Source: Candidatus Gottesmanbacteria bacterium (GTDB taxonomy: Bacteria > Patescibacteriota > Microgenomatia > JAMCYU01). From it: 64,000 bases of DNA. The translations under genes were made by a program, and so were the position numbers. Within the stretch, counting starts at the first letter, position 1; each line of letters begins with the position of its first letter. The notes beneath the pieces were generated by a model. That model was given only the letters and a program-made list of their open reading frames with translations, made no database searches and was not told the origin of the DNA. Where the stretch lies: positions 130,683-194,682 of the forward strand of contig JAZDMI010000021.1 of NCBI GenBank assembly GCA_043801155.1, written 5' to 3'. This document shows, piece after piece, positions 1-64,000 of the stretch.

Positions 1-936
1 GAATTTAAAAGAGATGTTCGGGGTGAGAAAGATCTGGGACCTCAAGATGAAATGGATATCGGTAAGTGGGCTTTGAAAAATTATCAAAGCGACTTAGTTA
101 CGATTACTCATTTCCCAACGAAAAAAAGAGCTTTCTATACCATGCCGGATCCCCAGGATCCGGAATATAGTTTAAGTTATGATCTTTTATTCCGGGGCTT
201 GGAGATTTTAAGCGGCAGCCAAAGAATTAATGATTATGATGAGTTAGTGAAAGCGATTAGTGATCGAGGTATGGACCCTAAAAATTTTGCAATGTATTTA
301 ATGGCTTTTAAATATGGTATGCCTCCGGAAGGTGGATTTTCTTTTGGCCTTGAGCGGATGACAAAAAATATTCTAAACTTAGAAAATATCCGTCAGGCTA
401 GTCTTTTCCCCAGGGATATGGAAAGAGTGGATATGAGATTAAGTCAAGACACTACATCGTCATTGCGAGCGAAGCGAAGCAATCTCTACGACGAAATAAT
501 TTCTCTTTTGGATTCTAACAACATTAAATATGAGACATTTGAACATCAGCCGGTTTTTACTTCAGAAGAGGCAGCAAAAATCCGTGGTACCAAGCTTTCT
601 CAAGGTGCCAAAGCCCTAATAATGATCGGAGATAAAAATCCCATAATGGTAGTTTTGCCGGCTGATAGAAAAGCAGATTTTAAGAAAATAAAATCTTCTC
701 TTGAAATAAAGAACTTAGAGATGGCAACTCCTGAAGATGTTAAAGAAGTAAGTGGAGTAGAAATCGGAGCAGTACCACCATTTGGTAATTTACTGGGTAT
801 TCCCCTCTACGTAGATATTCATCTAAAAGGAGAGAAAGAAATTGTTTTTAATGCCGGGTTGCATACTAAATCAATAAAGATGAAATGTGATGATTTTGAA
901 AAGGTAACGAGTCCTATTATTGGTGATTATTCCTAA
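1..936 (+). CDS. Class II aminoacyl-tRNA synthetase (AspRS/AsnRS type, archaeal-like C-terminus) fused in-frame to a YbaK/ProX-like aminoacyl-tRNA deacylase domain; 5' partial (the frame is open from base 1)
   Basis: The ORF has no stop back to base 1. Class IIb C-terminal motifs are present (DPKNFAMYLMAFKYGMPPEGGFSFGLERM...LFPRD..RL). After the embedded repeat comes a YbaK-like module (IISLLDSNNIKYETFEHQPVFTSEEAA...GAVPPFGN...). Confidence 0.7.
   Translation, partial: EFKRDVRGEKDLGPQDEMDIGKWALKNYQSDLVTITHFPTKKRAFYTMPDPQDPEYSLSYDLLFRGLEILSGSQRINDYDELVKAISDRGMDPKNFAMYLMAFKYGMPPEGGFSFGLERMTKNILNLENIRQASLFPRDMERVDMRLSQDTTSSLRAKRSNLYDEIISLLDSNNIKYETFEHQPVFTSEEAAKIRGTKLSQGAKALIMIGDKNPIMVVLPADRKADFKKIKSSLEIKNLEMATPEDVKEVSGVEIGAVPPFGNLLGIPLYVDIHLKGEKEIVFNAGLHTKSIKMKCDDFEKVTSPIIGDYS
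458..485 (+). repeat. Family-1 repeat, short form (CGTCATTGCGAGCGAAGCGAAGCAATCT), embedded in-frame in the aaRS-YbaK ORF and translated as SSLRAKRSNLY
   Basis: Near-identical copy of 4519-4547. It contains the hairpin ATTGC-N12-GCAAT. Confidence 0.85.
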
Positions 937-953
937 GATTTCATTATTGTTTA

Positions 954-990
954 AGATTGCTTCGTCACTTCGTTCCTCGCAATGACGAAG
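954..990 (-). repeat. Family-1 repeat, long form in inverted orientation (reverse complement CTTCGTCATTGCGAGGAACGAAGTGACGAAGCAATCT), 18 nt after the stop of the fused aaRS-YbaK gene
   Basis: The reverse complement shares GTCATTGCGAG...GAAGCAATCT with copies 458-485 and 4519-4547, and has the same long-form architecture as 4858-4892. Confidence 0.8.
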
Positions 991-1003
991 AGAATAACTA
1001 TTT

Positions 1004-1954
1004 ATGGCAAAACGGATTATTAAAAACAAAAAAATTTCTATATTTACTTTGCTTCTCTTTATATTAATACTGCTAATATTTCTTTTTCTTCCTGGGCAAA
1101 ATATTTATCAACAAAGTATTAAGCAGGGAAGACCTTTGGTTGCCGGCGTTCATTTTGTAGTTCCGTCACCAGCCCCATACCCAATAAATATGACTGGTAT
1201 TTTACCTCCGGATATAACTGCTCAAGGAGTTATTATCAGTGACATTTCATCAAGAGTAATACTTTTTGAAAAAAATCCCAAAATAAAAATGGCTCCGGCC
1301 TCGACAACAAAAATAATGAGCGCCATTGTTGCCTTAGAAAAATTTAAAAAGGATGACGTATTAACAGTTAATACCGTGATTACCGAAGGTAAAAAAATGA
1401 GCTTAATTCCCGGAGAGAAATTTACTTTTGAAAATCTCCTTTACGGTATGCTGGTTGATTCGGCTAATGATGCCACCTACACTATTGCCGAAAATTACCC
1501 AGGCGGAGTTACAAATTTTGTCCAAGCAATGAATAAGAAAGCCCAGGATCTTTTTCTTCAGGATACAAACTTTACCAACCCAATTGGTTTTGAAGATAAT
1601 AATCACTATACAACTGCAGCTGATTTAGCCCGTTTATCAACATATGCGTTAAATAATTCCGATATTATTAGGATCGTAGGGATTCCGGCGATTACTATTT
1701 CTGATATTACTTTTACGCGATTTTACTCGATGGAGAATGTTAATCAATTATTGGGTAAAATCCCGGGCGTATTTGGTTTTAAGACCGGCTGGACGGAAAA
1801 TGCTGGCGAATGTTTAGTCACGACAATTGAAAGAGGAGATAAAAAAATCTTAATTATTATTTTAGGAAGTAAGGATCGGTTTGGGGAAACAAAATTATTG
1901 ATAGATTGGGTTTTTACGAATTTTTCTTGGCAGACTATTGCCCAACCCACGTAG
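1004..1954 (+). CDS. dacA: D-alanyl-D-alanine carboxypeptidase (PBP5/6-like, peptidase S11), membrane-anchored
   Basis: N-terminal TM segment; SxxK (ASTTK), SxN (SAN) and KTG (KTGWT) motifs. Confidence 0.75.
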   Translation: MAKRIIKNKKISIFTLLLFILILLIFLFLPGQNIYQQSIKQGRPLVAGVHFVVPSPAPYPINMTGILPPDITAQGVIISDISSRVILFEKNPKIKMAPASTTKIMSAIVALEKFKKDDVLTVNTVITEGKKMSLIPGEKFTFENLLYGMLVDSANDATYTIAENYPGGVTNFVQAMNKKAQDLFLQDTNFTNPIGFEDNNHYTTAADLARLSTYALNNSDIIRIVGIPAITISDITFTRFYSMENVNQLLGKIPGVFGFKTGWTENAGECLVTTIERGDKKILIIILGSKDRFGETKLLIDWVFTNFSWQTIAQPT

Positions 1955-2990
1955 GATTGACAGCTGATATATAAGCTAAAAAGTTAGGATCTCCCTCAAA
2001 AACATAAATTGGCTGTAAAAATTCTTGATAATCTGCTGGATAATAATAAGCCAAATAGATTTTTCTAATTGTAATAGAGGTAGCATTCTGGCCAATATTA
2101 ATAATAAAACTTTTGCCGCTTCTTAACTCATCCCAGGCATTAGCCGCACTTTTTAACGGATAGGTAGCTTGTTGATAATTATCAATTTGCCAGAAGTAAT
2201 ATGATAATTCAAGAATACGCTTAGATGCATCAGTGTTTCCGGAAAATAGAAAATATATAGGCTCATATGGGTGGTTAGCCGAAAATAACGGCAGGTTGAG
2301 TATATTTTCTCGGGAAAAATCTACCCTGACGGCATCGGCATTTGACATACTCGTTGTTAATATTAGATTATTACCAGAAAGTTGCCAATAACTAACTGCT
2401 GTTTTGCCATTATTTAAAGTAGTAGGAAAAAGAGATAATTCTTTTAGATATTCGCTGGCTTCAGTAATCGCTTTATCTTTAGTGGGTAAATTCTTTTCTG
2501 TAAATAGGGAGATATCGAGTGAATAATCATATGTCATTTTAAAATTTCCGTTTACAATATTCATTTTTAAAACCCGTAATGGATTTAAATTATCTTGCCA
2601 TCGATACGTGGTTGCATTTTCGGATTCGGGTTCAGAATAAAAACCTAATTTGCTAGCAAATTGTTTAGCCCGACTAAAAGATAACAAATTAGCGCTTGGT
2701 TTAGAGATAAAAAAAACATTAGCAGTTGATGAGGCGACGCTTGGAGCTCCTTCAATAGTCTCTAGCTTATAAGTCAGATTGGCTGACGGTGATGCACCGG
2801 AGGGAAATTTTAAAGCGGGTAACTTACCAAAGGCAACAGTTGGCGGAGGCGGGGCTGGGGGAAAAGTCTTGCGCCAAACATCAATCGCCATCCCAAATAA
2901 AAATTTTAGAATAAAAAAGATTATCAGACCAATAATTCCCCATTGAATACTTTTCCTAGAATAATAAGCAGTTTCAGTTAAAGTTGCCAT
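1935..2990 (-). CDS. Hypothetical membrane-anchored extracytoplasmic protein (N-terminal TM, Pro-rich linker)
   Basis: 351-aa ORF with an N-terminal hydrophobic helix followed by PPAPPPP. No recognisable catalytic motif. Confidence 0.45.
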   Translation of the reverse strand: MATLTETAYYSRKSIQWGIIGLIIFFILKFLFGMAIDVWRKTFPPAPPPPTVAFGKLPALKFPSGASPSANLTYKLETIEGAPSVASSTANVFFISKPSANLLSFSRAKQFASKLGFYSEPESENATTYRWQDNLNPLRVLKMNIVNGNFKMTYDYSLDISLFTEKNLPTKDKAITEASEYLKELSLFPTTLNNGKTAVSYWQLSGNNLILTTSMSNADAVRVDFSRENILNLPLFSANHPYEPIYFLFSGNTDASKRILELSYYFWQIDNYQQATYPLKSAANAWDELRSGKSFIINIGQNATSITIRKIYLAYYYPADYQEFLQPIYVFEGDPNFLAYISAVNPTWVGQ

Positions 2991-3066
2991 CCTTCGACAA
3001 GCTCAGGATGAATAGATCCTGGGCAGATAGATTGAGTATAGCATTAGCCTGTGTTAGAATTCAATC

Positions 3067-4509
3067 ATGACTGTTCGAACCCGCATTGCTCCATCGCCGA
3101 CAGGCGAAGATTTACACATTGGGAATGTCTATACTGCCCTGATTAATTTTATCTTTGCTAAACAAAATCAAGGAAAGTTCATCATTAGGATTGAAGATAC
3201 CGATCAGACCCGGTTAGTATCCGGTTCAGAAAATAAGATATTAGACTCTCTTTGTTGGTTGGGATTAGCTTATGATGAAGGACCGGATATCGGAGGCCCC
3301 TATGCTCCTTATCGTCAATCAGACAGGTTAAAATTATATAAACAATATGCTCAAGAACTGGTTAAAGTTGGCGCAGCTTATCATTGTTTTTGTACGCCGC
3401 AAATTTTAGAAAAGATGCACCAGGATCAGTTTAGCAAAAATCTTCCTCCTCGATATGATCAGCGTTGTCGACATCTAAATAACGAAGAGATACAAAAAAG
3501 ACTCAAAAACGGCGACCCCCATGTTATTCGGCTTAAGGTTCCGCAAGCCGGCCAAACAAGATTTACTGATTTAATCAGAGGGGAGATTGTTTTCGAAAAT
3601 GGTTTAATTGATGATCAAGTGCTTCTGAAATCAGATGGTTTTCCAACTTATCACTTAGGAGTAGTAGTCGATGACCACCTAATGGAAATCAGTCACGTAA
3701 TCAGAGCTGAAGAATGGATTTCGTCAACCCCCAAACATATTCTTATTTATAAAGCCTTTGGTTGGGATATACCTTTTTTTGCTCATACTCCATTGCTTCG
3801 TAACCCGGACCACGCAAAGCTTTCAAAGCGCAAAAATCCAGTTTGGCTTTCTTGGTATAAAGAACAGGGATATTTACCAGAGGCGATTTTAAACTATTTA
3901 GCCTTAATGGGTTGGGCGTATCCTAAGGGCAAAGAAATATTTTCCTTAGATGAGCTGACAAAAGCATTCAAACTTGAAAAGATTCAGACAACCGGACCGG
4001 TTTTTGATTTAACAAAACTAGAATGGCTCAACGGATCATATATAAGACAAAAAACACCTAACGAATTAATGGATTTATTATTGTCCTATTCTACCGCTAT
4101 GGTCATACAAAAAACGCCACCGGAAAAGCTTAAACAAATTATAACTCTTATTCAGGACAGAATGAGGAAACTGGCAGACTTTAAAGAGCTAACTGATTTT
4201 TTCTTTAATAAGCCAACCGTTGACTTAGAATTGCTATTGGCTGGGAAATCAAAAGAAGATATAGAAAAAGTTTTAGGGATGACCATATTCCGGTTTGAAA
4301 AAATAAATGAATGGACCGTTAAAAAAATTGAACAGGAAACATTGGGGGCAGTATCAGAAACCGGATTTAAAACTGGTGATTACTTTATGATTATAAGAGT
4401 AGCCATAACAGGTTTGTCTGCCACTCCACCAATTAATGAAACGATGGAAATTTTAGGCAAAGATGAAACAATAGATCGTCTGAAAACAGCACTTGGGAAA
4501 ATAAAGTAA
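3067..4509 (+). CDS. gltX: Glutamyl-tRNA synthetase
   Basis: HIGH motif (PSPTGEDLHIGN) and KMSKS-type motif (KLSKRK). Confidence 0.9.
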   Translation: MTVRTRIAPSPTGEDLHIGNVYTALINFIFAKQNQGKFIIRIEDTDQTRLVSGSENKILDSLCWLGLAYDEGPDIGGPYAPYRQSDRLKLYKQYAQELVKVGAAYHCFCTPQILEKMHQDQFSKNLPPRYDQRCRHLNNEEIQKRLKNGDPHVIRLKVPQAGQTRFTDLIRGEIVFENGLIDDQVLLKSDGFPTYHLGVVVDDHLMEISHVIRAEEWISSTPKHILIYKAFGWDIPFFAHTPLLRNPDHAKLSKRKNPVWLSWYKEQGYLPEAILNYLALMGWAYPKGKEIFSLDELTKAFKLEKIQTTGPVFDLTKLEWLNGSYIRQKTPNELMDLLLSYSTAMVIQKTPPEKLKQIITLIQDRMRKLADFKELTDFFFNKPTVDLELLLAGKSKEDIEKVLGMTIFRFEKINEWTVKKIEQETLGAVSETGFKTGDYFMIIRVAITGLSATPPINETMEILGKDETIDRLKTALGKIK

Positions 4510-4518
4510 AGATAATTT

Positions 4519-4547
4519 CCGTCATTGCGAGCGAAGCGAAGCAATCT
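4519..4547 (+). repeat. Family-1 repeat, short form, immediately upstream of the GIY-YIG gene
   Basis: CCGTCATTGCGAGCGAAGCGAAGCAATCT; essentially identical to 458-485. Confidence 0.85.
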
Positions 4548-4561
4548 CGTCAAATAGTCTA

Positions 4562-4858
4562 ATGAGAAATAGGCAATCGTTTGTTTATATAGCAACAAAC
4601 AAGTTTAATTCTGTCTTGTATACAGGTGTAACCGGTGATTTAATAAAGCGTGGCTACGAACATAAAATAGGAGTAGTTTCTGGATTTACATCAAAATACA
4701 AAATTCACAAACTGGTATATTACGAAATATTTGACGATATAAGCGAAGCGATAAAAAGAGAGAAACAAATTAAGGATGGGTCTAGAAAGAAGAAAATAGA
4801 ACTGGTTATGAAAATGAATCCGGAGTTTAGAGATTTATATGAGGATATTGTTAAATAA
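4562..4858 (+). CDS. GIY-YIG nuclease family protein (small, stand-alone)
   Basis: FVYIATNKFNSVLYTGVTGDLIKRGYEH...YYE...EAIKREKQIK; typical ~95-aa GIY-YIG/UPF0213 architecture. Confidence 0.85.
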   Translation: MRNRQSFVYIATNKFNSVLYTGVTGDLIKRGYEHKIGVVSGFTSKYKIHKLVYYEIFDDISEAIKREKQIKDGSRKKKIELVMKMNPEFRDLYEDIVK

Positions 4859-4892
4859 GATTGCTTCGTCATTTTCGTTCCTCGCAATGACG
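4858..4892 (-). repeat. Family-1 repeat, long form inverted, overlapping the GIY-YIG stop codon
   Basis: Reverse complement CGTCATTGCGAGGAACGAAAATGACGAAGCAATCT; partner of 4519-4547. Confidence 0.8.
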
Positions 4893-4902
4893 ATGAGAGA
4901 AA

Positions 4903-5262
4903 ATGAAAAGACAATATAAATACAAAAATTTTCAGCATCATAATTTAGCTTCCGGCCACTGGAGAGATTTCAGCCTAATTGAACAATTAGCTAATATAGG
5001 CAGTGAAGTGGAACGATCAATTAAATGGCGATCTAAAGGGGACAATGAAACGAGCAAAAATGCTTTTATAAGAGCCTTAGAACTTTTCGATTTGACGATA
5101 GGTGATCCTAAAAATAAAAATAGACTAAAGGAAGTTTGTCGAGCCAGAGAATTATTCTGTGATTTTTTTATCGGAACAAATCAATATCATCAAATCGCTA
5201 AACAATGGTGTGACTATTTTTATCAATTTGCTTATCTTGCCCAAAATAGGAAAAATTTGTAA
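4903..5262 (+). CDS. Hypothetical protein (119 aa)
   Basis: Intact ORF directly after the right-hand repeat. No recognisable motif. Confidence 0.35.
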   Translation: MKRQYKYKNFQHHNLASGHWRDFSLIEQLANIGSEVERSIKWRSKGDNETSKNAFIRALELFDLTIGDPKNKNRLKEVCRARELFCDFFIGTNQYHQIAKQWCDYFYQFAYLAQNRKNL

Positions 5263-5344
5263 TTAACTTTATTACTTCAAAGCAATATAGTAGCTTCATA
5301 TGAAATTGTTTTATCTTTTATTTCTATGTTAAAATACTTCTAAT

Positions 5345-5416
5345 TGCCGAGTGGTGTAGTGGTAACACGTCTGCCTCTGGAGCAGAAGACCCTAGGTCCG
5401 AATCCTAGCTCGGCAG
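5345..5416 (+). tRNA. tRNA-Gln (anticodon CUG); CCA not encoded
   Basis: Cloverleaf read by hand. Acceptor TGCCGAG/CTCGGCA with U1-A72 and discriminator G73 (Gln identity elements). Anticodon stem TCTGC/GCAGA, loop CTCTGGA, T-arm CTAGG-TCCGAAT-CCTAG. Confidence 0.75.
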
Positions 5417-5464
5417 CCGAACAAGTCGGAGTAATCGGCTTAAGTTAAATGACAAACGCTACAT

Positions 5465-6253
5465 ATGGTCGGTGAAAACTCAGTGTCTCGTCAACAAAAC
5501 ATACATGACTATGACAGTTTCGGAACCAAGATAACGGCCGAAGAGATTAAAGGATATTATAACTTGAGGTTCAAGCCCGAAGAACTGAGGCTTATCGATT
5601 CCATATCCTTGCAAATCAAAGAACTTAAAGAGGAATACCCAATATTGTCTCAAGCAGATTTAGTTATTGAAGGTGGAGTAGGATCCGAAGACGTGATGAG
5701 GGAAATAGTTAGGGTTATATATCCATACCCCAAAGCTTTGTATGCCGGTATGGATTTAAATTCAATTTGGGAAAGGATGCATGGGCCGCGATACAAGTTG
5801 ATGGTGGATGAGAACAGAGCTCAGCAATTAAGTGAGGCCAATCGAACCTCTATTCCAGCATTTAGCTACGATGAAAAAATCTGCGCTAATTGCTTTGACT
5901 ATAGTTTGGTGAAAGATTTATCGCATAAATTAGGACGCCATTTTCCTTTATTGGTTTCATTTAATGCTTTAGGTGCGCTAAGCGATCCGTACAATTGGGG
6001 TCCTGATGAAGATCGTGATGTAAAAAAACCCGAGGACAGTCATCCGCTAGAACACTGGTTTTCTAAAGATAGTCCATATATTGCCCAGATCCATTTTTCT
6101 CATGAGCCTATTAGGTTTAAGAACGTTTTTACTAACGAAATGAATTTGCGTTTTCAGTTTGAAGACTTATGCTCCTGCGCGAGGCGGTTCAATCTCCAAA
6201 TAGCAGAAGTAAAAAACGGTTTAGTAATCTTTGGTTATAATTCAGGACTATAG
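5465..6253 (+). CDS. Hypothetical protein (262 aa), visibly GC-richer than its neighbours; candidate horizontally acquired cargo next to tRNA-Gln
   Basis: Long ORF with codon usage shifted towards G/C. It is followed by a strong intrinsic terminator. No recognisable motif. Confidence 0.5.
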   Translation: MVGENSVSRQQNIHDYDSFGTKITAEEIKGYYNLRFKPEELRLIDSISLQIKELKEEYPILSQADLVIEGGVGSEDVMREIVRVIYPYPKALYAGMDLNSIWERMHGPRYKLMVDENRAQQLSEANRTSIPAFSYDEKICANCFDYSLVKDLSHKLGRHFPLLVSFNALGALSDPYNWGPDEDRDVKKPEDSHPLEHWFSKDSPYIAQIHFSHEPIRFKNVFTNEMNLRFQFEDLCSCARRFNLQIAEVKNGLVIFGYNSGL

Positions 6254-6300
6254 ATGTATGTAAGAGAGGATATATATGGGGGAAGATAAATGGTTCTAGG

Positions 6301-6335
6301 CCGGCCAGCTCGGCCACTTTTTTTAATTATTTTCG
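6301..6335 (+). terminator. Rho-independent terminator (GGCCG-GCCAGCT-CGGCC followed by ACTTTTTTTAATT)
   Basis: GC stem plus T-run downstream of the 5465-6253 gene. Confidence 0.6.
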
Positions 6336-6371
6336 AGTGTGATATACTCGGGCAGCCATCCTCTTTAATTT

Positions 6372-6824
6372 ATGAAAAAAGGAATTGATTATATCGGCGT
6401 TTCCGTGGGAGCCTTGATTTTTAATAAAAAGGGAGAAATTTTTTTAACTAAAAGAAGTAAAAATACCAAAAATGAGCATGGTTGTTGGGAAGCACCGGGC
6501 GGAGGAGTTGAATTTGGAGAAACCTTGCAAGATGCGATTAAAAGGGAAATCAAAGAGGAGTATGGAGTTGATATTATTCTTCTTAAACAACTACCAGCTC
6601 AAAATCACCTTCTGCCCAAAGAAAGTCAGCATTGGGTACCAACAAGTTTTATTGCCAAAATAAAAAACGGACAAACACCAAAAATTATGGAGCCGGAGAA
6701 ATGTGACAATCTTGGTTGGTTCCCGTTAAATAAACTTCCCAGACCTCTTTCGGTTATAACAAAATTAGATCTTAAAGCTCTTAAAAAAGATAAAATTAAT
6801 ATCAGCAACTATGAGAGAAAATAA
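6372..6824 (+). CDS. NUDIX hydrolase
   Basis: Nudix box [24 protein letters not shown]. Confidence 0.8.
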
Positions 6825-7197
6825 GTTAAAAATTCAAATTAATAAGCCTCTTAAGGAAGTTTTTGCTTTTCCTTTAAATCCGGCCAATACACCCAAATGG
6901 ATAAGTTCTCTTATTAAAGAAGAAACTAATGAATGGCCAGTTAAAGTGGGAACAATCTATCGGAATCAAAACAAAGAAGGTAAGTGGGTGGAATATGTGG
7001 TGACGGCTTTTAAAGAAAATGAAATGTTTGAGATGACTTCAGCCGACAGAAACTATCATGTCCGCTATAGCTTTAGACCTTTAAACAACTTTATTACTGA
7101 ACTCGAATATTTTGAATGGGTAAATAAGGGAGAACTCGAAGAACCGTTTACTCAAGAAATATTGAATAAACTGAAGACTGTATTGGAGAAGTCCTAG
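6811..7197 (+). CDS. SRPBCC (Bet v1-like / polyketide-cyclase-like) family protein, putative
   Basis: Size and the N-terminal pattern [21 protein letters not shown] resemble SRPBCC proteins. The fold is assigned by weak similarity only. Confidence 0.4.
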
Positions 7198-7542
7198 ACC
7201 GGTATGGTGGCAAGTATAGTATAATTACCGAAGAGGCGACGTTTCTTAAGTTTTAGCTACAGGGTACTTAAGTAATATGGTAGAAGATTGTGAAGTAGGA
7301 TGCTTTTTATTTCACGCTTTAGAGCGTATTGATAGCTCTTTAGCGGATTTAAATAAAGAAGCTAGAAAAGTAGCACAGGAAGGTGGGGAATTTCCTGGTT
7401 CAGCAGGATCGATGTGCGGGGCTTGTGTAACTAGGAAAAAAAATGACACCTCTCTAGAGATAAAAAAAGCGAACCTTAAGCTTTGAAACGAAAATGTAAT
7501 TTATTTGACTTGTTAATTGCAACTGATATATCATTAATTAAG

Positions 7543-8370
7543 ATGAATATTAAAAGGTTATTATTGTTAACGTTGTTTTTCTTCTCTATCAGTCTTTTTG
7601 CTCCAAAAACTTCACAAGCAGTTGATTTAAAAGAAGTGCTAACTTCAAATGATTCAATTGTAGTAAGAATACAGGAAGGGATTGAATATTTCTTTGCCTT
7701 CAAGGTTGAAAATAAGGTTAAGGTCTTGGAAAGACAAGCAGAAAAAAGATTAACTATGGCGCAGGGTTATGCTGATAAAGGAAATGATGAAAAGGTAAAT
7801 AATTTATTGCAAAACTACCTGCAAATAAAAGATAGACAGAATGATTTATTAGGGGGAATCAAGGGTGGGGAGATTTTGGGAACGGTTGAAGAAAGAACGA
7901 TCGAACAACAAAAAACAATGGAAGAGATAAAAACTAAGATTGATGAAGATGGGAAGAAAAATGTTGTTCAGGTTCAGGAGCAAGTCGTAAATCAGGTGGC
8001 AAAAAGGGTTATCGATGTAAACGGAAAGGAAGGGGCAACTGAGTTTTTAAATAATGTGGTGCATGTCTGGGCACCCGGAACAGGGCCGGGAGGAGGGGAA
8101 GCGGGAGTAGTATATGCAGGTGGTGGAAAATTAATCTTTGCACCCGGAACAGGGCCGGGAGGACAGGGTGGAGTTGTGATTGAGGGTGGAGAAATGAAGT
8201 TTGCACCAGGGACTTCCGAGGGTGGATCCGGTGGGACTGATATTAAGAATGTGGAAGTAAATACTGGGGGAGGTTCAGAGAGTGGCGGAACAACCGTAGA
8301 AGGTGGAAATCAAAATATGGCTCCGGGGACTACTTCGGGAGGGGAAGGAACAACAGTTATTAAGGAATAA
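7543..8370 (+). CDS. Secreted Gly-rich tandem-repeat protein (hypothetical)
   Basis: Signal peptide MNIKRLLLLTLFFFSISLFAPKTSQA. The C-terminal half consists of repeated APGTxxGG... units, with a ~75-bp DNA unit repeated from about 8060. Confidence 0.5.
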   Translation: MNIKRLLLLTLFFFSISLFAPKTSQAVDLKEVLTSNDSIVVRIQEGIEYFFAFKVENKVKVLERQAEKRLTMAQGYADKGNDEKVNNLLQNYLQIKDRQNDLLGGIKGGEILGTVEERTIEQQKTMEEIKTKIDEDGKKNVVQVQEQVVNQVAKRVIDVNGKEGATEFLNNVVHVWAPGTGPGGGEAGVVYAGGGKLIFAPGTGPGGQGGVVIEGGEMKFAPGTSEGGSGGTDIKNVEVNTGGGSESGGTTVEGGNQNMAPGTTSGGEGTTVIKE

Positions 8371-8595
8371 ATATTAGTATCAGAATAAGAGATGATAATA
8401 AACCAAACGGCTCCAAAAAATACCTCTATATAATTACCGATAAAAATAAGTTCGAATATTGTAGGGTATTATTAAAATTTGATAAAATTTGGATAAAGAT
8501 AAATTATAAGTGAATAACGGATTTTGTACTTATTATTATTGACTTTTAATTTTAAATAAAGTCTGATATAATGGGCAAATTGATTTGAGGAAAAA

Positions 8596-9240
8596 ATGAA
8601 ACTAAAATCATTATCGAAAAAGATTTCTGCTATTAAATTGGCGTTAAGAAAAAAATACGATAATAATCGTAAGTTGATTATTATTGGTTTAATTTTATTT
8701 CTCCTAGCGACTGGTTTATATAATTTTAAAGGATTATTTGTCGCGGCCATGGTTAATGGTCAGCCAATTTGGCGGATATCAGTAGACCAAGAATTAGAAA
8801 AACAAGCCGGGAGTAAAATCCTTGATTCTTTGATTACTAAGCAATTAGTTCTCCAAGAAGCAGGTAAGCAAAAAGCCAATATATCTGACCAAGAAATAAA
8901 TCAGGGACTTAAGGATTTAGAAGATAGTTTAACTAAGCAAGGACAAAATCTAGATGAGCTTTTAACAGCTCAAGGAATGAGCCGAAATGATATTAAGGAC
9001 CAAATTAAACTGCAAAAGCAAGTTGAAAAAATGGTGGCTAAAGATATAAAAGTTACTGATGCTGACGTTCAAAAATATTATGATGATAATCAAGAGACTT
9101 TGTATCAGGACAAAAAATTTGCAGATGTTAAAGCAGAGATTCAAAAACAATTAGAGCAAGAAAAATTAAATGAAAAAATCCAAACCTGGGTAGAAGACCT
9201 TCGTAAAAAAGCCAAAATTAATTACTTCACCCAATTCTAA
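8596..9240 (+). CDS. SurA N-terminal-domain / PrsA-like periplasmic chaperone, membrane-anchored
   Basis: N-terminal TM segment, then a coiled, Lys/Gln-rich domain resembling the SurA_N/PpiD N-domain. Confidence 0.45.
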   Translation: MKLKSLSKKISAIKLALRKKYDNNRKLIIIGLILFLLATGLYNFKGLFVAAMVNGQPIWRISVDQELEKQAGSKILDSLITKQLVLQEAGKQKANISDQEINQGLKDLEDSLTKQGQNLDELLTAQGMSRNDIKDQIKLQKQVEKMVAKDIKVTDADVQKYYDDNQETLYQDKKFADVKAEIQKQLEQEKLNEKIQTWVEDLRKKAKINYFTQF

Positions 9241-9370
9241 ACAGATAACTTCAGAGTCGCTACAATCATTACTAACACTAATGAATGTGAATTCTGTTTA
9301 ACACACATTTTCTTACTTGACAAATTCGATATTTTCATGTTAAACTCATACTAAATTAGTCATAGTTAAT

Positions 9371-9775
9371 ATGTTTACACTTTCTAGTAAATCAGATTAT
9401 GGACTACTCCTACTAACATTATTAGCCGGTAGTCATAAAAACGAGTTTATACCATTATCAGATATTGCTGTAAAATCAGGTTTGCCTAAAGCTTATATTT
9501 CAAGAATTGCATCTGAATTGGCTAATGCCGGAATAATAAAGAGTAAAGAAGGACTTAATGGAGGGTATAAATTAGCTATACCCCCAGCAAAAATTACCAT
9601 TGCCCAGGTAACACAAATTCTGGATGGTCCGTGGCAACCGACTAAGTGTACCAGTAAGCAAAAAAAATGCTCATTGGAAAAAAATTGTCCGATGGCTGAC
9701 AACTGGCAAAATAGAATTAAAGCAAAAATGTGGAAAATAATGGATAGTTATACTTTAAAAGATTTAATGAGCTAA
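9371..9775 (+). CDS. Rrf2-family transcriptional regulator (IscR-like, with a 3-Cys cluster ligand set)
   Basis: Rrf2 HTH (SDYGLLLL...SDIAVKSGLPKAYISRIASEL) and C-x5-C-x5-C (KCTSKQKKCSLEKNC). It sits directly upstream of the suf genes. Confidence 0.8.
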   Translation: MFTLSSKSDYGLLLLTLLAGSHKNEFIPLSDIAVKSGLPKAYISRIASELANAGIIKSKEGLNGGYKLAIPPAKITIAQVTQILDGPWQPTKCTSKQKKCSLEKNCPMADNWQNRIKAKMWKIMDSYTLKDLMS

Positions 9776-9790
9776 TAAGCTCTTATACCT

Positions 9791-10501
9791 ATGTTAAAAA
9801 TTACTAATCTTTCAGTTTCGGTTGGGAATAAAAAAATTATTAATAATCTCTCTTTGGAAATTAGACCGGGTGAGCTTCATGTTCTTCTTGGTCCCAATGG
9901 TGCCGGAAAGACAAGTCTGGCTATGGCTTTGATTGGACACCCAAGTTATAAAATCGAAAATCAAATCTCGAAAATCAAAATTGACGATAAAGATTTAATC
10001 CATTTAACTACTGATGAACGCGCTAGGTTAGGGTTATTTAATTCGTTTCAAAAGCCGGTGGCTATTCCCGGAGTATCAGTAAAAGACCTTTTGAAATATA
10101 TAAAGATTAATAATCTTGAAGAAAAAATATCTAAGACTGGTAATCGTTTAAAGATCAAAGACGAACTTCTAACAAGATCTCTTAACGTAGATTTTTCCGG
10201 CGGCGAATTTAAAAAAATGGAACTTTTACAGGCTATGATAATTCAGCCAAAATATGTAATTTTAGATGAAATAGATAGCGGTTTGGATATTGATAATATT
10301 CATTTATTAGCCGATTTTCTTCAACAAATGACTCTTAAAAACATCGGGATTCTTTTAATCACCCATAATTTACGGATATTAAAATTTGTTAAACCGGACT
10401 TGATACATATTTTAATCAACGGTTCAATTATTAAAAGTGGAGGAGTCCAAATTGCCAGAGAAATTGAGAAGAGAGGATTTTCATGGTTAGTAAAAAATTA
10501 A
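9791..10501 (+). CDS. sufC: Fe-S cluster assembly ATPase SufC
   Basis: Walker A GPNGAGKTS, ABC-type fold, and suf operon context. Confidence 0.9.
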   Translation: MLKITNLSVSVGNKKIINNLSLEIRPGELHVLLGPNGAGKTSLAMALIGHPSYKIENQISKIKIDDKDLIHLTTDERARLGLFNSFQKPVAIPGVSVKDLLKYIKINNLEEKISKTGNRLKIKDELLTRSLNVDFSGGEFKKMELLQAMIIQPKYVILDEIDSGLDIDNIHLLADFLQQMTLKNIGILLITHNLRILKFVKPDLIHILINGSIIKSGGVQIAREIEKRGFSWLVKN

Positions 10502-11790
10502 TAGATTATATTTCTAGTCAAAAAAGCGAACCACTGTGGATGAAAGATATTCGACTTAAGGCTTTTGCAGTTTTTCAAAAGTTACCTTTACCTCCATTTG
10601 GACCAAATTTACACAAGCTTAATTTTGACGATATTAATTATTATTTAAGACCGGATGCAGTCCATAAAAAAAATTGGCAGGACGTACCAAAAGATATTCG
10701 AAGAATTTACGATAAATTAAAAATTCCGCAAATGGAAAAACAGTATTTATCCGGCAACCTTGCCCAGCTTGAGTCAGAAGCGGTCTATGAAAAATTAAAA
10801 AAAACCTGGGAAGACAAAGGAGTAATTTTCGTGGATATGGATACGGCCGTCAAAAAATATCCAGACTTAATTAAAAAATATTTTATGAATCTGGTAAATC
10901 TGAACGAGAATAAATTTACCGCACTTCACAGCACCTTTTGGTCCGGTGGAACCTTTATTTATATACCTAAAGGAGTATGTTTGTGTTTACCATTACAATC
11001 TTATTTCAGAATTCAATCTCCTAAAATGGGCCAGTTTGAGCATACTATTATTATTGCGGATGAAGGATCGTTTGTTCATTATATTGAAGGATGCACCGCT
11101 CCTCAATACTCAAGCGTATCGCTTCATGCCGGAATAGTTGAAGTTTATATCAGCAAAAATGCTCGGGTACGATATACGACGGTGCAAAACTGGAGTAAAA
11201 ATGTTTATAATTTGGCCACCAAAAGAGCTAGGGTGGAAGAGAATGGAAGAATAGAATGGGTCAGTGGGTCGTTGGGAAGCGAGGTCACCATGTTATATCC
11301 GGCCAGTCTACTCGTAGGAAAAGGAGCAAGTAGTCAACATCTATCGATAACTTGGGCCGGCAAGGGACAAATAAAGGATACCGGAGGTAAAGCCATACAC
11401 TTGGCAGAAGATACAAGTTCTACCATCTTATCAAAAAGTATTAGCAAAGATGGAGGTCAAACAACATTTCGAGGTCTAGTAAAAGTTGCCAAAGGAGCCA
11501 GGAATTCTAAAAGTTATATGCGCTGTGATTCTTTAATATTAGACAAAGATTCACAAGCCCAAAGTTTTCCTAATTTAGATATTAAAGAACAAGACGCTTC
11601 AATCGGGCACGAGGCCACTATCGGTAAAATTTCTGAAGAACAGTTATTCTACCTTCAAAGTCGAGGGATTTCAAAAAAAGACGCGACTAATTTAATTATT
11701 AACGGATTTATCGAACCCATAGTTAGTGAAATTCCATTTGAATATGCGGTAGAATTAAATAGACTAATTGAAATGGGAATGTCAGGGTAA
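10483..11790 (+). CDS. sufB: Fe-S cluster assembly protein SufB/SufD family
   Basis: SufBD beta-helix region (GSFVHYIEGCTAP..., NWSKNVYNL...), located between sufC and sufS. Confidence 0.8.
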   Translation: MVSKKLIDYISSQKSEPLWMKDIRLKAFAVFQKLPLPPFGPNLHKLNFDDINYYLRPDAVHKKNWQDVPKDIRRIYDKLKIPQMEKQYLSGNLAQLESEAVYEKLKKTWEDKGVIFVDMDTAVKKYPDLIKKYFMNLVNLNENKFTALHSTFWSGGTFIYIPKGVCLCLPLQSYFRIQSPKMGQFEHTIIIADEGSFVHYIEGCTAPQYSSVSLHAGIVEVYISKNARVRYTTVQNWSKNVYNLATKRARVEENGRIEWVSGSLGSEVTMLYPASLLVGKGASSQHLSITWAGKGQIKDTGGKAIHLAEDTSSTILSKSISKDGGQTTFRGLVKVAKGARNSKSYMRCDSLILDKDSQAQSFPNLDIKEQDASIGHEATIGKISEEQLFYLQSRGISKKDATNLIINGFIEPIVSEIPFEYAVELNRLIEMGMSG

Positions 11791-11792
11791 AG

Positions 11793-13061
11793 TTGGCGTT
11801 GACAAATTTTATGTTAGATATACAAAAAATAAAACAGGACTTTCCTATCCTAAAAAGACAGATAAATGGAAAACAAATTGTCTATCTTGATTCCGGTGCG
11901 TCTTCCTTAAAGCCTTGTCAGGTAATTGAGGCGATGGATAAATATTATATAAATTATGGAGTGAATATCTTTCGTGGTATTTATCGACTATCGCAGGAGG
12001 CAACCGAAGAATATGAAAAGGCCCGTCAAAATGTGGCTAAATTTATTGGAGCAAAAGATCCAAGAGAAATAATTTTTGTCAGAAACGCCACTGAAGCTAT
12101 CAACTTAGTGGCTTATGCTTGGGGAAGAGCAAATATTGACGTGAGGAGTGAAATTGTTTGTACGGTTATGGAACATCATGCTAACTTGGTGACCTGGCAA
12201 CAGCTGGCACTGAAAAACAGTGCCACCATAAAATTTTTGGATATTGATGAAAATGGAAAACTAAAAATCAATCGCCATCAGGAAATAAATCTCGATAGCG
12301 TGATAACAGACAACACAAAACTATTAGCAATTACTTATGTCTCTAATGTTTTAGGAACAATAAATCCGCTTAAAGAAATTGTGAGAAAAACCAAAAAGAT
12401 TAACCCTAATTGTTTGGTTTTAGTTGATGGAGCACAAGCAATACCCCATATGAAAGTTGATGTTGAAGATTTAGGTTGCGATTTTTTTGCCTTTTCCGGA
12501 CACAAAATGCTCGGACCGATGGGAATTGGTGTTCTTTGGGGTAAATATGAATTATTAGATAAAATGCTGCCGTTCCAATTTGGGGGAGAAATGATTAGGG
12601 ATGTTTATCTGGAAAAAACGACCTTTGCTGATCCGCCACATAAATTTGAAGCGGGGACCCCCAATGTAGCTGGGGCTATCGGTTTGTCTGCTGCCATTGA
12701 TTATCTAGAGGGATTTGGTATGGAGAATATAAGACAACACGAGGTTGAAATAACAGAATACGGTTTAAATCAATTGAGCAATATAAAAGATTTGAAAATT
12801 TACGGTCCAGAAAAAGTAGAAGACCGGGGCGGAATTATTGCTTTTAATATTGATGGTATTCATGCTCATGATTTAGCCCAAATATTAGACGAGGACAATG
12901 TTTGTATCAGAAGTGGCCATCACTGTGCCATGCCATTGCATACCCGTTTGGGAATTCCCGGATCTGCCCGCGCCAGTTTTTATCTCTACAATACTAAGGA
13001 AGATATTGATAAATTAGTAGAAAGTTTAAAAAAAGCTAAAAAGATATTTAAAATATTATGA
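11793..13061 (+). CDS. sufS: Cysteine desulfurase SufS (PLP-dependent, class V aminotransferase fold)
   Basis: PLP-Lys motif SGHKMLGP and active-site Cys in RSGHHCA. Confidence 0.9.
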   Translation: MALTNFMLDIQKIKQDFPILKRQINGKQIVYLDSGASSLKPCQVIEAMDKYYINYGVNIFRGIYRLSQEATEEYEKARQNVAKFIGAKDPREIIFVRNATEAINLVAYAWGRANIDVRSEIVCTVMEHHANLVTWQQLALKNSATIKFLDIDENGKLKINRHQEINLDSVITDNTKLLAITYVSNVLGTINPLKEIVRKTKKINPNCLVLVDGAQAIPHMKVDVEDLGCDFFAFSGHKMLGPMGIGVLWGKYELLDKMLPFQFGGEMIRDVYLEKTTFADPPHKFEAGTPNVAGAIGLSAAIDYLEGFGMENIRQHEVEITEYGLNQLSNIKDLKIYGPEKVEDRGGIIAFNIDGIHAHDLAQILDEDNVCIRSGHHCAMPLHTRLGIPGSARASFYLYNTKEDIDKLVESLKKAKKIFKIL

Positions 13062-13090
13062 AATTGACTTTAAAATTAATACAATAAATC

Positions 13091-13226
13091 GGGCTGGCGG
13101 TAACGAATTTTTTCACCCCGCTTTGTCAAAGTTAAATTGTTGTTTAGTGCATTAGCACGAAGTTTTACACTTTGGAAAGACAGAATCATAAGTGCGGGGT
13201 TGTCAAAAATTGTTACGCGCCATCCC
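13091..13226 (+). repeat. Family-2 ~138-bp element with terminal inverted repeats (MITE-like), copy 1, located between sufS and sufU
   Basis: Aligns end-to-end with 21791-21928 and 26506-26643. The conserved core is GAATTTTTTCACyCC...AGTGCAyTAGCACGAAG...GyGGAGyTGTCAAAAATT...CGCGCCATCCC. Confidence 0.8.
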
Positions 13227-13244
13227 TTATTTTGCACTTTTATC

Positions 13245-13628
13245 ATGGATATTTATCGACAAAATATTTTAGATCATTATAAAAATCCGCGCAACTTTGG
13301 CCCTATGGAAAAACCTGATTCCTCACATGAGGAAGGTAATACTTTATGTGGAGATAAAATTAAAATAGAAATAAAATATAAATTAAAACCTGATAACGAA
13401 AAAACTATTGATGATATAAAATTTACCGGTGAAGGATGTGCTATTTCTTTGGCTAGTGCCTCTATGTTAACAGAGAAAGTTAAAGGAATGACTATAGAAG
13501 ATATTAAGAAATTGAGATATGATGATATTAAAGAAATGTTAGGAACGGATTTAAGTCCAGCTAGAATAAAATGTGCAACATTGGCCCTGCAAGTTTTACT
13601 TAAAACTATTGATCATTTAATATTGTGA
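13245..13628 (+). CDS. sufU: SufU/IscU-like Fe-S scaffold (the ORF-track start at 13137 is extended into the repeat; the start proposed here is at MDIYRQ)
   Basis: Three-Cys scaffold motifs (LCGD, GEGCAIS, KCATLA). The upstream 108 nt of the tracked ORF are repeat sequence. Confidence 0.75.
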   Translation: MDIYRQNILDHYKNPRNFGPMEKPDSSHEEGNTLCGDKIKIEIKYKLKPDNEKTIDDIKFTGEGCAISLASASMLTEKVKGMTIEDIKKLRYDDIKEMLGTDLSPARIKCATLALQVLLKTIDHLIL

Positions 13629-13664
13629 ATTGTTTCATTCCTTTATCTTGTATATAATTAATTT

Positions 13665-15371
13665 ATGTCAAAAAGCATGACTTGGAGAATTGGGGGAGAA
13701 GCGGGATTTGGAATTATGGCTTCCGGAGCTATTTTTGCTAAGGCTTTAACCAGAGCCGGGCTTTTTATTTCTTCAACAGTTGAATATCCTTCGCTTATCC
13801 GTGGCGGACACAATACATATATCGTTAGAGCAGGAGAAACAGAAATTTTTTCATTAGTTAAGCCAATTGATCTTTTAGTCGCCCTGAACCAAGAAACAAT
13901 TGATTTACATAAAGGTGAGTTATCCAAAGGTGCCGGTATTATTTATGATTCTCAGGACAAAACTATCATAACAGAAAATTTACCGGAAGAATGTAAATTG
14001 TTTGGTTTGCCGCTTTTAGAAATTGCTACTAAAGACGGCGGTAAAAAAATTATGATGAATAATGTGGCTTTGGGGGCAACCTGGGCTGTCGTTGATTTGC
14101 CATTTGAAATATTAAGCAGTGTCATTGCTGATAATTTTGCTAAAAAGGGAGAAGAAATTATCAAAGAAAATACCCAAGCTGCCAAGTCCGGATTTGAATA
14201 TATTAAGAATAACTATGCCAATGATTTTACTTATAAACTCGTTAGAGGAAAAGCAGCCGGAAGATTGGTATTAACTGGTAATGAAGCAATCGGACTGGCT
14301 GCTATTAAAGCAGGTTTAGGTTTTACTGCACTCTATCCGATGACACCGATTAACGGTTTGTTGCTTTACTTAGCTTCTCATCAACAAGAAGGAAATTATA
14401 TTTATTATCAACCAGAAGATGAGATAGCCGGAATTAATTCAGCGATAGGGGCATCATATTCGGGAAAACGCAGCTTAATAGCTACATCAGGTGGCGGTTT
14501 TGCTTTAATGAACGAAGGGTATGGTATGGCCGCTATGACCGAAACGCCACTCGTTGTAGTTATGGGTACAAGACCGGGTCCATCAAGCGGTTTACCAACA
14601 TGGACAGGTCAGGGAGATCTTAAGTTTCTCTTAAATGCTTCACCAGGTGATTTTATGAGGGTTATATTTGCACCTGGTGATCCAACCGAAGCTTATGAAT
14701 TAACTCAAATAGCGTTTAACCTAGCCGATAAATATCAAACACCGGTGATTCTTTTAGTTGATAAATTTTTATGTGAAAGCATCGGCACAGCGGATAAATT
14801 AAAAATTAAGAATTATGAATTAAAAATTGATCGGGGAAAAATGTGGGACAAAAAGGGAGAATACAAAAGATATGAATTAACTGATGATGGAATATCGCCG
14901 CGGGCACTCCCCGGACAATCTTACTTTATAACTAATTCTTATGAGCATGATGAATTTGGGTATTCAACTGAAGATGCAAAAACCATTCAGTCAATGGTTG
15001 ATAAACGCGGGAAAAAATATGAACTTTTAGCCAAAGAAGTCCCCGAACCACAAATTTTTGGTGATAAAGACGCTGACATTACTTTGGTTGGTTGGGGATC
15101 AACCAAGAACGCGGCGCGTGAAGTAGTAGGTAAAAAAATAAATTATTTGCACCTTAATTGGATAAATCCATTTCCGAAAGAGGTGGTGACCAGAATTTTA
15201 TCAAAAGCGAAAAAAGTTATTGATATTGAGGGAAATTCGACTGGTCAGATGGCCGCCTGGATAAGAGAACAAACCGGTATTGAAATTAAAGATAAAATAT
15301 TAAAATATGACGGCCGGCAATTTTATCCAGAGGATATTATTGAAGGAATAAAAAATTTACTTGGAAAATAA
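13665..15371 (+). CDS. korA: 2-oxoacid:ferredoxin oxidoreductase, alpha subunit (fused gamma-alpha type)
   Basis: POR/KOR alpha-subunit architecture (GNEAIGLAAIKAG..., TSGGGFALM), followed by the TPP-binding beta subunit. Confidence 0.8.
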   Translation: MSKSMTWRIGGEAGFGIMASGAIFAKALTRAGLFISSTVEYPSLIRGGHNTYIVRAGETEIFSLVKPIDLLVALNQETIDLHKGELSKGAGIIYDSQDKTIITENLPEECKLFGLPLLEIATKDGGKKIMMNNVALGATWAVVDLPFEILSSVIADNFAKKGEEIIKENTQAAKSGFEYIKNNYANDFTYKLVRGKAAGRLVLTGNEAIGLAAIKAGLGFTALYPMTPINGLLLYLASHQQEGNYIYYQPEDEIAGINSAIGASYSGKRSLIATSGGGFALMNEGYGMAAMTETPLVVVMGTRPGPSSGLPTWTGQGDLKFLLNASPGDFMRVIFAPGDPTEAYELTQIAFNLADKYQTPVILLVDKFLCESIGTADKLKIKNYELKIDRGKMWDKKGEYKRYELTDDGISPRALPGQSYFITNSYEHDEFGYSTEDAKTIQSMVDKRGKKYELLAKEVPEPQIFGDKDADITLVGWGSTKNAAREVVGKKINYLHLNWINPFPKEVVTRILSKAKKVIDIEGNSTGQMAAWIREQTGIEIKDKILKYDGRQFYPEDIIEGIKNLLGK

Positions 15372-15373
15372 GA

Positions 15374-16222
15374 ATGGAAGAAAAGTTAAATTTATCAACT
15401 ATACATAAACCAACCTGGTGTCCGGGATGTGGTAATTTTGGCATCTGGCAGGCTCTTAAAGATACCGTGAATAAATTAGGAGTTAATCCTAATGAGGTTG
15501 TAGCTGTGTATGATATCGGATGTAATAGTAACATGATGAATTGGTCTCCGGTGACTGCGTTTGAAAGTCTGCATGGGCGGACATTACCAGTCGCCACCGG
15601 AATTAAATTAGCCAATCCTAAATTAACAGTTTTAGCTATTGCCGGTGATGGTGGTTGTTATGGTGAGGGAGGAAATCATTTAATCCATGCAGCCAAAAGA
15701 AATCTAGATATTACACTTTTAGTTCATGATAACCAAATTTATGCCCTGACAGCTGGTCAAACCTCGCCAACTTCAGAAAAAGGCTTTAAAACTAAATCTA
15801 CTCCAGATGGTTCTATAGATGAGAAACTAAATCCATTAGCATTAGCTTTAGCTGCCGGAGCAACCTTTATCGCTCGTGGTTTTGCCGGTGATCTGCCTCA
15901 TTTAACTGATCTTCTTAGACAGGCAATTAATCATAAAGGATTTGCTATTGTTGATATCATGCAGCCTTGTGTTTCTTTTAATCCAATAAATACATTTGAT
16001 TGGTATAAGTCTAGAGTTTATAAACTAAATGAACTACAATATAATATAACGGATAAATTATCTGCTTTTGCGAAAGCTTTAGAATGGCCAGCGATAACTA
16101 AGGATAGTAAAATTCCTATTGGAATTTTGTATCAAAAAGAAGCAGCATCAGTTAATAATAAAGACCTAAAAACTGATAATAACAAATTAAATTTTGACGG
16201 TTTAATCCAAGAATTTTTGTAA
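15374..16222 (+). CDS. korB: 2-oxoacid:ferredoxin oxidoreductase, beta subunit (TPP-binding)
   Basis: CPGCG Cys motif and GDGG TPP motif (IAGDGGCYGEGGNH). Confidence 0.8.
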   Translation: MEEKLNLSTIHKPTWCPGCGNFGIWQALKDTVNKLGVNPNEVVAVYDIGCNSNMMNWSPVTAFESLHGRTLPVATGIKLANPKLTVLAIAGDGGCYGEGGNHLIHAAKRNLDITLLVHDNQIYALTAGQTSPTSEKGFKTKSTPDGSIDEKLNPLALALAAGATFIARGFAGDLPHLTDLLRQAINHKGFAIVDIMQPCVSFNPINTFDWYKSRVYKLNELQYNITDKLSAFAKALEWPAITKDSKIPIGILYQKEAASVNNKDLKTDNNKLNFDGLIQEFL

Positions 16223-16229
16223 ATTAAAA

Positions 16230-16913
16230 ATGAAAAGTAAGTCTGTCCTTTCACTTACACTAGCACTTTTTTTAATCAGCGGGCTATTGCTAATATTTAA
16301 AGAACAACTAGTCAATTCTTTTATTCCCCAACCAAAATTCTCTGAACTTGATAATCCGAAATTAGTCCAGACTATCAAAACACAATCAGGACAGTGGGAT
16401 ACGAATTTTAACCAGCCAATTTTCCTCAATGCACCTGTTTCTTTACCGGTCGCCGTTGTCGCCGATAGTAATGTTTTAGGCGTCGTTCAGGCACAGGGAG
16501 AAAAATGGATAGAGATCGATTTATCAGACCAAAAACTTTATGCCCATGAAGGAGATAATATTGTTTATACCTTTTTAGTTTCAACCGGTAAATGGGGAGC
16601 AACACCAATCGGTGATTTTCGCATCTGGGTAAAATTGCGTTATTCGACAATGAGCGGCGGAGACAAATCAATCGGAACTTATTATTATTTACCAAATGTT
16701 CCTTATGTTATGTTTTTCCACAATGCTTTTGCTCTTCACGGGACCTATTGGCATAATAATTTTGGTACACCAATGAGCCATGGGTGTGTCAATCTTTCAA
16801 CAATTGATGCGGGAAAACTTTATTATTGGACAGACCCTCCGGTTGAACCAGAAAAATCAGTTTTCCACCCTACTAAAGAATTTCCCGGAACCAGAGTCGT
16901 AGTTCATGAGTAA
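16230..16913 (+). CDS. L,D-transpeptidase (YkuD domain), membrane-anchored
   Basis: Catalytic HGC motif (SHGCVNLS) with a preceding conserved His, and an N-terminal signal/anchor. Confidence 0.8.
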   Translation: MKSKSVLSLTLALFLISGLLLIFKEQLVNSFIPQPKFSELDNPKLVQTIKTQSGQWDTNFNQPIFLNAPVSLPVAVVADSNVLGVVQAQGEKWIEIDLSDQKLYAHEGDNIVYTFLVSTGKWGATPIGDFRIWVKLRYSTMSGGDKSIGTYYYLPNVPYVMFFHNAFALHGTYWHNNFGTPMSHGCVNLSTIDAGKLYYWTDPPVEPEKSVFHPTKEFPGTRVVVHE

Positions 16914-16995
16914 AATAAATGACAACTGATTACGGTGATTTTCCTCCTTGACATTTAGCACTTAGTGTGCTAGACTGCTAACCACTTTACAATAT

Positions 16996-19458
16996 ATGGC
17001 AGTTATACTAGATACATCAAAATCTAATAATCTTCAAAATCAGGATAAAATCGTCCCCGTGGTCGCGTTACGAGATGGCGTAGTCTTTCCAGCTACCGAA
17101 GTAGTTTTGACGTTTGGCAGACCAAAATCATTAACCGCTATTGAGGCAGCTTTTTCTCATGAAAAATTAGTCGCCTTGGTTATGCAAAAAAATCCCAATA
17201 CCAATGAACCAGAACCAGAAGATCTAAATAAAATCGGAACCCTCGCTGTCGTCGAACGAATGTTAAAAAGTGATGGAGAAATTAACGCTTTGGTTAAAGG
17301 TTTCAGTCGAATTGAGATTAAAGAGTATCCCCAAACAGAACCTTTCCTTTTAGGTAAAGTAGAACAACTTCCTGATGAACTGGAAGTCTCTGACGAAATT
17401 ACCGCTCTTTCTAATCATCTTGCCTCAGAACTTAAAAGAGCCGTGAATTTAGGCAAGGCCGTTGATTTTTTAGTTTTTATGAATATTATGTCAGGTCTTC
17501 CCCCTCAAGACTTAGCTAATCAAATTGCCGGGACACTCGAAATTAAACCGAGTGAAAAACAGGAATTATTGGAAATTAATAGTGTTAAAGTAAAACTTAC
17601 TAAAATTGGAGATTATTTAGCTCACGAAACAAAAATTTTAGAAATTGAAAGGAAAATTAGTAGTAAAACTCAAGAAAGATTCGATAAGAATATTCGTGAA
17701 CAAGTTCTCCGGGAGAGACTTAAAACAATCACCAAGGAACTCGGCGAGGATGATGAGAATAAAGATATTAAAGAATTATCCGATAAGATTAAGAAGGCCG
17801 GGATGCCAAAAGATATCGAGGAAAAAGCCGAAAAAGAACTCTCGCGTTTAGCGCAAATGACACCTCTTAATCCTGAGGCCTCTTATGTTAAAACGTATCT
17901 CGATTGGCTAGTTGATTTACCTTGGGCAATTGCCTCACCGAATAATGTTGATATTATTACAGCGCAAAAAATTCTTGACGAAGATCATTTTGGCTTAAAA
18001 AAGATAAAAGAACGTATTATTGAGTTTTTAGCAGTCATGAAATTAAAAACAGCCAGGGATAAAAAGGATATAAAAACAGAAATTAAATCAAAAAGCATTA
18101 GTCCGACAATACTTTGTTTTGTCGGGCCACCCGGAGTGGGTAAAACATCTATTGGTAAATCTATTGCTCGGGCACTGGGTCGAAAATTTGTCAAAATCTC
18201 TCTTGGTGGTATTCGAGATGAAGCAGAAATAAGAGGACATAGGAGAACTTATGTTGGAGCTATGCCCGGAAGGATCATACAAAGTATTAAACAGGCAGGA
18301 ACAAAAAATCCTGTTTTTATGATGGATGAGATCGATAAGGTAGGCACAGATTTTAGGGGTGATCCTTCAGCCGCACTACTTGAAGCATTAGATCCTGAAC
18401 AAAATCATGCATTCTCGGACCATTATTTAGAAGTACCTTTTGATTTATCGGATGTCTTTTTTATAACTACCTGTAATGTTTTAGATACAATTCCTCCGGC
18501 TTTACGAGATCGATTGGAAATTATTCATTTTCCCGGTTATACCGAAGATGAGAAATTTCATATAGGTAAAGATTACCTGATTAAGAAACAATTAGAGATT
18601 CATGCTCTTCCGTCTAATTTGGTTGAGATAACTGATACCGGTCTTCATACAATAATTCAACGTTATACGCGTGAAGCTGGGGTAAGAAGTTTAGAAAGAG
18701 AAATTGCCTCAGTCTTTCGTAAGGTGGCTAAAGAAGTAGCCGAAGGGCGTAGAAATAAGATTAAGGTAACCCCAAAATCATTATCAGAATTTTTAGGCCC
18801 GACGAAGTTTACATCGTCTTTAGCAGAAAAGAAAGACGAGATTGGTATGAGTACGGGACTCGCTTGGACCGAGGCTGGCGGAGAAATTCTTTTTATTGAA
18901 GTAGCCTTAATGCCGGGTAAAGGTAATCTTACTCTGACAGGTCAGTTGGGAAACGTGATGAAGGAATCTTGTCAAGCCGCCTTATCATATATTCGTTCAC
19001 GAGCTGAACAGTTAAGTTTGTCAGATAAATTTTACCAAAAGACTGATATTCATGTACATGTACCAGAGGGGGCAGTCCCAAAGGATGGGCCAAGTGCCGG
19101 GATTGCGATTGCCACAGCGATTACGTCAGCTTTAACTAAAATTCCGGTGAAAAAAGATATTGGTATGACTGGCGAGATTACTCTGCGCGGCCGAGTTTGG
19201 GAAATTGGTGGGGTAAAAGAAAAAATCATTGCTGCCCACCGAGCTGGATTAAAAATCATTATTTTACCTAAAAATAATAAGAAAGACCTTGAAGACATCC
19301 CAAAAAATGTTCTTAGTGATTTAAAATTTATCTTTGTTGAAAATATGGATCAAGTTTTAAAAGTAGCACTTAAGAAAAGTTTACCGAAAACCGTTAATAA
19401 AGAATTTAGTTTTAATCAACCTACTAAACACCTAATTCATCTGCCGATCGCATCATAA
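16996..19458 (+). CDS. lon: ATP-dependent Lon protease
   Basis: Lon N domain, AAA+ Walker [10 protein letters not shown], and proteolytic Ser in [10 protein letters not shown]. Confidence 0.95.
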
Positions 19459-19461
19459 AAT

Positions 19462-20412
19462 TCAATTCTGAGTGCTAAAATCAAACACTTCTTTTGAAAT
19501 TTGTGCCATTGTTTTAAGCGCAATATCCTGATTATTAATATCAGAAGTAAAAATTCCAAAAATATATGGGTGGTCAGGCAAATTAATAATACCAACATCA
19601 TGAAGTCCGCCGACATAGTCTCCGGTTTTGTGATAAATCTTTATATCTATAGGTAATAGAGCCGGGATTCGATTTTCGAAATCACTATCATCCATAAACC
19701 CAATCATTTCTGTTGTTAATGCTTGATTAGTAATTTCTCCCTGGTACATTTTTCGAAGTAAGGTAATCATATCTATTAACGATGATTGGTCGTTTTCCAT
19801 ACTTGTTTGTGATAAACCCCAACTATCAATTAATTGTTGAATTCGATCAAGCCCAATTACATGTCGTCCTAGAATAAAAGCAGCGGTATTGTCAGATTTT
19901 TCCATCATTAATCGAGCCAGAGTTTTAATTGAATAAGTAGACCCCGGTGGATCATAACGAATAGAACCTGTGCCGTAATCTTGGATATCAGCTTTTTGAA
20001 GTGTAATTTTTTCTTCAAGATTAATTTCACCTTTATCAGCTAAATAATAAAGGCTTGCCAGGATAGGAATTTTATTAACCGAGGCAGCATTAAATATCAT
20101 GGTTTGGTTAATACCGAAGTTCTGGTTAGTGGTCAGATCATAATAATAGATCGCCCAGGTACCAGCCATAGGTTCAATTATTTCTTTTATTCTTAAAATA
20201 AGCGATTGGGAATCTTTTGGTTTATCTGTAAAAAAAGAAATAATCGTCTCTGGCAGAGGAGAAATAATAATCTGGTTCTTATTAGAATACCTTTTAAAAA
20301 ATCCCAAGATAGACAGCGCCATAAAAGCAATAAAAATTATTTTAACTATTATATCATGAGATTCAGCTGGTTTTTTCTGTAATGGATTAATATTCGGTCC
20401 GTAATCTTGCAT
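19462..20412 (-). CDS. Class A beta-lactamase-family serine hydrolase, membrane-anchored
   Basis: SxxK (SVNK), the hallmark SDNTAA, and KTG (HKTGDY). N-terminal TM segment. Confidence 0.65.
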   Translation of the reverse strand: MQDYGPNINPLQKKPAESHDIIVKIIFIAFMALSILGFFKRYSNKNQIIISPLPETIISFFTDKPKDSQSLILRIKEIIEPMAGTWAIYYYDLTTNQNFGINQTMIFNAASVNKIPILASLYYLADKGEINLEEKITLQKADIQDYGTGSIRYDPPGSTYSIKTLARLMMEKSDNTAAFILGRHVIGLDRIQQLIDSWGLSQTSMENDQSSLIDMITLLRKMYQGEITNQALTTEMIGFMDDSDFENRIPALLPIDIKIYHKTGDYVGGLHDVGIINLPDHPYIFGIFTSDINNQDIALKTMAQISKEVFDFSTQN

Positions 20413-20603
20413 GGGGTCAGTTTAACAAATTCAGTTAAAGATTTGAAGTCGATTATTTAAAACAGAGAATAATTAGAGAGAAAATCAATTACGAATATTG
20501 AAGGAAATCAACAATGCAAAACTTCGAATCCTGTAGGGGTTATCGAATTACAGGATAGAATTTCGAGGCTAATTCTTGCTTGTACCCCGTGCCGAATTTG
20601 GGA

Positions 20604-21005
20604 CTAAAAAAATTCCTTGGGGTCGTAATTTAAATCACTTTTTGGTGGATCGTCATATCTATTAACTGGTGATCTGACACATGCATAAAATTTACCAGGT
20701 TGGAGAACAGAACATATCTCAGGTTTTTGGTTTACCGGTGGAGTTTTACCCTCTAAGCTACACTTGCCTGTTTCTAGATCAATTTGGGGACAAGGTCCAT
20801 GAATGCTGATTTGCATAAACCGTTTTCCGTCCTTTGTTTTAACAACATTTACCAGTTCAACATTTTTACTGTCTTTAAAATGCAAGTCAAATTCGGAAGG
20901 TGTTACCTCAAACACAATGTCATAGCAACATGGAGCTTGTCTCTTTTTATTATCAACGACTACTTGACAATTAAAACAAGGGTTTTCTTCATTCCAGGTA
21001 CTCAT
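20604..21005 (-). CDS. Cys-rich hypothetical protein (133 aa, 9 Cys), starting 2 nt after the 3' end of tRNA-Glu
   Basis: The ORF-track version (to 21083) runs through the tRNA. It is trimmed here to the first Met outside the tRNA (MSTWNEENPCFNC...). Confidence 0.4.
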   Translation of the reverse strand: MSTWNEENPCFNCQVVVDNKKRQAPCCYDIVFEVTPSEFDLHFKDSKNVELVNVVKTKDGKRFMQISIHGPCPQIDLETGKCSLEGKTPPVNQKPEICSVLQPGKFYACVRSPVNRYDDPPKSDLNYDPKEFF

Positions 21006-21007
21006 AG

Positions 21008-21081
21008 TACCGCCAGCCGGATTCGAACCGGCGATTTTCAGGATGAGAACCTGATGTCCTAGGCCACTGGACGATGGCGGC
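21008..21081 (-). tRNA. tRNA-Glu (anticodon CUC)
   Basis: The reverse complement folds as a cloverleaf: acceptor GCCGCCA/TGGCGGT, Glu-like D-arm GTCC-AGTGGCCTA-GGAC, anticodon stem TCAGG/CCTGA with loop TTCTCAT, and T-arm GCCGG-TTCGAAT-CCGGC. Confidence 0.75.
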
Positions 21082-21194
21082 AACTACATATTCCGCGCTT
21101 CAAAATCCCGAGCTTCCGCTAGCTGGCGGAGCGAGCGTGAATTGAAGCAAGGAAAAAGGAATATGTGGACTTATTTTACTCTATATTTTTCTTC

Positions 21195-21223
21195 TTGACA
21201 AATAAGCCTAATTTGAGTAAAAT
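21195..21223 (+). promoter_or_regulatory. Sigma70-type promoter (TTGACA-17 nt-TAAAAT) for the greA leader
   Basis: Consensus -35, a 17-nt spacer and a near-consensus -10, all read directly. Confidence 0.55.
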
Positions 21224-21244
21224 ATGGTATTACTTTCAGTTAAA

Positions 21245-21277
21245 AAGCCCCTTTTTGGTAACGGGCTTCTTTTTTTA
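21245..21277 (+). terminator. Intrinsic terminator in the greA leader (AAGCCC-loop-GGGCTT plus a T9 run), ~30 nt before the greA start
   Basis: GC stem followed by CTTTTTTTTT, lying between the promoter and the greA ATG. Confidence 0.55.
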
Positions 21278-21309
21278 AGTAGACACTTAGGCAGATTAAA
21301 GGAGATTAC

Positions 21310-21780
21310 ATGAATAACAATCAAAACGTTCTTCTAACTCGTGATGGGTTAAATGAACTTAAAAGTGAATATGACGAACTGGTGAATGTTAAGAGACCAG
21401 CCGCTGTTACACGGATGGCACAGGCACGAGATTTAGGTGATTTAGCCGAAAATAGTGAATATACAGCTGCTAGGCAAGATTTAGCTTTTATCGATGGTCG
21501 GATAGTTGAACTTGAAGAAATCTTACATGAAGCTAAGATTATTTCAAAGTCAAACTGCCCAAAAGGCAAAGTTGATCTTGGTTGTAAGGTTACTCTTCAT
21601 ATAGATGGTAAAAAAGAAGTATTTACCATTGTTGGAGAGTGGGAAGCCGATCCTAGCAATAAGAAAATTTCTCATGCTTCGCCCCTAGGACAAGCTCTTT
21701 TAGGTAAGAAAGTAGGAGAAAAAGTAGAAGTTGAAGCCCCGGTTGGGAAAATTATCTATACGATTGTTGAGATAGAGTAG
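21310..21780 (+). CDS. greA: Transcription elongation factor GreA
   Basis: GreA N-terminal coiled-coil (LTRDGLNELKSEYDEL) and a C-terminal FKBP-like domain. Confidence 0.9.
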   Translation: MNNNQNVLLTRDGLNELKSEYDELVNVKRPAAVTRMAQARDLGDLAENSEYTAARQDLAFIDGRIVELEEILHEAKIISKSNCPKGKVDLGCKVTLHIDGKKEVFTIVGEWEADPSNKKISHASPLGQALLGKKVGEKVEVEAPVGKIIYTIVEIE

Positions 21781-21790
21781 TTTTTATAGA

Positions 21791-21928
21791 GGCTGTTGGC
21801 TACGAATTTTTTCACTCCACACTGTCTTCGAGTAGGTTATTGTTTTGGTGCACTAGCACGAAGACCATTCGATTATAATGTAATTGCCAAAAATGTGGAG
21901 CTGTCAAAAATTATAGCACAACATCCTC
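21791..21928 (+). repeat. Family-2 ~138-bp TIR element, copy 2 (intergenic, greA-lysK)
   Basis: Aligns with copies 1 and 3. Confidence 0.8.
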
Positions 21929-21962
21929 AATAGATATAAGTTTGATTAATGACTTTTAATGT

Positions 21963-21991
21963 TTGCCTCTAAAAGTCTTACAAGGTATAAT
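21963..21991 (+). promoter_or_regulatory. Sigma70-type promoter (TTGCCT-17-TATAAT) for lysK
   Basis: Perfect -10 with 17-nt spacing, ~10 nt before the ORF. Confidence 0.45.
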
Positions 21992-21999
21992 CTACGTGT

Positions 22000-23529
22000 A
22001 TGTATTGGGCTGATAAAATTGCGCAAGAATTTAAAAAGAGACACCTTCCGCTTGAGTGGGTTGATGATATGAAAACGCCTTCGGGGTTTGCCCACATGGG
22101 TTCTCTTCGGGGTCCGGTTACTCATAGTTTAGTTTATCGAGCATTACAGGATGTAGGTCTGAAAGTAAAATTTACCTTTGTCATTAACGATTTTGACCCT
22201 GCTGATGAACTTCCACCGGAATTTAAAGAAACATTAAAAGATTATCTTGGTTTCCCCTTACGGAAAGTTCCCAGTCCCAATAAAAAGTATGATAGTCTTG
22301 GTAGTCTGATTGCTCAGGATTTTATAACATCCTTTAGAACTTTAGGCGTCGAGGCGGAAATATTATCATCTTGGGATATGTATCATCAGGGGAAATTTGA
22401 CAATGTTATAAAAATTGCCCTTGATAATTCAGGGAAAATCCAAGATATTTATCGTCAAGTCAGCGGAAGCCAAAAAAAGGAAAGCGGATGGTTGCCTTTT
22501 CAGGTAGTTTGTCAAAAATGCGGTAAGCTAGGAACAACCAAAGTTACCGACTGGGATGGCAAAGAAGTGACTTATGAATGTTTACCTGACTTAGTTAAAT
22601 GGGCAAGCGGCTGCGGATATAAGGGAAAAGTTTCTCCGTTTGGCGGTTCAGGTAAATTACCCTGGAAAGTTGATTGGCCAGCCCATTGGAAGGTGATCGG
22701 TGTGACTTGTGAGGGAGCCGGTAAAGATCATGGATCAGCCGGAGGTTCTTATGATATTGCTTTAAAGCTTTGTGATAAAGTTTTTAAATATCCCAGTCCT
22801 TTTAAATTTGTTTATGAATTTTTTCTGCTTGGTGGCCAAAAAATGTCTTCTTCAAAAGGAATAGGATTTAAAGCTCATGACTTAATTGGAATATTACCTC
22901 CTAATGTGGCTCGATTTTTATTTGTTAGAACTGATTATCAACAGGCAATTAATTTTAATCCTGATGGGTATACGATTCCTAATTTATTTGATGAATATGA
23001 TCGTTGTGCTAAAGAATTTTTTGCCAAAGGCCGAAAGTCAGATTTCGGTAGAAGTTATGAACTTTCCCAAACTAATCCAAAACAACCGGAAAAATTTGTT
23101 GATATTCGTTTTCGCCAAATTGCTCAGTTGATACAGATGCCTAATATGGCAGGTAAAATAAAGAATAACCCACAGCTTGTAGAAAGAGCAAAATATGCAA
23201 AGATATGGCTTGAAAATTTCGCTCCTGAAAGTGAAAAATTCAGCATTAAAAATGATTTACCAAATGAAGTAAAAAAACTGAATCAAACCCAAAAGCTTCT
23301 TTTAAAAAGAATCACTGCTGAAATTGATAAAAAATGGGAAGCAGAAGATTTTCAAAAGGAAATATATAATTGGGGAAAAGAATTAGGATTATCCTCCGGA
23401 GAAACTTTTCAAACTATTTATCTTTCTCTTATCGGTAAAGATCATGGTCCCAAAGCTGCGTGGTTGATATTATCTTTGGATAAAGAATTTGTAAAAACAA
23501 GATTTGAAGAAGTAGCTAATCAAAAATGA
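22000..23529 (+). CDS. lysK: Lysyl-tRNA synthetase, class I (archaeal-type LysK)
   Basis: Class I-type motif region (PSGFAHMGSLRG) and the characteristic KMSSSKG motif. Confidence 0.7.
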   Translation: MYWADKIAQEFKKRHLPLEWVDDMKTPSGFAHMGSLRGPVTHSLVYRALQDVGLKVKFTFVINDFDPADELPPEFKETLKDYLGFPLRKVPSPNKKYDSLGSLIAQDFITSFRTLGVEAEILSSWDMYHQGKFDNVIKIALDNSGKIQDIYRQVSGSQKKESGWLPFQVVCQKCGKLGTTKVTDWDGKEVTYECLPDLVKWASGCGYKGKVSPFGGSGKLPWKVDWPAHWKVIGVTCEGAGKDHGSAGGSYDIALKLCDKVFKYPSPFKFVYEFFLLGGQKMSSSKGIGFKAHDLIGILPPNVARFLFVRTDYQQAINFNPDGYTIPNLFDEYDRCAKEFFAKGRKSDFGRSYELSQTNPKQPEKFVDIRFRQIAQLIQMPNMAGKIKNNPQLVERAKYAKIWLENFAPESEKFSIKNDLPNEVKKLNQTQKLLLKRITAEIDKKWEAEDFQKEIYNWGKELGLSSGETFQTIYLSLIGKDHGPKAAWLILSLDKEFVKTRFEEVANQK

Positions 23530-24113
23530 TTAATCGTGAAGATGCTTTAAATTTCATTAAGAATAAAGTTCCACAGGAAAATATTGTTAAACATATGTTA
23601 GCTTGTGAGGCTTTAATGGGAGGAGTTTATGATCATCTATTAGGCAAAGGAGTAGATGATTTAGGAGGAACGAAGGAAGAATGGATGATTGCAGGACTTA
23701 TTCATGATGGTGATTATTGTCCTGATGTATCAGTAGATAAACAGGGTATACAGATTGTTGAGTGGTTAAAAGAAGCCGGATACGATATTCATAATAATGT
23801 TGCTCAAACAACTGCTAGCCATAATTGGCATAATACAGGTAATGAGCCAAAGAGTTTAATGGATTGGGCGCTTTTTTGCGGAGATACACTGACAGGATTA
23901 ATAGTGGCGACAACTCTAGTTAGACCGGAAAGAAAACTGGCATTAGTAGAAGTTGACTCGGTTATGAAAAAATTTAAAGATCCATCATTTGCGGCGGGAA
24001 CTAGAAGAAACGATATCAAATTATGTGAAGAAAAATTAAGTCTACCATTGGAGAGATTTATCGATATTGGTTTAAAATCAATGCAGGGGATAAGTAATAA
24101 ACTGGGTTTATAA
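23526..24113 (+). CDS. HD-domain phosphohydrolase
   Basis: H...HD...D metal-binding pattern (KHMLACEAL...LIHDGDY). Confidence 0.55.
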   Translation: MINREDALNFIKNKVPQENIVKHMLACEALMGGVYDHLLGKGVDDLGGTKEEWMIAGLIHDGDYCPDVSVDKQGIQIVEWLKEAGYDIHNNVAQTTASHNWHNTGNEPKSLMDWALFCGDTLTGLIVATTLVRPERKLALVEVDSVMKKFKDPSFAAGTRRNDIKLCEEKLSLPLERFIDIGLKSMQGISNKLGL

Positions 24114-24146
24114 TTCTATAATATTCATATAAAGATAGGAGAAAAA

Positions 24147-24440
24147 ATGGCCGGAGAAAATGAATTACATTCTAATCAGGTAGAAGCAACAGTCCAAAAG
24201 GGAGAAAGTGGTAAATTCTTTGTTGAACGATCAATAAATCCAGGACCTCAAAGTGTAATTGTTATACAAGAGGAAAAAGCCTCAGATATGATCCAAACTC
24301 CTGGTAGGTTAACAGCAAGGGATATTGGGAGTGTTCTTATGGATATTCTCAATGAAGGAAAAACCATACAAGCATTTCAAATTACCTTAGGGGTCTCTGG
24401 AGGAACTAGCGGTGCAGTTATTGTTGTAAACAATAAATGA
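24147..24440 (+). CDS. Hypothetical protein (97 aa)
   Basis: Intact ORF with an AGGAG-like RBS, coupled to the downstream rdgB. Confidence 0.35.
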   Translation: MAGENELHSNQVEATVQKGESGKFFVERSINPGPQSVIVIQEEKASDMIQTPGRLTARDIGSVLMDILNEGKTIQAFQITLGVSGGTSGAVIVVNNK

Positions 24441-25051
24441 AACGTCTTCTTATTGCCACCACAAATCCTGGTAAACTCACAGAAATCAAATTTTTTCTGA
24501 AGGAAATACCCATAAAACTAGTCAGTCTTACCGATTTAGGAATAAAAGATAAGGTTGAGGAAGATGGAAAGACTTTCGAAGAAAATGCTAGAAAGAAAGC
24601 AATTTATTATTGTAAGATTTCCGGAATACCAACTATTGCCGACGACGGGGGATTAGAAATCGATTATTTAAACGGTGAACCGGGAGTAAAATCTCACCGA
24701 TGGATTGATAATAAAGTAAATTCAGACGAGGAGTTAATAAAATATACTTTGGAAAAATTAAAAGGATTACCGTTTGATAAACGGGGGGCACAACTGCGTA
24801 CTGTTATCGCGTTAACCATTCCCAATGGGTCTACCTTTATCAGTGAAAGTATTATTAGAGGTGTAATTTCTGAAAAAGCAGCATCATTTCGAACCCCGGG
24901 TTTTCCTTATCGTTCTCTACTTTACTTGCCCGAGTCAGGAAAATTTTATCACCAGGACGATTTAACAGAAGAAGAAAATATAAAATATAACCACCGAGGT
25001 AAAGCCCTTAGGAAATTAAAAAGAATTATTAAAGAAAAAGTGTTAAAATAA
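24437..25051 (+). CDS. rdgB: Non-canonical purine NTP pyrophosphatase (RdgB/Ham1, ITPase)
   Basis: ATTNPGKLTE and DDGGLEIDYLNGEPGVKSHRW motifs. Confidence 0.8.
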   Translation: MKRLLIATTNPGKLTEIKFFLKEIPIKLVSLTDLGIKDKVEEDGKTFEENARKKAIYYCKISGIPTIADDGGLEIDYLNGEPGVKSHRWIDNKVNSDEELIKYTLEKLKGLPFDKRGAQLRTVIALTIPNGSTFISESIIRGVISEKAASFRTPGFPYRSLLYLPESGKFYHQDDLTEEENIKYNHRGKALRKLKRIIKEKVLK

Positions 25052-25126
25052 GTCCAGGTATTCCTTTTTTCTTGCCTCATTCAAGCCTGATTGTGAATCA
25101 GGCGTTCTGAGGGGCGAAATAAAAAA

Positions 25127-26362
25127 ATGTTAGATATTAATTTAATTAGAGAAAATCCGGAAAAAATAAAAAAAGGAATTGCTGACAAAGGTTATTCTGT
25201 TGATTTAGTGGATGATCTTTTAATACTTGATAAAAAACATCGAGAACTCATTGGCGAAATTGAGGAATTGCGGGCAAAAAGAAATCAGGTAGCCAAAGAA
25301 AAAAATATCGAAGAAGGTAAAAAAATAAAATCAGAACTTCGCAAGAGAGAACCCGAGCTAGAAAAATCAGAAAAAGAACTTTTAGACAAGTTACAGATAA
25401 TTCCTAATCCTCCGGCTGATGGCGTTCCTTTTGGAAAAGGTGAAGCGGAGAATGTTGAAATAAAAAAATGGGGGACTCCAAGAAAATTTGACTTTACCCC
25501 AAAAGACCATTTGGAATTAGGAACATCTCTTGGTATTTTGGATTTTGATTCGGGAGCCAAAGTATCCGGGGCGAATTTTTATTTTTGGCTTAAAGCAGGT
25601 GCGCTTTTGGAATTAGCACTTATTCGTTATGCTTTCGATGTTTTATCTAAAGAAGGATTTACACCAATTATTACTCCTGACCTGGTTCACTCGCGTTATT
25701 ATCTGGGAACTGGTTATATGCCAAAAGGTAACGAAGCTCAGACATATACAATTGAAGGTGAAGATCTGGGATTAATTGCTACTGCCGAAGTAACATTAGC
25801 CGGGAGACATGCAGATGAAATAATTCCGGAAGAAAAATTACCGATAAAATATATTGGTTATTCTCATTGTTTCCGCAAAGAGGCAGGATCGTATGGAAAG
25901 TATGCTAAAGGTTTGTATCGAGTTCATCAATTTACAAAAGCAGAGATGTTTATATATTGTTTACCGGAAGAATCAGAAAAATATCATCAACATATTTTGG
26001 CCATGGAAGAAAAGATTTATCAAGGGCTTGGGTTACCCTACCGAGTTTTACAAATGTGTACCGGTGATTTGGGAGCAATGGCAGCTAAGAAATATGATAT
26101 TGAAGCTTGGATGCCCTGTCGAGGTGAATATGGTGAAGTTACATCAACCTCAAATTGCACTGATTACCAAGCAAGAAATTTAAACATAAAATTTAAAAGA
26201 AAAAATGGTCAGATGGAATTTATTCACATGTTGAACGGAACAGCGATTGCCACATCAAGAACCCCCCTAGCAATTTTAGAAAATTATCAGCAAAAAGACG
26301 GTAGTGTTTTAATTCCTGAGGTGCTTCGTGAATATATCGGATTTGAAAAAATTTCTCCCTAA
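25127..26362 (+). CDS. serS: Seryl-tRNA synthetase
   Basis: SerRS N-terminal coiled-coil (MLDINLIRENPE) and class II catalytic core motifs. Confidence 0.9.
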   Translation: MLDINLIRENPEKIKKGIADKGYSVDLVDDLLILDKKHRELIGEIEELRAKRNQVAKEKNIEEGKKIKSELRKREPELEKSEKELLDKLQIIPNPPADGVPFGKGEAENVEIKKWGTPRKFDFTPKDHLELGTSLGILDFDSGAKVSGANFYFWLKAGALLELALIRYAFDVLSKEGFTPIITPDLVHSRYYLGTGYMPKGNEAQTYTIEGEDLGLIATAEVTLAGRHADEIIPEEKLPIKYIGYSHCFRKEAGSYGKYAKGLYRVHQFTKAEMFIYCLPEESEKYHQHILAMEEKIYQGLGLPYRVLQMCTGDLGAMAAKKYDIEAWMPCRGEYGEVTSTSNCTDYQARNLNIKFKRKNGQMEFIHMLNGTAIATSRTPLAILENYQQKDGSVLIPEVLREYIGFEKISP

Positions 26363-27104
26363 AACTCTTATTAAGATAAATTCTCCGATTAATGGCGAAA
26401 TTTCTGTTATTGAACAATTCGGGAAAAGAAAAATTATGGTTGGTGGTTTAACACAATCTGGTCCTATGGCAGAAAAAATCTGGGAAGACGCTATAAAAGA
26501 AATATGGGCTGGCGGTGATGAATTTTTTCACTCCACGTTGTCAGGTTGTGAACCAGAGACTAGTGCACTAGCACGAAGACAATCTTTACCCAGAGACATT
26601 GCCATAAGGAGTGGAGCTGTCAAAAATTATCACGCGCCATCCCAAGGAAATAAAATACTACTTTTGGGAGTTGGGGGAGGATCTTTAGTTAAATTACTTA
26701 ATAAATATTTCCCAGATGCAAAAGTTATTGGTGTAGAAATAGATTCACTAATGATTAATTTAGGAAAAAAATATTTGGAATTAGAAAAGGCAAAAAATTT
26801 TGAAATTATTATTGACGATGCAGAAAACTATGTGCAGTCCTCTATAAACTATAAGCAAAATTTCGATTTAATTTTTGTTGATATGTACAAAGGAGATAAA
26901 GTTCCAGAGAATTTGGAAAATATAAATTTTTTACAAAATTTAAAAAATATTTTATCAATAAATGGCCTAGTTATTTTTAATCGTCTGTACTATAAAAATC
27001 ACATTTTTGAAGCAAATATTTTTCTTGACAAATTGAAGAAAATATTTAATGATTTAAGATGTAAAAAGATTTACACAAATATTTTCTTATATTGTAAAAA
27101 ATAA
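26328..27104 (+). CDS. Spermidine-synthase-like class I SAM-dependent methyltransferase carrying a 46-codon in-frame repeat insertion
   Basis: Rossmann motif I LLLGVGGGS...VIGVEID. A family-2 repeat lies in-frame between the N-terminal domain and the MTase fold. Confidence 0.55.
   Translation: MNISDLKKFLPKTLIKINSPINGEISVIEQFGKRKIMVGGLTQSGPMAEKIWEDAIKEIWAGGDEFFHSTLSGCEPETSALARRQSLPRDIAIRSGAVKNYHAPSQGNKILLLGVGGGSLVKLLNKYFPDAKVIGVEIDSLMINLGKKYLELEKAKNFEIIIDDAENYVQSSINYKQNFDLIFVDMYKGDKVPENLENINFLQNLKNILSINGLVIFNRLYYKNHIFEANIFLDKLKKIFNDLRCKKIYTNIFLYCKK
26506..26643 (+). repeat. Family-2 ~138-bp TIR element, copy 3, inserted in-frame inside a CDS
   Basis: Aligns with copies 1 and 2. Translated stop-free as ...AGGDEFFHSTLSGCEPETSALARRQSLPRDIAIRSGAVKNYHAPSQ. 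Confidence 0.8.
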
Positions 27105-27277
27105 TAGTTCTTCCTAATTATATTTTAGAGGAACTGAACACTGTAAAATTTTAGAAACGATTTTACAGTGTAGAGGAGGTGAACTGTCCATGGCAAAGAA
27201 AAAAAAGAAGAGAAAGTAAAAATCTTGCAATTGAGTTTGTATTAAAACTTTTTCTTGCTGCAAGAAAAAACTGCCCA

Positions 27278-27315
27278 GCCCGCCAAAAATATTTTATTTA
27301 GGCGGGTTTTGGTTT
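27278..27315 (+). terminator. Intrinsic terminator-like hairpin (GCCCGCC-loop-GGCGGG-TTTTGGTTT), ~40 nt upstream of secA
   Basis: GC stem plus T-rich tail. Confidence 0.45.
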
Positions 27316-27357
27316 GGGAAGAAATTTAGTTCAAAAAGTGGTAAAATTTAAACCAGA

Positions 27358-30036
27358 ATGATTCCTTTTTTATCGAAATTTTTAGATTTTAACGAGAGAA
27401 CAATTAATAAACTAACTCCATTAATTGATGAGATTAATTCCTTTGGAGATAAAACTCACCGATTGACGAATGAGGAAATAAAAGCATTGTCTTACCAGTT
27501 AAGGGAAAAATTGTCACACGGGCAAACAATTGATGAAATTTTACCCCAAGCATATGCTTTAGTACGTGAGGTAGCATATCGGACTATTGGAGAAAAGCAT
27601 TTTGATGTTCAACTTATTGCCGCTATTGTTTTACACCAGGGAAATGTGGCTGAACAAAAGACAGGTGAAGGAAAGACTCTATCTGCTGTTCCGGCTCTTT
27701 ATTTAAATTCGCTAACAGGTCGGGGAGTACATTTAGTAACGGTTAATGATTATTTGGCCCGTCGTGATTGCGGCTGGATGGGTCCGATTTACGATTCATT
27801 AGGAGTGACTTGTAGTGCGATTATCGCTGAACAATCATTTATATATGATCCAAACTTCGAAGATAAAACTGCTCAAGATTGGCGTTTAATCCATTTACGG
27901 CCGATTTCGAGAAAAGAAGCTTATCAAACTGATATTACTTACGGTATTAATTCTGAATTTGGTTTTGATTATCTTCGCGATAATATGGTAACGGATATAA
28001 GTCAGATAGTCCAACGGGATTATCACTATGCCATTGTTGATGAAGTTGATTCGGTTTTAATTGACGAAGCAAGGACGCCACATATTATTTCGGCTCCTCA
28101 AGAAGAAGCGACTTCAAAATACTATGACTATGCCAAATTAATTGAAAGATTAACCCCGACCATGGATTTTACTATTGATGAAAAAATGCGGACCGCTTCT
28201 TTAACCGAACATGGAATTACTAAAGTTGAAAAAATGCTTGGAATATCCAATTTATATGAAAAAGATTTTGCCACCGTTCATCATATTGAAGCGGCTCTTA
28301 AAGCGAAGACCTTATTTCATCGTGATAAAGATTATGTAGCTCGTGATAATCAAATAATTATTGTCGATGAATTTACCGGAAGATTACTTGTCGGCCGGCG
28401 TTATTCAGAAGGGTTACATCAAGCTATCGAAGCCAAAGAAGGAGTTACCATTCAACAAGAATCAAGAACATTAGCGACTGTTTCTTTACAGAATTATTTT
28501 AGGTTATATCAAAAACTGGCCGGAATGACAGGAACGGCGGCAACGGAAGCGGAGGAGTTTCATAAAATTTATAATTTGGAAGTTATTACCATTCCGACAA
28601 ATAAACCGATGATCCGAAAAGATCACCCCGATATGGTTTACAAAACCATGAGAGCTAAATATGCAGCCGTAGCCAGAGACATTGAGGTTTGTTATAAAAA
28701 TGGCCAACCGGTTTTAGTTGGCACTACTTCAATCGGGAATAACGAAATTGTTTCTGATCTATTAACCCATAAAGGTATACCGCACCAAGTTTTAAATGCT
28801 AAACAACATGAAAAAGAAGCGATGATTATTGCTCAGGCAGGAAAAAAAGGATCTATAACGGTCGCGACAAATATGGCCGGACGAGGTGTAGATATTGTTC
28901 TTGGGGGAACACCACCAAATAAGTATGAAGTAGAAAATAGTAAGCAGTCAGCCGAGTATGAGAAACTTTCTAATGAATGGAAGCAAAATCATGCTGAAGT
29001 AGTAGGCTTAGGTGGATTACATGTTATTGGTACCGAAAGACACGAATCACGAAGAATTGATAACCAATTACGGGGAAGGTCTGGTCGTCAGGGAGATCAG
29101 GGTTCATCAAGATTTTTTGTTTCCTTGGAAGACGAGATTATGCGACTTTTTGGTGGTGAACAAATATCAAGATTAATGACGACTTTTAAAATGCCCGAAG
29201 ACGTACCGTTGGAACACCCAATGGTTTCTCGGGCGATTGAGCAAGCACAGGTTAAAGTTGAAGGATTTAATTTTGATGCCAGAAAGCATCTGGTTGACTA
29301 CGATGATGTATTAAATAAACAGCGGGAAATTGTTTATAAGCTGCGCCGAAAAATCTTGGGTGGTGAAAATCTGAAGGATGAAATTCTTGGTAAAATAAAT
29401 AATCAAATCACAAATTTTGTCGCGATTTCAACACCGGAAGGTTTTTCTGAAAAAGAGAAACAAAATATTATTCAGGAATTTGTTGGTATCATTCCTTTTG
29501 ATGAAAATTCTCAAAAACAACTATTTACGCAAATTATTCAATTAAAAACTAATGAGGAAATCACAAATTTATTAATTCAGGTAGCAAATAATTTATATGA
29601 TCAGCGAGAAAAACAAGTTGGCCCAGAAGTTGCCCGGCAAATAGAACGATGGGTAGCCTTATCTGTTATTGATAATTTATGGATGGATCACTTAGATGCC
29701 ATTGATGATTTGCGTGAGGGCATTGGACTTCGCGGGTATGGACAAAGAGATCCGTTAATTGAATATAAAAATGAAGCTTATGCGATGTTTGAACAATTAT
29801 TAACCAGTATTGACTTTGAGATAGTCCACCGTATCTATAAGGTTCAGGTAGCCCAAGCACCCGTCCAACCAGTGCCGCCACAGCGAATAATTACCAAGCC
29901 GGCTGGAAGTCAAACACAGGTTTCTTCTAATACCCCTAAAACTATTGATCATAATAAAAAGCTTGGCAGAAATGATCCTTGTTGGTGTGGGAGTGGCAAG
30001 AAGTGGAAGAAGTGCCACTATCCACAGTTAGGTTGA
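27358..30036 (+). CDS. secA: Preprotein translocase ATPase SecA
   Basis: DEAD-like motor motifs and a C-terminal zinc-binding CWCGSGKKWKKCH. Confidence 0.95.
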   Translation: MIPFLSKFLDFNERTINKLTPLIDEINSFGDKTHRLTNEEIKALSYQLREKLSHGQTIDEILPQAYALVREVAYRTIGEKHFDVQLIAAIVLHQGNVAEQKTGEGKTLSAVPALYLNSLTGRGVHLVTVNDYLARRDCGWMGPIYDSLGVTCSAIIAEQSFIYDPNFEDKTAQDWRLIHLRPISRKEAYQTDITYGINSEFGFDYLRDNMVTDISQIVQRDYHYAIVDEVDSVLIDEARTPHIISAPQEEATSKYYDYAKLIERLTPTMDFTIDEKMRTASLTEHGITKVEKMLGISNLYEKDFATVHHIEAALKAKTLFHRDKDYVARDNQIIIVDEFTGRLLVGRRYSEGLHQAIEAKEGVTIQQESRTLATVSLQNYFRLYQKLAGMTGTAATEAEEFHKIYNLEVITIPTNKPMIRKDHPDMVYKTMRAKYAAVARDIEVCYKNGQPVLVGTTSIGNNEIVSDLLTHKGIPHQVLNAKQHEKEAMIIAQAGKKGSITVATNMAGRGVDIVLGGTPPNKYEVENSKQSAEYEKLSNEWKQNHAEVVGLGGLHVIGTERHESRRIDNQLRGRSGRQGDQGSSRFFVSLEDEIMRLFGGEQISRLMTTFKMPEDVPLEHPMVSRAIEQAQVKVEGFNFDARKHLVDYDDVLNKQREIVYKLRRKILGGENLKDEILGKINNQITNFVAISTPEGFSEKEKQNIIQEFVGIIPFDENSQKQLFTQIIQLKTNEEITNLLIQVANNLYDQREKQVGPEVARQIERWVALSVIDNLWMDHLDAIDDLREGIGLRGYGQRDPLIEYKNEAYAMFEQLLTSIDFEIVHRIYKVQVAQAPVQPVPPQRIITKPAGSQTQVSSNTPKTIDHNKKLGRNDPCWCGSGKKWKKCHYPQLG

Positions 30037-30088
30037 CTTATCCAAGTTAGGAAACTTAAAAAATGGGGAAATTGAATCGCGCCGAATA

Positions 30089-31702
30089 ATGAAAAATAGA
30101 ACTATTTATCTTCTGTTTTTAATAATTATTTTGGCTTCCTTCTTAAGACTTTATAAACTTGGAGAAATCCCCGCAGGGCTAAGCACTGACGAAGCAACTT
30201 ATTTGTACAACTCCTACTCAATTTTCAAAACAGGAAAGGATGTTAATGGAAAATACTTACCCTTGTCTATCAATGCTGGTTTTCCGTTATCACCGGTACC
30301 CGTTTATATAACAGCCCCATTCGTAGGCATTCTTGGGCTTAATAGTTTAGCCGGACGATTGCCGTTCGTAATATTAGGAATTGCATCAGTATTTTTATTG
30401 TATTCGATTTCCAAAATACTATTTAATAATCGGATTGCCTTGATAAGCTCATTTGCCCTAGCTGTTTCTCCCTGGCACATTTATTTTTCGAGAACCGCAT
30501 ATGATTCAATAATCGCCCTATTTTTCTTTCTTCTGGCTACTTACGTGTTCTTACGCAATCTCAAGAACGGCAAATATTATTTATCGGCGATCTTCTTTTT
30601 TTTGGCATTTCATTCATTCCATGCCACAAAAATATTCTTTCTTTTTTATATTATTCTTCTGTTTCTAATATTTAAAAAGGAGATACTATTTTATAAAAAA
30701 GCTTTTTTCATGTTTGTTGCCTCGATTTTCTTAATTTTTTTATCTTTTCTGGTCATTACCTATTTTGATAAAGATGCCGGGGATCGCGAAAGAGTATTTT
30801 TATGGAATGATTTACAAGATGCTGTTACAACCATAAATTGGGAGAGGGATAAAAATACAGCTCCATTCTTTATCAGAAATATTTTAAGTAATAAACCGCT
30901 ATATTTCCTGCGAACTATCAAGGAAAACTATTTCGAAGCATTTTCGACTAATTTTTTGTTTTTATATGGTGAGCCTAGTTTTCTCAAATCCTTTTACGCG
31001 ATGAAATTCAGGGGGCAATTATATGCAATAGAAATGTTATTTATCTTATTAGGGTTTGCCTATTTTCTTAGCGAAAAAAATAAAAGAATCGGTTATTTCA
31101 TAATTTTTTCTTTATTGATTTCACCTCTGCCATCTGCTTTTACAACCAGCCGAACGTACGCAGTACGGGCGATTATGATGCTTCCTTTCTTGATGATATT
31201 TATCGCCTGTGGCATTAGCTATTTGTTTTCTTTAGTTAAAAATAAAAATTTAGTCTTCTTATTTTTATTTTGTTCATATCTATTTTCAATAACACTTTTT
31301 TCTTACGAATATTTCTTCCAATTTCCCGTATATGGTGCGGAAGGCTGGTTAAAGAGTGCCAATGACATGACGAAATTTATTACGCAAAATGAACAAAAGT
31401 ATAAAAATATCTATATTGCTGATATAAACGAAATGGAAATTTTTCATTATGCAATTTATACTCAGGCTGACTTTTCGGTGATTCAAAAAGCCTGGTTAAG
31501 CACCTACCCAAAAAGGCTAGGAAAAATAACTCTTTATAAACAATGTTTTAATAAAGGTTTGGGAAATCCGCTAGACTATTTACCCAAAAGTACTTTATAT
31601 TTTGTGAAAAAGGAATGTTTCATAGATTCGCCAGAAACATATTCAATCAATAATTTCGGTGATCCGATACAGATTGTCTGGAAAATATATGTTAAAAAGT
31701 AA
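30089..31702 (+). CDS. GT39/GT83-family (ArnT/PMT-like) membrane glycosyltransferase
   Basis: Multi-TM protein with the characteristic N-terminal LRLYKLGEIPAGLSTDEA loop motif. Confidence 0.6.
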   Translation: MKNRTIYLLFLIIILASFLRLYKLGEIPAGLSTDEATYLYNSYSIFKTGKDVNGKYLPLSINAGFPLSPVPVYITAPFVGILGLNSLAGRLPFVILGIASVFLLYSISKILFNNRIALISSFALAVSPWHIYFSRTAYDSIIALFFFLLATYVFLRNLKNGKYYLSAIFFFLAFHSFHATKIFFLFYIILLFLIFKKEILFYKKAFFMFVASIFLIFLSFLVITYFDKDAGDRERVFLWNDLQDAVTTINWERDKNTAPFFIRNILSNKPLYFLRTIKENYFEAFSTNFLFLYGEPSFLKSFYAMKFRGQLYAIEMLFILLGFAYFLSEKNKRIGYFIIFSLLISPLPSAFTTSRTYAVRAIMMLPFLMIFIACGISYLFSLVKNKNLVFLFLFCSYLFSITLFSYEYFFQFPVYGAEGWLKSANDMTKFITQNEQKYKNIYIADINEMEIFHYAIYTQADFSVIQKAWLSTYPKRLGKITLYKQCFNKGLGNPLDYLPKSTLYFVKKECFIDSPETYSINNFGDPIQIVWKIYVKK

Positions 31703-31743
31703 TCACGGTGAAGAATTTTAACTAATAGTAGTAGAATAGTTAT

Positions 31744-32559
31744 ATGATTAATCAACAAGATACTACCGAAATAGATTCTAGAGTAGCCGAAGCTTCCAAA
31801 AAGGTCTATATGGCACCTCTAAAACAACTGACAGAATCTGACTTTTTCCGGCATGATACCGGTATCTTTAGACAAGAAATAACAGGCAAAGATAATTTTA
31901 CATGCATAGTTATTGGACTGGGAAACTTACAGGAACCGTTAAGGTACACAGCGCAGTGGTATGCACAAAAAGGTAACCTAGATGGATTCAGGTTGATTTT
32001 ATTGGACGTGATTGAAGAATCATATTTCAAAGATTTGGTGAAAAAAACAAAAACATATAAACCGACAAAGGGAGAAGTTGCCTCTGAAGAATTTACCGAT
32101 TTAAAAAAGGCTTTTGAATTAGATCCAAAATCAGGCGAATATGTTGCTAAAAAAGAAATTAAAGATTTTTTAAGCAAAGCAGTTGAGACAGGTAGGTACC
32201 AAGTAAATATAGCTAATTCAGGTGGTATGGATGAAATCGGCGGTGTTGATTATTTATCATGTCAAAATGTCTTTGGCTATGTATCTCCACTATTATTAGA
32301 TCTTAGTATGATGAGAGTTATGAATTTAGTTAAAGTCGGTGGAGTTGCAGCGCTCAGAACAGATTCAGGAGATACACAGGTAGGAGAAGCCCTTGAAAGG
32401 CAGCATGTACCGGTAAAAATTATCGACAGAAATAAAATGATATTCAGAAAAGTAACACCAGAAAATGGGCAAGACTTAGGATTTTTAAAAGAGAAGAAAT
32501 TACGCGATAATAAGATTGCTGATAACAAAAGAGAGTCAGGAAATGTATTTGGTATATAA
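31744..32559 (+). CDS. Hypothetical cytoplasmic protein (271 aa)
   Basis: Intact ORF. No signal peptide or recognisable motif. Confidence 0.4.
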   Translation: MINQQDTTEIDSRVAEASKKVYMAPLKQLTESDFFRHDTGIFRQEITGKDNFTCIVIGLGNLQEPLRYTAQWYAQKGNLDGFRLILLDVIEESYFKDLVKKTKTYKPTKGEVASEEFTDLKKAFELDPKSGEYVAKKEIKDFLSKAVETGRYQVNIANSGGMDEIGGVDYLSCQNVFGYVSPLLLDLSMMRVMNLVKVGGVAALRTDSGDTQVGEALERQHVPVKIIDRNKMIFRKVTPENGQDLGFLKEKKLRDNKIADNKRESGNVFGI

Positions 32560-32641
32560 AAATAACTTAATCTATTAATTTAATTCTTTATTTGCGTTAA
32601 TACTTATCTTGTAGTATTCTATATATTATAAAGTAAATATT

Positions 32642-33403
32642 ATGGAAATATTATTTTTACCAGTAATAATTTTTTTACTAATATTGCCAGCGATTAAGCA
32701 GATCAATCAGTATGAAAGAGGAATACTGTTTACTTTTGGAAAATATTCCGGGGTAATGGAACCCGGTTGGCGATTAGTTTTACCAATATTCCAGTCATAC
32801 CAAAAAGTTGACGTTAGAACCAAAGCAGTTGATGTTCCCGATCAGGAAGCCATTACTAAGGACAATGTCTCGACAAAAATATCAGCGGTTATTTACTACA
32901 AAGTTTCAGATGCCGTTAAAGCAATTTTGGAAGTAGAGGATTTTTTCTTCGCTGTTCATCAATTAGCACAAACAACAATGAGAAATGTTGTTGGAGAGGT
33001 TGAACTTAATGAACTTCTGGCTAATAGGGACAAAATTGCTGATAGAATTAAAGAAATTGTAGGTGTCACCAGTACTAGCTGGGGTCTTGAGGTAATGTCA
33101 GTTGAGCTTAAAGATATTATTTTGCCTGAAGATATGAAAAGAACAATGGCCAAACAAGCCGAAGCCGAAAGAGAAAAGAAAGCCACTATTATTAATTCCG
33201 AAGGTGAAGTTATTGCCGCCGAGAATTTAGCCAAGGCTGCCAATACAATGGCCAGTTCTCCGGGGGCGCTTCATCTTAGAACTCTTAATTCAATTAATGA
33301 TATATCTTCAGATCAATCCAATACGGTTGTTTTTGTTACTCCGATTGAGGTTCTTCGTGCCGTAGAAGGACTAGGTAAGCTCCTTGAAAGTAAAAATAAG
33401 TAA
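32642..33403 (+). CDS. SPFH/band-7 (stomatin/prohibitin-like) membrane protein
   Basis: N-terminal TM segment plus an SPFH core (QYERGILFTFGKY...VRTKAVDVPDQEAITKDNV) and a coiled-coil tail. Confidence 0.8.
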   Translation: MEILFLPVIIFLLILPAIKQINQYERGILFTFGKYSGVMEPGWRLVLPIFQSYQKVDVRTKAVDVPDQEAITKDNVSTKISAVIYYKVSDAVKAILEVEDFFFAVHQLAQTTMRNVVGEVELNELLANRDKIADRIKEIVGVTSTSWGLEVMSVELKDIILPEDMKRTMAKQAEAEREKKATIINSEGEVIAAENLAKAANTMASSPGALHLRTLNSINDISSDQSNTVVFVTPIEVLRAVEGLGKLLESKNK

Positions 33404-33460
33404 TTATTTTTCTCCGCAGACTAGAATCGATTTATCTCATGGAATGTACCTAGGGTAATT

Positions 33461-33811
33461 GTGTATAATAATAGTATGAAGATTATTGCTAATTGGATTG
33501 TTAGCGCTTTAGCGATTTTGATCACTGCGTATCTTTTACCAGGAATCCATATTGCTGGATTTTTATCAGCCTTAGTAGTGGCATTAGTTTTAGGAATTAT
33601 CAATGCGGTCCTTAAACCGATATTGATTATCCTGACCTTACCGATTACCATTCTTACCTTAGGTTTATTTACATTAGTTATCAATGCCTTATTAGTGTTA
33701 TTAGCAAGTAATATTGTTAATGGATTTACGGTCGACAATTTTTGGTGGGCATTTTTATTTAGTTTAATTTTGTCAGTCGTGAATTCAATTCTTCATCGCT
33801 TGGTTCATTGA
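33461..33811 (+). CDS. PF04020/DUF360-type 4-TM membrane protein ('phage holin superfamily IV'-like)
   Basis: Four TM helices with the LPGIHIAGFLSAL motif. Confidence 0.55.
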   Translation: MYNNSMKIIANWIVSALAILITAYLLPGIHIAGFLSALVVALVLGIINAVLKPILIILTLPITILTLGLFTLVINALLVLLASNIVNGFTVDNFWWAFLFSLILSVVNSILHRLVH

Positions 33812-33818
33812 CAATTAA

Positions 33819-34349
33819 ATGAAATCATTGACGCTGCCCATTAGTATTTCTTCTATAACAGTAAAATATCTAACACTGGTTTTAAGTTTCTTTTCTTTTA
33901 CGATTCCGTTTTTATTAGGTCATCCACAGATTATGGTCGGAACATTAGTCAATGCTGCCCTTTTTACCTCTGCCATACTTTTTCCGAAAAAATATTTCTG
34001 GCCGATAATTATTTTGCCCAGTTTGGCTGTTTTATCAAGAGGAATTATTTTTGGACCAATGACATTTTTTTTAGTGTATTTTTTACCGTTTATTTGGTTA
34101 GGAAATTTAGGTTTAATTTGGATATTTAAAAAAACATTTAAAGATATTGGTTTCTTCGGAGCGGTGATATTTTCTGCGCTTGGGAAACAAATTTTACTCT
34201 ACACTACTGCTACTGTATTCTTAAATTTTAAGCTAGTACCGAAAGTTTTCTTAATAACTATGGGAATTGATCAGTTCATTACGGCATTAGCAGGTGGATT
34301 TATTACTTACTTTATTTTTAGGAAATATTTCTATGGAACAAAGTTATGA
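33819..34349 (+). CDS. Polytopic membrane protein, possibly an ECF-transporter S-component-like protein
   Basis: 5-6 hydrophobic helices. Function not assignable. Confidence 0.35.
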   Translation: MKSLTLPISISSITVKYLTLVLSFFSFTIPFLLGHPQIMVGTLVNAALFTSAILFPKKYFWPIIILPSLAVLSRGIIFGPMTFFLVYFLPFIWLGNLGLIWIFKKTFKDIGFFGAVIFSALGKQILLYTTATVFLNFKLVPKVFLITMGIDQFITALAGGFITYFIFRKYFYGTKL

Positions 34350-35115
34350 AGTCAAGGAATTGTTAGGTTTATTAAAAACAAAAGAACCGTTAGTGGCCAT
34401 GTTAGCTCCCTCTTTCCCGATTATGTTTGCCTATCCCCAAATTATCGGTAAACTTAAGCGGTTGGGTTTTAAATATGTAGTTGAGGTAGCCGTTGGTGCA
34501 CAAGAGACAAATCGACAGTTGTTAGAACTTCTGAAAAAAGAACCTCGGAGTCGTTATATAACTAGTCCATGTTCATCTATTATTCGATTAATACGAAGTA
34601 AATATCCAGAACTGGTTAAATTTATTGCCCCGGTAGATAGCCCGATAATTGCCACGGCTAAGTTAGTTAGTCAAAAATATCCTAAGTTTCGTCCAGTCTT
34701 TATTGGACCTTGTTTTGTGAAAAAACTCGAAGCCCGGGAGTATCCGAGATTAAATATTTTGGTGATCACTTTTTCAGAATTACTGCATGTTTTTGCAGCG
34801 ACAAAAATAGGTGATCGCGTAAATGATATTCGTGGAAAATTAGATTTGCAGGGGAAAAATACCCGTTTATATCCGATATCAGGAGGGCTGGCCGAATCAT
34901 CAGAATTTAATAGATTATTAACCGATGAAGAATATGATGTAATTTCTGGTCCTAAAAACGTCGAAAAAAGTTTACCAGAATTTCCCCAAAATCGTCTGCG
35001 AGTTCTGGATATTCTATATTGCCAAGGTGGTTGTATTAACGGAGTAGGTATCAATTCTACATTAAGTATTCAAGAACGCAGACAAAAAATTATTGACCAC
35101 TGGCAAATGGCTTAA
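34333..35115 (+). CDS. [FeFe]-hydrogenase large-subunit C-terminal-domain-like protein (Narf/Nar1-like; H-cluster Cys pattern degenerate)
   Basis: CQGGCINGVG resembles the hydrogenase MACPGGCINGGG motif. ITSPCSS replaces TSCCPGW, and no ferredoxin-like domains are present. Confidence 0.45.
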   Translation: MEQSYEVKELLGLLKTKEPLVAMLAPSFPIMFAYPQIIGKLKRLGFKYVVEVAVGAQETNRQLLELLKKEPRSRYITSPCSSIIRLIRSKYPELVKFIAPVDSPIIATAKLVSQKYPKFRPVFIGPCFVKKLEAREYPRLNILVITFSELLHVFAATKIGDRVNDIRGKLDLQGKNTRLYPISGGLAESSEFNRLLTDEEYDVISGPKNVEKSLPEFPQNRLRVLDILYCQGGCINGVGINSTLSIQERRQKIIDHWQMA

Positions 35116-35537
35116 GGCTTTACCCGGTAACTTTTAACGACACGACCTCCTGATTTTAAGTAACTAGTAATAACCAACCTCATATTAGTTATATTTATGT
35201 GATAACGGCAGGTACTTGATGAACATGTTCCAAAAAGCAATTCTCGTTGGGTTGAGTCAGTAACAGGTTTTATTGTTCCCATTACTCCCTGGGGTAACCC
35301 GTTAGTATTGTAACTTAAAGTGTAAGAAACAGAACTAGTCCTATATAACCCGCTGAAACTAATGATTAATGCTAATCGATCAGACCTTAATTTTGGAGAA
35401 ATGATTGGGCCTAATTTGCTTGAATATGAAACTCGGCCGACTAATGATTTTTTAGCATGCACACCTTGAGGAGATATGGTAAAACTACAACTAATAAGAA
35501 ATAGTACAAAAATAATTTTTCGCATTTTAATGATCAT
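35112..35537 (-). CDS. Secreted hypothetical protein
   Basis: Signal peptide MRKIIFVLFLISCSFTISPQGVHA. Confidence 0.4.
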   Translation of the reverse strand: MIIKMRKIIFVLFLISCSFTISPQGVHAKKSLVGRVSYSSKLGPIISPKLRSDRLALIISFSGLYRTSSVSYTLSYNTNGLPQGVMGTIKPVTDSTQRELLFGTCSSSTCRYHINITNMRLVITSYLKSGGRVVKSYRVKP

Positions 35538-35563
35538 AGCATATAGTATGATATACTTTAAAT

Positions 35564-36187
35564 ATGCAAAATAAAAAGAAACTAATAATTGCTGTAATTG
35601 GTTTGGGGATATTATTAATTATTTCTTTCTCGTATATTTTTTTTAAAAAAATAAAAACAAACGATAAGGCTCTAACTTTATCAGTTAATCCTAGCGAAAC
35701 AAAAATAAGTCTAAAAACTTTTAATGATGAAACAGGTTTTCAATTTCAATATCCTGAAGATTTGCTAATCAATGATGTAAGTGGGGATGATCAGAATATT
35801 TATTCAGCTCTTGAGATTTCCTCTAGTGATAAGGACAATAAAATGATAATTAGGATTACCGATACTGATATTGCCTTAGTTGATGAATGGTTAAAAACTA
35901 AAGAAGGAAGTGGGGCAGGACCGAAGAGAGAAATTTCCATTGCTACAATGTCCGGCAAACAAATTCAATTTAAAAATCCTAATAGATTAGTTAGTTTAGT
36001 AATCAACGATGGTATTATGTATTTTTTTGAAAGTCCTTTAGATGAGGCTGGGTATTGGAATAAAATTCATAATATAATAACATCTAGTTTTAGTATTGTT
36101 GAAGTTGAAGAAAGTGTTGATAGCTCTACCGAATCGACAAGTAATGACGAAGGGATATTAACTGAAGAAGAAGAGGTAATTGAATAA
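35564..36187 (+). CDS. Membrane-anchored hypothetical protein with an acidic C-terminal tail
   Basis: N-terminal TM segment; C-terminus EVEESVDSSTESTSNDEG...EEEEVIE. Confidence 0.4.
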   Translation: MQNKKKLIIAVIGLGILLIISFSYIFFKKIKTNDKALTLSVNPSETKISLKTFNDETGFQFQYPEDLLINDVSGDDQNIYSALEISSSDKDNKMIIRITDTDIALVDEWLKTKEGSGAGPKREISIATMSGKQIQFKNPNRLVSLVINDGIMYFFESPLDEAGYWNKIHNIITSSFSIVEVEESVDSSTESTSNDEGILTEEEEVIE

Positions 36188-36512
36188 ATGTTTACCTGTA
36201 TTTTTGAAGATAATCAGAAAACAAGCTTAAGGCATGTTGTTGTTCATGCGATAGTTGAAAGTAACGATAGTATCGCTTTTTAGAGTAAATAGTAATCCGA
36301 ATCGACCTAAAGAAGATAGGCAAAACGTAGCTCTGGAATTTATTATTAGACCATTAATACAAGTTAAAATCCCTGACAGTGAATCTAGCGAAGTTAAATG
36401 GTGGAAGACTTACGAATTAAATAAACTTGATTTTGCCTTTGATCATAAAGAAACAATTAGTATTTATTTAAAATATCGTATGAAAGCAATCAAACTACCA
36501 ATTTGTGTATAA
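36188..36512 (+). pseudogene. Putative NUDIX hydrolase remnant (N-terminal piece ends at an in-frame TAG; the C-terminal piece is in another frame; the Nudix box is missing)
   Basis: Frame 2 reads MFTCIFEDNQKTSLRHVVVHAIVESNDSIAF*. Frame 3 gives a Nudix-like C-terminal end (...KLDFAFDHKETISIYLKY). Confidence 0.3.
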
Positions 36513-37555
36513 ATATTATGGATGATATTAAAAAAAGATATCAGGAACTAGTTAACAAACTTGATCTTGAGCAAAAGAAAACAAGAATTCATCGATTAGA
36601 GGCTGAAAGCGCTGATCCAACCTTTTGGCAAAATAACCAAGCGGCGATTAAAAAAATGCAGGAATTGGCAGATATGCAAAAACTGTTGGATCAATTGGAT
36701 AAATTAGGGAAAATGATAGCCATCAATCAACAACAAGAGGCCGAAACATTATTAAGCGAACTGGAATTTGCCACTTTTCTCTCCGGATTTTATGATGCAG
36801 ATGATGCTATCGTAACCATTCATGCCGGCCAGGGTGGAACAGAAGCCATGGATTGGGCAGAAATGCTTTTAAGAATGTATATTAGATATGTCGAAAATAA
36901 GGGTTGGCATTGGGAAGAAGTTGATCGTAGTCCCGGTGAAGAAGCCGGAGTCAAGAGTGTAACCATTACCATCTCGGGGTCATATGCATATGGATTCTTA
37001 AAAGGTGAGGCCGGAACTCATCGTTTGGTCCGTCAATCCCCATTTAATGCTGATAAGCTTCGGCAGACGTCATTTGCTCTGGTAGAAGTTTTACCGGTTA
37101 TTGAAGACAGTGGGGTAATCGAGATGCGTGAAGAGGATTTAGAATGGGATTTTTTTAGAGCCTCTAGCCATGGCGGGCAAAATGTTCAAAAAGTTTCCAC
37201 CGCCGTCAGAGTTAAACACAAGCCAACCGGTATTATTGTTACCTGCCAAACCGAAAGATATCAAATACAAAATCGGGAAAATGCTTTAAAAATTCTTCGC
37301 GCCAGATTATGGAGTTTACAACAATCGCAGGTTCAGGATAAACAAAAGGAATTAAAAGGAGAATTTAAACTAGCCAGTTGGGGAAATCAGATAAGATCTT
37401 ATGTATTACATCCTTATCATCTAGTTAAAGATTTACGGACAGGTTACGAAACATCTGATACTACCGGTGTTTTGGATGGCAAACTTGAAGAATTTGTGAT
37501 TGCCTACTTGAAAAATTCTGTAAAAAAGGATATCGTAGATATGGAGGAAAAATAA
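36503..37555 (+). CDS. prfB: Peptide chain release factor 2 (uninterrupted; no programmed frameshift)
   Basis: SPF tripeptide and GGQ motif (SSHGGQNVQKV). Confidence 0.85.
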   Translation: MCINIMDDIKKRYQELVNKLDLEQKKTRIHRLEAESADPTFWQNNQAAIKKMQELADMQKLLDQLDKLGKMIAINQQQEAETLLSELEFATFLSGFYDADDAIVTIHAGQGGTEAMDWAEMLLRMYIRYVENKGWHWEEVDRSPGEEAGVKSVTITISGSYAYGFLKGEAGTHRLVRQSPFNADKLRQTSFALVEVLPVIEDSGVIEMREEDLEWDFFRASSHGGQNVQKVSTAVRVKHKPTGIIVTCQTERYQIQNRENALKILRARLWSLQQSQVQDKQKELKGEFKLASWGNQIRSYVLHPYHLVKDLRTGYETSDTTGVLDGKLEEFVIAYLKNSVKKDIVDMEEK

Positions 37556-37556
37556 T

Positions 37557-38024
37557 ATGAATGAAACAGAAAAAACTCCGCAAGAAACAAACGAACAATT
37601 AGTACAACCTATTACTCCGGCAAAAAAAATTACGCTGCCAAAAAATTCTCTTATTATAATAATGATTTTTGTCGTGATAGCCGGGGGAATTACCGGATTT
37701 TTACTAGCACAGAAGCAAACAGGTCTTTCTTTGATTGGTGGTAAAGCAAAAGTAATTCAAACAGAAAAGATAGTCGGTTCAACGGATACCAAGGCTTTTC
37801 CGGATACCGCTGAAGGAACCTTAGAGAAAGGCGGAATCGATGGTGAGGGAACTCACAAGTTAATAATGAATCCAAAAGACCCGAGCCAAACTGCATACTT
37901 AACATCTTCTGTTGTTAATCTTGATGACTTTGTCGGTAAAAAAGTCCGTGTCCATGGGCAGACATTTTCGGCCCAAAAAGCAGGATGGTTATTGGATGTC
38001 GGCCAAGTGGAGATTATTCAATGA
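37557..38024 (+). CDS. Membrane-anchored hypothetical protein
   Basis: A single TM segment after a ~30-aa cytoplasmic N-terminus. Confidence 0.4.
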   Translation: MNETEKTPQETNEQLVQPITPAKKITLPKNSLIIIMIFVVIAGGITGFLLAQKQTGLSLIGGKAKVIQTEKIVGSTDTKAFPDTAEGTLEKGGIDGEGTHKLIMNPKDPSQTAYLTSSVVNLDDFVGKKVRVHGQTFSAQKAGWLLDVGQVEIIQ

Positions 38025-38263
38025 AGGTATTTAAAAAATTTATTAACAAACTTGAAACCGGATCAAAACAAGAAATATATCGATATGTATTTTTAACTTT
38101 TCTAATTGGTTTTTTGATTGGATTTTGTTCCGGGCTTTCTTTTCGTGAAATTAGACTAAATATGTTATCTAGTAAAAAAAGAATTCAGGCAATTACCGAA
38201 GCAAAGAGCCTTAAAAATCTTTTTCAAGAGATTCCGGTGGCAACATCTTATCCTAAAAAATAA
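37985..38263 (+). CDS. Small membrane protein (hypothetical)
   Basis: 92-aa ORF with one TM segment. Weak. Confidence 0.25.
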   Translation: MVIGCRPSGDYSMKVFKKFINKLETGSKQEIYRYVFLTFLIGFLIGFCSGLSFREIRLNMLSSKKRIQAITEAKSLKNLFQEIPVATSYPKK

Positions 38264-38297
38264 ACTTACAAATATCCCAAAACCTAAATAAAATGGC

Positions 38298-38978
38298 ATG
38301 GTCAAATTTGAACACGTTTGCAAAAAATTTGGTAGTAGTCTAGCGTTGGATGATATTAGTTTTGTAATTGATGATAGTGAGTTTACTTTCATAACCGGCC
38401 CGTCGGGTGCCGGTAAAACCACAATTTTAAAGTTAATTATAAGAGAATTGATTCCTACTTCCGGTCAAATATTCCTCGATCAATGGCAGCTATCAAAAAT
38501 TAAATCCCGTGACATTCCTAAACTTCGTCGGAAAGTTGCGGTCGTTTTTCAGGATTTTCGGCTTCTTTTTGACAGAACTGTATTCGAAAATGTGGCTATT
38601 GTTTTGGAGCTTCGTGGTTTATCTGATAAAGAAATTGATAAGAAAGTGAAAAATGTCTTGGAGTTAACATCATTGACTAATAAGTCTAATCTTTTTCCGG
38701 CACAATTAGCTGGCGGAGAACTGCAAAGAACTTGTTTGGCACGAGCCCTAGTTGGTAAACCAGAGATTCTTTTAGCTGACGAACCAACTGGTAATTTAGA
38801 CCCAGCCACAGGTTGGGAAATCTTGGAGCTTTTAACACAAATTAACAAAATGGGCACCAGTGTTATTATGGCGACACATAATATGGATATTGTTAATTCA
38901 TTAAAGAAACGTGTCATTTCTGTAAACGGCGGTAAAATATTTAAAGATCAAAAAGAAAGTAAATATGAAATTATTTAA
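38298..38978 (+). CDS. ftsE: Cell-division ABC ATPase FtsE
   Basis: Walker A GPSGAGKTT and ABC signature LAGGELQR; ftsX lies downstream. Confidence 0.9.
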   Translation: MVKFEHVCKKFGSSLALDDISFVIDDSEFTFITGPSGAGKTTILKLIIRELIPTSGQIFLDQWQLSKIKSRDIPKLRRKVAVVFQDFRLLFDRTVFENVAIVLELRGLSDKEIDKKVKNVLELTSLTNKSNLFPAQLAGGELQRTCLARALVGKPEILLADEPTGNLDPATGWEILELLTQINKMGTSVIMATHNMDIVNSLKKRVISVNGGKIFKDQKESKYEII

Positions 38979-39834
38979 AACAACCTGGAAGCATATAAGA
39001 CGTTCACCATATCAGGCTTTAGCAGCAGTATGTATTATGACTTTAACCCTTTTCGTAAGTAGTATTTTTTTTCTAGTCGCTGTTGGCTCAAATATCATTT
39101 TGTCTCATTTTGAGACTAAGCCTCAGATTACGGCTTTTTTTACCGATGAAAAACCAGAAAAGGAAATTACCAGTTTACAGGAAAAGCTAAAATCTACTGG
39201 TAAAGTATCTGCTATTAAGTATGTGTCTAAAGAAGAAGCCCTAGCCATTTATCGGGAACAGAATAAGAATGATCCGCTCCTTTTAGAAATGGTGACGGCC
39301 AATATTTTACCTGCCTCAATTGAAGTATCAGCTAAAGATGTAGCCAATTTGGCTGACCTGGCTAAAATATTACAGGGTGAAGCGGGGATTCAGGAAGTCG
39401 TTTATCAAAAAGATGTCGTTGATGCATTTGTGGCGTGGACAAATGCCATCAGAAAAATTGGTCTTACCCTTGTTGGCTCATTAGCCGTAGTAGCACTTTT
39501 AATTATTCTAACAATTATTGCTATGAAAATAGCTTTGAGAAAGGAGGAAATTGAAATCTTAAGGATGATTGGAGCCTCAAATTGGTATATAAGGTTACCG
39601 TTTTTATTCGAGGGAATATTTTATGGAATAATCGGAGCCATTATTTCTTGGATGTTTTCTTATCTATTACTATTATATGCTACTCCCTTTCTTTCTTCAT
39701 TCCTGGTTGGAATTCCGATTTTACCGGTGTCACCGCTTTTCATGCTGGCACTTCTTGGAGGAATGGTATTAGCCGGAGCACTAGTTGGAGTGATTGGTAG
39801 TTTTATAGCAGTTTGGCGATATTTAAAGTCATAA
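38965..39834 (+). CDS. ftsX: Cell-division permease-like protein FtsX
   Basis: Four-TM topology with a large periplasmic loop, coupled to ftsE. Confidence 0.8.
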   Translation: MKLFKTTWKHIRRSPYQALAAVCIMTLTLFVSSIFFLVAVGSNIILSHFETKPQITAFFTDEKPEKEITSLQEKLKSTGKVSAIKYVSKEEALAIYREQNKNDPLLLEMVTANILPASIEVSAKDVANLADLAKILQGEAGIQEVVYQKDVVDAFVAWTNAIRKIGLTLVGSLAVVALLIILTIIAMKIALRKEEIEILRMIGASNWYIRLPFLFEGIFYGIIGAIISWMFSYLLLLYATPFLSSFLVGIPILPVSPLFMLALLGGMVLAGALVGVIGSFIAVWRYLKS

Positions 39835-39858
39835 ATTCGCGTATACTTTTAAATAAGC

Positions 39859-41034
39859 ATGAAATCCTTCATTAGTATTTTTTTAATAAATTGCCTTCTT
39901 CTATTTATTTTGTCTTTTCCGGTTTGGGCCATTACTGAAGATGAATGTCTCCAAAAAGGCACACCCCAAGATAAAATTAATTGTTGGACTGATCTGATAA
40001 CCCAAACTAATAAAAGAGAAGAAAGTCTTAAAAATGAAATTATTAAATTTAACGCCAATATCGCTCTTACCTCAGCCCAAATACAAAAAACCCAAGGTGA
40101 AATTGTAAAATTGGGAGAAGAAATTGATGAACTAGCAACAAAGATCGGCAGGCTTGAAGAATCTTTGGGTCAATTATCCAACGTACTTTTAGAAAGGATT
40201 ATTGAGACTTATATAAGAGGAAATATTAAACCGATAGAACTTCTTTTCTCGGCTAATGGTTTTTCCGATTTCTTGACCCGGCTTAAGTATATAAGGACAG
40301 TCCAATCACATGATAAAAAACTTATGTTTGATATGCAGGAGACAAAGGATGATTATACTGATCAACGGCAAATCAGGGAAGAAAAAAAGATCCAACAAGA
40401 AAATCTCCGGTTACAGTTAGAAAAGCAAAAAGTTTTACTGGCACAACAGATGAAAGACAAAGAGACACTTTTAGAAGTTACCAGGAATGATGAACGTCGC
40501 TATCAAGATCTTTTAAGCGCCGCCAGAGCCGAACAAGAAGCATTATTAAGAATTTTAGCTGGACAAGGAGAAGCAGCTAAAGTTGGCGATATCAAAAGCG
40601 GAGATTCTATAGGAACAATAATTTCCGGAGCATCGCCATGTTCAACCGGAACCCATCTGCATTTTGAAGTTGTTGTTTCCGGATCAACAACTAACCCGGC
40701 TAATTATCTAAAAAATATCTCTTTATCATATGATTATAATACGGGAAACATACCTGAATTTATTAATCCAACGGGATCATGGGATTGGCCGGTTGATGAA
40801 CCGATAATGATTGAACAAATTTATGGTATGTCTTATTGGGCTAGAGTTTTGAATTATTATAATGGTAGTCCTCATTCAGGCATTGATATGGTTTCAAAAT
40901 CTAGTGCAAAGGTGAAAGCGGTGCGGGATGGAATATTATATCGGGGAGGAATTGCCTGCGGTGGCGGTACATTGCCCTTTGTCAGAGTAGATCAGTCTGA
41001 CAATATCCAGACTTATTATTTACACATTTATTAA
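39859..41034 (+). CDS. M23 peptidase with N-terminal coiled coil (EnvC-like FtsEX partner)
   Basis: Signal peptide, long coiled-coil, and the M23 motif GTHLHFEV. Confidence 0.8.
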   Translation: MKSFISIFLINCLLLFILSFPVWAITEDECLQKGTPQDKINCWTDLITQTNKREESLKNEIIKFNANIALTSAQIQKTQGEIVKLGEEIDELATKIGRLEESLGQLSNVLLERIIETYIRGNIKPIELLFSANGFSDFLTRLKYIRTVQSHDKKLMFDMQETKDDYTDQRQIREEKKIQQENLRLQLEKQKVLLAQQMKDKETLLEVTRNDERRYQDLLSAARAEQEALLRILAGQGEAAKVGDIKSGDSIGTIISGASPCSTGTHLHFEVVVSGSTTNPANYLKNISLSYDYNTGNIPEFINPTGSWDWPVDEPIMIEQIYGMSYWARVLNYYNGSPHSGIDMVSKSSAKVKAVRDGILYRGGIACGGGTLPFVRVDQSDNIQTYYLHIY

Positions 41035-41043
41035 GAAGAGCCA

Positions 41044-41934
41044 ATGATTCGATTAGTCGGGATAGTCTTTTCTTTTGTTTTTATCTTGTTATTTTCTTCT
41101 AGTTTAATATTTGCTTCTACCTTAAGTCTATCTAGCCAGATGACTTCTTTAAATAATTTAGATGAAGAATATCTTGCCAATATTACGTTATCGATTAATG
41201 CCTCTGATGATACCGTTTATTATCTACGGGGTGTTTTCCACAAACAAGGAAGTTCCAATTATTGTGGTTATACATGGAATGGTACAAGCTGGTTTAGCGG
41301 ACCATATACAACTAATGAAGGATGGAAAGATTTTTTAAGTATTACCATCAAAGATAGTTCATGGTCGGGAGAACTAAAGGCAAAGATTGATCCACAAGAT
41401 TCCGGTTGTCAAGATACGGGTGCATACTTTTTTAAAGTTCAGAGATTTACTCAAAATAGTTCATCGGGTACGTTTGATCCTCAAGACGAGTTATCAATTA
41501 ATATAAATATTCCATCTCCGACACCATCCCCGGTTTCTTCCCCAACAGCAACACCACTGCCAGTAACGACAACGTCTCTAACATCTACTCCTAAACCGTC
41601 AGCCACGAGTCATCAATTATCAAGCCCGACTCCAACTCCAAAACCTACGGCTTCTCCGCTAAAATCTTTAACTCCTTCATCGACGGCTTCTTATTCGGGC
41701 CAACTTTTATCGACAGCTGCCTCAACAGTAGCGGCGATATTATCTGTAGAATCTGCTACGGTTGCCGGAACGACATCAAGTTTATTAACGACGTCGTTTG
41801 ATAAACCAATAAATAGTAATTCTCCTGGTCAAAATATCATACTCAAATCACTTTTAATTCTAGTTATTTTGGCTAGTATAGGTATGGTTTTATCAGCCTT
41901 TTGGATTCATAAAAGGAAACAGGGTATAATCTAA
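41044..41934 (+). CDS. Ser/Thr/Pro-rich surface protein with a C-terminal TM anchor (hypothetical)
   Basis: Signal peptide, a low-complexity STP region, and a C-terminal hydrophobic helix followed by KRKQ. Confidence 0.45.
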   Translation: MIRLVGIVFSFVFILLFSSSLIFASTLSLSSQMTSLNNLDEEYLANITLSINASDDTVYYLRGVFHKQGSSNYCGYTWNGTSWFSGPYTTNEGWKDFLSITIKDSSWSGELKAKIDPQDSGCQDTGAYFFKVQRFTQNSSSGTFDPQDELSININIPSPTPSPVSSPTATPLPVTTTSLTSTPKPSATSHQLSSPTPTPKPTASPLKSLTPSSTASYSGQLLSTAASTVAAILSVESATVAGTTSSLLTTSFDKPINSNSPGQNIILKSLLILVILASIGMVLSAFWIHKRKQGII

Positions 41935-41937
41935 AAC

Positions 41938-42324
41938 ATGGATAAAAGATTAATCTTATTATGGTTGCCGGTTATTATTTGGTGTGGCATTATATTTTAT
42001 TTATCAAGCCTACAGGTAAAACCGCCAACCGGAACATGGCTGGATATTGTTTTACCTTATATTGTTCATCTTGGCGAATATGGAATTTTATTTACATTAA
42101 CATGGCGGGCAAGTAAGAATCTCTATGGTTCGATTATCTTTGTCATTATCTATGCTTTTTCCGATGAAATTCATCAGGCTTTTGTACCTACCCGTACTCC
42201 GGATCTTTTAGACGTCACTACTGATATAATAGGAATGTTGTTTGCATGGTTATTAATATGGAAGTTCTTACCAAAAACGCCCAAGAAACTCAAAAACTTG
42301 GCCAAGAGCTGGCAAATAATCTAA
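41938..42324 (+). CDS. VanZ-family membrane protein
   Basis: VanZ-like motif FSDEIHQAFVPTRTPDLLDV. Confidence 0.65.
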   Translation: MDKRLILLWLPVIIWCGIIFYLSSLQVKPPTGTWLDIVLPYIVHLGEYGILFTLTWRASKNLYGSIIFVIIYAFSDEIHQAFVPTRTPDLLDVTTDIIGMLFAWLLIWKFLPKTPKKLKNLAKSWQII

Positions 42325-42710
42325 GCTTCGGCAAGCTGCGCTCAAGAAGACACGCCAGAGTGGTTTGTCTCTATGGCGAATTGGGTAGTGGCAAAACCAC
42401 TTTTACGCAGGGAGTAGCTGCTGGTTTAGGAATTAAACAGCGGATTACTTCACCGACGTTTGTATATATCCGTAACTATACCCTATACCCTAGCCCCTAT
42501 ACCCTATATCATATCGATCTTTACAGGATAGAATCTTTAAATGATGCCAAAGCCTTGGGTATTGAAGAAATATTACAAAATAAGAATAATATTGTTTTAA
42601 TTGAATGGCCGGAAAAAATAAAAGATATCCTGCCTAACAAAAGAACAGAAATTTATTTTGAGTATTTGAGTGAAAACGAGAGAAAATTAACAATCAAAGA
42701 ATACCAATAA
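42246..42710 (+). CDS. tsaE: tRNA t6A biosynthesis ATPase TsaE (YjeE)
   Basis: P-loop LYGELGSGKTT and SPTF motif. Confidence 0.8.
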   Translation: MVINMEVLTKNAQETQKLGQELANNLSFGKLRSRRHARVVCLYGELGSGKTTFTQGVAAGLGIKQRITSPTFVYIRNYTLYPSPYTLYHIDLYRIESLNDAKALGIEEILQNKNNIVLIEWPEKIKDILPNKRTEIYFEYLSENERKLTIKEYQ

Positions 42711-42719
42711 AGTAAATAT

Positions 42720-43292
42720 ATGGAAAATGTTGATAGAGCAATAAAAATAATAAATAAAGGTGGAATAATTATTTTTCCTACTGATACGGCTTTTGGAATT
42801 GGGTCCCGTATGGATAACGAGAAAAGTGTGGAGCGCCTGTTTAAGATTAGGCAAAGACCGGTAAACATGGCTGTTCCAGTTCTGGTTAGTTCGATAGACA
42901 TGGCGCAAAAATATTTACAGCCGATAGGGGACGAGGTTAAAAAATTGATGACAAAATACTGGCCCGGAGCCTTAACTGTCATTTTACCTTGTAAACCAGA
43001 ATTGGTGCCTGGTTTAGTCCGCGGCGGAGGTCAAACCCTAGGCGTACGCATGCCTAACCATGAGGTCCCTCTATATATTATAAATAGTATAGGCGTGCCT
43101 ATCTTAGGATCCTCGGCCAATTTTCATGGTCAATCCACGCCTTATAAGACTCAAGATTTGAGTCCAGAATTGATAAAAATGGTGGATTATGTAATTCCTG
43201 GGGAATGTCAGCTTGGTATGGCCTCAACAGTAATTGACTGTTCAGTTAAACCATGGAAAATTATTAGACAAGGAGCTGTAAAGATATCATAA
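42720..43292 (+). CDS. tsaC: L-threonylcarbamoyladenylate synthase (TsaC/YrdC)
   Basis: YrdC motifs IIFPTDTAFGIG and the conserved R/K...S..N pattern. Confidence 0.85.
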   Translation: MENVDRAIKIINKGGIIIFPTDTAFGIGSRMDNEKSVERLFKIRQRPVNMAVPVLVSSIDMAQKYLQPIGDEVKKLMTKYWPGALTVILPCKPELVPGLVRGGGQTLGVRMPNHEVPLYIINSIGVPILGSSANFHGQSTPYKTQDLSPELIKMVDYVIPGECQLGMASTVIDCSVKPWKIIRQGAVKIS

Positions 43293-43311
43293 TTATATAT
43301 GAATAAGTCTT

Positions 43312-43602
43312 ATGAAACTATTTATCGATACCGGAGATAATACGAAAACCATTGTTGGTTTAGATAATATTAGGTTAGAAAAGCCGACTGGACCGGATAA
43401 GTCACAGCAAGTCTTGGTTTTGATTGACCAATTACTTAAGGAAAACCATAAGCAGATTAAAGATATTACTGATATAGTAGTAAATATTGGTCCCGGTTCC
43501 TTTACCGGGCTTAGGGTCGGAATAACCGTGGCTAATACTTTAGCCTGGGTATTGAAAGTTTCGGTTAACGGAAAAGTAGCGGTTGAACCTCACTATGATT
43601 AA
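43312..43602 (+). CDS. tsaB: TsaB-like protein, N-terminal-domain-only (96 aa)
   Basis: YeaZ-like N-terminal motif GPGSFTGLRVG; lacks the C-terminal half. Confidence 0.5.
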   Translation: MKLFIDTGDNTKTIVGLDNIRLEKPTGPDKSQQVLVLIDQLLKENHKQIKDITDIVVNIGPGSFTGLRVGITVANTLAWVLKVSVNGKVAVEPHYD

Positions 43603-44200
43603 AAAATTACTATTTTTAACTCCATTATTAATATTAATCCTGTTTCTATACGGTGAAATAATTAAAAAAGAACTTGCTTATTGGTCTGATGACTTATGGG
43701 GGCAAAAACATTCTCTTGATAGTTCTTCCCAATGGCCTGAATCAGGAGTTATTCCGATTACGCCCATTAATAGAGATTTTTGTCTGGTGATTCCAAAAAT
43801 TAATCTAAATTCAGCCATAGTTAGTATAAATTCTGAAAATACTCCAGAGAATTTAACCGTGTTAAAGCAAGGATTGATACACACCAGGGAGAGTGCTTTT
43901 CCTGACCAAAGAGGACCAATTATAATTCTTGCCCATCTCCCTGATAATATTGTAAATTTATTGCATACCAATGTTTCATCATATCTATTTAATAAAATAG
44001 TTATTAATGACGAAATTGACTTATTTTACCTTAGTAAAAGGTATAAGTATTATGTTACCTATAAGATAATATTATCTACTGAAGATACAAAGGCCTATAT
44101 TAATAGTATCCAGAACAAGGATGTTTTAATATTACAAGCTTCCTATCCCCCAATATTACCATTTAAAAAATTGCTGATAATAGCTGATAAACAGAACTAA
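43583..44200 (+). CDS. Sortase paralog with the catalytic Cys replaced by Ser (TLxTC -> LILQAS) and Arg->Lys
   Basis: Aligns throughout with the sortase at 50894-51493. The catalytic His region is retained (IIILAH), but the C->S and R->K changes fall at the catalytic positions. Confidence 0.55.
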   Translation: MNLTMIKKLLFLTPLLILILFLYGEIIKKELAYWSDDLWGQKHSLDSSSQWPESGVIPITPINRDFCLVIPKINLNSAIVSINSENTPENLTVLKQGLIHTRESAFPDQRGPIIILAHLPDNIVNLLHTNVSSYLFNKIVINDEIDLFYLSKRYKYYVTYKIILSTEDTKAYINSIQNKDVLILQASYPPILPFKKLLIIADKQN

Positions 44201-44275
44201 AGCTCTATAATATTTGACATAGGCCATTTGTATCGTTATAATCTATCCATATCTACTTACAAATTCTAGATTTAT

Positions 44276-47200
44276 ATGAACCATTTAGGAAAAGATAAAG
44301 TTTTTGCCTGGCTTTCCGTGTTTTCTCTGACACTCCAAATATTAAACGGAGTGTTTTTATTTTCTCCAATTTATGCACAGGAGCAAACTCCGCAATCATC
44401 TCCAGATACTATGGTTACACCCTCTCCTTCAGTTGAACAAACAAGTAATATTGAAGTTACTCCTATACCAGATGTTTCACCGACACCTGAAATAACACCG
44501 GAACCATCGCCGAGTTTAGAACCAACACCAGTTGCAACACCAGACGTAACTCCGATTCCTGATACAACAGTTTCTCCTAATAATCAACCAGAAGCGCCTC
44601 CATCTGCACAAGCGTTAGATCAAACTCAAGCATCGCCGGAACCGGGTATTTCTCCTTCAATATCTCCTTTGGCTGAACCAGATAAAGAAGATGGCCATAT
44701 TTCCGCGGCAATTTTAAAAGATACTAAAGCAGATTCAATCGATTTAATTGATTTGGATTTTCAGGCAGAGGGAAGCGCCGTCATAAATACTGATAAATTA
44801 GATTATGCCCCAACTGATACAGTTTTAGTCACTGGCACGGGATTTTTACCCGATAAAACTTACACTATAGAAATTACTTCTCAAGATCTACCAGCTGTAG
44901 CTTTTAATGCAGAAGTTAAATCTGATTCTGCTGGTAATCTTTTTTATTCATATCAACTCGATGGAAATTACAGGCCAAATTATAAGGTCGAGATAAAAAG
45001 ACACACAGAGATAATTGCATCAACTACGTTTACGGATTCTGTTCCCTTCGGACCAACATCGTCACAAAATATTGCATGTATGGGTGATCAACCAACTGCT
45101 CCTAGTGGACTTAACTGTACTGCAAATGATATTCAAATTGCATCTGTTGATAATATACACATTGTAGCCAGCGGTCCTGATCCTGCTCACCTTACTCCAA
45201 CAGCAAGTACAGAGTGTGATTATCCTGGTCAATATATACAATTTACTGCAAGTTGGCATGTAGAATCAACGGCTACTTCCCGGTATAATGTGGGACTTTG
45301 GTTTGCTAACCAAGGTCAAACAAACGCACTTCACGGAATGTGTTCAGCTTCTACTCTTCCGAGTTCTCCTAATCCTCCTTTTTTTGAAGATACCGATGAC
45401 ACCTGTGGAGATATCCATAGCGGCGAGATAGGAACAGTAACTCCTGATATTACCGTAATAGCTCAATGTAATGCCGCACCGGGTACAAATCAATTAAGCC
45501 TTCCTTACTGTACAAGCTGGGATCAGAATGAACGAGCAGGGAATGGTTGTAATAATCCCTCCGGAACTGTACCTGGAACTCCATCGAAATGTAGTTGTGA
45601 TAACGGATTCACAGTCCCAATTATTGTTCCGCCATCAATTGAAGTGGTGAAGTCACTTTCACCGTCAAATGACCCAGGTTTATTTAATTTATTAGTTAAT
45701 ACCGTTACTAAAAAAACAGATGCTGGAAATGGCGGGACAACGGGTAAAGTTGGAATAACATTAGGAAGCAATAGCTTTGGGGAAACAGCCGGAACAGGTA
45801 CAAATTTAAATAATTATACTTCAGTTGCATCATGTGTTCTTAGGGGAACACAAACAGCCGTTTCTGCAAGTCAAAGTGGCAATACTTGGACAATAGCTAA
45901 TATTACCAATGGTCAGGATATTCTTTGCACGATTACTAATACAAGGATTAACAATGCCTCAATTACTATAGTTAAAGATGCACAACCTAATAATTCACAA
46001 GATTTTCCTTTTACAACCACAGGATCTGGACTTTCTAGTTTTAGTCTGGACGATGATTCGGATCCAACGCTTTCAAACACAAAAGTCTTCACAGATTTAG
46101 GAAGTGGTATTTATACAGTTACGGAAGGGGTAGTAAGCGGTTGGACTACCAGTCAAATTAACTGCGTTGACCCAACACAAAATTCTTCCGGAAATCTTCC
46201 GACAGCTCCAGTCGCTACTATAAATTTAGCAGCCGGAGAATCGGTTACTTGTACTTTCATTAATACCCGCGATCAAGGCACGATTGAATTAAAGAAAGTC
46301 TGGTCAGGTACTGGCGGACAAACAACCTTAAATATTGGAACCACTCCTGCCGGAAACGATACCGATACTCAATTAACCGGAGTTGATGGCGTCGCCCCAT
46401 TAACAACGGGACAAAATCAAGTTAATACGGGTACATATTACATGTCAGAAGCCGGAGGTTTAGGAAATTACAGCTCATCAGCTCTTTCCTGTTTCAATGA
46501 TGCTAATAATAACGGAACGAATGATGGGGAATCAAACGTTACAGTGGGAATAAATAATAGTGTTGTTGTGGGTACAGGCCAGCATGTTATCTGTTCTTTT
46601 ACAAACACTCGTAATACCGGCACCATAAAAGTAATAAAAGATGTTTCTCCAGATGATCAAGGAGCAACATCTTGGGATTTTGCTATTAGTGGACCAACTA
46701 ATAACTCAGCGACATTAGTTGATGGTGGACAATCAAATGCTTTTACCTCTGACACAGGAAATTATACAGTTACAGAGACCGCACATACTGGTACCAATGG
46801 AAGTAATTACAATACAACCTATTCTTGTTCAGTAGTGACGAACGAAATTACTCATGGTAGCGGTAGAATTGCCACGTTCGCTTTAGCAACAAATCAGAAC
46901 GTTGTTTGTACATTCACCAATGCACTGCGGACCGGTCATATTATTGTTGATAAAATTACAGTGCCTTCCGGTGATGCTCAAAGCTTTACCTTTGCTACAA
47001 CCGGAACCGGTTATACAGGATTCAGCTTAACAGATGTTTCAACTCCGAACGATCAAGAACTTTTGATTGGAAATTATAGTGTAACAGAAACAGGAGTTAA
47101 TGGTTGGACATTAACAAATACTTCTTGTGTCAGCTCAATTCAAGATACAGAAACTGCCAATAATCTCGAGCTTGATGCAGGCGAAACAATAACTTGTACA

Positions 47201-50200
47201 TTTACCAATACCAAAAAAGGTTCAATTACTGCTTGTAAATACAATGATGTTAACGGCAATGGTGTAATAAATCAGGGTGATGATCAACTTCTTGATGGTT
47301 GGGAGATGACTTTAAATCCCGGAAATATAAAGCAATCAACAGTTAATGGTTGTACGACTTTCAGTAACTTGTTACCAGATAATTATTCTATTATTGAAAC
47401 TCTTCAGCCTGATTGGTCAAATACTTCTGGTGGGTTGACACAAAATATTTCTCTTACTGCTGGTGAGAATTCTACGGTTAATTTTTTAAATTTTGAACTT
47501 GGGGATATTACTGTATGCAAATATAATGACTATAACGGTAATGGTCAATACGAACCGCAAGATGATTTACCATTATCAAATATTTCGATTAATCTTTTTC
47601 AAGCGATAAACCTTCTTGATACAAAATCAACTGGTTTAAATGGCTGCGTTACTTTTAACGGATTAACAGCTGGTCAATATCGCGTCGCTGAAGATTATAA
47701 CGATCCAGATTTACTTGGATATTACTCGACAAATAATATAACCCATTATGATGTTAACATTGTCTCTGGTTCACAAGAAAACAGAATCTTTTTAAATACC
47801 CAATATCGGACTATTTCTGGCACAAAATACCATGATTTAAATAATAACGGAGCAAGAGATGCCGGGGAACCAGGTCTAGAAAATTGGACAATTTTCATTG
47901 ACTATAACAATAATAATGTTCTTGATGCCGGAGAACCATCAACCACCACCAATGTTAATGGTTATTACGAATTTACCAATTTAGCAGCTGATTCCTATAC
48001 CATAGCCGAAGGACTTAAACCTGGTTGGAACCAAACTCAACCTTCAACTGGTCATTATGATGTTGATGTTCATACGGCAGTTACCTCGACTGGTAATGAT
48101 TTTGGGAACCGCGGAGCATTATCCATTTTTGCATGTAAATTTGAAGATAGTAATGGTCTGCTTGCTGGTGGAAATTTTACACCAGTTACCAACTGGGACT
48201 TTACTCTCGGACAACAGACACAGAACACCGGATCCGGTCATTGCACAACCTTTAGTAATTTAATCCCAGGAGGTTATACAGTTAGCGAACCGTCACCTTT
48301 GCCCAATGGTTGGTTTTTTGCCGATGATTCACAAGGAAGCCGTTATGTAGTTCTGATTGATCAGAATAAGACAGTAAATTTCTTTAATTATCGAAAGGGT
48401 TCAATTACCGGTCAAAAATTTAATGATTTAAATGGTAACGGCAGTAAGAATGGGGGAGAATCTGGTTTACCCGGGTGGACAATTCATTTATTAGATACAA
48501 ACGATAATGTATTGCAGACAACCTTAACGGATGCTAGCGGAAACTTCATTTTTACCAATCTTGATCCAGGGACTTATCGTATCCGGGAAGTCGGACAAAC
48601 CAGCTGGCTACAAAAAACCACAAATCCGATTGATATTGTTTTAAGTAGTAATCAAGCTGTTACTGATATTGATTTTGGTAATCAGGGTAGGGGAATGATT
48701 ACAGTCTATAAAAATGTCGATACCAACGGAGATGGTCAAGTAGAAAACACCGGAGTAACTAATTGGACTTGGGATATTACCGCGGGCGAACAGAATATCG
48801 CCACCGGTCAGACAAGAACGCTGACGGCCGGAAATTATACAATTTCTGAAGACCAACAGGCTAATTATCATATAGTTGATTTAACCTGTGGGCAAACCAG
48901 TCTGGGGGCAATCGAAACAACCAATTTTGACCTAAACCCCGGTCAAGAAATTATTTGTACTTTTACAAATGCACGTGATACCGGAACAGTAATCGTTCAT
49001 AAGTTAGTGGATAGCAATAGTGATAATCAGTATGAGGGTGGAGATGACGATGCCAATAAATTAGGATTCAGGTGGAGTTTGAATAATGAAAATCCAGCCA
49101 CTCGAGATATGGGGACCAATGCCCAAGTAACTACGATAGACAGTCATCTTATTAATGAGAATAATGTACCCGGATATGTCTTTACCGGCTGGTTTAGCGG
49201 AGAAGGAACTTGTGGGGATTTACCTGCCAACCAACTTCAGCTTCCAGTGGACATTAGTCTTATAAGAAATGGTCAATCGAGATCAATTACGCTGTGTAAC
49301 CAACTTCAGAATCCAATTCTCACCATAACGAAGTCCAATAATGCTGGTGGAGATAAAAATCCCGGTGATAATGTTTTATTTACATTGACTGTTACCGCGA
49401 CACAAAGTGCAGTTAATAATGTTATTGTTTATGATCTTCCAGCTGGAGGGTTTAAGTATCGCAGCGGCTCCTGGACTGCCAACTCAAATGTACATGGTGT
49501 TCTTAGTATTCCCGAGCCTAATTATACATCTTCCGGTAAGTGGATTTTGGGAAATATGGCCAAAGACGAGACGATTACACTTACTTATCTTGCTGATATT
49601 GACAGCGGACAACAACCCGGTCTTTACAAAGATTTAGCTTGGGCAACCGGAAAATCGCTGTCTGATACAGATGTCTTGGCTCTAGCAGTTAATCCCGGGT
49701 ACTGGGATACTAATTATGTCGGTACGCAAGTCAATATCGTGAAAGAGCAGCAATCAGGTCTTACCGTTAATGTTGAAGGCAATAAAGAGGAACAGGTTCT
49801 TGGCGCCTCAACTCAATTGCCGGCGACCGGCGCCCAGAGTAAATGGCTTATTGCCGCCTTATTATTGCTAATTCTTGGATTAGTATCTATAATTTCGTCT
49901 ACTTTTATGAAAAAAGGAAAAAAACACTTATTCTTAATTGCTATTCTATTTGTTTTAATGAATATTATGTTAGCTGGTAATGTACTGGCGGCTAGCTTAA
50001 CGGTTCGGATTGAAGAGCCAAAAACACCGACTAATCAAAATAATTTTAAAATTAATTTTGTTACCCTGGATATTGCCGGCCGTGTTATTACCGCAAATTG
50101 TTTTGTTAAAGGACCTTCAGACGCAGGTTTTAGTCAATTTGGACCTGATATAAGTCTTCCTAATGGAGGAAATAATGGAAATTGTAATGTTGATTCAACC

Positions 50201-50887
50201 ATAGTTAATAATCCCGGTACTTATCAATTTTATGTTAGAGCATCGGTTACCGGCGATCCGTCTCAAGATAGTCAGATAGTTTCAACTGAATACCAAAATA
50301 GTATTCCGGGGAATCCGGCTAATTATCAAAAAACTAAAAACCTATGCACTTACCATATAAGTTTTAAGACAGCTGACGATGGTGGAAAGACGGTTAAGGT
50401 AGAGCTTTATCGTTCGGAGAATACCACATTCAATGTGGATTCCGGTTCTCGTGTCCAATCAATGGCACTAGGTTCTAATACCGAAGGCAGTTTTGATGAT
50501 AGTCCACCCGACTGTAGTAAGACATATTATTATGGTGTACGTGCTTTTGATAGTTTCGGCAATGGTTCAGGTTTTGCCGGTGATTCATTTACGACAACCA
50601 CGACCGTGACTATTGCCGCGTCTCCATCAGCTGCTTCCGGAGCAATTCCTATTTCTGGGGCAGTAACAGGATCAGTAGTCGGTGGCGGTACAGGCGAAGA
50701 AGTAGTCGGTGCAACACCAGGCAGTGAAATTGCTTCTCCAGCTCCGGGGACTACGGCTGAAGGTCAGGTGCAAGGTGTACAAGCAACGCAGTCTGGCTTA
50801 CTAAATAAAAAAAACCTGGCAATTTTTGCTGGCATAATCATTGTTCTGGGTCTTCTTTATTATTTCTATCGGCGAAACCAGGCTTAG
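44276..50887 (+). CDS. Giant (2203 aa) sortase-substrate surface adhesin. Signal peptide, Pro/Thr-rich stalk, more than 12 CnaB/SdrD-B-like repeats (..C.FTNTR.. and YNDxNGNG Ca-type motifs), and an internal LPATG sorting signal, followed in-frame by a second signal-peptide-led ~330-aa module with its own C-terminal anchor
   Basis: Read directly from the translation: LPATG at nt 49817-49831, then a hydrophobic stretch, then MKKGKK-hydrophobic-VLAAS (an internal ATG at 49907 with no intervening stop). Confidence 0.8.
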   Translation: MNHLGKDKVFAWLSVFSLTLQILNGVFLFSPIYAQEQTPQSSPDTMVTPSPSVEQTSNIEVTPIPDVSPTPEITPEPSPSLEPTPVATPDVTPIPDTTVSPNNQPEAPPSAQALDQTQASPEPGISPSISPLAEPDKEDGHISAAILKDTKADSIDLIDLDFQAEGSAVINTDKLDYAPTDTVLVTGTGFLPDKTYTIEITSQDLPAVAFNAEVKSDSAGNLFYSYQLDGNYRPNYKVEIKRHTEIIASTTFTDSVPFGPTSSQNIACMGDQPTAPSGLNCTANDIQIASVDNIHIVASGPDPAHLTPTASTECDYPGQYIQFTASWHVESTATSRYNVGLWFANQGQTNALHGMCSASTLPSSPNPPFFEDTDDTCGDIHSGEIGTVTPDITVIAQCNAAPGTNQLSLPYCTSWDQNERAGNGCNNPSGTVPGTPSKCSCDNGFTVPIIVPPSIEVVKSLSPSNDPGLFNLLVNTVTKKTDAGNGGTTGKVGITLGSNSFGETAGTGTNLNNYTSVASCVLRGTQTAVSASQSGNTWTIANITNGQDILCTITNTRINNASITIVKDAQPNNSQDFPFTTTGSGLSSFSLDDDSDPTLSNTKVFTDLGSGIYTVTEGVVSGWTTSQINCVDPTQNSSGNLPTAPVATINLAAGESVTCTFINTRDQGTIELKKVWSGTGGQTTLNIGTTPAGNDTDTQLTGVDGVAPLTTGQNQVNTGTYYMSEAGGLGNYSSSALSCFNDANNNGTNDGESNVTVGINNSVVVGTGQHVICSFTNTRNTGTIKVIKDVSPDDQGATSWDFAISGPTNNSATLVDGGQSNAFTSDTGNYTVTETAHTGTNGSNYNTTYSCSVVTNEITHGSGRIATFALATNQNVVCTFTNALRTGHIIVDKITVPSGDAQSFTFATTGTGYTGFSLTDVSTPNDQELLIGNYSVTETGVNGWTLTNTSCVSSIQDTETANNLELDAGETITCTFTNTKKGSITACKYNDVNGNGVINQGDDQLLDGWEMTLNPGNIKQSTVNGCTTFSNLLPDNYSIIETLQPDWSNTSGGLTQNISLTAGENSTVNFLNFELGDITVCKYNDYNGNGQYEPQDDLPLSNISINLFQAINLLDTKSTGLNGCVTFNGLTAGQYRVAEDYNDPDLLGYYSTNNITHYDVNIVSGSQENRIFLNTQYRTISGTKYHDLNNNGARDAGEPGLENWTIFIDYNNNNVLDAGEPSTTTNVNGYYEFTNLAADSYTIAEGLKPGWNQTQPSTGHYDVDVHTAVTSTGNDFGNRGALSIFACKFEDSNGLLAGGNFTPVTNWDFTLGQQTQNTGSGHCTTFSNLIPGGYTVSEPSPLPNGWFFADDSQGSRYVVLIDQNKTVNFFNYRKGSITGQKFNDLNGNGSKNGGESGLPGWTIHLLDTNDNVLQTTLTDASGNFIFTNLDPGTYRIREVGQTSWLQKTTNPIDIVLSSNQAVTDIDFGNQGRGMITVYKNVDTNGDGQVENTGVTNWTWDITAGEQNIATGQTRTLTAGNYTISEDQQANYHIVDLTCGQTSLGAIETTNFDLNPGQEIICTFTNARDTGTVIVHKLVDSNSDNQYEGGDDDANKLGFRWSLNNENPATRDMGTNAQVTTIDSHLINENNVPGYVFTGWFSGEGTCGDLPANQLQLPVDISLIRNGQSRSITLCNQLQNPILTITKSNNAGGDKNPGDNVLFTLTVTATQSAVNNVIVYDLPAGGFKYRSGSWTANSNVHGVLSIPEPNYTSSGKWILGNMAKDETITLTYLADIDSGQQPGLYKDLAWATGKSLSDTDVLALAVNPGYWDTNYVGTQVNIVKEQQSGLTVNVEGNKEEQVLGASTQLPATGAQSKWLIAALLLLILGLVSIISSTFMKKGKKHLFLIAILFVLMNIMLAGNVLAASLTVRIEEPKTPTNQNNFKINFVTLDIAGRVITANCFVKGPSDAGFSQFGPDISLPNGGNNGNCNVDSTIVNNPGTYQFYVRASVTGDPSQDSQIVSTEYQNSIPGNPANYQKTKNLCTYHISFKTADDGGKTVKVELYRSENTTFNVDSGSRVQSMALGSNTEGSFDDSPPDCSKTYYYGVRAFDSFGNGSGFAGDSFTTTTTVTIAASPSAASGAIPISGAVTGSVVGGGTGEEVVGATPGSEIASPAPGTTAEGQVQGVQATQSGLLNKKNLAIFAGIIIVLGLLYYFYRRNQA

Positions 50888-50893
50888 AATCAG

Positions 50894-51493
50894 GTGAAAA
50901 ACTTGCCTAAAATCCTTACACTTTTTGGTTTTCTATCGATCTTAACCTCGGGAATTATTTTGATTTTTACTTTTTATCCGGTTTTTAATACCGAAATAAA
51001 CTACGAGATTAAATCAGTAATTAAACCATTTATTAAACAATCTCTCAAACCTATTGACACGGACTTTGGGATTGTCATTCTCAAAATTGATGCTAACAGC
51101 AAAATTGTCGCTAACGTTGATCCTTATAACTCAAAGGAATACCAATGGGCTTTAACCAAAGGTGTAGCCCATGCCCGCGGATCTTCTTTTCCCGGAGAAC
51201 TTGGTAATGTTTTTATTTTTTCTCACTCATCAGTGAACTTTTATGAAGCAGTCCGCTATAATTCGATTTTTTACCTTCTTAATAAACTGGAAAAGGGGGA
51301 CGAGATTGATTTATATTACAAAGACAAGAAGTTTAAGTATCTGGTTAATGAGAAAAAAATGGTCAATTCCGGAGATATTCAATACTTATCCGGTAAAAAT
51401 TCAGATAGAACCGTTACCTTGATGACTTGCTGGCCGCCAGGTACTGATTTAAAAAGATTAATAGTCATAGCTGATTATTCCTCGATAAATTAA
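50894..51493 (+). CDS. Sortase (canonical His / TLxTC / Arg)
   Basis: N-terminal TM segment, IFSHSS His region, VTLMTCWPPG Cys motif, and LKRLIVIAD Arg. Confidence 0.8.
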   Translation: MKNLPKILTLFGFLSILTSGIILIFTFYPVFNTEINYEIKSVIKPFIKQSLKPIDTDFGIVILKIDANSKIVANVDPYNSKEYQWALTKGVAHARGSSFPGELGNVFIFSHSSVNFYEAVRYNSIFYLLNKLEKGDEIDLYYKDKKFKYLVNEKKMVNSGDIQYLSGKNSDRTVTLMTCWPPGTDLKRLIVIADYSSIN

Positions 51494-51559
51494 TAATTCT
51501 TGATATTCCTAATAGAAATTTAACCAATTAAGAGATATAATAATCGCGTATTTACTAAT

Positions 51560-53224
51560 ATGCCTATTAATCAAGTAACCTTAATAAAACTTATTGCTGA
51601 TAGCGGTTTAATCTCTAAGGATGATTTGCGCAATGCCCAAAATACTGCCGATCACTTAGGAAGTACTCGAACCGATATTCTTATTCGGCAAGATTATCTT
51701 AAAGAAGAAGACTTGGGTAATCTATTAAGTAAATTTTTTAAAGTAAAGTATATTGATTTAACTAAAATTGATATACCCATAAAGACTCTTAATTTAATTC
51801 CCGAGTCTTTAGCGGTTGATAGTCGGGTTATTGTTTTTGCCAAAAAAGACGATCAAGTAATGGTGGCAATGGATGACCCTTGGGATCTTGAAGCGATAGA
51901 GTTAGTAAGAAAAACCATTGGTTCGCGGACTAATATTATTCCCCACGTAACAACCCCGGAAGGTATTAAAGAGGCCCTTAAGTTCTATAAAAAGCGGACT
52001 AAAGAAGAGATGGAAGGGCAAATTGAAATAACCAAGACAAAAGACTTATCGGCAATTACGATTGTCAATCAATTGCTAGAAGATGCATGTCGGCAAGAGG
52101 CATCTGATATTCATATCGAACCTTTATCTTCCCAACTGTTAGTTCGATTACGGACTGATGGCGTATTGCATGATCATATGTTACTAGCTAAAGAAATGCA
52201 TCCGGCCATTGTTGCCCGGATAAAAATCCTTTCCGAACTAAAACTTGATGAACAACGTCTTCCGCAGGATGGCCGTTTTTCCTTTGAGACGAAAATGGGA
52301 GAAATAATTGCTCTTCGTGTCTCAACTGCTCCGACCGTATACGGAGAGAAAATAGTCTTAAGGATTCTTCATGATGCTATTTCTAAATTTAATTTAGATG
52401 AACTAGGTTTAATCTCCTCTGATCAAGAAATTATCAGCCGTGTTATTCAACGAACACACGGGATGTTTTTGGTGACCGGTCCGACCGGATCTGGCAAGAC
52501 AACAACTCTATATACAATTTTAGGACTTCTGAACCGACCGGGTGTAAACATTATGACGATTGAAGATCCGGTAGAAAATAGAATTCCCCGGGTAAACCAG
52601 ATACAGGTAAATCCGCAGATTAATCTGGATTTTGCTTCAGGTTTGCGATCGATGTTAAGGCAAGACCCGGATATTATTATGGTTGGTGAAATTCGTGATC
52701 GGGAAACGGCTGTTATTGCTATTAATGCTGCCATGACCGGTCATTTAGTCTTTTCTTCAGTTCATGCCAATACGGCTGCCGGAGCTATTCCAAGAATGAT
52801 CGATTTAGGAGTTGAACCGTTTCTGTTGGCTTCAACCGTTAATATGGTAATCGCCCAACGATTAGTGAGGATCCTTTGCCCGAAATGCCTGGAGGAAATA
52901 AAAATTAGTCCATTAATAAATCAAAGACTGGAAAAATCACAAGCATTTATTTCTCCGGATATTAAAAAGAATTTAACCAGGGATTTTCGAGCCAAAGGAT
53001 GTTCAAACTGCTACTTTACCGGATTTCGTGGCCGGATGGGTATTTTTGAAATTATAAATTTAGACATCCATCTTCAGGAGTTAATAATCAACAAGTCCTC
53101 CAGCAATCTGATATGGCAGGCAGCCCGGGAGGACGGAGCCAGAAGTATGTTGGAAGACGGTTTACTTAAAGCAAATCGGGGGGTTACGCCAATTGAAGAA
53201 GTCTTCCGGGTAATATCAGAGTAA
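51560..53224 (+). CDS. pilB: Type IV pilus assembly ATPase PilB (GspE family)
   Basis: T2SE N-domain, Walker A GPTGSGKTTT, Asp/His boxes, and a Zn CxxC...CxxC motif. Confidence 0.9.
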   Translation: MPINQVTLIKLIADSGLISKDDLRNAQNTADHLGSTRTDILIRQDYLKEEDLGNLLSKFFKVKYIDLTKIDIPIKTLNLIPESLAVDSRVIVFAKKDDQVMVAMDDPWDLEAIELVRKTIGSRTNIIPHVTTPEGIKEALKFYKKRTKEEMEGQIEITKTKDLSAITIVNQLLEDACRQEASDIHIEPLSSQLLVRLRTDGVLHDHMLLAKEMHPAIVARIKILSELKLDEQRLPQDGRFSFETKMGEIIALRVSTAPTVYGEKIVLRILHDAISKFNLDELGLISSDQEIISRVIQRTHGMFLVTGPTGSGKTTTLYTILGLLNRPGVNIMTIEDPVENRIPRVNQIQVNPQINLDFASGLRSMLRQDPDIIMVGEIRDRETAVIAINAAMTGHLVFSSVHANTAAGAIPRMIDLGVEPFLLASTVNMVIAQRLVRILCPKCLEEIKISPLINQRLEKSQAFISPDIKKNLTRDFRAKGCSNCYFTGFRGRMGIFEIINLDIHLQELIINKSSSNLIWQAAREDGARSMLEDGLLKANRGVTPIEEVFRVISE

Positions 53225-53228
53225 TTTT

Positions 53229-54443
53229 ATGGCTAAATATTCTTATATCTTGGTTAACCAAGAAGGAAAAAAAGAATCAGGACAAACAGATGCCTTCTCG
53301 CGTGACGAAGCCGCCAATCAGATAAAGCGGCCCGGATGGTTTATCACTTCTTTAGATAAAAAAATTAATTTTAATTTTGATCTACCTTTCTTTAAACGAA
53401 GCGAGAATTTTTCCTCTTTTGAAAGAATAATGTTTACCGATCACCTGGCATCGATGATTCGTTCGGGAACACCGATTATCGAAGCCCTGGAAATTTATAA
53501 CGATGAAAAAGGGAAAAAGAGGAAACTAATTATTGATAACATGGTTAAACAAATACAAAAAGGTAAACAACTGTCGACGGCGATGACTCTATATCCGCAA
53601 ACATTCTCACCACTTTATATTTCTTTAGTCCAGTCAGGAGAACTAACCGGTCGTCTGGATGAGACAATTGATTATTTGTCAAAAGACTTAAGACGGGAAT
53701 ATGAATTTAATGAGAATATCAGATCAGCCCTTTTTTATCCGGTCCTGGTTCTGATTGTGGCTCTATTGGTAGTTATGCTTTTAATAATGGTGGTTATTCC
53801 GAAAGTTTTATTACTGACAAAAGAACTGGGTAATGACATGCCGCCGGTCACCCGGATGGTAGCTTCGGTAGCCGATTTATTGACAAGGTTTGGGCCTTTA
53901 ATAATTTTTTTAATATTTTTAGGAATGATACTGATGCCGATAATCTTCAGTATCCCCGCGGCTAAACGTAAACTTGACCCCTATTTGTTAAAAATGCCAC
54001 TGGTCGGTTCGATCATCAGAAAATATATTTTGTCACGATTCTTGCAAATTGTTGGTAGTTGTTTAAAATACGGAATTCCATTAACGACAATTTTCCCGAC
54101 GATTGGAAATGTAGTTAGTAATGAAATATATCGTCAGGCGTGTAACCGGGTAGAGGCAAAAATAATTAGAGGCTTAAGCCTTTCCGAAGCGCTTAATCAA
54201 GAATTACCGACTGTCTTCCCCCGTGTGATTGTCAGAACGCTAAAAGGCGGCGAGAAAACCGGATCAGTGGATATGACTTGTTTAAGACTTTCCCGTTTTT
54301 TTGAGGATGATATTGACAGGCAACTTAAAAGAGTTACTGATCTTATTGAACCAATCTTAGTTGTTTTCTTAGGTATTGTTGTTGCCGTAATTGCTTTAGG
54401 AGCCATTGCCCCGATATATCAGTTGACATCAAGTATCAGATAG
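53229..54443 (+). CDS. pilC: Type IV pilus platform protein PilC (GspF family)
   Basis: Duplicated T2SF domains with 3 TM segments. Confidence 0.85.
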   Translation: MAKYSYILVNQEGKKESGQTDAFSRDEAANQIKRPGWFITSLDKKINFNFDLPFFKRSENFSSFERIMFTDHLASMIRSGTPIIEALEIYNDEKGKKRKLIIDNMVKQIQKGKQLSTAMTLYPQTFSPLYISLVQSGELTGRLDETIDYLSKDLRREYEFNENIRSALFYPVLVLIVALLVVMLLIMVVIPKVLLLTKELGNDMPPVTRMVASVADLLTRFGPLIIFLIFLGMILMPIIFSIPAAKRKLDPYLLKMPLVGSIIRKYILSRFLQIVGSCLKYGIPLTTIFPTIGNVVSNEIYRQACNRVEAKIIRGLSLSEALNQELPTVFPRVIVRTLKGGEKTGSVDMTCLRLSRFFEDDIDRQLKRVTDLIEPILVVFLGIVVAVIALGAIAPIYQLTSSIR

Positions 54444-54454
54444 GATGTTTATTT

Positions 54455-54964
54455 ATGTTTCAAAAAGGCTTTACCTTAATCGAGATAATAATTGTATTGG
54501 CGGTAATTGCTATTTTATCTGTTGTTGGGATTGAATCGATAATTGAGTTTCAAAAAAGCGCTCTTCTTGGCGGAGTATCTGATGAATTCATGGCTGTTTT
54601 AAGATCGGCGCGGACAAAAAGTATTTCCGGCGAGCTTCTTGCAGGTGAGAGCCCTGAAAAGTTTTCCGAAACTGGTTTACCCATCTATGGAGTCAGAACC
54701 ACAGCTTCAAGTTATACGTTGTTTCGCCGTTATCAATTAGCGTGTCCACCAACACCTTGTTCTCCAATTCAAAATAGTGATCTTGAAAATGAAAGTTATT
54801 CATTAGACCCACACTTGACTTTTTCAACTATTGGCGAAGTTTTATTCGATCGTATTACTGGTGTTCCAATTACTGGTAGTACTACCCAATTTACTCTTGA
54901 AAGAGTCGGTTCAAGCGATCATAGTACTTTGGAAATAAATAACGAGGGAGTAGTCAAAAAATGA
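54455..54964 (+). CDS. Prepilin-type N-terminal cleavage/methylation-domain protein (minor pilin)
   Basis: Class III signal KG/FTLIEIIIV with Glu at +5. Confidence 0.7.
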   Translation: MFQKGFTLIEIIIVLAVIAILSVVGIESIIEFQKSALLGGVSDEFMAVLRSARTKSISGELLAGESPEKFSETGLPIYGVRTTASSYTLFRRYQLACPPTPCSPIQNSDLENESYSLDPHLTFSTIGEVLFDRITGVPITGSTTQFTLERVGSSDHSTLEINNEGVVKK

Positions 54965-55413
54965 CAAAAAACAATGGCTTTTTACTGATTGAGATTCTGA
55001 TCGCCATTGGTTTATCAGCTATTTTCCTGCCGGCTATCGGATTGATTCTTTCTTTTGGTTTAAATGCTGCTTCCGGAAGCGATAAAAATTCAATGGCTAA
55101 TCAACTTGCTCAAGAAGGCATGGAAGCTATATATTATCTAAAAAGTAATAGTTCTGATTGGGATTGGACATCACCAGACTTAGATACAGTAACTGGTGAA
55201 TATTATCAGCCAATAAAAGATAGCGGAGACTGGCAATTAGGAAATATTACCACCTCTCCAATAATTACCCCGGATCCCTTTACCCGGAAAATAGAGATTG
55301 AAGCCGGTTTTTCCGGAGATCAATATTCGCGCAAAATTAATGTTTATGTCACATGGCCGGATAAAAATGGGGAACAGGAGGTAAAACTTGAAAGTTATGT
55401 TACGGCACACTAA
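54961..55413 (+). CDS. Prepilin-type protein (minor pilin)
   Basis: NG/FLLIEILIAI with Glu at +5. Confidence 0.65.
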   Translation: MTKNNGFLLIEILIAIGLSAIFLPAIGLILSFGLNAASGSDKNSMANQLAQEGMEAIYYLKSNSSDWDWTSPDLDTVTGEYYQPIKDSGDWQLGNITTSPIITPDPFTRKIEIEAGFSGDQYSRKINVYVTWPDKNGEQEVKLESYVTAH

Positions 55414-55912
55414 TAAGGGTTTTTCTCTAATTGAACTGTTGGTAGCAATGGCGATTATTAGCAGCTTATCTCTTTTGACCGTGCATCTCCTATACGGTAC
55501 CGTAGCTACCAGAGCTAAACAATATTCGATCGAGGGAGCAAATGATAATATGCGCTTGTTGATGAGCAATATCACTAAAGAAATCCAAAATGCCAACATA
55601 GTATCTATTGATAATTATTATACGTTGAAATTAACTGGCGATATTTGCCGGACAATTATATGGAATCGGGTCGACCAGATTAAAGAAGCTGTTGATAAGG
55701 CAAATCCCTGTCTACCACCGGCTGAGACTTCTACGGATTTTTTTCCAATCAGCAAGGACCAAATTACCATTAATAAAGTTGAATTTTCATCACTGCCGGC
55801 GACCGGTCAGCCCAAAATAATAACCATTAAAATTAGTGGAATATATAACGATAATTTTGGGAGTCACCCGGTTAATCTGGAGACATCAGTAACGCCAAGA
55901 GTTGTCTTTTAA
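55388..55912 (+). CDS. Prepilin-type protein (minor pilin)
   Basis: KG/FSLIELLVAM with Glu at +5. Confidence 0.65.
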   Translation: MKVMLRHTNKGFSLIELLVAMAIISSLSLLTVHLLYGTVATRAKQYSIEGANDNMRLLMSNITKEIQNANIVSIDNYYTLKLTGDICRTIIWNRVDQIKEAVDKANPCLPPAETSTDFFPISKDQITINKVEFSSLPATGQPKIITIKISGIYNDNFGSHPVNLETSVTPRVVF

Positions 55913-55914
55913 AT

Positions 55915-57297
55915 ATGATAAAAACAAAAAAAACACGCAACCAAACAGGCCAGGCAGCGATTTTACTCATTTTTGCTTTGGGACTAATTATTGTCCTGAT
56001 TGGATTATCATTAATCAAAACCGGAACTTTAGAATCATTGATGAGCCGGTCAGAGATTGGTTCTACCAAAGCCTTTTACATCGCCAATGCCGGCGTCGAA
56101 AAAGCATATAGTCTTATTAAGAACGATACTTATACGAGTCCTTTTCCGCTTAATCTTGAAAGTGGCTCCGCCCAAGTTAGTGTGACTGATAATGGTAACC
56201 GTAAAATAATTGAATCAAGGGGTACTACCCAGGGAACATCTGCTAATTTTACGCGTAAACTAATAGTTACTTTACAAAAAACTTCTGGGCTTGATTATGC
56301 AGTTCATGCAGGTAGTGGTGGTTTTGAACTAGATGTTAATTCATTGATTACTGGAAAAAATGGTGCTTCCGGTAATGTTTATTCCAACGGTGATATTATG
56401 GGCAAAAGTAGTGCTCATTCTGACGGTCATTGTATTAAAAACAAGGAAAATGAAGCTGGATCTGTGATTGAAGGTTCGGTAACGGCCGTTGGTAATATCA
56501 TTAAGTATAAAGGGGGCGATGGAGTTTGTGTCGAACAAAGCCTCAGCGCTAACGATCTAAAAGAATGCTATGTAGTTGGATTACGTAGCGGAGTTAATAT
56601 TGATAATGATAATTGTCCATCGGCTGCGATCGAACCACCAGTTATTCTCAATACGCCTCCACCTGTTATTAAATTACCACTTATGGGAGAAGATGAGGTT
56701 ATCGCCGATATCAAGACAACGCCTTTCCCTAATGATTGTACTTTGGGTGGACATATAACTTCTGAAGATTGTTCGTTTGGAAGTAATAAAATTGGCCCTT
56801 TAATAATTAAAGGCGGCCTGACAATTGAATCAAATACAAATGTAATATTTTCTGGACCTGTCTATATTCAGGGGAACTTAACAATTAAAAGCCATGTAAA
56901 TATATCCATGGATCAGACGAATCCTGCTTGTATAAGTCAAATGATTATTACTACTGGAAGTATATCAATCGCTAGCTACGTAAATATTGGTAACCAATCA
57001 TGCGATCCTTCAGGAAAGGCGTTTTTATTATTTATATCAAAACAAGTTGCGAGTGGATCTGATATTTGTCAAGATCCAACAATTTCTCTTTCTTCAAATA
57101 CGGATACAGTATTGTTCTATACAAATGATGGTTGTATTAATATTGCTTCTAAACTAGATGTTCATGGTACGATACTTGGTAAAAAGATTCATGTTTCTAG
57201 TAATTCAACCATTGAATATGATCCGGATTTAAAATTTGCTGATTTTGGTCCGCAGCAAGAAGGAGACTGGCAGACATTGTCGTTCAAGGAAGAATAA
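55915..57297 (+). CDS. PilX-N-like pilus-associated protein with a large beta-rich extracellular domain
   Basis: The N-terminal QTGQAAILLIFALGLIIVL segment resembles the PilX_N domain. No Glu at +5. Confidence 0.4.
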   Translation: MIKTKKTRNQTGQAAILLIFALGLIIVLIGLSLIKTGTLESLMSRSEIGSTKAFYIANAGVEKAYSLIKNDTYTSPFPLNLESGSAQVSVTDNGNRKIIESRGTTQGTSANFTRKLIVTLQKTSGLDYAVHAGSGGFELDVNSLITGKNGASGNVYSNGDIMGKSSAHSDGHCIKNKENEAGSVIEGSVTAVGNIIKYKGGDGVCVEQSLSANDLKECYVVGLRSGVNIDNDNCPSAAIEPPVILNTPPPVIKLPLMGEDEVIADIKTTPFPNDCTLGGHITSEDCSFGSNKIGPLIIKGGLTIESNTNVIFSGPVYIQGNLTIKSHVNISMDQTNPACISQMIITTGSISIASYVNIGNQSCDPSGKAFLLFISKQVASGSDICQDPTISLSSNTDTVLFYTNDGCINIASKLDVHGTILGKKIHVSSNSTIEYDPDLKFADFGPQQEGDWQTLSFKEE

Positions 57298-57353
57298 TCA
57301 TTGTATTTTTATACAAATATGGTATATTTTAGTAGCTTGTAAATGGAAATTGT

Positions 57354-58790
57354 ATGAATACATATTTATTAGGTATAGAATGGTCAGAAACTAATCCTAA
57401 AATCGCCTGTTTCCGTAAACGGGGAAGTAAGTACGATCTTTTCAAGCTTGATGAGCTGTCGATAGAAAAACAAACGGAAGATAATATTGTCAAAGCCTTT
57501 TCTGACTGGCTAAAAAATAATATTCCCCAGAATAGCCAGATAAAGACCTTTTTAGCCTTACCGGAATCCTATATTTTCTTAAAAGAAACCGAGTTGCCAA
57601 AAATAAATGAAAAAGAGCTTGATGAAGCTGTTTTCTGGGAGACTTCTTTATTTACACCTTTATCTCCATCTAATGTCGTCGTCCAATGGCGAAAAATTTA
57701 TGAAACAGATAAAAATCTATATGTTTCCGTTATTGCGGTTAAAAACGATGTCGTCGAACGATTGGTATCAATTTTTGATCAAATAGGACTTCCCATTTTA
57801 GCCATTGAGCCAACATCATTATCTTTGTCGAGATTATTACCCACCGTGTCAGATAAAATAACTCTTTTGGCTTCTGCGGGTACTGACGAGACAAATTTTA
57901 TTGTTATTAAGAACGGTTCACCGATTTTTTCTAATTCGATTCCGATTACCTTGACCGGGATGAAGACTAAAAAAGAGAAATTAGATGAGGATATTGCAAA
58001 TAGTTTAGCTAATAGCGTCAGGGAAGTCATTTATTTTTTGGAACAGAAAAAAGAGGGGACGGTTCAGGAAGTTGTCATTGCCGGCGATGTTGTTAGTTAT
58101 TCCGGTTTAGCATCGACAATTAATAACTATATTCACTTACCGACAATTTGGGGAAAATTTCCTGCTTTTAATTTTTTAAGACCGATATTAGGTTCAAAAC
58201 AGACTATTAGTCGATATCTAGTTGCCCTGGGTGCGGCTATTCGGCCGCTTATAGGCAGCGAAAGGGTAAACCTTCTGCCTTATAAAAATAGGCAGTTATT
58301 CGAAAAAGACGAACAGCAAAATTTCCTAATCAAAAGGATAAATATTTTATCAGGATTATCTCTTTTAATTTTAGCTGTATTTTTATTGCTGGCTACGGGA
58401 TTTGCGTTGTGGAATAGATCTCTCGGCGGGCAGCTTGACCAGGCAAGAATTTCAATTAACACCCACCCGGCTCAAAAATTGATTAATGATATCAAAGTAA
58501 CCAATAATCTGATTACCCAAGTTGGCCGGTTAGTAACCGAACAGAAAGACAGCGGAGAAAAACTACAATTATTTGCCTCTTTAGTTCCGGCCAATATTCG
58601 CCTGACGAGCCTGACTATAAATATGGATAAAAAAGACGAATGGAAGATTGCCGGAATCGGAGATAGACAAACAATTATTGCTTTTTATCAGCAATTAGTA
58701 GATAAAAGTGGCGCTCGACATGTTAGCATGCCCTATTCTAATTTACAAAAAGACAAAGACGTCGACTTTAAGATAACAATCGTATGGTAA
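57354..58790 (+). CDS. pilM: PilM-like actin-fold protein fused to a PilN-like TM/periplasmic segment
   Basis: ~330-aa cytoplasmic domain, then a TM segment (INILSGLSLLILAVFLLLATGFALW), then a ~120-aa tail. Position within the pilus operon. Confidence 0.5.
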   Translation: MNTYLLGIEWSETNPKIACFRKRGSKYDLFKLDELSIEKQTEDNIVKAFSDWLKNNIPQNSQIKTFLALPESYIFLKETELPKINEKELDEAVFWETSLFTPLSPSNVVVQWRKIYETDKNLYVSVIAVKNDVVERLVSIFDQIGLPILAIEPTSLSLSRLLPTVSDKITLLASAGTDETNFIVIKNGSPIFSNSIPITLTGMKTKKEKLDEDIANSLANSVREVIYFLEQKKEGTVQEVVIAGDVVSYSGLASTINNYIHLPTIWGKFPAFNFLRPILGSKQTISRYLVALGAAIRPLIGSERVNLLPYKNRQLFEKDEQQNFLIKRINILSGLSLLILAVFLLLATGFALWNRSLGGQLDQARISINTHPAQKLINDIKVTNNLITQVGRLVTEQKDSGEKLQLFASLVPANIRLTSLTINMDKKDEWKIAGIGDRQTIIAFYQQLVDKSGARHVSMPYSNLQKDKDVDFKITIVW

Positions 58791-59323
58791 AAATTATCAA
58801 TAATATTAATAAAAATATCCTGATTTTTCCTGCTTTAGTATTGGCGATTATCCTAGTTTTGTTAATCGTAACCGGAAATTTTCTTTATCAGAAAGCATTA
58901 ACAATTAAAGACAGCCAACAAAAATTATCTATTCTTAAGCAGGACTTATTCTATTTAGATAAAATTATCAGCGATAAAAATGCCAGTCAGTACCAAATAA
59001 ATGAGATGGTAAAATCTTTACCCGCCAGTTACAACGACGTCGTTACCTTCGTATCGCAAATCGAAAGAATCGCCACTCAAAGCAGTCAAAAGATTGAAAT
59101 TAATATTGCCGAAAAGGCAATCCCGGAAACAGGAAATCTGGCCAGTATTAAATTGTCCATCAAAACAATTGGTTCATATAATGGATTTACCAAGATGATA
59201 TCTAATTTTTCCAGTTTACCATTCCATACCAAAGTTGATTCGATCTTAATTGAACAAAATAAAGAAGAACTTTCTGCTTTAACCGAGTTAAGACTATTTA
59301 AGAGGGAAGAGGAGATAAAATGA
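58784..59323 (+). CDS. PilO-like bitopic membrane protein
   Basis: N-terminal TM segment plus coiled-coil; operon position. Confidence 0.35.
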   Translation: MVKIINNINKNILIFPALVLAIILVLLIVTGNFLYQKALTIKDSQQKLSILKQDLFYLDKIISDKNASQYQINEMVKSLPASYNDVVTFVSQIERIATQSSQKIEINIAEKAIPETGNLASIKLSIKTIGSYNGFTKMISNFSSLPFHTKVDSILIEQNKEELSALTELRLFKREEEIK

Positions 59324-59574
59324 AAAGAATAACCGAAAACCTATTTTTCTTTATCATATTAATCTATTGTTTCAGCGTTCTTTTTTTCCTGGCAAAAGTC
59401 GTAGTTAAAATCAATGTTAAACAGCAATCCCTTGTCGAATCGCCGATTCCCATACTAGCGGTTGGTAAGCTCAATAATGTCTATCAAGTTCTGGTTAATA
59501 GAGAACAGATAAATTATCCAAAAGTCGATTTAGGAAACTTCAAATTCGGCAAAACAGAACCTTTCAGTCCTTAA
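59320..59574 (+). CDS. Small membrane protein (PilP-like?)
   Basis: 84 aa with one TM segment; operon position only. Confidence 0.25.
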   Translation: MKRITENLFFFIILIYCFSVLFFLAKVVVKINVKQQSLVESPIPILAVGKLNNVYQVLVNREQINYPKVDLGNFKFGKTEPFSP

Positions 59575-59575
59575 A

Positions 59576-60115
59576 ATGGATTTAAATAAAAAACATATAG
59601 ATGTTAAAGGATTTACCCTAATTGAACTTTTATTGGTGATTGTGGTTATCGGAGTGCTGGCCACCGTCGGTTTATCAATATTAAATCCTCAGGAAATGAA
59701 CCGCAAAGCCAGAGACAGTAGAAGACTATCAGACTTAGGGATGCTGCGTCGATCACTGGACATGAGCATGTCTGATGGAAATAAGTTACCGAACACTAAT
59801 AAGAATCCTGTAGTGATTGATTCATCAATGAGCCCGTCCACTTTTGGGGGCGGGCTTGGTATAGATATCAGTAAATATATACCATCAATACCTCAAGATC
59901 CTTCATATAGCTCGGGTGGAGATCTCCAAATTGCCAAAGGAGATTGTATTACAGGTACAGCTACCAGTACGATGCAATATGAATTCTCAAGCAACGGGAC
60001 GACGTATATCCTTAGATCTCGTTTGGAATCAGTAAGTAATTGCCGTTTACTATCTGATGATGGTAATAATGATGATTATTATGAATTAGGGACTCAACCT
60101 GGCTTGAAATGGTAA
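59576..60115 (+). CDS. pilA: Type IV major pilin
   Basis: Leader MDLNKKHIDVKG / FTLIELLLVIVVIGVLA with Glu5, and a C-terminal Cys pair (C..C). Confidence 0.75.
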   Translation: MDLNKKHIDVKGFTLIELLLVIVVIGVLATVGLSILNPQEMNRKARDSRRLSDLGMLRRSLDMSMSDGNKLPNTNKNPVVIDSSMSPSTFGGGLGIDISKYIPSIPQDPSYSSGGDLQIAKGDCITGTATSTMQYEFSSNGTTYILRSRLESVSNCRLLSDDGNNDDYYELGTQPGLKW

Positions 60116-60205
60116 GCTTATCATATTTTTGATATTATTCGATATTTTTATTACCAGTTGACAGGAGTATTCAATTTATAGTATTAAAATAGAGTCAGTT
60201 ATTTT

Positions 60206-61567
60206 ATGGTAAAAAAACTATTTTTATTTCTAGTTTTTGTCATTATTTTTAATGCTCCCGCTTTCGCCCAGACCCCATCTGATTCCGATAAATTTTCACC
60301 TAATGAAATAATTGTTAAATTTAAAGAAAACGTAACCCAAGACCAGATAAATAAACTAAACCAAGAATTAGGTGCTCAAGTATCCAAAAAACTATCCTTA
60401 CCTAAAGTTTTTACCTTAAAGGTGCCTGAAAAACAGACAGCCAAATATGTTGATAAATATAATAAGAGTACCCTAGTTGAATATGCTGAACCTGATTTTC
60501 AAGCCGAAGCGTTACAGGAATTATTACCACCAAATGATACATATTTTAGCAACCAATGGGGTTTACCGAGAGTTCAGGCCTTGGAGGCTTGGGATATCAA
60601 CGAAGGTTCAGCTAGTACTCAAATTGCTATTCTTGACACCGGTATTGATAAAGACCATGAGGATTTAGTTAAAAAGGTAGATAAATGGATTAATTTTACA
60701 GCGAGTATAACCGACGATGATCTATATGGTCATGGAACGCATGTTGCTGGGATTGCGGCAGCGGAAACTGATAACCATCTTGGGGTGGCCGGGTTAGGAT
60801 ATAATACACATCTTATATCGGTGAAAGTCTTAGATGATAAGGGTTCAGGTTATTATTCCTGGATTATTGAAGGAATCAAATGGGCTTCGGATAATAATAT
60901 TAAAGTCATAAATCTTAGTCTTGGTGGTCCCAGTCGCTCTAAAGCCCTCGAGGAAGCCGTAGATTATGCTTTTAATCATGGTTCAATTTTGACTTGTGCT
61001 GCCGGAAATTCAGGTAATAAGTCTCCGACCTACCCGGCTTATTACAAAAATTGTATCGCCATCGCTGCTACTGACGAAAATGATAAAAAAGCTAGTTTCT
61101 CAAGCTTTGGCAGCTGGGTAGATGTGGCTGCTCCGGGTGTAAATATTTTTTCAACATTTCCCAACCACCCTTATAAAATTGGGAAAAACGTAAATTATGG
61201 CTATGGGTCAGGAACTTCAATGGCCACACCATTTGTAGCCGGACTAGCCGGGTTATTATTCGGTGCAGATCCCGGGTTATCAGCAGTAGAGGTCCGTAGT
61301 TTAATTGAAAATAATGCTGATAAAATAGCCGGAACCGGAAATTATTGGTCTAAGGGCAGAATTAATGCCTATCATTCAATTACGGCTATTCCAAGTATAG
61401 CGTTACCTACCAATGTTGAAAAAAATAAACCCAAGACAACACCAACACCCTTACCAGTATCAACTTCTAATGAAATTCCTCTTTCTCCAGCCCCAACTTC
61501 ATCCTCAAATCTGGTCCAAAGCCCGGGTTGGTGTAGTTTGTTAATTCCGCTTTGTCAGGAAAGCTAG
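60206..61567 (+). CDS. Secreted subtilisin-like serine protease (S8) with an I9 propeptide
   Basis: Signal peptide and catalytic triad motifs AILDTGID, HGTHVAGI and GTSMATP. Confidence 0.9.
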   Translation: MVKKLFLFLVFVIIFNAPAFAQTPSDSDKFSPNEIIVKFKENVTQDQINKLNQELGAQVSKKLSLPKVFTLKVPEKQTAKYVDKYNKSTLVEYAEPDFQAEALQELLPPNDTYFSNQWGLPRVQALEAWDINEGSASTQIAILDTGIDKDHEDLVKKVDKWINFTASITDDDLYGHGTHVAGIAAAETDNHLGVAGLGYNTHLISVKVLDDKGSGYYSWIIEGIKWASDNNIKVINLSLGGPSRSKALEEAVDYAFNHGSILTCAAGNSGNKSPTYPAYYKNCIAIAATDENDKKASFSSFGSWVDVAAPGVNIFSTFPNHPYKIGKNVNYGYGSGTSMATPFVAGLAGLLFGADPGLSAVEVRSLIENNADKIAGTGNYWSKGRINAYHSITAIPSIALPTNVEKNKPKTTPTPLPVSTSNEIPLSPAPTSSSNLVQSPGWCSLLIPLCQES

Positions 61568-61644
61568 GCAACATTTTTTTTAACTTCGCTTAACTCCATT
61601 AGAACGAAACTTGTAGTTTCGTTTAACTTCGTTATAATATATTT

Positions 61645-62595
61645 ATGAGGTCATTTGCTTTCCGTTTTTTACTTCCTCACGAAAGTAATAATTTTAAACC
61701 ACACTCTCTCCATTTATCGGCCATTGTATTTTATATAATTATTTTTTTGCTTTTACAAACCTCGCTGCGGATTTTAAAGTTGACCCGCCCCGATATATTA
61801 GGTTTTGCTACCGATATAAACATTGAAAAAGTTGTTAATCTAACTAATAATGTCCGAGCAGAAGCCGGGCTTACTCCTTTAAGTCTTAATAATGAATTAT
61901 CAGCCGCAGCAGCAGCCAAAGCCAATGATATGTTTAATAAAAACTATTGGGCTCACTTTGCGCCTGACGGAACAACTCCTTGGATTTTTATTCAAAACGC
62001 AGGCTATCATTATCTTTATGCTGGAGAAAATCTCGCCAAAGACTTTAATGATTCTCCGGGAGTAGTGTCAGCCTGGATGGCATCGCCAACCCACAAAGAT
62101 AATATTTTAAAAAAAGAATATCAGGATATCGGTTTAGCTGTTGTTAATGGTCGATTAGGCGGAGAAGAGACTACTTTAGTAGTGCAACTTTTTGGCACGA
62201 AGCAACCAAGTACCATAGCCGTTAAACCTGTTGTTATTCCTCCGGTAGCAGCTACAAGTCAGACAAGCGAAATAATAGCTTCTCCTACGCCTACGCCTTT
62301 AGCCGAATCTACTCCAATTCCATCACCGGAATTAGTGAGCAATATTAAACCAATGGTTCTTTCAAATATAAAAGTACAAGGTGTTAAACGTAATCCGATA
62401 TTAAATTTTTTTGCCATTAGTAAAGATATGGCGACTATAGTAACTTTACTATTACTTGGTTTGTTAATTATTGACGGAGCTTTTATCTGGCGCAAAAGAA
62501 TTGTTAGGGTTTCTGGACATAATGTTGCCCATGTTATCTTTTTAGCCGGTATGTTAGGCGCACTTTGGGTTACCAGTCAAGGAGTAGTCCTATGA
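61645..62595 (+). CDS. CAP (SCP/PR-1-like, YkwD-type) domain membrane protein
   Basis: CAP motifs (NYWAHF..., YLYAGENLA) flanked by TM helices. Confidence 0.6.
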   Translation: MRSFAFRFLLPHESNNFKPHSLHLSAIVFYIIIFLLLQTSLRILKLTRPDILGFATDINIEKVVNLTNNVRAEAGLTPLSLNNELSAAAAAKANDMFNKNYWAHFAPDGTTPWIFIQNAGYHYLYAGENLAKDFNDSPGVVSAWMASPTHKDNILKKEYQDIGLAVVNGRLGGEETTLVVQLFGTKQPSTIAVKPVVIPPVAATSQTSEIIASPTPTPLAESTPIPSPELVSNIKPMVLSNIKVQGVKRNPILNFFAISKDMATIVTLLLLGLLIIDGAFIWRKRIVRVSGHNVAHVIFLAGMLGALWVTSQGVVL

Positions 62596-62894
62596 TAGAA
62601 GATAGATATGATCGCAGTGTTGTTAAACTATCGTTATCCACAATTAACGATGTTAAAACTCATTTTTGGCATTATTTAATTTTGCTAATGATAATTGCTA
62701 TTGGTGGTATTGCCTTTATTAAACAAACAAATATCCAGAATAGATTTTATATTGGTAGTTTGGTTGCCATTGCTTATGTATTTTGGGGAATTTTTCACCA
62801 TTTAATGGAAAAGAACCTAAAATTAAAAATTGTGATAGAATATAGTCTCATTGCCCTTATGGCTGTTGTTTTATTAGGAGGAATATTACTATGA
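62565..62894 (+). CDS. Small 3-TM membrane protein (hypothetical)
   Basis: Hydrophobic ORF that overlaps neighbouring genes by a few codons. Confidence 0.3.
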   Translation: MGYQSRSSPMIEDRYDRSVVKLSLSTINDVKTHFWHYLILLMIIAIGGIAFIKQTNIQNRFYIGSLVAIAYVFWGIFHHLMEKNLKLKIVIEYSLIALMAVVLLGGILL

Positions 62895-63631
62895 AAGGCG
62901 TCATTTTGGCTGGAGGACTTGCTACTAGACTTAGACCTTTAACCTTAGTTACCAATAAACATCTGTTACCGATTTATAATAAACCCATGATTTTTTACCC
63001 CTTAGAAGCAATGAAAAAAGCGGGGGTTAAAGAAGTATTGCTTACAACTTCTCCTGACTATGCTGGACACTTTGCAAATCTTCTTAAGAGTGGAGAAGAT
63101 TTTGGTTTACGTCTATATTATGCAGTGCAAAAAAATCCGAAAGGTGGCATTGCTGATGCCATAGCTTTAGCTGAAGAATTTGCCGAAAATGATAAAACTT
63201 TAGTTATTTTAGGAGATAATATTTTTAATTTTGACTTAAAAAATACGGTAGAGAGGTTTAATAAAAAAAAGCAGGGGGCTATGGTCTTTGGAGTAAAAAT
63301 GCCAACAGAATCAAAACAGTATGGTGTGATTGAGATTGAAAAAACAGGAAAGGTTTTGTCTATCGAAGAAAAACCAGAACATCCCAGATCGAATATTGCC
63401 CAAACCGGAATTTATATGTATGATGAAAGACTATTTGGGTTTATAAAGAAACTTAAACAATCAGCAAGAGGTGAATTAGAAGTTACAGATTTAAACAATT
63501 GTTATGTTGAAGAAGGATCAATGGTATGTGAAGTTATTGACTGGTGGGTAGACGCTGGAACCTCTCACGATGAACTCCTGCGAGCAAACAACCTAGTTGC
63601 TGAGAAGATAAATCAAGGAGAGTTAATTTAA
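62891..63631 (+). CDS. Sugar-phosphate nucleotidyltransferase (short RfbA-like glucose-1-phosphate thymidylyltransferase)
   Basis: N-terminal GxLAGGLATRLRPLT motif. Confidence 0.8.
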   Translation: MKGVILAGGLATRLRPLTLVTNKHLLPIYNKPMIFYPLEAMKKAGVKEVLLTTSPDYAGHFANLLKSGEDFGLRLYYAVQKNPKGGIADAIALAEEFAENDKTLVILGDNIFNFDLKNTVERFNKKKQGAMVFGVKMPTESKQYGVIEIEKTGKVLSIEEKPEHPRSNIAQTGIYMYDERLFGFIKKLKQSARGELEVTDLNNCYVEEGSMVCEVIDWWVDAGTSHDELLRANNLVAEKINQGELI

Positions 63632-63784
63632 ATTAATACACCATTAATGCTAATAATCTTTTATTGAGAAAGGGAATCTGCGTTGGTTAAGACTTAAAGA
63701 GTTTTTGGTTAGACGTAGGAACCTTTAAAAGTCTATATTTGGCTAATAAATATTGGGCGGAAAAGGGGATGAGATAGGTATTCC

Positions 63785-64000
63785 ATGAAGAAGACCTGGT
63801 TAACGTTATCATCAAAAGTATTACATGGGAACGACTATTTTTCTCTATACGAGGATACTTATCAAAAACCTAATGGATTAATAAGTAAATATTTTTTTAT
63901 AAAAAAAAGACCTTTTGTGTCCATTATCCCCTTTGCATCGGAAAATGAAATTTATTTAGTTAGACAATTTCGTTATACAATACAAGAACATACATGGGAA
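63785..64000 (+). CDS. NUDIX hydrolase (ADP-ribose pyrophosphatase-like), 3' partial at the window edge
   Basis: ATG at 63785. Translation MKKTWLTLSSKVLHGNDYF...VSIIPFASENEIYLVRQFRY matches Nudix N-terminal strands. Not in the ORF track because it is truncated. Confidence 0.55.
   Translation, partial: MKKTWLTLSSKVLHGNDYFSLYEDTYQKPNGLISKYFFIKKRPFVSIIPFASENEIYLVRQFRYTIQEHTWE

Follow-up and report, generated by a model that had tools for sequence, protein, structure and literature searches.

A sortase paralog that has lost the nucleophile Cys and the catalytic Arg of the family lies upstream of a giant LPATG adhesin gene in a Candidatus Gottesmanbacteria MAG (CPR/Microgenomates). We suggest that it has very probably been retained as a catalytically dead copy. 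The whole stretch of DNA that was analysed (64 kb, referred to as the window) is low in GC (about 36%), and its genes are nearly all on the + strand. The paralog is a 201-aa protein encoded at 43595..44200 (+) from an ATG start. It corresponds to the database protein P0001, which is annotated at NCBI as "MAG: sortase [Candidatus Gottesmanbacteria bacterium]" (201 aa, ATG 43595). The ORF runs from an in-frame TTG at 43583 to 44200 (+), comprises 205 codons and is intact. With residue numbers following P0001, Ser183 (TCC, 44141..44143, +) is found at the position of the TLxTC nucleophile Cys and Lys192 (44168..44170, +) at the position of the catalytic (beta8) Arg, and the catalytic-position His is retained as His114 (ILAHLP, 43934..43936, +). 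These site assignments agree in pairwise, 152-sequence MAFFT and HMM alignments. The initial annotation had described this gene as a sortase paralog with Cys replaced by Ser and Arg by Lys, and BLASTP, Pfam and the three alignments all agree with that description. The strings it had compared with those of the bona fide sortase downstream (sortase B) are reproduced in the BLASTP alignment, i.e., DFCLVIPKINLNS with DFGIVILKIDANS, EIDLFY with EIDLYY, VLILQASYPP with VTLMTCWPPG and FKKLLIIAD with LKRLIVIAD. Its label of pseudo-sortase is apt.

By fold and by sequence, the paralog is a member of the sortase superfamily (PF04203 / MEROPS C60 fold). It shares 35% identity with sortase B over 145 aa in BLASTP (E = 2e-27). 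With the Pfam Sortase profile PF04203 (gathering score 26.6 bits), the paralog scores 33.8 bits and sortase B scores 75.7 bits, and the match of the paralog spans profile positions 1-106 of 125. A family HMM made from 149 relatives scores the paralog at 184.8 bits. The AF2 model of the paralog (149 homologues) has a mean pLDDT of 91.3 and a pTM of 0.87, and consists of an N-terminal helix of residues 2-34 (DSSP) followed by a beta-barrel. Each of the best 50 Foldseek matches of this model in the PDB is a sortase (class C, D, A or E), with a probability of 1.00. The same eight-stranded beta-barrel is found in characterised sortases of classes C, D and E, such as S. agalactiae SrtC1 (3rbj), C. 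perfringens SrtD (4d70, the best PDB sequence match of the paralog) and T. fusca SrtE (9m2g); TM-scores range from 0.5 to 0.7, and the lowest E-value is 8.5e-10. However, these structures share only 14-20% identity with the paralog, and those enzymes all use His/Cys/Arg. With the NCBIfam class models, none is near its cut-off for the paralog (class D 27.6 bits versus 165, SrtD 24.9 versus 140), and all of them fail for sortase B (class C 59.3 bits versus 160). Because the paralog and sortase B fail all class models, the whole CPR family is placed outside the named classes A-F. In addition, two of the three catalytic residues are replaced in the paralog, and thus it should not be filed as a sortase enzyme.

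Loss of the Cys is not confined to the window. A HMMER search of 1.84 billion cluster representatives gave 772 relatives, of which the best 150 were analysed. In the alignment of these 150, 133 have His/Cys/Arg and 13 are without the Cys. The Cys column of these 13 holds eight residues (S, T, G, V, N, A, L and Y), and they keep the His in 12 cases and the Arg in 8. The His, Cys and Arg columns read H S K in P0001 itself (the window, 100% identity), H T R in P0002 (46% identity to P0001), H G R in P0003 (41% identity to P0001), H V P in P0014, Q G R in P0008, H N K in P0027, H A R in P0059, H Y R in P0150, H L R in P0087, H G T in P0101, H G L in P0103, H G R in P0119 and H S R in P0114. The counterparts in syntenic loci have ACT (Thr, L001), GGT (Gly, L003) and GTC (Val, L004) at the Cys column, so that among the window and these counterparts Ser is found only in the window. 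The Ser variant, whose conservation in related genomes the initial annotation had raised, is thus not conserved. A sequencing error (TGC to TCC) is rejected because the syntenic counterparts are also without the Cys and many further motif residues differ. The same annotation had considered a Cys elsewhere at the active site; we looked for one and found none. Relatives have Ser or Gly in place of the sole Cys of the paralog, Cys63 (DFCLVIPK), and no Cys at all occurs in 12 of the 13 Cys-less homologues among the best 150 of 772. Therefore, a relocated Cys nucleophile is rejected as well.

The 13 Cys-less proteins keep the fold core but are eroded around the active site. For this comparison, the conservation set consisted of the positions conserved in at least 85% of 137 canonical sequences among the best 150 of 772. 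At least 12 of the 13 Cys-less proteins from this set of 150 retain each residue of the fold core (I66, P67, K68, G93, P103, N126, Y152 and A197). The surroundings of the active site are eroded in the same proteins, with Ser115 kept in 4 of 13, Ala127 in 2, Ala97 in 6, Arg192 in 8 and Cys183 in none. The paralog, which has also lost the motif residues Ser115, Thr182, Gly187, Thr188 and Arg192, is among the most eroded of the 13 (best 150 of 772). The canonical CPR/Microgenomates sortases have near-invariant YxFAHSTD, TLTLQTCYPPGT and KRL, whereas the paralog has IILAHLPD, VLILQASYPPIL and KKL. The beta7 (LxLQ) and beta8 (LL.IA) strands, which line the substrate groove in other sortases, are still conserved.

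The paralog has an N-terminal hydrophobic membrane anchor, LLFLTPLLILILFLY (43607..43651, +), formed by hydrophobic residues 5-19 inside the predicted helix 2-34. Canonical family members have the same architecture, and we infer from sequence and model that this anchor would put the domain outside the cell. The start codon of the paralog and the stop codon of tsaB share an 8-nt overlap, ATGATTAA (43595..43602, +). A start/stop overlap with tsaB is also present in L001 (GCA_040960625.1; ATGTTTAA) and in L003 (ATGATTAA). This suggests translational coupling of the paralog to the upstream tsaE-sua5-tsaB genes. On the other side, a 75-nt gap before the adhesin gene contains a perfect sigma-70 consensus, TTGACA-17-TATAAT, with 12/12 matches (44214..44242, +). 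As a result, transcription of the adhesin, the p323 homologue and sortase B would be apart from that of the paralog, and these three genes probably form a unit of their own.

The adhesin gene (44276..49906, +) encodes a giant SpaA / SdrD-B repeat surface protein with matches to Pfam SdrD_B, SpaA_4, SpaA and Gram_pos_anchor and to TIGR01167. A motif scan places its sorting signal LPATG at nt 49817-49831, followed by a hydrophobic segment, and in the homologous adhesins of L001, L011, L012, L013 and L017 the distance from LPxTG to the C-terminus is 24-51 aa. The ORF between both sortase homologues has 2203 codons, with SdrD-B and SpaA prealbumin-like repeats. The p323 homologue (49907..50887, +; 326 aa from MKKGKKHLF...) appears to be fused in frame with the adhesin ORF in the window as assembled, as seen from a comparison of the junction with the separate 323-aa gene of L001, to which it is 50% identical. 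The p323 homologue carries a TM segment at its C-terminus and a signal or TM segment at its N-terminus, is without any Pfam family match, and keeps its position between adhesin and sortase B in other loci. Sortase B (50894..51493, +) has the His, the TLMTC Cys and the Arg intact, scores 49 bits with TIGR01076 (cut-off 39.35) and is 68% identical to its L001 ortholog. Apart from the paralog and sortase B, the 64-kb window has no sortase homologue.

The paralog occupies a fixed slot (slot A) at the end of a conserved co-directional string, RF-FtsE-FtsX-M23 (PcsB-like)-[surface protein]-VanZ-TsaE-[Sua5]-TsaB-[epimerase]-paralog. In the window and L001, the Cys-less protein in slot A is followed by the LPATG giant adhesin, p323 and the active sortase (slot B). 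In L008-L010, the active sortase is directly adjacent to the Cys-less slot A. The Cys-less gene of L003 is followed by an S8 peptidase, which in L001 comes after sortase B, and the adhesin-p323-sortase B cassette is absent; that of L004 is followed by a CAP-domain protein, with no other sortase within about 10 kb either side. These absences of neighbours hold for the available span, which is 3 kb for L003 and about 10 kb on each side for L004. The contigs of P0008, P0027, P0059, P0119 and P0114 are too short for informative gene context. Slot A is canonical (H/C/R) in L012 (Ca. Microgenomatus), L014 and L017 (Ca. Woesebacteria CP011214, a complete genome). In L012 and L017, an LPxTG adhesin gene and then a p323-like ORF come after it, and the locus has no further sortase. 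L011, in which the upstream string is not recognisable, shows the same series of canonical H/C/R sortase, LPxTG adhesin and p323-like ORF, again with a single sortase in the locus. In L013 (Daviesbacteria), adhesin, p323 and active sortase B are present and a slot-A sortase was not seen. Thus, the initial observation that two sortase homologues bracket the substrate gene is correct for the window, but L003, L004 and L008 show that the arrangement is not a constant feature of the family.

This gene order raises the question of whether the paralog has a non-catalytic role outside LPxTG sorting, for example in the envelope or in division (FtsEX, M23/PcsB-like, VanZ), with the sortase fold serving as a scaffold. 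The constant neighbours of the paralog are RF-FtsE-FtsX-M23-VanZ-TsaE-TsaB and not the adhesin, the paralog overlaps tsaB while the adhesin has its own consensus promoter, and in L003 and L004 the adhesin cassette is not found beside the paralog. However, active slot-A sortases directly before LPxTG adhesins (L012, L017) have the same synteny, so that the linkage probably reflects inheritance of the gene order rather than function. The conservation of the groove-lining strands also argues against a role outside sorting, which we consider unlikely.

Our comparisons show that the paralog descends from the canonical sortase type that holds the same slot upstream of an LPxTG giant adhesin in other Microgenomates. 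The canonical CPR/Microgenomates sortases (P0004, P0005, L012 and L017) have the same length, the same N-terminal anchor and the same extended N-terminal region as the paralog, this region being common to the paralog and its closest canonical relatives (P0004, L012). Those of L012 and L017 lie in the same slot, after RF-FtsEX-M23-VanZ and upstream of the giant adhesin. The identity of the paralog to these canonical sortases is 33-38%. A recent tandem duplication of sortase B is rejected, since the slot-A-type canonical sortases are more similar to the paralog (34-38% identity) than sortase B is (31%). In the simplest history, the ancestral cassette would have used the upstream (slot A) sortase. 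In the lineage of the window, the downstream sortase would have taken over, and the upstream copy would have lost catalysis and yet been retained.

In NJ trees, the window and L001 group together with 88% bootstrap, and with L003 added the value is 64%. The bootstrap of deeper groupings is weak (20-64%), and therefore neither the number of independent losses nor strict orthology with the slot-A enzymes is firmly established. Elsewhere, P0103 groups with L025 (100%) and P0114 with P0105, which has H/C/R (86%). Because Cys-less proteins group with differing canonical relatives, loss of the Cys appears to have been repeated. Judging from the trees and the gene contexts, it would have recurred several times independently, in three cases with an active sortase adjacent or at most 6 kb away (L008-L010, L038 and L025). 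In L038, the Cys-less copy is directly beside an fn3-sortase with H/C/R, and in L025 a second, active sortase lies 6 kb downstream of the Cys-less copy. With the window/L001 context included, four independent contexts combine a dead copy with an active sortase that is adjacent or no more than 6 kb away (window/L001, L008, L038 and L025). Two active sortases coexist in L052 and L056, and thus redundancy does not force loss.

The dead lineage is rare. A locus search with a 3-sequence alignment in genomes and metagenomes returned almost only canonical H/C/R sortases and one new Cys-less protein, L025. About 35 further metagenome slot-A-type sortases are all H/C/R with almost invariant motifs, which is the basis for calling the lineage rare. 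A word-indexed homology search with the paralog alone found only itself, and when the query was a profile of eight Cys-less members, everything recovered apart from those members was a canonical sortase.

All 13 Cys-less homologues among the best 150 of 772 have intact, full-length ORFs. There are no stops or frameshifts in the window, L001, L003, L004, L008 or the other Cys-less homologues listed, and the paralog ORFs of the window, L001, L003 and L004 are intact at 29-46% identity. We give pN and pS in place of dN/dS, as dS has reached saturation for the window and L001. In this pair, the Cys-less paralog has an aa identity of 46%, with pN 0.33 and pS 0.79. The values are 68%, 0.21 and 0.80 for the active sortase and 64-79%, 0.12-0.19 and 0.59-0.82 for the housekeeping neighbours. 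Since synonymous sites are at or near saturation, the true omega of the paralog should be well below 0.4. The DNA of L008-L010 (the P0150 loci) is identical, hence it is uninformative for substitution rates. The chance of 201 stop-free codons at the composition of the paralog is about 7e-8. Between the window and L001, the paralog evolves about 1.6-2x faster than the active sortase. Judged from these substitution patterns, purifying selection acts on the paralog but less strongly than on the active sortase, as is usually seen for pseudoenzymes.

These data also bear on the idea that the paralog is a functionless relic, that is, a redundant copy that became inactive after the second sortase arrived and is decaying slowly. 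The paralog evolves faster than all neighbouring genes, its active-site motifs are eroded differently per lineage, the clade is rare, and the window and L001 each have a further, active sortase. However, at a pS of about 0.8 (saturated) between the window and L001, the ORF is still intact with a pN of 0.33, the Cys-less homologues are without stops or frameshifts and keep the fold core, the AF2 model is confident, and the translational overlap with tsaB is conserved. In addition, L003 retains the gene though its locus is without the adhesin cassette. Pseudogene-like decay, which had been named at the outset as an outcome that would speak against the pseudo-sortase, was looked for in the relatives and not found: they are without frameshifts and stops, and pN is far below pS. 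A decaying pseudogene is thus rejected on account of the intact ORFs across lineages, the low pN relative to pS, the confident model and the conserved tsaB overlap, and we regard a slowly decaying relic as quite improbable.

The weakest alternative, also raised in the initial annotation, is an active enzyme in which Ser183, with His114 and Lys192, is a hydroxyl nucleophile for a serine transpeptidase or hydrolase acting on LPATG; we find this highly implausible. In its favour, Ser is exactly at the Cys column, the His is retained, the closest ortholog has Thr (likewise a hydroxyl residue) and Lys could in principle supply the positive charge of Arg. Against it, Gly and Val occupy this column in the next relatives, and G, N, A, L or Y do so in further Cys-less homologues. 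In addition, the residues Thr182, Gly187, Thr188 and Ser115 that are invariant in about 137 canonical relatives are lost in the paralog, and the cited study (PMC4827206) reports a dramatic drop in activity for S. aureus SrtA engineered to C184S. The varied residues at the Cys column together with the eroded motifs leave a conserved serine-nucleophile mechanism unsupported. The SrtA mutants C184S and C184A have the sortase fold, and C184S, which has the same Cys to Ser exchange as the paralog, is still folded and serves as an inert, cys-less scaffold (PMC5578623). SrtA C184S is a laboratory point mutant, whereas the paralog is a natural selected gene with many additional changes at the active site. 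Retention of His114 (only one of the 13 Cys-less homologues among the best 150 of 772 has lost the His) leaves some room for residual chemistry.

We therefore return to the retained pseudo-sortase. Taken as a whole, i.e., with retention, loss of catalysis and a non-catalytic role considered together, this reading is probable. The paralog would be a membrane-anchored, correctly folded sortase domain that is unable to form the thioacyl intermediate, and it would act non-catalytically at the outer face of the membrane and not as an enzyme. Most likely, it would bind the sorting signals of LPxTG proteins or form a pair with the active sortase, and we propose that it may be a receptor, a holdase or a regulatory partner. 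That the role is specifically in sorting, as a receptor or partner, is a more doubtful proposition, which we consider less likely than not. The co-occurrence of dead and active copies would be equally expected if redundancy merely permitted the loss. Moreover, the dead copies of L003 and L004 are without an adhesin or a second sortase in the available sequence, and thus the role may not be tied to the adhesin. The broadest form of the hypothesis is that Cys-less sortase-fold proteins are recurrent functional pseudo-sortases in CPR (Microgenomates) bacteria, which arose independently several times. They would serve as receptors for sorting signals, without catalysis, or as partners (obligate or regulatory) of the active sortase, and so determine when or where giant LPxTG adhesins become attached to the envelope of these episymbiotic cells. 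We put this forward as a tentative proposal that is rather less likely than not to hold in full.

Sortases are textbook cysteine transpeptidases and are targets for drugs and biotechnology. Pseudoenzymes are common in other families. For example, iRhoms are inactive rhomboid homologues with a client-binding or regulatory function. Like the paralog, the iRhoms are membrane-anchored, have lost the catalytic residues and have been retained, and active paralogs coexist with them. However, their fold and organisms are unrelated to those of the paralog, and the client-binding or regulatory function has been demonstrated for iRhoms, whereas for the paralog it is inferred. What appears to be new here is a naturally retained Cys-less sortase, since pseudoenzymes as such were already known. 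The initial annotation knew of no described sortase of this kind, and our searches of the full-text literature likewise found no published natural Cys-less sortase, pseudo-sortase or inactive paralog, including in CPR bacteria. Sortases are near-ubiquitous in Microgenomates (PMC6744442).

The practical impact of the finding is limited, since we are dealing with a small clade of uncultured organisms and a putative function. Nevertheless, the loci provide a natural series for the formation of a pseudoenzyme through redundancy, with an active sortase upstream only, an active sortase downstream only, or a dead copy upstream and an active sortase downstream. If true, a conserved dead paralog near active sortases would add the sortases to the families with regulatory pseudoenzymes, and it would point to an extra layer of control over the display of surface adhesins in CPR bacteria.

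The Cys-less pseudo-sortase of the window (43595-44200, + strand) stands at the end of a gene string at 36503-43602 that runs RF, FtsE, FtsX, an M23/PcsB-like hydrolase, (a surface protein), VanZ, (TsaE, Sua5 and TsaB) and then the sortase. The same order from RF to the sortase is found in the closest syntenic relative (L001, GCA_040960625.1), in two further loci with a Cys-less copy (L004, L008), in three with a canonical H/C/R sortase in this slot (L012, L014, L017) and in L025, where the sortase homologue is independently Cys-less. The order is conserved among distantly related Microgenomates and in one MAG labelled Paceibacterota.

The window TsaB (43312-43602) has only 96 aa, and its match to the TsaD/TsaB Pfam model spans positions 30-84 out of 264; short forms of 96-108 aa also occur in L001, L003 (another locus with a Cys-less copy), L004 and L008, and a minimal TsaB is apparently typical of the lineage of the window. 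When TsaE is taken to begin at its first ATG, its ORF shares 79 nt (42246-42324) with the end of the VanZ-like gene. In L001 the orthologous protein has 13 aa fewer, so the true TsaE start probably lies further downstream.

A second pair of active and dead sortases, unrelated to that of the window, is present in L038 (304-2531). Here a 449-aa fn3-sortase fusion with His, Cys and Arg intact lies directly upstream of P0101, an independently Cys-less homologue (H/G/T).

In the window, the pseudo-sortase stop and the adhesin start are 75 nt apart, and the gap holds a predicted sigma-70 promoter that matches the consensus at 12 of 12 positions (TTGACA-17-TATAAT, 44214-44242). Directly downstream of the active sortase is a type IV pilus gene cluster (51560-58790) with a PilB ATPase, a PilC platform protein, two N-methyl pilin-like genes (54455, 55388), a PilX_N protein and a PilM-like protein; L001 has an S8 (fervidolysin-like) peptidase in its place. 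Nearly every 2-kb bin across the window (1-64000) has positive GC skew, and almost all gene-like ORFs of at least 90 aa lie on the + strand, which fits one long replichore arm in which co-orientation is extreme.

Within 49817-50887, the adhesin ORF has no stop after its LPATG sorting signal and runs on in frame (…IISSTF-MKKGKKHLF…) into the p323 homologue. Either this is a real fusion, which sortase cleavage would resolve, or the continuity is a homopolymer indel error. The junction (about 49890-49930) contains T4, A6 and A7 runs, and removal of one T yields …SSTL* with an ATGA overlap. In L001 the 323-aa protein has its own gene, separate from the adhesin and overlapping it, and the adhesins of L011, L012, L013 and L017 end 24-51 aa past LPxTG.

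The p323 family has no match in Pfam. Its members (window 49907-50887; L001 18768-19739; L013, from Daviesbacteria, 5245-6222; also in L023, L024 and L026) have a signal or TM segment at the N-terminus and a TM segment at the C-terminus. They follow an LPxTG giant adhesin and/or directly precede a sortase in several CPR lineages, namely Gottesman-, Davies-, Woese- and Moranbacteria and MAGs labelled Saccharibacteria. The p323 protein is a conserved, uncharacterised third component of the adhesin-sortase cassette.

Follow-up and report, generated by a model that had tools for sequence, protein, structure and literature searches.

A fused adhesin and membrane partner with an internal sorting signal in a sortase cassette next to a probably separable type IV pilus operon in Candidatus Gottesmanbacteria

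The DNA analyzed here, a stretch of 64,000 nucleotides referred to below as the window, comes from a Candidatus Gottesmanbacteria MAG (Microgenomates, CPR; source records NCBI MFH0864169-72). In this lineage, two surface systems that are probably separable adjoin, namely, a type IV pilus operon and a sortase cassette in which a giant adhesin is fused to its membrane partner and would be processed by cleavage at LPAT|G and by signal peptidase. The contiguous, co-directional gene run that had been proposed for positions 43583 to 60115 was borne out, with every listed ORF found on the plus strand where it had been placed and with gaps that are short or replaced by overlaps. The fused protein and the sortase that follows it comprise the following features.

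44276..50887, + strand: giant fused ORF, 2203 aa (NCBI MFH0864170.1), comprising adhesin, internal sorting signal, and FnIII membrane partner
44276..45628, + strand: adhesin N-terminus, with a Sec signal peptide (aa 1-34), a Pro/Thr-rich linker to ~aa 150, and a Cys-rich head to aa 451
45629..49339, + strand: 12 divergent CnaB/prealbumin-type Ig repeats, aa 452-1688 (Pfam, self-search, alignments, AF2/Foldseek)
49340..49780, + strand: DUF11-type last Ig domain of the adhesin (PF01345, E = 5.1e-7)
49817..49921, + strand: internal sorting signal, with LPATG at aa 1848-1852, a hydrophobic helix at ~aa 1857-1876, and the positive cluster KKGKK
49922..49990, + strand: internal signal-peptide-like helix ending VLA|AS
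49994..50578, + strand: two tandem FnIII-like domains, with four invariant Cys and an EQPKSPTN-type motif (alignment; AF2 pLDDT >90)
50600..50797, + strand: disordered Thr/Gly-rich stalk of the partner (pLDDT <50, module residues 233-298)
50804..50878, + strand: C-terminal membrane anchor helix, then the positive tail RRNQA (sequence and AF2 model)
50894..51493, + strand: sortase with a membrane helix at its N-terminus and a complete set of catalytic residues (His, TLMTC, Arg) (Pfam Sortase, 3.4e-21, 75.7 bits)

The 2203-aa ORF had been described as a plain CnaB-repeat adhesin, but it is a fusion in which the LPATG is internal and the C-terminal part belongs to a separate protein family. This LPATG (aa 1848, nt 49817) is the sole LPXTG signal of the giant ORF and of the whole window. 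About 350 residues extend beyond it, the last 326 of which form a separately conserved family, and they follow the order membrane helix, KKGKK, signal-peptide-like helix, two FnIII domains, disordered stalk, and final membrane helix. The sorting signal itself gave only a weak Pfam match to Gram_pos_anchor. The signal-peptide-like helix lines up with the signal peptides at the N-termini of stand-alone homologues and is preceded by Met1877 (nt 49907), a possible internal start; because the window keeps this junction Met, the partner could also arise from internal initiation. The internal sorting signal with its fused partner is the most unusual feature of the locus, and the original prediction had missed it.

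The topology predicted for the fused protein is internally consistent. The adhesin would lie outside the cell, the helix after LPATG would run from outside to inside, and the Lys-rich loop would be cytoplasmic; in the partner half, the signal-peptide helix, with its A-x-A site, would run from inside to outside and be followed by the external FnIII domains, the stalk, and the final anchor helix. We infer that the sortase would cut behind the Thr of LPATG and move the adhesin onto a nucleophile in the envelope, for which a peptidoglycan precursor is the likeliest candidate, and that signal peptidase would cleave after the internal signal peptide. The polyprotein would then yield the same two mature proteins as in the two-gene relatives, together with a small hairpin remnant. 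The cassette consists of a giant Sec-secreted, presumably adhesive protein, a small membrane-anchored tandem-FnIII partner, and a dedicated sortase, often with a CAP protein.

The order of adhesin, FnIII membrane protein, and sortase is kept in 61 of 61 related loci, and the partner co-occurs with adhesin and sortase at every locus with a readable flank. The relatives sampled are CPR and include Daviesbacteria, Levybacteria, and one Saccharimonadales MAG. In most of them the adhesin gene runs 8 nt into the partner gene (ATGnnTAA), and a large minority have an in-frame fusion of the two; the fused state was found in 20 of 74 determinable loci (~27%), with some near-duplicate contigs among the loci counted. 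In an exhaustive profile search, 95 of the 140 representatives newly listed among the best 150 matches had the long (fused) form, a count based on 50%-identity representatives that over-weights long, fast-diverging proteins. Nearly all of these long representatives (92/95) carry [LM]PxTG 280 to 430 aa from the C-terminus. Hairpin geometry is uniform across 80 fused relatives, with a spacing of 52 to 77 aa, a K/R loop in all 80, and a small-x-small site at the internal signal peptide in 79. A crude tree implies that the fused and separate states have interchanged ~8 times.

The junction sequence holds A6 and A7 homopolymers, most stand-alone relatives are just a 1-nt frame offset (the 8-nt overlap) away from fusion, and in two loci (L163 and L164) a stop stands immediately before the ATG in the same frame. 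Such features would fit a fusion that arose as an artefact of sequencing or assembly, or as a nonfunctional read-through, from what are two genes in reality, a reading that we consider very improbable. Both homopolymers come after the shared ATG, where an indel would break the partner gene too, and the complete sorting signal, Lys loop, and signal peptide share one frame. Moreover, many assemblies contribute to the 92 independent long representatives that share this architecture, and the junction Met is absent in 30 of 80 fused proteins. Fusion is also seen in L089 and L112, the window's nearest partner-clade relatives, at identities of only 44 to 52%, and the fused state is therefore old and maintained.

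In many relatives the partner is a stand-alone protein (~320 aa) that bears a signal peptide of its own, and the Foldseek matches of its FnIII pair are tandem FnIII structures, RbmA included. Conceivably, the partner itself could be the covalent anchor, with the sortase joining the LPAT- end of the adhesin to the FnIII membrane protein through an amine of the latter, be it its mature N-terminus or the conserved Lys in the PK(S/T)P motif. The adhesin would then sit on a membrane-anchored stalk and not on peptidoglycan, an arrangement that we liken to a tip pilin and a basal pilin as a two-subunit analogue. The constant company of partner, adhesin, and sortase fits this arrangement, as do the translational coupling or fusion of the genes, which favors 1:1 stoichiometry, the long disordered stalk with its membrane anchor, and the near-invariant P-K-S/T-P motif ~10 residues from the predicted mature N-terminus. 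However, 12 of 80 fused representatives, along with some stand-alone proteins, have D, Q, E, A, or R where the Lys of this motif would be, whereas an obligatory nucleophile should be invariant. In addition, peptidoglycan enzymes are among the gene products of the window (an S11 carboxypeptidase, a YkuD L,D-transpeptidase, and a PcsB-like M23 hydrolase), and thus the usual sortase acceptor should exist. Anchoring through the partner is therefore doubtful, and transfer to a peptidoglycan precursor is the reading we prefer.

The adhesin half is built mainly of Ig-like repeats. The giant ORF matches the Pfam families SdrD_B (3e-30), SpaA_4 (1e-24), and SpaA (2e-20), and its N-terminal part (44276..45628) matches no Pfam family at E <= 1. 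The repeats are of SpaA_3/SpaA_4/SpaA_2-like and SdrD_B-like types, with a PDB match to SdrD. An AF2 model of aa 561-668 (pLDDT 82.8) has as its best PDB matches in Foldseek Spy0128, T-antigen pilins, the TIE protein, SpaC, SdrD, CnaB2, and BcpA, and these matches to isopeptide pilins, together with the model, bear out the CnaB/prealbumin-type fold that had been predicted. A check for the isopeptide triad likewise came out in favor of the prediction: in the alignments, the Lys of strand A, the Glu of Y-x-V-x-E, and the Asn of the last strand are kept in 12 of 12 repeats, which is the sequence signature of putative intramolecular isopeptide domains. The expectation of at least 12 repeats carrying C.FTNTR and YNDxNGNG motifs held for the number of repeats but not for the motifs, which mark only six and five of them, respectively (C.F.N in 5/12, or 6/12 if a C.I.N variant is counted; a YNDxNGNG-type motif in 5/12).

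Two sortase genes flank the giant ORF, the second of which is listed above. It scores 49 with TIGR01076 (cutoff, 39.35) and fits no named class, all class models falling far under their cutoffs. The first precedes the adhesin.

43583..44200, + strand: degenerate sortase paralogue ("pseudo-sortase") with an N-terminal membrane helix (Pfam Sortase, 3.3e-8, 33.8 bits versus a cutoff of 26.6); the NCBI start is 43595 (201 aa, MFH0864169.1)

The paralogue is 35% identical to the true sortase and keeps the His, but TLMTC is replaced by LQAS, with Ser for Cys, and the catalytic Arg by Lys, as the label "pseudo-sortase" had implied. Its only match among 5.8 billion proteins searched was itself. It is a lineage-specific, fast-diverging orphan duplicate that lacks the nucleophile Cys and the Arg.

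The second system is a standard CPR/Gram-positive-type type IV pilus operon, with the order pilB, pilC, three minor prepilins, pilX-like, pilM(N), pilO, small ORF, and pilA. The same order and spacing are found in three relatives (L005, L008, and L009).

51560..53224, + strand: PilB assembly ATPase (T2SSE, 3.4e-126, plus MshEN)
53229..54443, + strand: PilC platform protein (T2SSF, 1e-51, two stretches)
54455-54964, 54961-55413, and 55388-55912, + strand: three minor prepilin genes (N_methyl/TIGR02532 for two; G|FLLIE read directly in the third)
55915..57297, + strand: PilX_N-like large pilus-associated protein, 460 aa (PilX_N, E = 2.5e-4, under the curated cutoff; DUF7305, weak)
57354..58790, + strand: PilM carrying a membrane helix, its C-terminal half probably PilN-like (PilM_2, 29.7 bits versus a cutoff of 27; TIGR01175, E = 8.5e-13)
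58784..59323, + strand: PilO (PF04350, 28.5 bits versus a cutoff of 22)
59320..59574, + strand: 84-aa membrane ORF, no family found in profile searches
59576..60115, + strand: major pilin candidate, G|FTLIE (N_methyl; GspG-like, 3.2e-9)

A G|F-x-x-I/L-E signal is present in four prepilins. The proposed pilM/N fusion stands for the PilM half, which is above its cutoff, but the PilN half is a weak match only (E = 0.076). The operon had also been called complete, which it is not, as the window is without pilD and pilT: neither PilD nor PilT matched any of the 66 window ORFs scanned against Pfam, a scan of all window ORFs of >=195 aa that left out about ten ORFs of 100 to 165 aa (4.9-38 kb), too short for PilD or PilT. 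PilQ is also missing from the window, as expected. Pilus assembly would rely on a prepilin peptidase encoded beyond the window.

Two genes for secreted or membrane proteins follow the pilus operon.

60206..61567, + strand: secreted S8 subtilase with a fervidolysin-type prodomain (1.5e-56)
61645..62595, + strand: CAP-domain membrane protein (8e-20)

Few relatives have the subtilase close to the cassette; it is a neighbor whose membership in either system is uncertain. The CAP membrane protein, in contrast, is a frequent fourth member of the cassette in relatives, with full-length homologues 25 to 240 bp past the sortase (L096, L111, L114, L143/144, L149, L151, L152, and L163/164), which bears out its suggested membership in the secreted toolkit, as a gene of the cassette.

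The original prediction had joined cassette and pilus into one coordinated attachment module. In such a co-transcribed unit, the pilus would, for example, give first contact and the sortase-anchored adhesin would then lock on. All genes are indeed co-directional, and the 66-nt gap between sortase and pilB holds no terminator-like hairpin. Pilus genes also lie near the cassette in about 5 of the 38 cassette loci that have 3 kb or more of flanking sequence (~13%), in the scattered relatives L086, L089, L122, L128, and L139, and given this proportion, the gene link may be nonrandom. One of these, L122, is the sole relative with the order of the window (tsaB, adhesin, partner, sortase, pilB, pilC, prepilins), which it keeps at 42 to 48% protein identity and with a sortase-pilB gap of 6 nt. 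However, the adjacency is not conserved among relatives: the remaining 33 of the 38 loci are without a pilus gene, and among 80 PilB loci taken from GTDB species genomes, not one lies within 10 kb of a sortase. The pilus genes that do occur near a cassette vary in orientation (two loci convergent, one on the opposite strand, and one with pilA only). The gene right after the sortase in relatives is more often that for the CAP protein than a pilus gene, and the pilus block therefore looks inserted. Furthermore, the adhesin and pilB each have a promoter-like site ahead of them.

44214..44242, + strand: perfect sigma-70 consensus promoter-like site TTGACA-17-TATAAT (12/12 consensus match), 33 nt upstream of the adhesin ATG
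51513..51541, + strand: promoter-like site TAGAAA-17-TATAAT (10/12 consensus match), in the 66-nt gap before pilB

From these sites, at least two transcription units are likely in the locus. Overall, a single module seems unlikely, and we favor two separable systems that adjoin.

Enrichment of type IV pili and sortase in CPR and Microgenomates has already been published (PMC6744442; PMC7143001). Pili and sortase are thus already known in these bacteria, and the internal sorting signal varies this known system in a new way; no description of such a fused layout was found in the paper library searched. The layout, in which adhesin and partner are joined across an internal sorting signal, is widespread among related bacteria.

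The ORFs named in the original prediction were confirmed in their coordinates, their common direction, and their short gaps or overlaps, with spacing that ranges from a 26-nt overlap to 90 nt. From the t6A genes upstream of the pseudo-sortase gene to the CAP gene, the region reads as follows:

42246-42710, tsaE-like t6A gene
42720-43292, sua5/yrdC t6A gene
43312-43602, tsaB-like t6A gene, very short (96 aa), its end overlapped by the start of the pseudo-sortase gene
43583-44200, + strand, pseudo-sortase
44276-50887, + strand, fused ORF of 2203 aa (giant adhesin and membrane partner)
50894-51493, + strand, true sortase
51560-60115, + strand, type IV pilus operon, pilB to pilA
60206-61567, S8 protease
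61645-62595, CAP-domain membrane protein

In one of the relatives' loci that we compared with the window (L122), a tsaE-like gene and a short tsaB also precede the adhesin, without a pseudo-sortase gene. The window has a GC content of about 36% and codes almost wholly on the forward strand, and the neighboring genes are housekeeping genes typical of CPR bacteria (SecA, RF, Lon, PFOR, the SUF system, and aminoacyl-tRNA synthetases). For four of the region's proteins, the NCBI records MFH0864169-MFH0864172, from a Candidatus Gottesmanbacteria MAG, are exact matches. Clustering of about 15 billion proteins at 90% identity leaves the adhesin fusion, both sortases, and PilB each as a singleton, and thus no close relative has been sequenced.

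Elsewhere in the window, a two-subunit pyruvate:ferredoxin oxidoreductase (13665-16222) and a 273-aa protein whose sole domain is the Fe-hydrogenase large-subunit C-terminal domain (34294-35115) are consistent with an anaerobic fermentative lifestyle. The surroundings of the adhesion locus also encode FtsE, FtsX, and a PcsB-like M23 hydrolase with a coiled coil (38298-41034), a cell-separation module of the Gram-positive style, and this cluster is followed by a secreted Pro/Thr/Ser-rich protein with a C-terminal membrane helix (41044-41934). In the ORF at 52-936, which adjoins the window start and may be cut, a YbaK-type tRNA_edit domain is joined to the C-terminal part of a class II Asp/Lys/Asn-type tRNA synthetase core.

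The 2203-aa ORF carries an internal sorting signal and a fused second protein, both of which the original prediction had overlooked. By the usual description, sorting signals are strictly C-terminal. In the entire window, the sole LPXTG sorting signal is found at aa 1848-1882 of this ORF, where LPATG leads into a 20-residue hydrophobic helix and KKGKK; it is not at the extreme C terminus, since about 320 to 350 residues of a second conserved protein stand behind it. After the signal comes a second hydrophobic segment that resembles a signal peptide and ends in VLA|AS, followed by about 200 ordered residues, a low-complexity stretch, and finally a membrane helix with a positively charged tail. 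The sorting motif itself is extended and conserved, reading (E/Q)VLGAST-x-LPATG at aa 1838-1852 (about nt 49787-49831), and in most relatives the disordered stalk of the second protein (about nt 50600-50797 in the window) contains one or two similar (E/Q)VLG(E/T) motifs.

Homologue searches indicated that the C-terminal part of the fused ORF is a separate protein family, here called the partner. Many relatives, named Daviesbacteria, Levybacteria, and Saccharimonadales MAGs among them, encode it as a separate protein of about 320 aa that has a signal peptide of its own. Members had no Pfam domain and no functional annotation, with the exception of one PF12245 record on a single homologue (P0021). 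The family alignment contains four invariant Cys residues and a near-invariant E-Q-P-K-S/T-P-T-N sequence near the mature N terminus. An AF2 model has two tandem FnIII-like domains (pLDDT > 90) followed by a disordered stalk and a membrane anchor, and a Foldseek search with it returned tandem FnIII structures, among them Vibrio cholerae RbmA.

The adhesin portion begins with what reads as a Sec signal peptide, MNHLGKDKVFAWLSVFSLTLQILNGVFLFSPIYA, with cleavage before QEQ. Together with a Pro/Thr linker and a Cys-rich head, this makes up the N-terminal ~450 aa, in which we found neither a family match nor a recognizable ligand-binding A-domain. Self-comparison and alignment resolved 12 divergent Ig repeats at aa 452-1688, in agreement with the at least 12 claimed, plus a DUF11 domain. 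Five Pfam models score above their curated cutoffs: SdrD_B (105 versus 29.7 bits), SpaA_4 (87.8 versus 27.3), SpaA (73.5 versus 23.1), SpaA_3 (49.1 versus 24), and SpaA_2 (26.9 versus 25). The C.FTN and YNDxNGNG motifs that had been described as features of the repeats are both present but are confined to 5 to 6 and 5 of the 12, respectively. In contrast, a triad of Lys (first strand), Glu (Y-x-V-x-E strand), and Asn (last strand) occurs in all 12 repeats, with the Lys and Glu invariant across the alignment. Repeat 2 was modeled by AF2 with confidence (pLDDT 82.8, pTM 0.77), and the top PDB matches of the model are Spy0128, T-antigen pilins, the Bacillus anthracis TIE protein, SpaC, SdrD, a CnaB2 domain, and BcpA, all known to contain isopeptide bonds; a PDB sequence search with the adhesin returned SdrD as its sole match. 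These profile scores, triads, and structural matches support the earlier proposal of a CnaB/prealbumin-type fold, with intramolecular isopeptide bonds predicted.

The sortase gene that starts 6 nt past the fused ORF encodes the catalytic His, Cys, and Arg (in FSH, TLMTC, and KR) and scores 75.7 bits with Pfam and 49 with TIGR01076 (cutoff 39.35). It falls below the cutoffs of all NCBIfam class models tested, the best being class C (59.3 bits versus a cutoff of 160), with classes D, E, and F scoring under class C; as judged by these profiles, it appears to belong to none of classes A to F. The second sortase-like protein is 35% identical to it and, in pairwise alignment, carries Ser and Lys at the positions of the catalytic Cys and Arg, so that the name pseudo-sortase is fair. 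The true sortase is 48 to 57% identical to orthologues in other lineages, and the pseudo-sortase is thus more diverged from it than these are; a homologue search with the pseudo-sortase recovered no match except itself.

The adhesin, partner, and sortase form a cassette that recurs in relatives. Gene calls around two homologues gave a giant SpaA-type protein, the partner (with an 8-nt overlap), and then a sortase, and a scan of metagenome contigs added 80 further partner loci. A sortase follows the partner in all 61 loci with at least 900 bp downstream, and an adhesin-like ORF precedes the partner wherever upstream sequence could be read. In the two-gene form, the adhesin tail, typically RRKYA and a stop, overlaps the partner start as ATGnnTAA; the window holds the fused form. 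Full-length homologues of the CAP membrane protein (38 to 56% identity) lie 25 to 240 bp after the sortase in many relatives, directly following it in L096, L111, L114, L143, L149, L151, L152, and L163. The CAP protein therefore looks like a fourth member of the cassette, which bears out its earlier grouping with the adhesion locus, although in the window the pilus operon and the S8 gene stand between the sortase and CAP genes. A Levybacteria locus (L003) carries a second pair of partner-like and sortase genes (positions 1-664) about 9 kb upstream of its main cassette, and so some genomes have more than one.

In-frame read-through from adhesin to partner was found in 20 of the 74 loci where it could be determined. 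A profile search run exhaustively over 1.84 billion cluster representatives recovered 1126 members of the partner family, 527 of them at E ≤ 1e-30. Among 140 newly listed proteins from the 150 best hits, 95 have lengths of 400 to 3052 aa and end in the partner module, and 92 of these 95 have [LM]PxTG 280 to 430 aa from the end. We parsed the architecture of 80 fused proteins: the spacing from LPxTG to PK(S/T)P is 52 to 77 aa, a K/R cluster lies between the two hydrophobic stretches in every one, and 79 have a small-x-small pattern at the expected signal peptidase site. Thirty of the 80 have no Met near the junction, and in those the partner cannot be translated on its own. A crude NJ tree of the partner core requires about eight switches between the fused and separate states and groups the window with the fused loci L089 and L112 at only 44 to 52% identity. 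At two further loci (L163 and L164, about 9990-10005), the adhesin stop is followed immediately and in the same frame by the partner ATG (SGNKK, TAA, ATG, AAA), a state halfway between overlap and fusion that a single point mutation would turn into a fusion. A frameshift in a homopolymer could produce such an ORF artificially, but the A-runs lie downstream of the shared ATG at the junction and so cannot explain the window fusion, and the architecture recurs widely. Given the frequency of fusion, the uniform architecture, and the position of the homopolymers, we treat the fusion as real and functional.

The predicted topology of the fused protein is self-consistent. The adhesin portion would lie outside the cell, the sorting-signal helix would cross from outside to inside and leave the Lys loop in the cytoplasm, and the signal peptide-like helix of the partner would return to the outside, placing the FnIII domains there with the last helix as membrane anchor. 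From this arrangement we infer that the polyprotein is cut by both sortase and signal peptidase: the sortase would cleave between LPAT and G (candidate substrate peptide, VLGASTQLPATGAQSKW), and signal peptidase would cleave after the A-x-A site. Both cuts would yield mature products identical to those of the two-gene arrangement, and a 1-nt change in the 8-nt overlap could thus have been tolerated repeatedly. We regard it as an even question whether the ORF encodes such a sortase-processed polyprotein, a single translation product that sortase and signal peptidase would split at the cell surface into a giant adhesin, anchored to the wall or to the partner, and an FnIII stalk protein anchored in the membrane. 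Since an S11 carboxypeptidase and a YkuD L,D-transpeptidase, both peptidoglycan enzymes, are encoded in the window, the simplest acceptor for the adhesin would be a peptidoglycan precursor. In the strongest version of the proposal, the sortase would instead ligate the adhesin onto the partner, giving a CPR-specific, membrane-protein-anchored sortase display. This version is weakened, as is a role for the conserved Lys of PK(S/T)P as an obligatory sortase acceptor: that Lys is replaced in 15% of fused representatives, which argues against the partner as acceptor.

Downstream of the sortase, Pfam and NCBIfam identified PilB, PilC, PilM, PilO, four proteins with prepilin signals, the S8 protease, and the CAP-domain protein, with a weak match for the PilX_N-like protein. 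The class III prepilin signals, read by eye, have the form F-x-x-I/L-E after the cleaved G. PilM and PilO score above their cutoffs. In the proposed pilM/N fusion, PilN is matched only weakly, by the C-terminal half of the ORF (E = 0.076). The operon had also been called complete, which it is not. In Pfam scans of 66 window ORFs, including all those of at least 195 aa, neither a Peptidase_A24 match (PilD) nor a second T2SSE match (PilT) was found, the roughly 10 ORFs of 100 to 165 aa left aside being too short for either protein; pilD and pilT may lie elsewhere in the genome.

The original prediction read the adhesion genes and the pilus operon as one coordinated module, and the synteny comparison upholds this only in part. 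In its favor, L122 has the window order, with 6 nt between sortase and pilB, and pilus genes lie near the cassette in about 5 of 38 loci, in differing arrangements. Against it, none of 80 PilB loci from GTDB genomes has a sortase within 10 kb of pilB, a weak negative because these are mostly non-Microgenomates and 36 to 46% identical. The order and spacing of pilB, pilC, minor pilins, pilM(N), and pilA also occur in the CPR loci L005, L008, and L009, in keeping with published accounts of secretin-less type IV pili in CPR bacteria. Separate promoter-like sites likewise speak against a single module: a putative one at 44214-44242, just upstream of the giant ORF (TTGACA and TATAAT 17 nt apart), fits the sigma-70 consensus at 12 of 12 positions and is the sole perfect match among 78 such sites in the 19.8 kb scanned, and another candidate before pilB fits at 10 of 12. 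In L089, pilA, pilC, a PilT-like ATPase, and pilB lie on the opposite strand right after the sortase (11816-18641), with two further pilin genes on the forward strand beyond pilB, an order and orientation unlike those of the window. The pilus and S8 genes form a 10-kb block between sortase and CAP gene in the window, which suggests that an older cassette was interrupted by an insertion or was rearranged. The link between sortase cassette and pilus operon is weak and their juxtaposition is lineage specific, not a conserved super-operon, although the observation of the locus itself was largely correct.

The window adhesin resembles the LPXTG Ig-repeat adhesins of Gram-positive bacteria (SdrD/Cna/SpaA type, MSCRAMM-like) in its Sec signal peptide; its long CnaB/SdrD-B Ig shaft with a Lys-Glu-Asn isopeptide signature and Ca-type motifs; its LPATG, hydrophobic helix, and positive cluster; and its adjacent His/Cys/Arg sortase. 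It differs from them in its internal sorting signal, the second conserved protein in the same ORF, the head without an A-domain, the CPR host, and the sortase outside classes A to F. A compact cassette of Ig-fold protein and dedicated sortase also recalls sortase-assembled pilus loci, which combine tip, backbone, and basal pilins with a class C sortase, and the repeat fold is closest to pilins such as Spy0128, BcpA, and SpaC. However, the window has a single LPXTG protein, and the partner is anchored through a membrane helix instead of an LPXTG signal. Neither a YPKN pilin motif nor a second pilin was found at the cassette, and with one LPXTG substrate in the window and a class C score of 59 bits against 160, we reject a sortase-polymerized pilus.

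Type IV pili are reported to be widespread in CPR bacteria (PMC6744442) and have been described in a Microgenomates locus, Ch65 (PMC7143001), and in Saccharibacteria (PMC11623550). The window cluster shares with CPR and Gram-positive-type systems the co-directional pilB, pilC, several prepilins, pilM, pilO, and major pilin and the lack of a PilQ secretin. It differs in abutting a sortase cassette, which is uncommon, and in lacking the pilD and pilT of the Ch65 locus (PMC7143001). A second point of comparison is PamR, which is encoded in the CPR Pam pilus operon; it is an RbmA-like protein of tandem FnIII domains that ends in a membrane helix and is proposed as the membrane tether of a surface filament (bioRxiv 10.64898/2026.03.03.709456). 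The partner is like PamR in domain layout (signal peptide, two FnIII-like domains, C-terminal membrane helix), and RbmA among the Foldseek matches of its model recalls this protein. Unlike in the Pam operon, no Pam pilins or chaperone-like genes occur at the cassette, and the context of the partner is a sortase and an LPXTG adhesin, whereas that of PamR is donor-strand exchange.

Sortase enrichment, too, is already known for Microgenomates (PMC6744442; PMC7143001), and the presence of pili and sortases in this group is therefore not new. The literature searched on internal LPXTG signals and on LPXTG proteins and sortases in Patescibacteria and Microgenomates described neither the cassette nor the fusion. 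What is new is the adhesin/FnIII-partner/sortase(/CAP) cassette and, above all, its widespread in-frame fusion with a mid-protein sorting signal.

CPR bacteria are believed to be attached to host cells in life, and to our knowledge almost nothing has been reported on their adhesins beyond type IV pili. The three- or four-gene sortase cassette of Microgenomates-type genomes (adhesin, FnIII partner, sortase, and often CAP protein) is a defined target for study, and in a large share of these genomes the adhesin carries its sorting signal internally. Annotation pipelines that seek LPXTG only at C termini would be expected to miss these substrates. If the sortase does process such polyproteins, the textbook rule of a C-terminal LPXTG would need qualifying, and widespread natural internal sorting signals would extend the known abilities of sortases.

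Follow-up and report, generated by a model that had tools for sequence, protein, structure and literature searches.

A candidate surface polyprotein of a Candidatus Gottesmanbacteria bacterium in which an internal sorting signal runs into a second signal sequence

Flavivirus polyproteins carry internal signal and stop-transfer sequences and are cut by signal peptidase. The pneumococcal Zmp and IgA1 proteases are the closest known analogue of the arrangement reported here, sharing with it an LPXTG motif, a membrane hairpin whose second helix has been proposed to serve as a second signal peptide, and a large extracellular part downstream. The pneumococcal Zmp proteins possess a signal peptide, an LPXTG motif and two hydrophobic segments, and a second signal-peptidase site has been proposed for them (PMC3518915). 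Literature searches on internal LPXTG motifs, on LPXTG together with a second signal peptide, and on the sortases of CPR bacteria, Patescibacteria and Saccharibacteria turned up no account of the architecture that we document below.

The window, by which we mean the whole 64,000-nucleotide stretch of contig JAZDMI010000021.1 (Candidatus Gottesmanbacteria bacterium) analysed here, contains a 2203-aa open reading frame that translates without a single in-frame stop (Table 1). Exactly the same 2203-aa protein is deposited at NCBI from a Candidatus Gottesmanbacteria MAG (MFH0864170.1), where it is annotated as a single 'SdrD B-like domain-containing protein', and a single NCBI assembly is its only recorded source. 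We found no relatives above approximately 50% identity; the best reached 49% in species-representative genomes and 47–49% in metagenomes. The h-region of the N-terminal signal peptide has a mean hydropathy of 1.58, and its sequence suggests cleavage at IYA↓QEQ. In the adhesin body that follows, the Pfam matches include SdrD_B (E = 3.1e-30), SpaA_4 (1.1e-24) and SpaA (1.6e-20). The pilin motif, searched for as YPK or [FWY]PK[NTS], is absent from all 2203 residues, and a motif scan together with Pfam detected neither an HEXXH motif nor a peptidase domain in the protein.

Table 1. Features of the adhesin–FN3–sortase cassette (window coordinates)
Feature	Position	Strand	Evidence and remarks
Sortase-fold paralogue lacking the catalytic Cys	43583..44200	+	Pfam PF04203, E 3.3e-8
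Perfect sigma-70-type consensus, TTGACA-17-TATAAT	44214..44242	+	12/12 match; pattern match only
2203-aa ORF, stop included	44276..50887	+	Adhesin, membrane hairpin, then FN3 membrane protein
N-terminal Sec signal peptide, aa 1–34	44276..44377	+	MNHLGKDK, hydrophobic run, IYA↓QEQ
Adhesin body	44378..49816	+	Repeated prealbumin-like SpaA, SpaA_2/3/4 and SdrD_B domains (Pfam)
LPATG sortase motif, aa 1848–1852	49817..49831	+	Translation, motif scan
TM1, sorting-signal helix WLIAALLLLILGLVSIISSTF	49844..49906	+	21 aa; mean Kyte-Doolittle hydropathy 2.42
Promoter-like TTGCTA-17-TATAAT	49865..49893	+	10/12 match; within TM1 coding sequence
Cytoplasmic loop MKKGKKH (predicted)	49907..49927	+	In-frame ATG at 49907; net charge +4
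TM2, h-region of candidate internal signal sequence LFLIAILFVLMNIMLAG	49928..49978	+	17 aa; hydropathy 2.69
c-region NVLA	49979..49990	+	Predicted signal peptidase I cut after Ala1905 (VLA↓AS)
Two FN3-like domains	49997..50581	+	Four invariant Cys and RAFDxxGNGS motif
Disordered Ser/Thr/Pro/Gly/Glu-rich stalk	50606..50797	+	pLDDT <50, module residues 234–297
TM3 and short basic tail (..LAIFAGIIIVLGLLYYFYRRNQA)	50807..50884	+	Predicted helix, module residues 301–325; hydropathy 2.33
Sortase, apparently of active type	50894..51493	+	N-terminal TM, His, TLMTC, Arg; Pfam Sortase 3.4e-21

A preliminary description of this DNA had reported an LPATG motif, a hydrophobic stretch, the residues MKKGKK and the residues NVLAAS within one continuous 2203-aa frame, and all four lie exactly where it had placed them. 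This LPATG is the sole LPxTG in the six frames of the whole window to have a hydrophobic run after it, and the spacer AQSK separates it from TM1. As a sorting signal it scores at the borderline of the HMMs, with 19.2 bits for TIGR01167 (cut-off 15.9) and 18.7 bits for PF00746 (cut-off 20). It is not located at the extreme C-terminus, since 326 in-frame residues come after it. The hallmarks of a signal peptide are all present in what follows (basic KKGKK, a 17-aa h-region and V-L-A↓A), and this second signal sequence is internal in the ORF, at aa 1878–1905, rather than N-terminal; an N-terminal position would result only if ATG 49907 served as a start too. TM2 aligns with the signal peptides of stand-alone homologues, and the Ala at −1 of VLA↓AS is nearly invariant in the module alignment. 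By its position and charge the loop MKKGKKH appears to do double duty, being the tail of the sorting signal as well as the n-region that opens the following signal sequence. Inside this loop the purine tract AAAAAAGGAAAAAAA (49910–49924) aligns with the tract that specifies both tail and Shine-Dalgarno sequence in two-gene relatives. The junction also contains the homopolymer runs T4, A6 and A7, which flank ATG 49907. As the preliminary description noted, no Shine-Dalgarno sequence is found upstream of that ATG, but because only 10 of the 45 gene starts in the window carry one its absence is uninformative, and we do not count it against internal initiation.

The C-terminal 326 residues, here called the FN3 module, align over their full length with stand-alone homologues, which are 300–340 aa long and have N-terminal signal peptides, and match 120 homologues at E values of 3e-89 to 4e-64. 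An exhaustive HMM search assigned 533 representative clusters to the family at E ≤ 1e-30; it is a large, unnamed CPR family, and neither Pfam, nor NCBIfam, nor a sequence-profile search of the PDB gave a match to the module. The stalk region aligns poorly among homologues and varies in length. Lysine is conserved at K39 in 82% of the module sequences and at K142 in 88%; the WWE3-like branch has E, A, Q or V instead. The fold is a plain FN3 and not the CnaA/CnaB fold of pilins. We considered the conserved 'PK(S/T)PTN' segment near the mature N-terminus as the site of a pilin-type acceptor lysine and rejected the idea as unsupported, given the incomplete conservation of the lysines and the FN3 fold; attachment by way of the new N-terminus is still conceivable.

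The order of adhesin with LPxTG, FN3 protein and sortase is conserved at orthologous loci. Of the 72 loci with room for one, 71 have a sortase homologue immediately 3′ of the FN3 module, and in the remaining locus (L013) the sortase match is adjacent too. The downstream sortase of the window, which its His, TLMTC and Arg residues suggest to be of the active type, is 68% identical to the sortase of locus L001 and scores 59.3 bits against class_C_sortase, for which the cut-off is 160. A second sortase-fold protein is encoded on the other side of the long ORF. When it was aligned with the downstream enzyme and both L001 sortases, its residues LILQASYPP fell opposite the TLMTCWPPG of the downstream enzyme; L001 has a 46%-identical copy of this Cys-less paralogue in the same place. 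The sigma-70-type consensus precedes the start of the long ORF by 34 nt. Type IV pilus genes adjoin the cassette in the window.

Comparison across CPR bacteria revealed two layouts of the junction. The preliminary description would have given way to a consistent two-gene state of the orthologous loci, and this is not what they display: 40 of the 76 loci, the window included, are in frame as a single ORF. The 39 other fused genome loci share the order LPxTG, helix, K/R loop, helix and small-x-Ala, and the net charge of the loop is +3 to +6 in all 40; judged by these residues, the earlier claim of a single basic cluster with two roles, sorting-signal tail and n-region of the second signal peptide, holds throughout the fused class. 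Eight additional fused loci were found in metagenomes, and two different metagenomes share an identical junction. That a word-index search had returned no protein spanning the junction was a false negative of the method, for in the HMM search long proteins (median 1708 aa) with a C-terminal module make up 95 of the best 150 representatives, and 86 of these 95 pass the strict pattern LPxTG-TM-K/R-TM-AxA. Its conservation in 39 other loci and in 86 of 95 representatives indicates that the LPxTG-hairpin pattern is more than chance, and since the joined layout is the commoner one across CPR bacteria we regard it as a real and recurrent design, not a sequencing error.

The second layout, found at 31 genome loci, has two genes, and there the second gene has its start codon inside the adhesin gene, whose stop codon follows exactly 8 nt later, giving the overlap xATGxxTAA. 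The Arg/Lys codons of the adhesin tail are at the same time the Shine-Dalgarno sequence (GGAGG or AGGA) of the second gene. This 8-nt overlap with a tail-encoded Shine-Dalgarno sequence was observed in 26 of the 28 junctions with a callable start codon, and the junctions of L009 and L017 also fit the rule if their second ATG is used. The LPxTG motif itself is kept in 40/40 fused loci and in all two-gene loci.

The nearest relatives of the window are all two-gene. In a midpoint-rooted neighbour-joining tree the window clusters with two-gene taxa in 83 of 100 bootstraps and is the sister of L001 in 58 of 100. None of the 100 bootstraps cleanly separated a basal fused group from a derived two-gene clade; three fused loci, namely the window, L029 and L040, are nested in the two-gene clade. 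Because it groups with two-gene relatives, the window looks like a secondary re-fusion inside that clade, the direction of change being read from the tree. Measured against the nearest relatives, the distance from LPATG to the ATG is 90 nt instead of 103 nt (−13), that from the ATG to a conserved Pro is 111 nt instead of 99 nt (+12), and that from LPATG to the same Pro is 201 nt instead of 202 nt, a net difference of 1 nt. The window junction has neither the relatives' TAA nor an R/K tail ahead of the ATG. With such paired changes of −13 and +12 nt and the lack of both elements, what sets the junction apart from that of the relatives is a set of several changes and not a single slip. The purine tract that in the relatives encodes the R/K tail of the adhesin and also supplies the following gene with its Shine-Dalgarno sequence has an equivalent in the window that is read as KKGKK, and this dual coding, which yields basic residues either way, may be the reason that lineages switch between layouts.

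These same data bear on whether the genome is in truth two-gene, with a one-base homopolymer error having merged both genes in the assembly. The two-gene state of the nearest relatives, the net spacing difference of one nucleotide, the homopolymer runs on either side of the ATG and the single assembly on record would all be in keeping with such an error, yet we judge it very unlikely. In its most coherent form, T4 at 49903–49906 would really be T3, so that the adhesin would end in ...SIISSTL-TGA, its stop overlapping the next start as ATGA, and an ordinary MKKGKK signal peptide would open the second gene at ATG 49907. This T4-to-T3 scenario, alone among the single-base changes in yielding a coherent pair of genes, is unlikely: the adhesin it produces has a sorting signal without a basic tail, a state seen in 0 of the 31 two-gene relatives. 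Indels in A6 or A7 do not restore two genes, there being no start codon between these runs and the h-region. We tried single-base changes there and rejected them, as a −1 shift ends the frame at ...KKTLILNCYSICFNEYYVSW followed by a stop and deletion of one A ends it at ...KKGKNTYS followed by a stop, in each case leaving the module without a usable start. Moreover, the junction differs from that of the relatives by whole blocks and their TAA is missing; its KKGKK resembles loops of the fused class such as FKKGKM (L085) and KKSSKK (L035); and fused junctions recur across independent assemblies and are the majority of the family. The earlier suggestion that a lost stop codon had fused two genes is borne out as history, the nearest relatives having two genes and a ribosome-binding site, and is probably wrong as an artefact.

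What, then, would the fused protein do? We consider it probable that it is a polyprotein cut on the outer face of the membrane by sortase and signal peptidase I into the products of the two-gene layout, a proposal whose topology and cleavages are deduced from the sequence features. The N-terminal signal peptide would direct Sec export of the 1,813-residue SpaA/SdrD-type adhesin until TM1, past the LPATG, acts as a stop-transfer sequence. KKGKK would be held in the cytoplasm, satisfying the positive-inside rule for both neighbouring helices, and TM2 would then restart translocation as an internal signal sequence, so that the two FN3 domains and the stalk are exported after it and the last helix, with YRRNQA, becomes the C-terminal membrane anchor. 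The adjacent TLMTC sortase would cleave LPAT↓G and pass the adhesin to an acceptor, and signal peptidase I would cleave VLA↓AS and so set free the FN3 protein, which would then be a membrane protein of type I; the remainder would be a two-helix hairpin of ~54 residues (G1852–A1905). Since these products equal those of the two-gene relatives, fusion would leave the membrane topology unchanged. The scheme assumes, by analogy, that a bacterial signal peptidase I can cleave an internal signal sequence and that a sortase can act on a sorting signal that is not terminal.

The preliminary description had likewise envisaged a single polypeptide giving two products, and in this respect it agrees with the in-frame majority and with the loops that lack a start codon. 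There are at least nine fused loci with no ATG, GTG or TTG in the loop, and there the second part can arise only within the long protein. A loop Met is present in 23 of the 40 fused loci, the window included, and this frequency, far above expectation for loops of 5–13 residues, would suit a model in which the long ORF is real and the FN3 module is also, or even mainly, made from ATG 49907, by way of an internal promoter or of internal translation initiation. The loop Met is present in each of the three fused loci that are nested among two-gene taxa, and the rare use of Shine-Dalgarno sequences in this genome means that the lack of one is no obstacle. TTGCTA-17-TATAAT ends 14 nt 5′ of the ATG, making it a possible internal promoter, although we regard it as a lead only: promoter-like matches in this AT-rich region number 39, barely above the 30.2 ± 6.4 expected by shuffling. 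Against separate expression, ribosomes translating the adhesin have no stop to halt them and will make the fused chain anyway, and the 17 fused loops without Met, nine of them without ATG, GTG or TTG, indicate that the module can do without a start codon of its own, as do the 33 of 86 pattern-matching long representatives that lack the loop Met. The Met counts are, in addition, inflated through shared ancestry. We therefore regard additional or main expression from ATG 49907 as rather doubtful, though the best placed of the alternatives to outer-face processing of one chain.

Where the preliminary description probably needs amending is in the nature of the leftover, which it had taken to be a membrane protein with three TM segments. 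For such a protein to persist, sortase would have to cut LPAT↓G while signal peptidase left its site alone, giving a stable 3-TM protein with an FN3 ectodomain. Three hydrophobic helices and a basic loop do exist, and whether an internal signal sequence is cleaved depends on its context. However, the small-x-Ala site is as strictly kept in the fused loci (39/40) as in the two-gene loci (29/29), where it belongs to an ordinary N-terminal signal peptide, and this argues for a signal-peptidase cut. The sequence of the hairpin is poorly conserved except for its hydrophobicity and charge, as would fit a discarded linker. A stable 3-TM product is accordingly improbable, and the likely products of the polyprotein are instead the type-I FN3 membrane protein and the discarded hairpin.

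As to the acceptor, the FN3 protein could conceivably be the dedicated partner of the sortase reaction: the cassette sortase would join the adhesin to it, at its new N-terminus or at a surface lysine, or would pass the adhesin to it in a fixed 1:1 complex. We offer this as speculation to which we give little credence. If it were true, a polyprotein cut and then rejoined outside the cell would yield a membrane-anchored, wall-independent adhesin, and the reason why overlap or fusion so strictly ties adhesin and FN3 protein to each other and to the sortase would be to enforce 1:1 stoichiometry and co-localisation.

Outer-face processing of one chain would mean that a cell-wall sorting signal does not have to sit at the end of its protein and that a re-insertion helix lets it link two extracellular proteins. 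Such use of sorting signals as linkers would have been made hundreds of times in CPR evolution with membrane topology unchanged. The family forms a natural fusion/fission series in which one purine tract is at once basic tail, loop and Shine-Dalgarno sequence, and with this series the treatment of internal signals by sortase and signal peptidase can be tested. In current annotation pipelines these long proteins are named by their adhesin domains only, and the second protein inside is overlooked. The cassette of giant adhesin, FN3 stalk protein and sortase is a conserved, uncharacterised candidate surface-attachment module, and it occurs in organisms whose lifestyle relies on attachment to other cells.

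Compared with the canonical C-terminal sorting signal (TIGR01167/PF00746), the signal of the window shares the LPATG, a 21-residue helix, a Lys cluster and a neighbouring sortase gene, but it is internal, with 326 aa after it, and its basic cluster is an inter-helix loop with no free tail. The SpaA-type pilus and adhesin clusters of Actinobacteria and Firmicutes have in common with it the SpaA/SdrD_B prealbumin-like domains, the LPXTG and the flanking sortases; the window differs in lacking a YPK(N) pilin motif, in a sortase scoring 59 bits against the class-C 160, in having an FN3 membrane protein as obligatory third partner, and in belonging to a CPR bacterium. With translationally coupled overlapping gene pairs, the two-gene relatives share a fixed 8-nt overlap and a Shine-Dalgarno sequence in the upstream coding sequence, whereas the window has an in-frame junction in place of the overlap and its tail/Shine-Dalgarno purine tract is read as KKGKK. 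The common logic with viral polyproteins such as those of flaviviruses consists in alternating stop-transfer and re-initiation helices and in proteases of the lumen or the outer face; here, by contrast, the gene is a bacterial chromosomal one and one of the proposed cuts would be made by a sortase transpeptidase. Finally, the Zmp proteases have their LPXTG close to the N-terminus, and their functional part is the zinc-metalloprotease (HEXXH) domain downstream of it, whereas in the window a 1,813-residue adhesin precedes the LPATG at residue 1848 and the downstream part is a conserved separate protein that relatives encode as a stand-alone gene. The likeness to Zmp is one of analogy, not homology.

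Translation of the window upheld the preliminary description of a continuous 2203-aa ORF: a single + strand frame spans 44276..50887 without an in-frame stop and is identical to the representative protein P0131 (NCBI MFH0864170.1, 'SdrD B-like domain-containing protein', from a Candidatus Gottesmanbacteria MAG). The internal LPATG sorting signal with its hydrophobic helix, the second signal-peptide-like segment beginning at ATG 49907 and the C-terminal TM segment with a YRRNQA tail, all reported in that description, are likewise present in the translation. Across all frames of the 64 kb window, no LPxTG other than this LPATG precedes a hydrophobic run, and sorting-signal models score the ORF near their thresholds (TIGR01167, 19.2 versus 15.9; PF00746, 18.7 versus 20). 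A perfect 12/12 TTGACA-17-TATAAT occurs at 44214..44242 (+), 34 nt 5' of the adhesin start codon. An in-frame slippery heptamer (A_AAA_AAA) lies within GGA AAA AAA C at 49916-49925; the −1 frame entered from it continues for 18 further codons before a stop (TLILNCYSICFNEYYVSW), and deletion of one A from this run would end the adhesin in ...KKGKNTYS.

Features of the window ORF and of the genes beside it
Feature	Position	Strand	Detail
Upstream sortase paralogue	43583..44200	+	LILQASYPP at the position of the catalytic Cys
N-terminal signal peptide		+	MNHLGKDK, hydrophobic run, IYA|QEQ
Adhesin body		+	~1,800 residues, prealbumin-like domains; Pfam SdrD_B 3e-30, SpaA_4 1e-24, SpaA 2e-20, plus SpaA_2 and SpaA_3
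LPATG	49817-49831 (aa 1848-1852)	+	
AQSK and 21-residue helix	directly C-terminal of LPATG	+	WLIAALLLLILGLVSIISSTF
Loop MKKGKKH	Met = ATG 49907	+	between the two helices
17-residue helix and NVLA|AS	C-terminal of the loop	+	LFLIAILFVLMNIMLAG
C-terminal part		+	296 residues after NVLA|AS, ending in a hydrophobic helix and YRRNQA
Downstream sortase	50894..51493	+	His, TLMTC and Arg of an active-type sortase
pilB and pilC (type IV pilus genes)	51560..54443	+	T2SSE, E 3e-126; T2SSF, E 1e-51; directly 3' of the sortase cassette

The FN3-like modules said to follow the second signal were recovered in an AlphaFold model of the last 326 residues, built on 34 homologues (mean pLDDT 78.8): an N-terminal helix precedes two beta-sandwich domains of FN3 fold (residues 31-225, pLDDT mostly >90), a disordered stretch (234-297) and a terminal helix (301-325). 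A database search with the same residues matched 182 proteins. Each of the best 120 is a stand-alone protein (about 296-341 aa) whose alignment begins at its Met and signal peptide and extends to its C-terminal anchor. These homologues, from Levy-, Gottesman- and Daviesbacteria and Saccharimonadales, are named simply as hypothetical proteins. Four Cys (module positions 65, 93, 147 and 203; window 49997..50581), two per domain, are invariant in an alignment of 72 homologues, a pattern that suggests one extracellular disulfide per FN3 domain. A role of the 'PK(S/T)PTN' lysine as a pilin-type acceptor was considered but is not supported, since this residue is lysine in only 82% of cases and resides in an FN3 rather than a pilin fold.

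The preliminary description had proposed comparing orthologous loci for two separate genes, and such genes, complete with a ribosome-binding site, do exist in 31 loci from 73 species-representative genomes, but walking upstream in the FN3-module frame over 76 loci (the 73 genome loci, L001-L003 and the window) revealed 40 in which the frame runs on unbroken from a preceding LPxTG, helix and K/R segment arranged as in the window. Around the closest homologues, the genes run in the order adhesin-LPxTG, FN3 protein, sortase. Here the adhesin ends in a classical sorting signal (e.g., LPATG...GVYLKRKYD*) and its stop falls exactly 8 nt past the FN3-gene ATG (pattern xATGxxTAA; e.g., L001:8980-9010 and L003:8980-9010). 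Every junction with a callable start codon has this overlap, 26 directly and two more using a second ATG. Since the Shine-Dalgarno sequence of the FN3 gene (GGAGG, AGGA) is built from codons for Arg and Lys in the basic tail of the adhesin, one purine-rich tract does double duty, giving the sorting signal its positive tail and the following gene its ribosome-binding site.

The 40 fused loci include Shapirobacteria, Woesebacteria, WWE3, Saccharibacteria-like and other Patescibacteria, and in all of them the inter-helix loop carries a net charge of +3 to +6. Nine (L027, L032, L034, L035, L038, L055, L061, L069 and L075) have no ATG, GTG or TTG in the loop, so the FN3 module can be produced there solely within the long chain. 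Before the first conserved strand, 39 of 40 fused and 29 of 29 two-gene loci have a signal-peptidase site of small-x-Ala type. Of the 72 loci that leave enough room, 71 encode a homologue of the downstream sortase immediately after the module. Metagenomes supplied eight more fused loci, and two of the metagenomic loci, L083 and L088, share an identical fused junction in independent JGI assemblies. Shapirobacteria MAG STF1_270 carries two fused copies on two contigs (L032 and L034) with near-identical junctions (KKSTFK and KKSAFK). An exhaustive profile search over 1.84 billion representative proteins returned 533 clusters at E<=1e-30; the best 150 comprise 95 long proteins (410-3052 aa, median 1708), which carry the module at the C-terminus, and 55 stand-alone ones. 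The strict LPxTG-TM-K/R-TM-AxA pattern is passed by 86 of the 95 long representatives, and the arrangement is visible by eye in most of the others. Taken together, the locus and protein counts make the fused layout the commoner state of the family. The finding is real and extends beyond this one contig.

LPATG and a conserved Pro lie 201 nt apart in the window and 202 nt apart in the two-gene relatives L001, L003, L004 and L015, and this net difference of 1 nt raises the question of whether a single-base error joined two genes. We consider such an artefact very improbable. The only single-base correction restoring a coherent two-gene state, T4 to T3 before ATG 49907 (...SSTL-TGA overlapping the ATG), would leave an adhesin without any basic tail, unlike 31 of 31 two-gene relatives, while indels in the A runs deprive the FN3 module of its start. 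Moreover, LPATG and ATG are separated by 90 nt in the window versus 103 nt in relatives, ATG and the conserved Pro by 111 versus 99 nt, there are no R/K codons 5' of the ATG, and the relatives' TAA is missing. MAFFT aligned the window AAAAAAGGAAAAAAA with the relatives' tail/Shine-Dalgarno tract, which in the window is read as KKGKK. The junction differs by more than one slip. The genome and metagenome collections searched yielded no close relative of the window ORF.

The gene fusion by lost stop codon offered as an alternative in the preliminary description fares better as history than as a single slip or artefact. In a neighbour-joining tree of FN3 domains (100 bootstraps) the window is nested among two-gene taxa in 83/100 bootstraps and is sister to L001 in 58/100; two-gene loci likewise supply the closest matches to its sortase (68% identity for L001). 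Two further fused loci are similarly nested (L040, 99/100; L029, 74/100). Because a global split between a basal fused group and a derived two-gene clade was recovered in 0/100 bootstraps, we limit our claim to several changes of layout, with the window looking like a secondary re-fusion.

Alongside the long reading frame, ATG 49907 may additionally serve as a start. Met is enriched in fused loops (23 of 40), and Shine-Dalgarno sequences are rarely used in the window, where 10 of 45 + strand starts have a similar motif within 20 nt upstream. A 10/12 promoter-like TTGCTA-17-TATAAT at 49865..49893 (+), within the TM1 coding sequence and ending 14 nt before the ATG, could give the FN3 protein and sortase a transcript of their own, although in so AT-rich a region the match is weak evidence; these points are not decisive. 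Related two-gene genomes have a strong GGAGG at the junction.

Pfam searches of translations placed sortase-fold genes on both sides of the window ORF. The downstream TLMTCWPPG aligns with LILQASYPP of the upstream paralogue and with LILQTTYPP of its L001 counterpart (L001:234-836), the His being retained, and the upstream paralogue looks like a conserved pseudo-sortase adjoining the adhesin gene. In L001 a subtilisin-like protease and a CLIPPER-domain protein occupy the position of the window pilB/pilC.

From this anatomy, its conservation and what is established about Sec topology, the positive-inside rule, sortases and signal peptidase I, we propose that the N-terminal signal peptide would begin export of the adhesin, the first helix after LPATG would stop transfer, the Lys loop would stay inside the cell and the second helix would re-start translocation, so that the FN3 domains and stalk are exported and the last helix anchors the chain end. 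Sortase would then cut LPAT|G and transfer the adhesin, and signal peptidase would cut VLA|AS. The predicted products match those that the two separate genes give, with a hairpin of about 54 residues left over; this would explain why fusion is tolerated and recurrent, why fused genes retain the signal-peptidase site and why the hairpin is conserved in hydrophobicity and charge only. That the purine tract still reads as basic KKGKK in the window may explain the easy interconversion of layouts. Either arrangement, 8-nt overlap or fusion, points to adhesin and FN3 protein being made together 1:1 beside their sortase.

The window ORF is one case of a widespread polyprotein form of a conserved CPR surface cassette. 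This form is apparently undescribed: the open-access papers and preprints searched contained no description of the cassette or of such internal LPXTG signals. Compared with SpaA-type sortase loci, the window is similar in domain content but lacks the YPK pilin motif, and its downstream sortase falls below every class cut-off. In sequence (pentapeptide, hydrophobic segment and basic residues), its sorting signal matches the cell-wall type in all but the terminal position. The polyprotein form does have a known analogue in streptococci, the pneumococcal Zmp proteins, for which a signal peptide, an LPXTG, a pair of hydrophobic segments and a proposed further signal-peptidase site are described (PMC3518915). 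The window would work likewise, yet it lies outside that family: its LPXTG comes after an 1,800-residue adhesin, its ORF has no metalloprotease domain, and its downstream part is an independent conserved protein.
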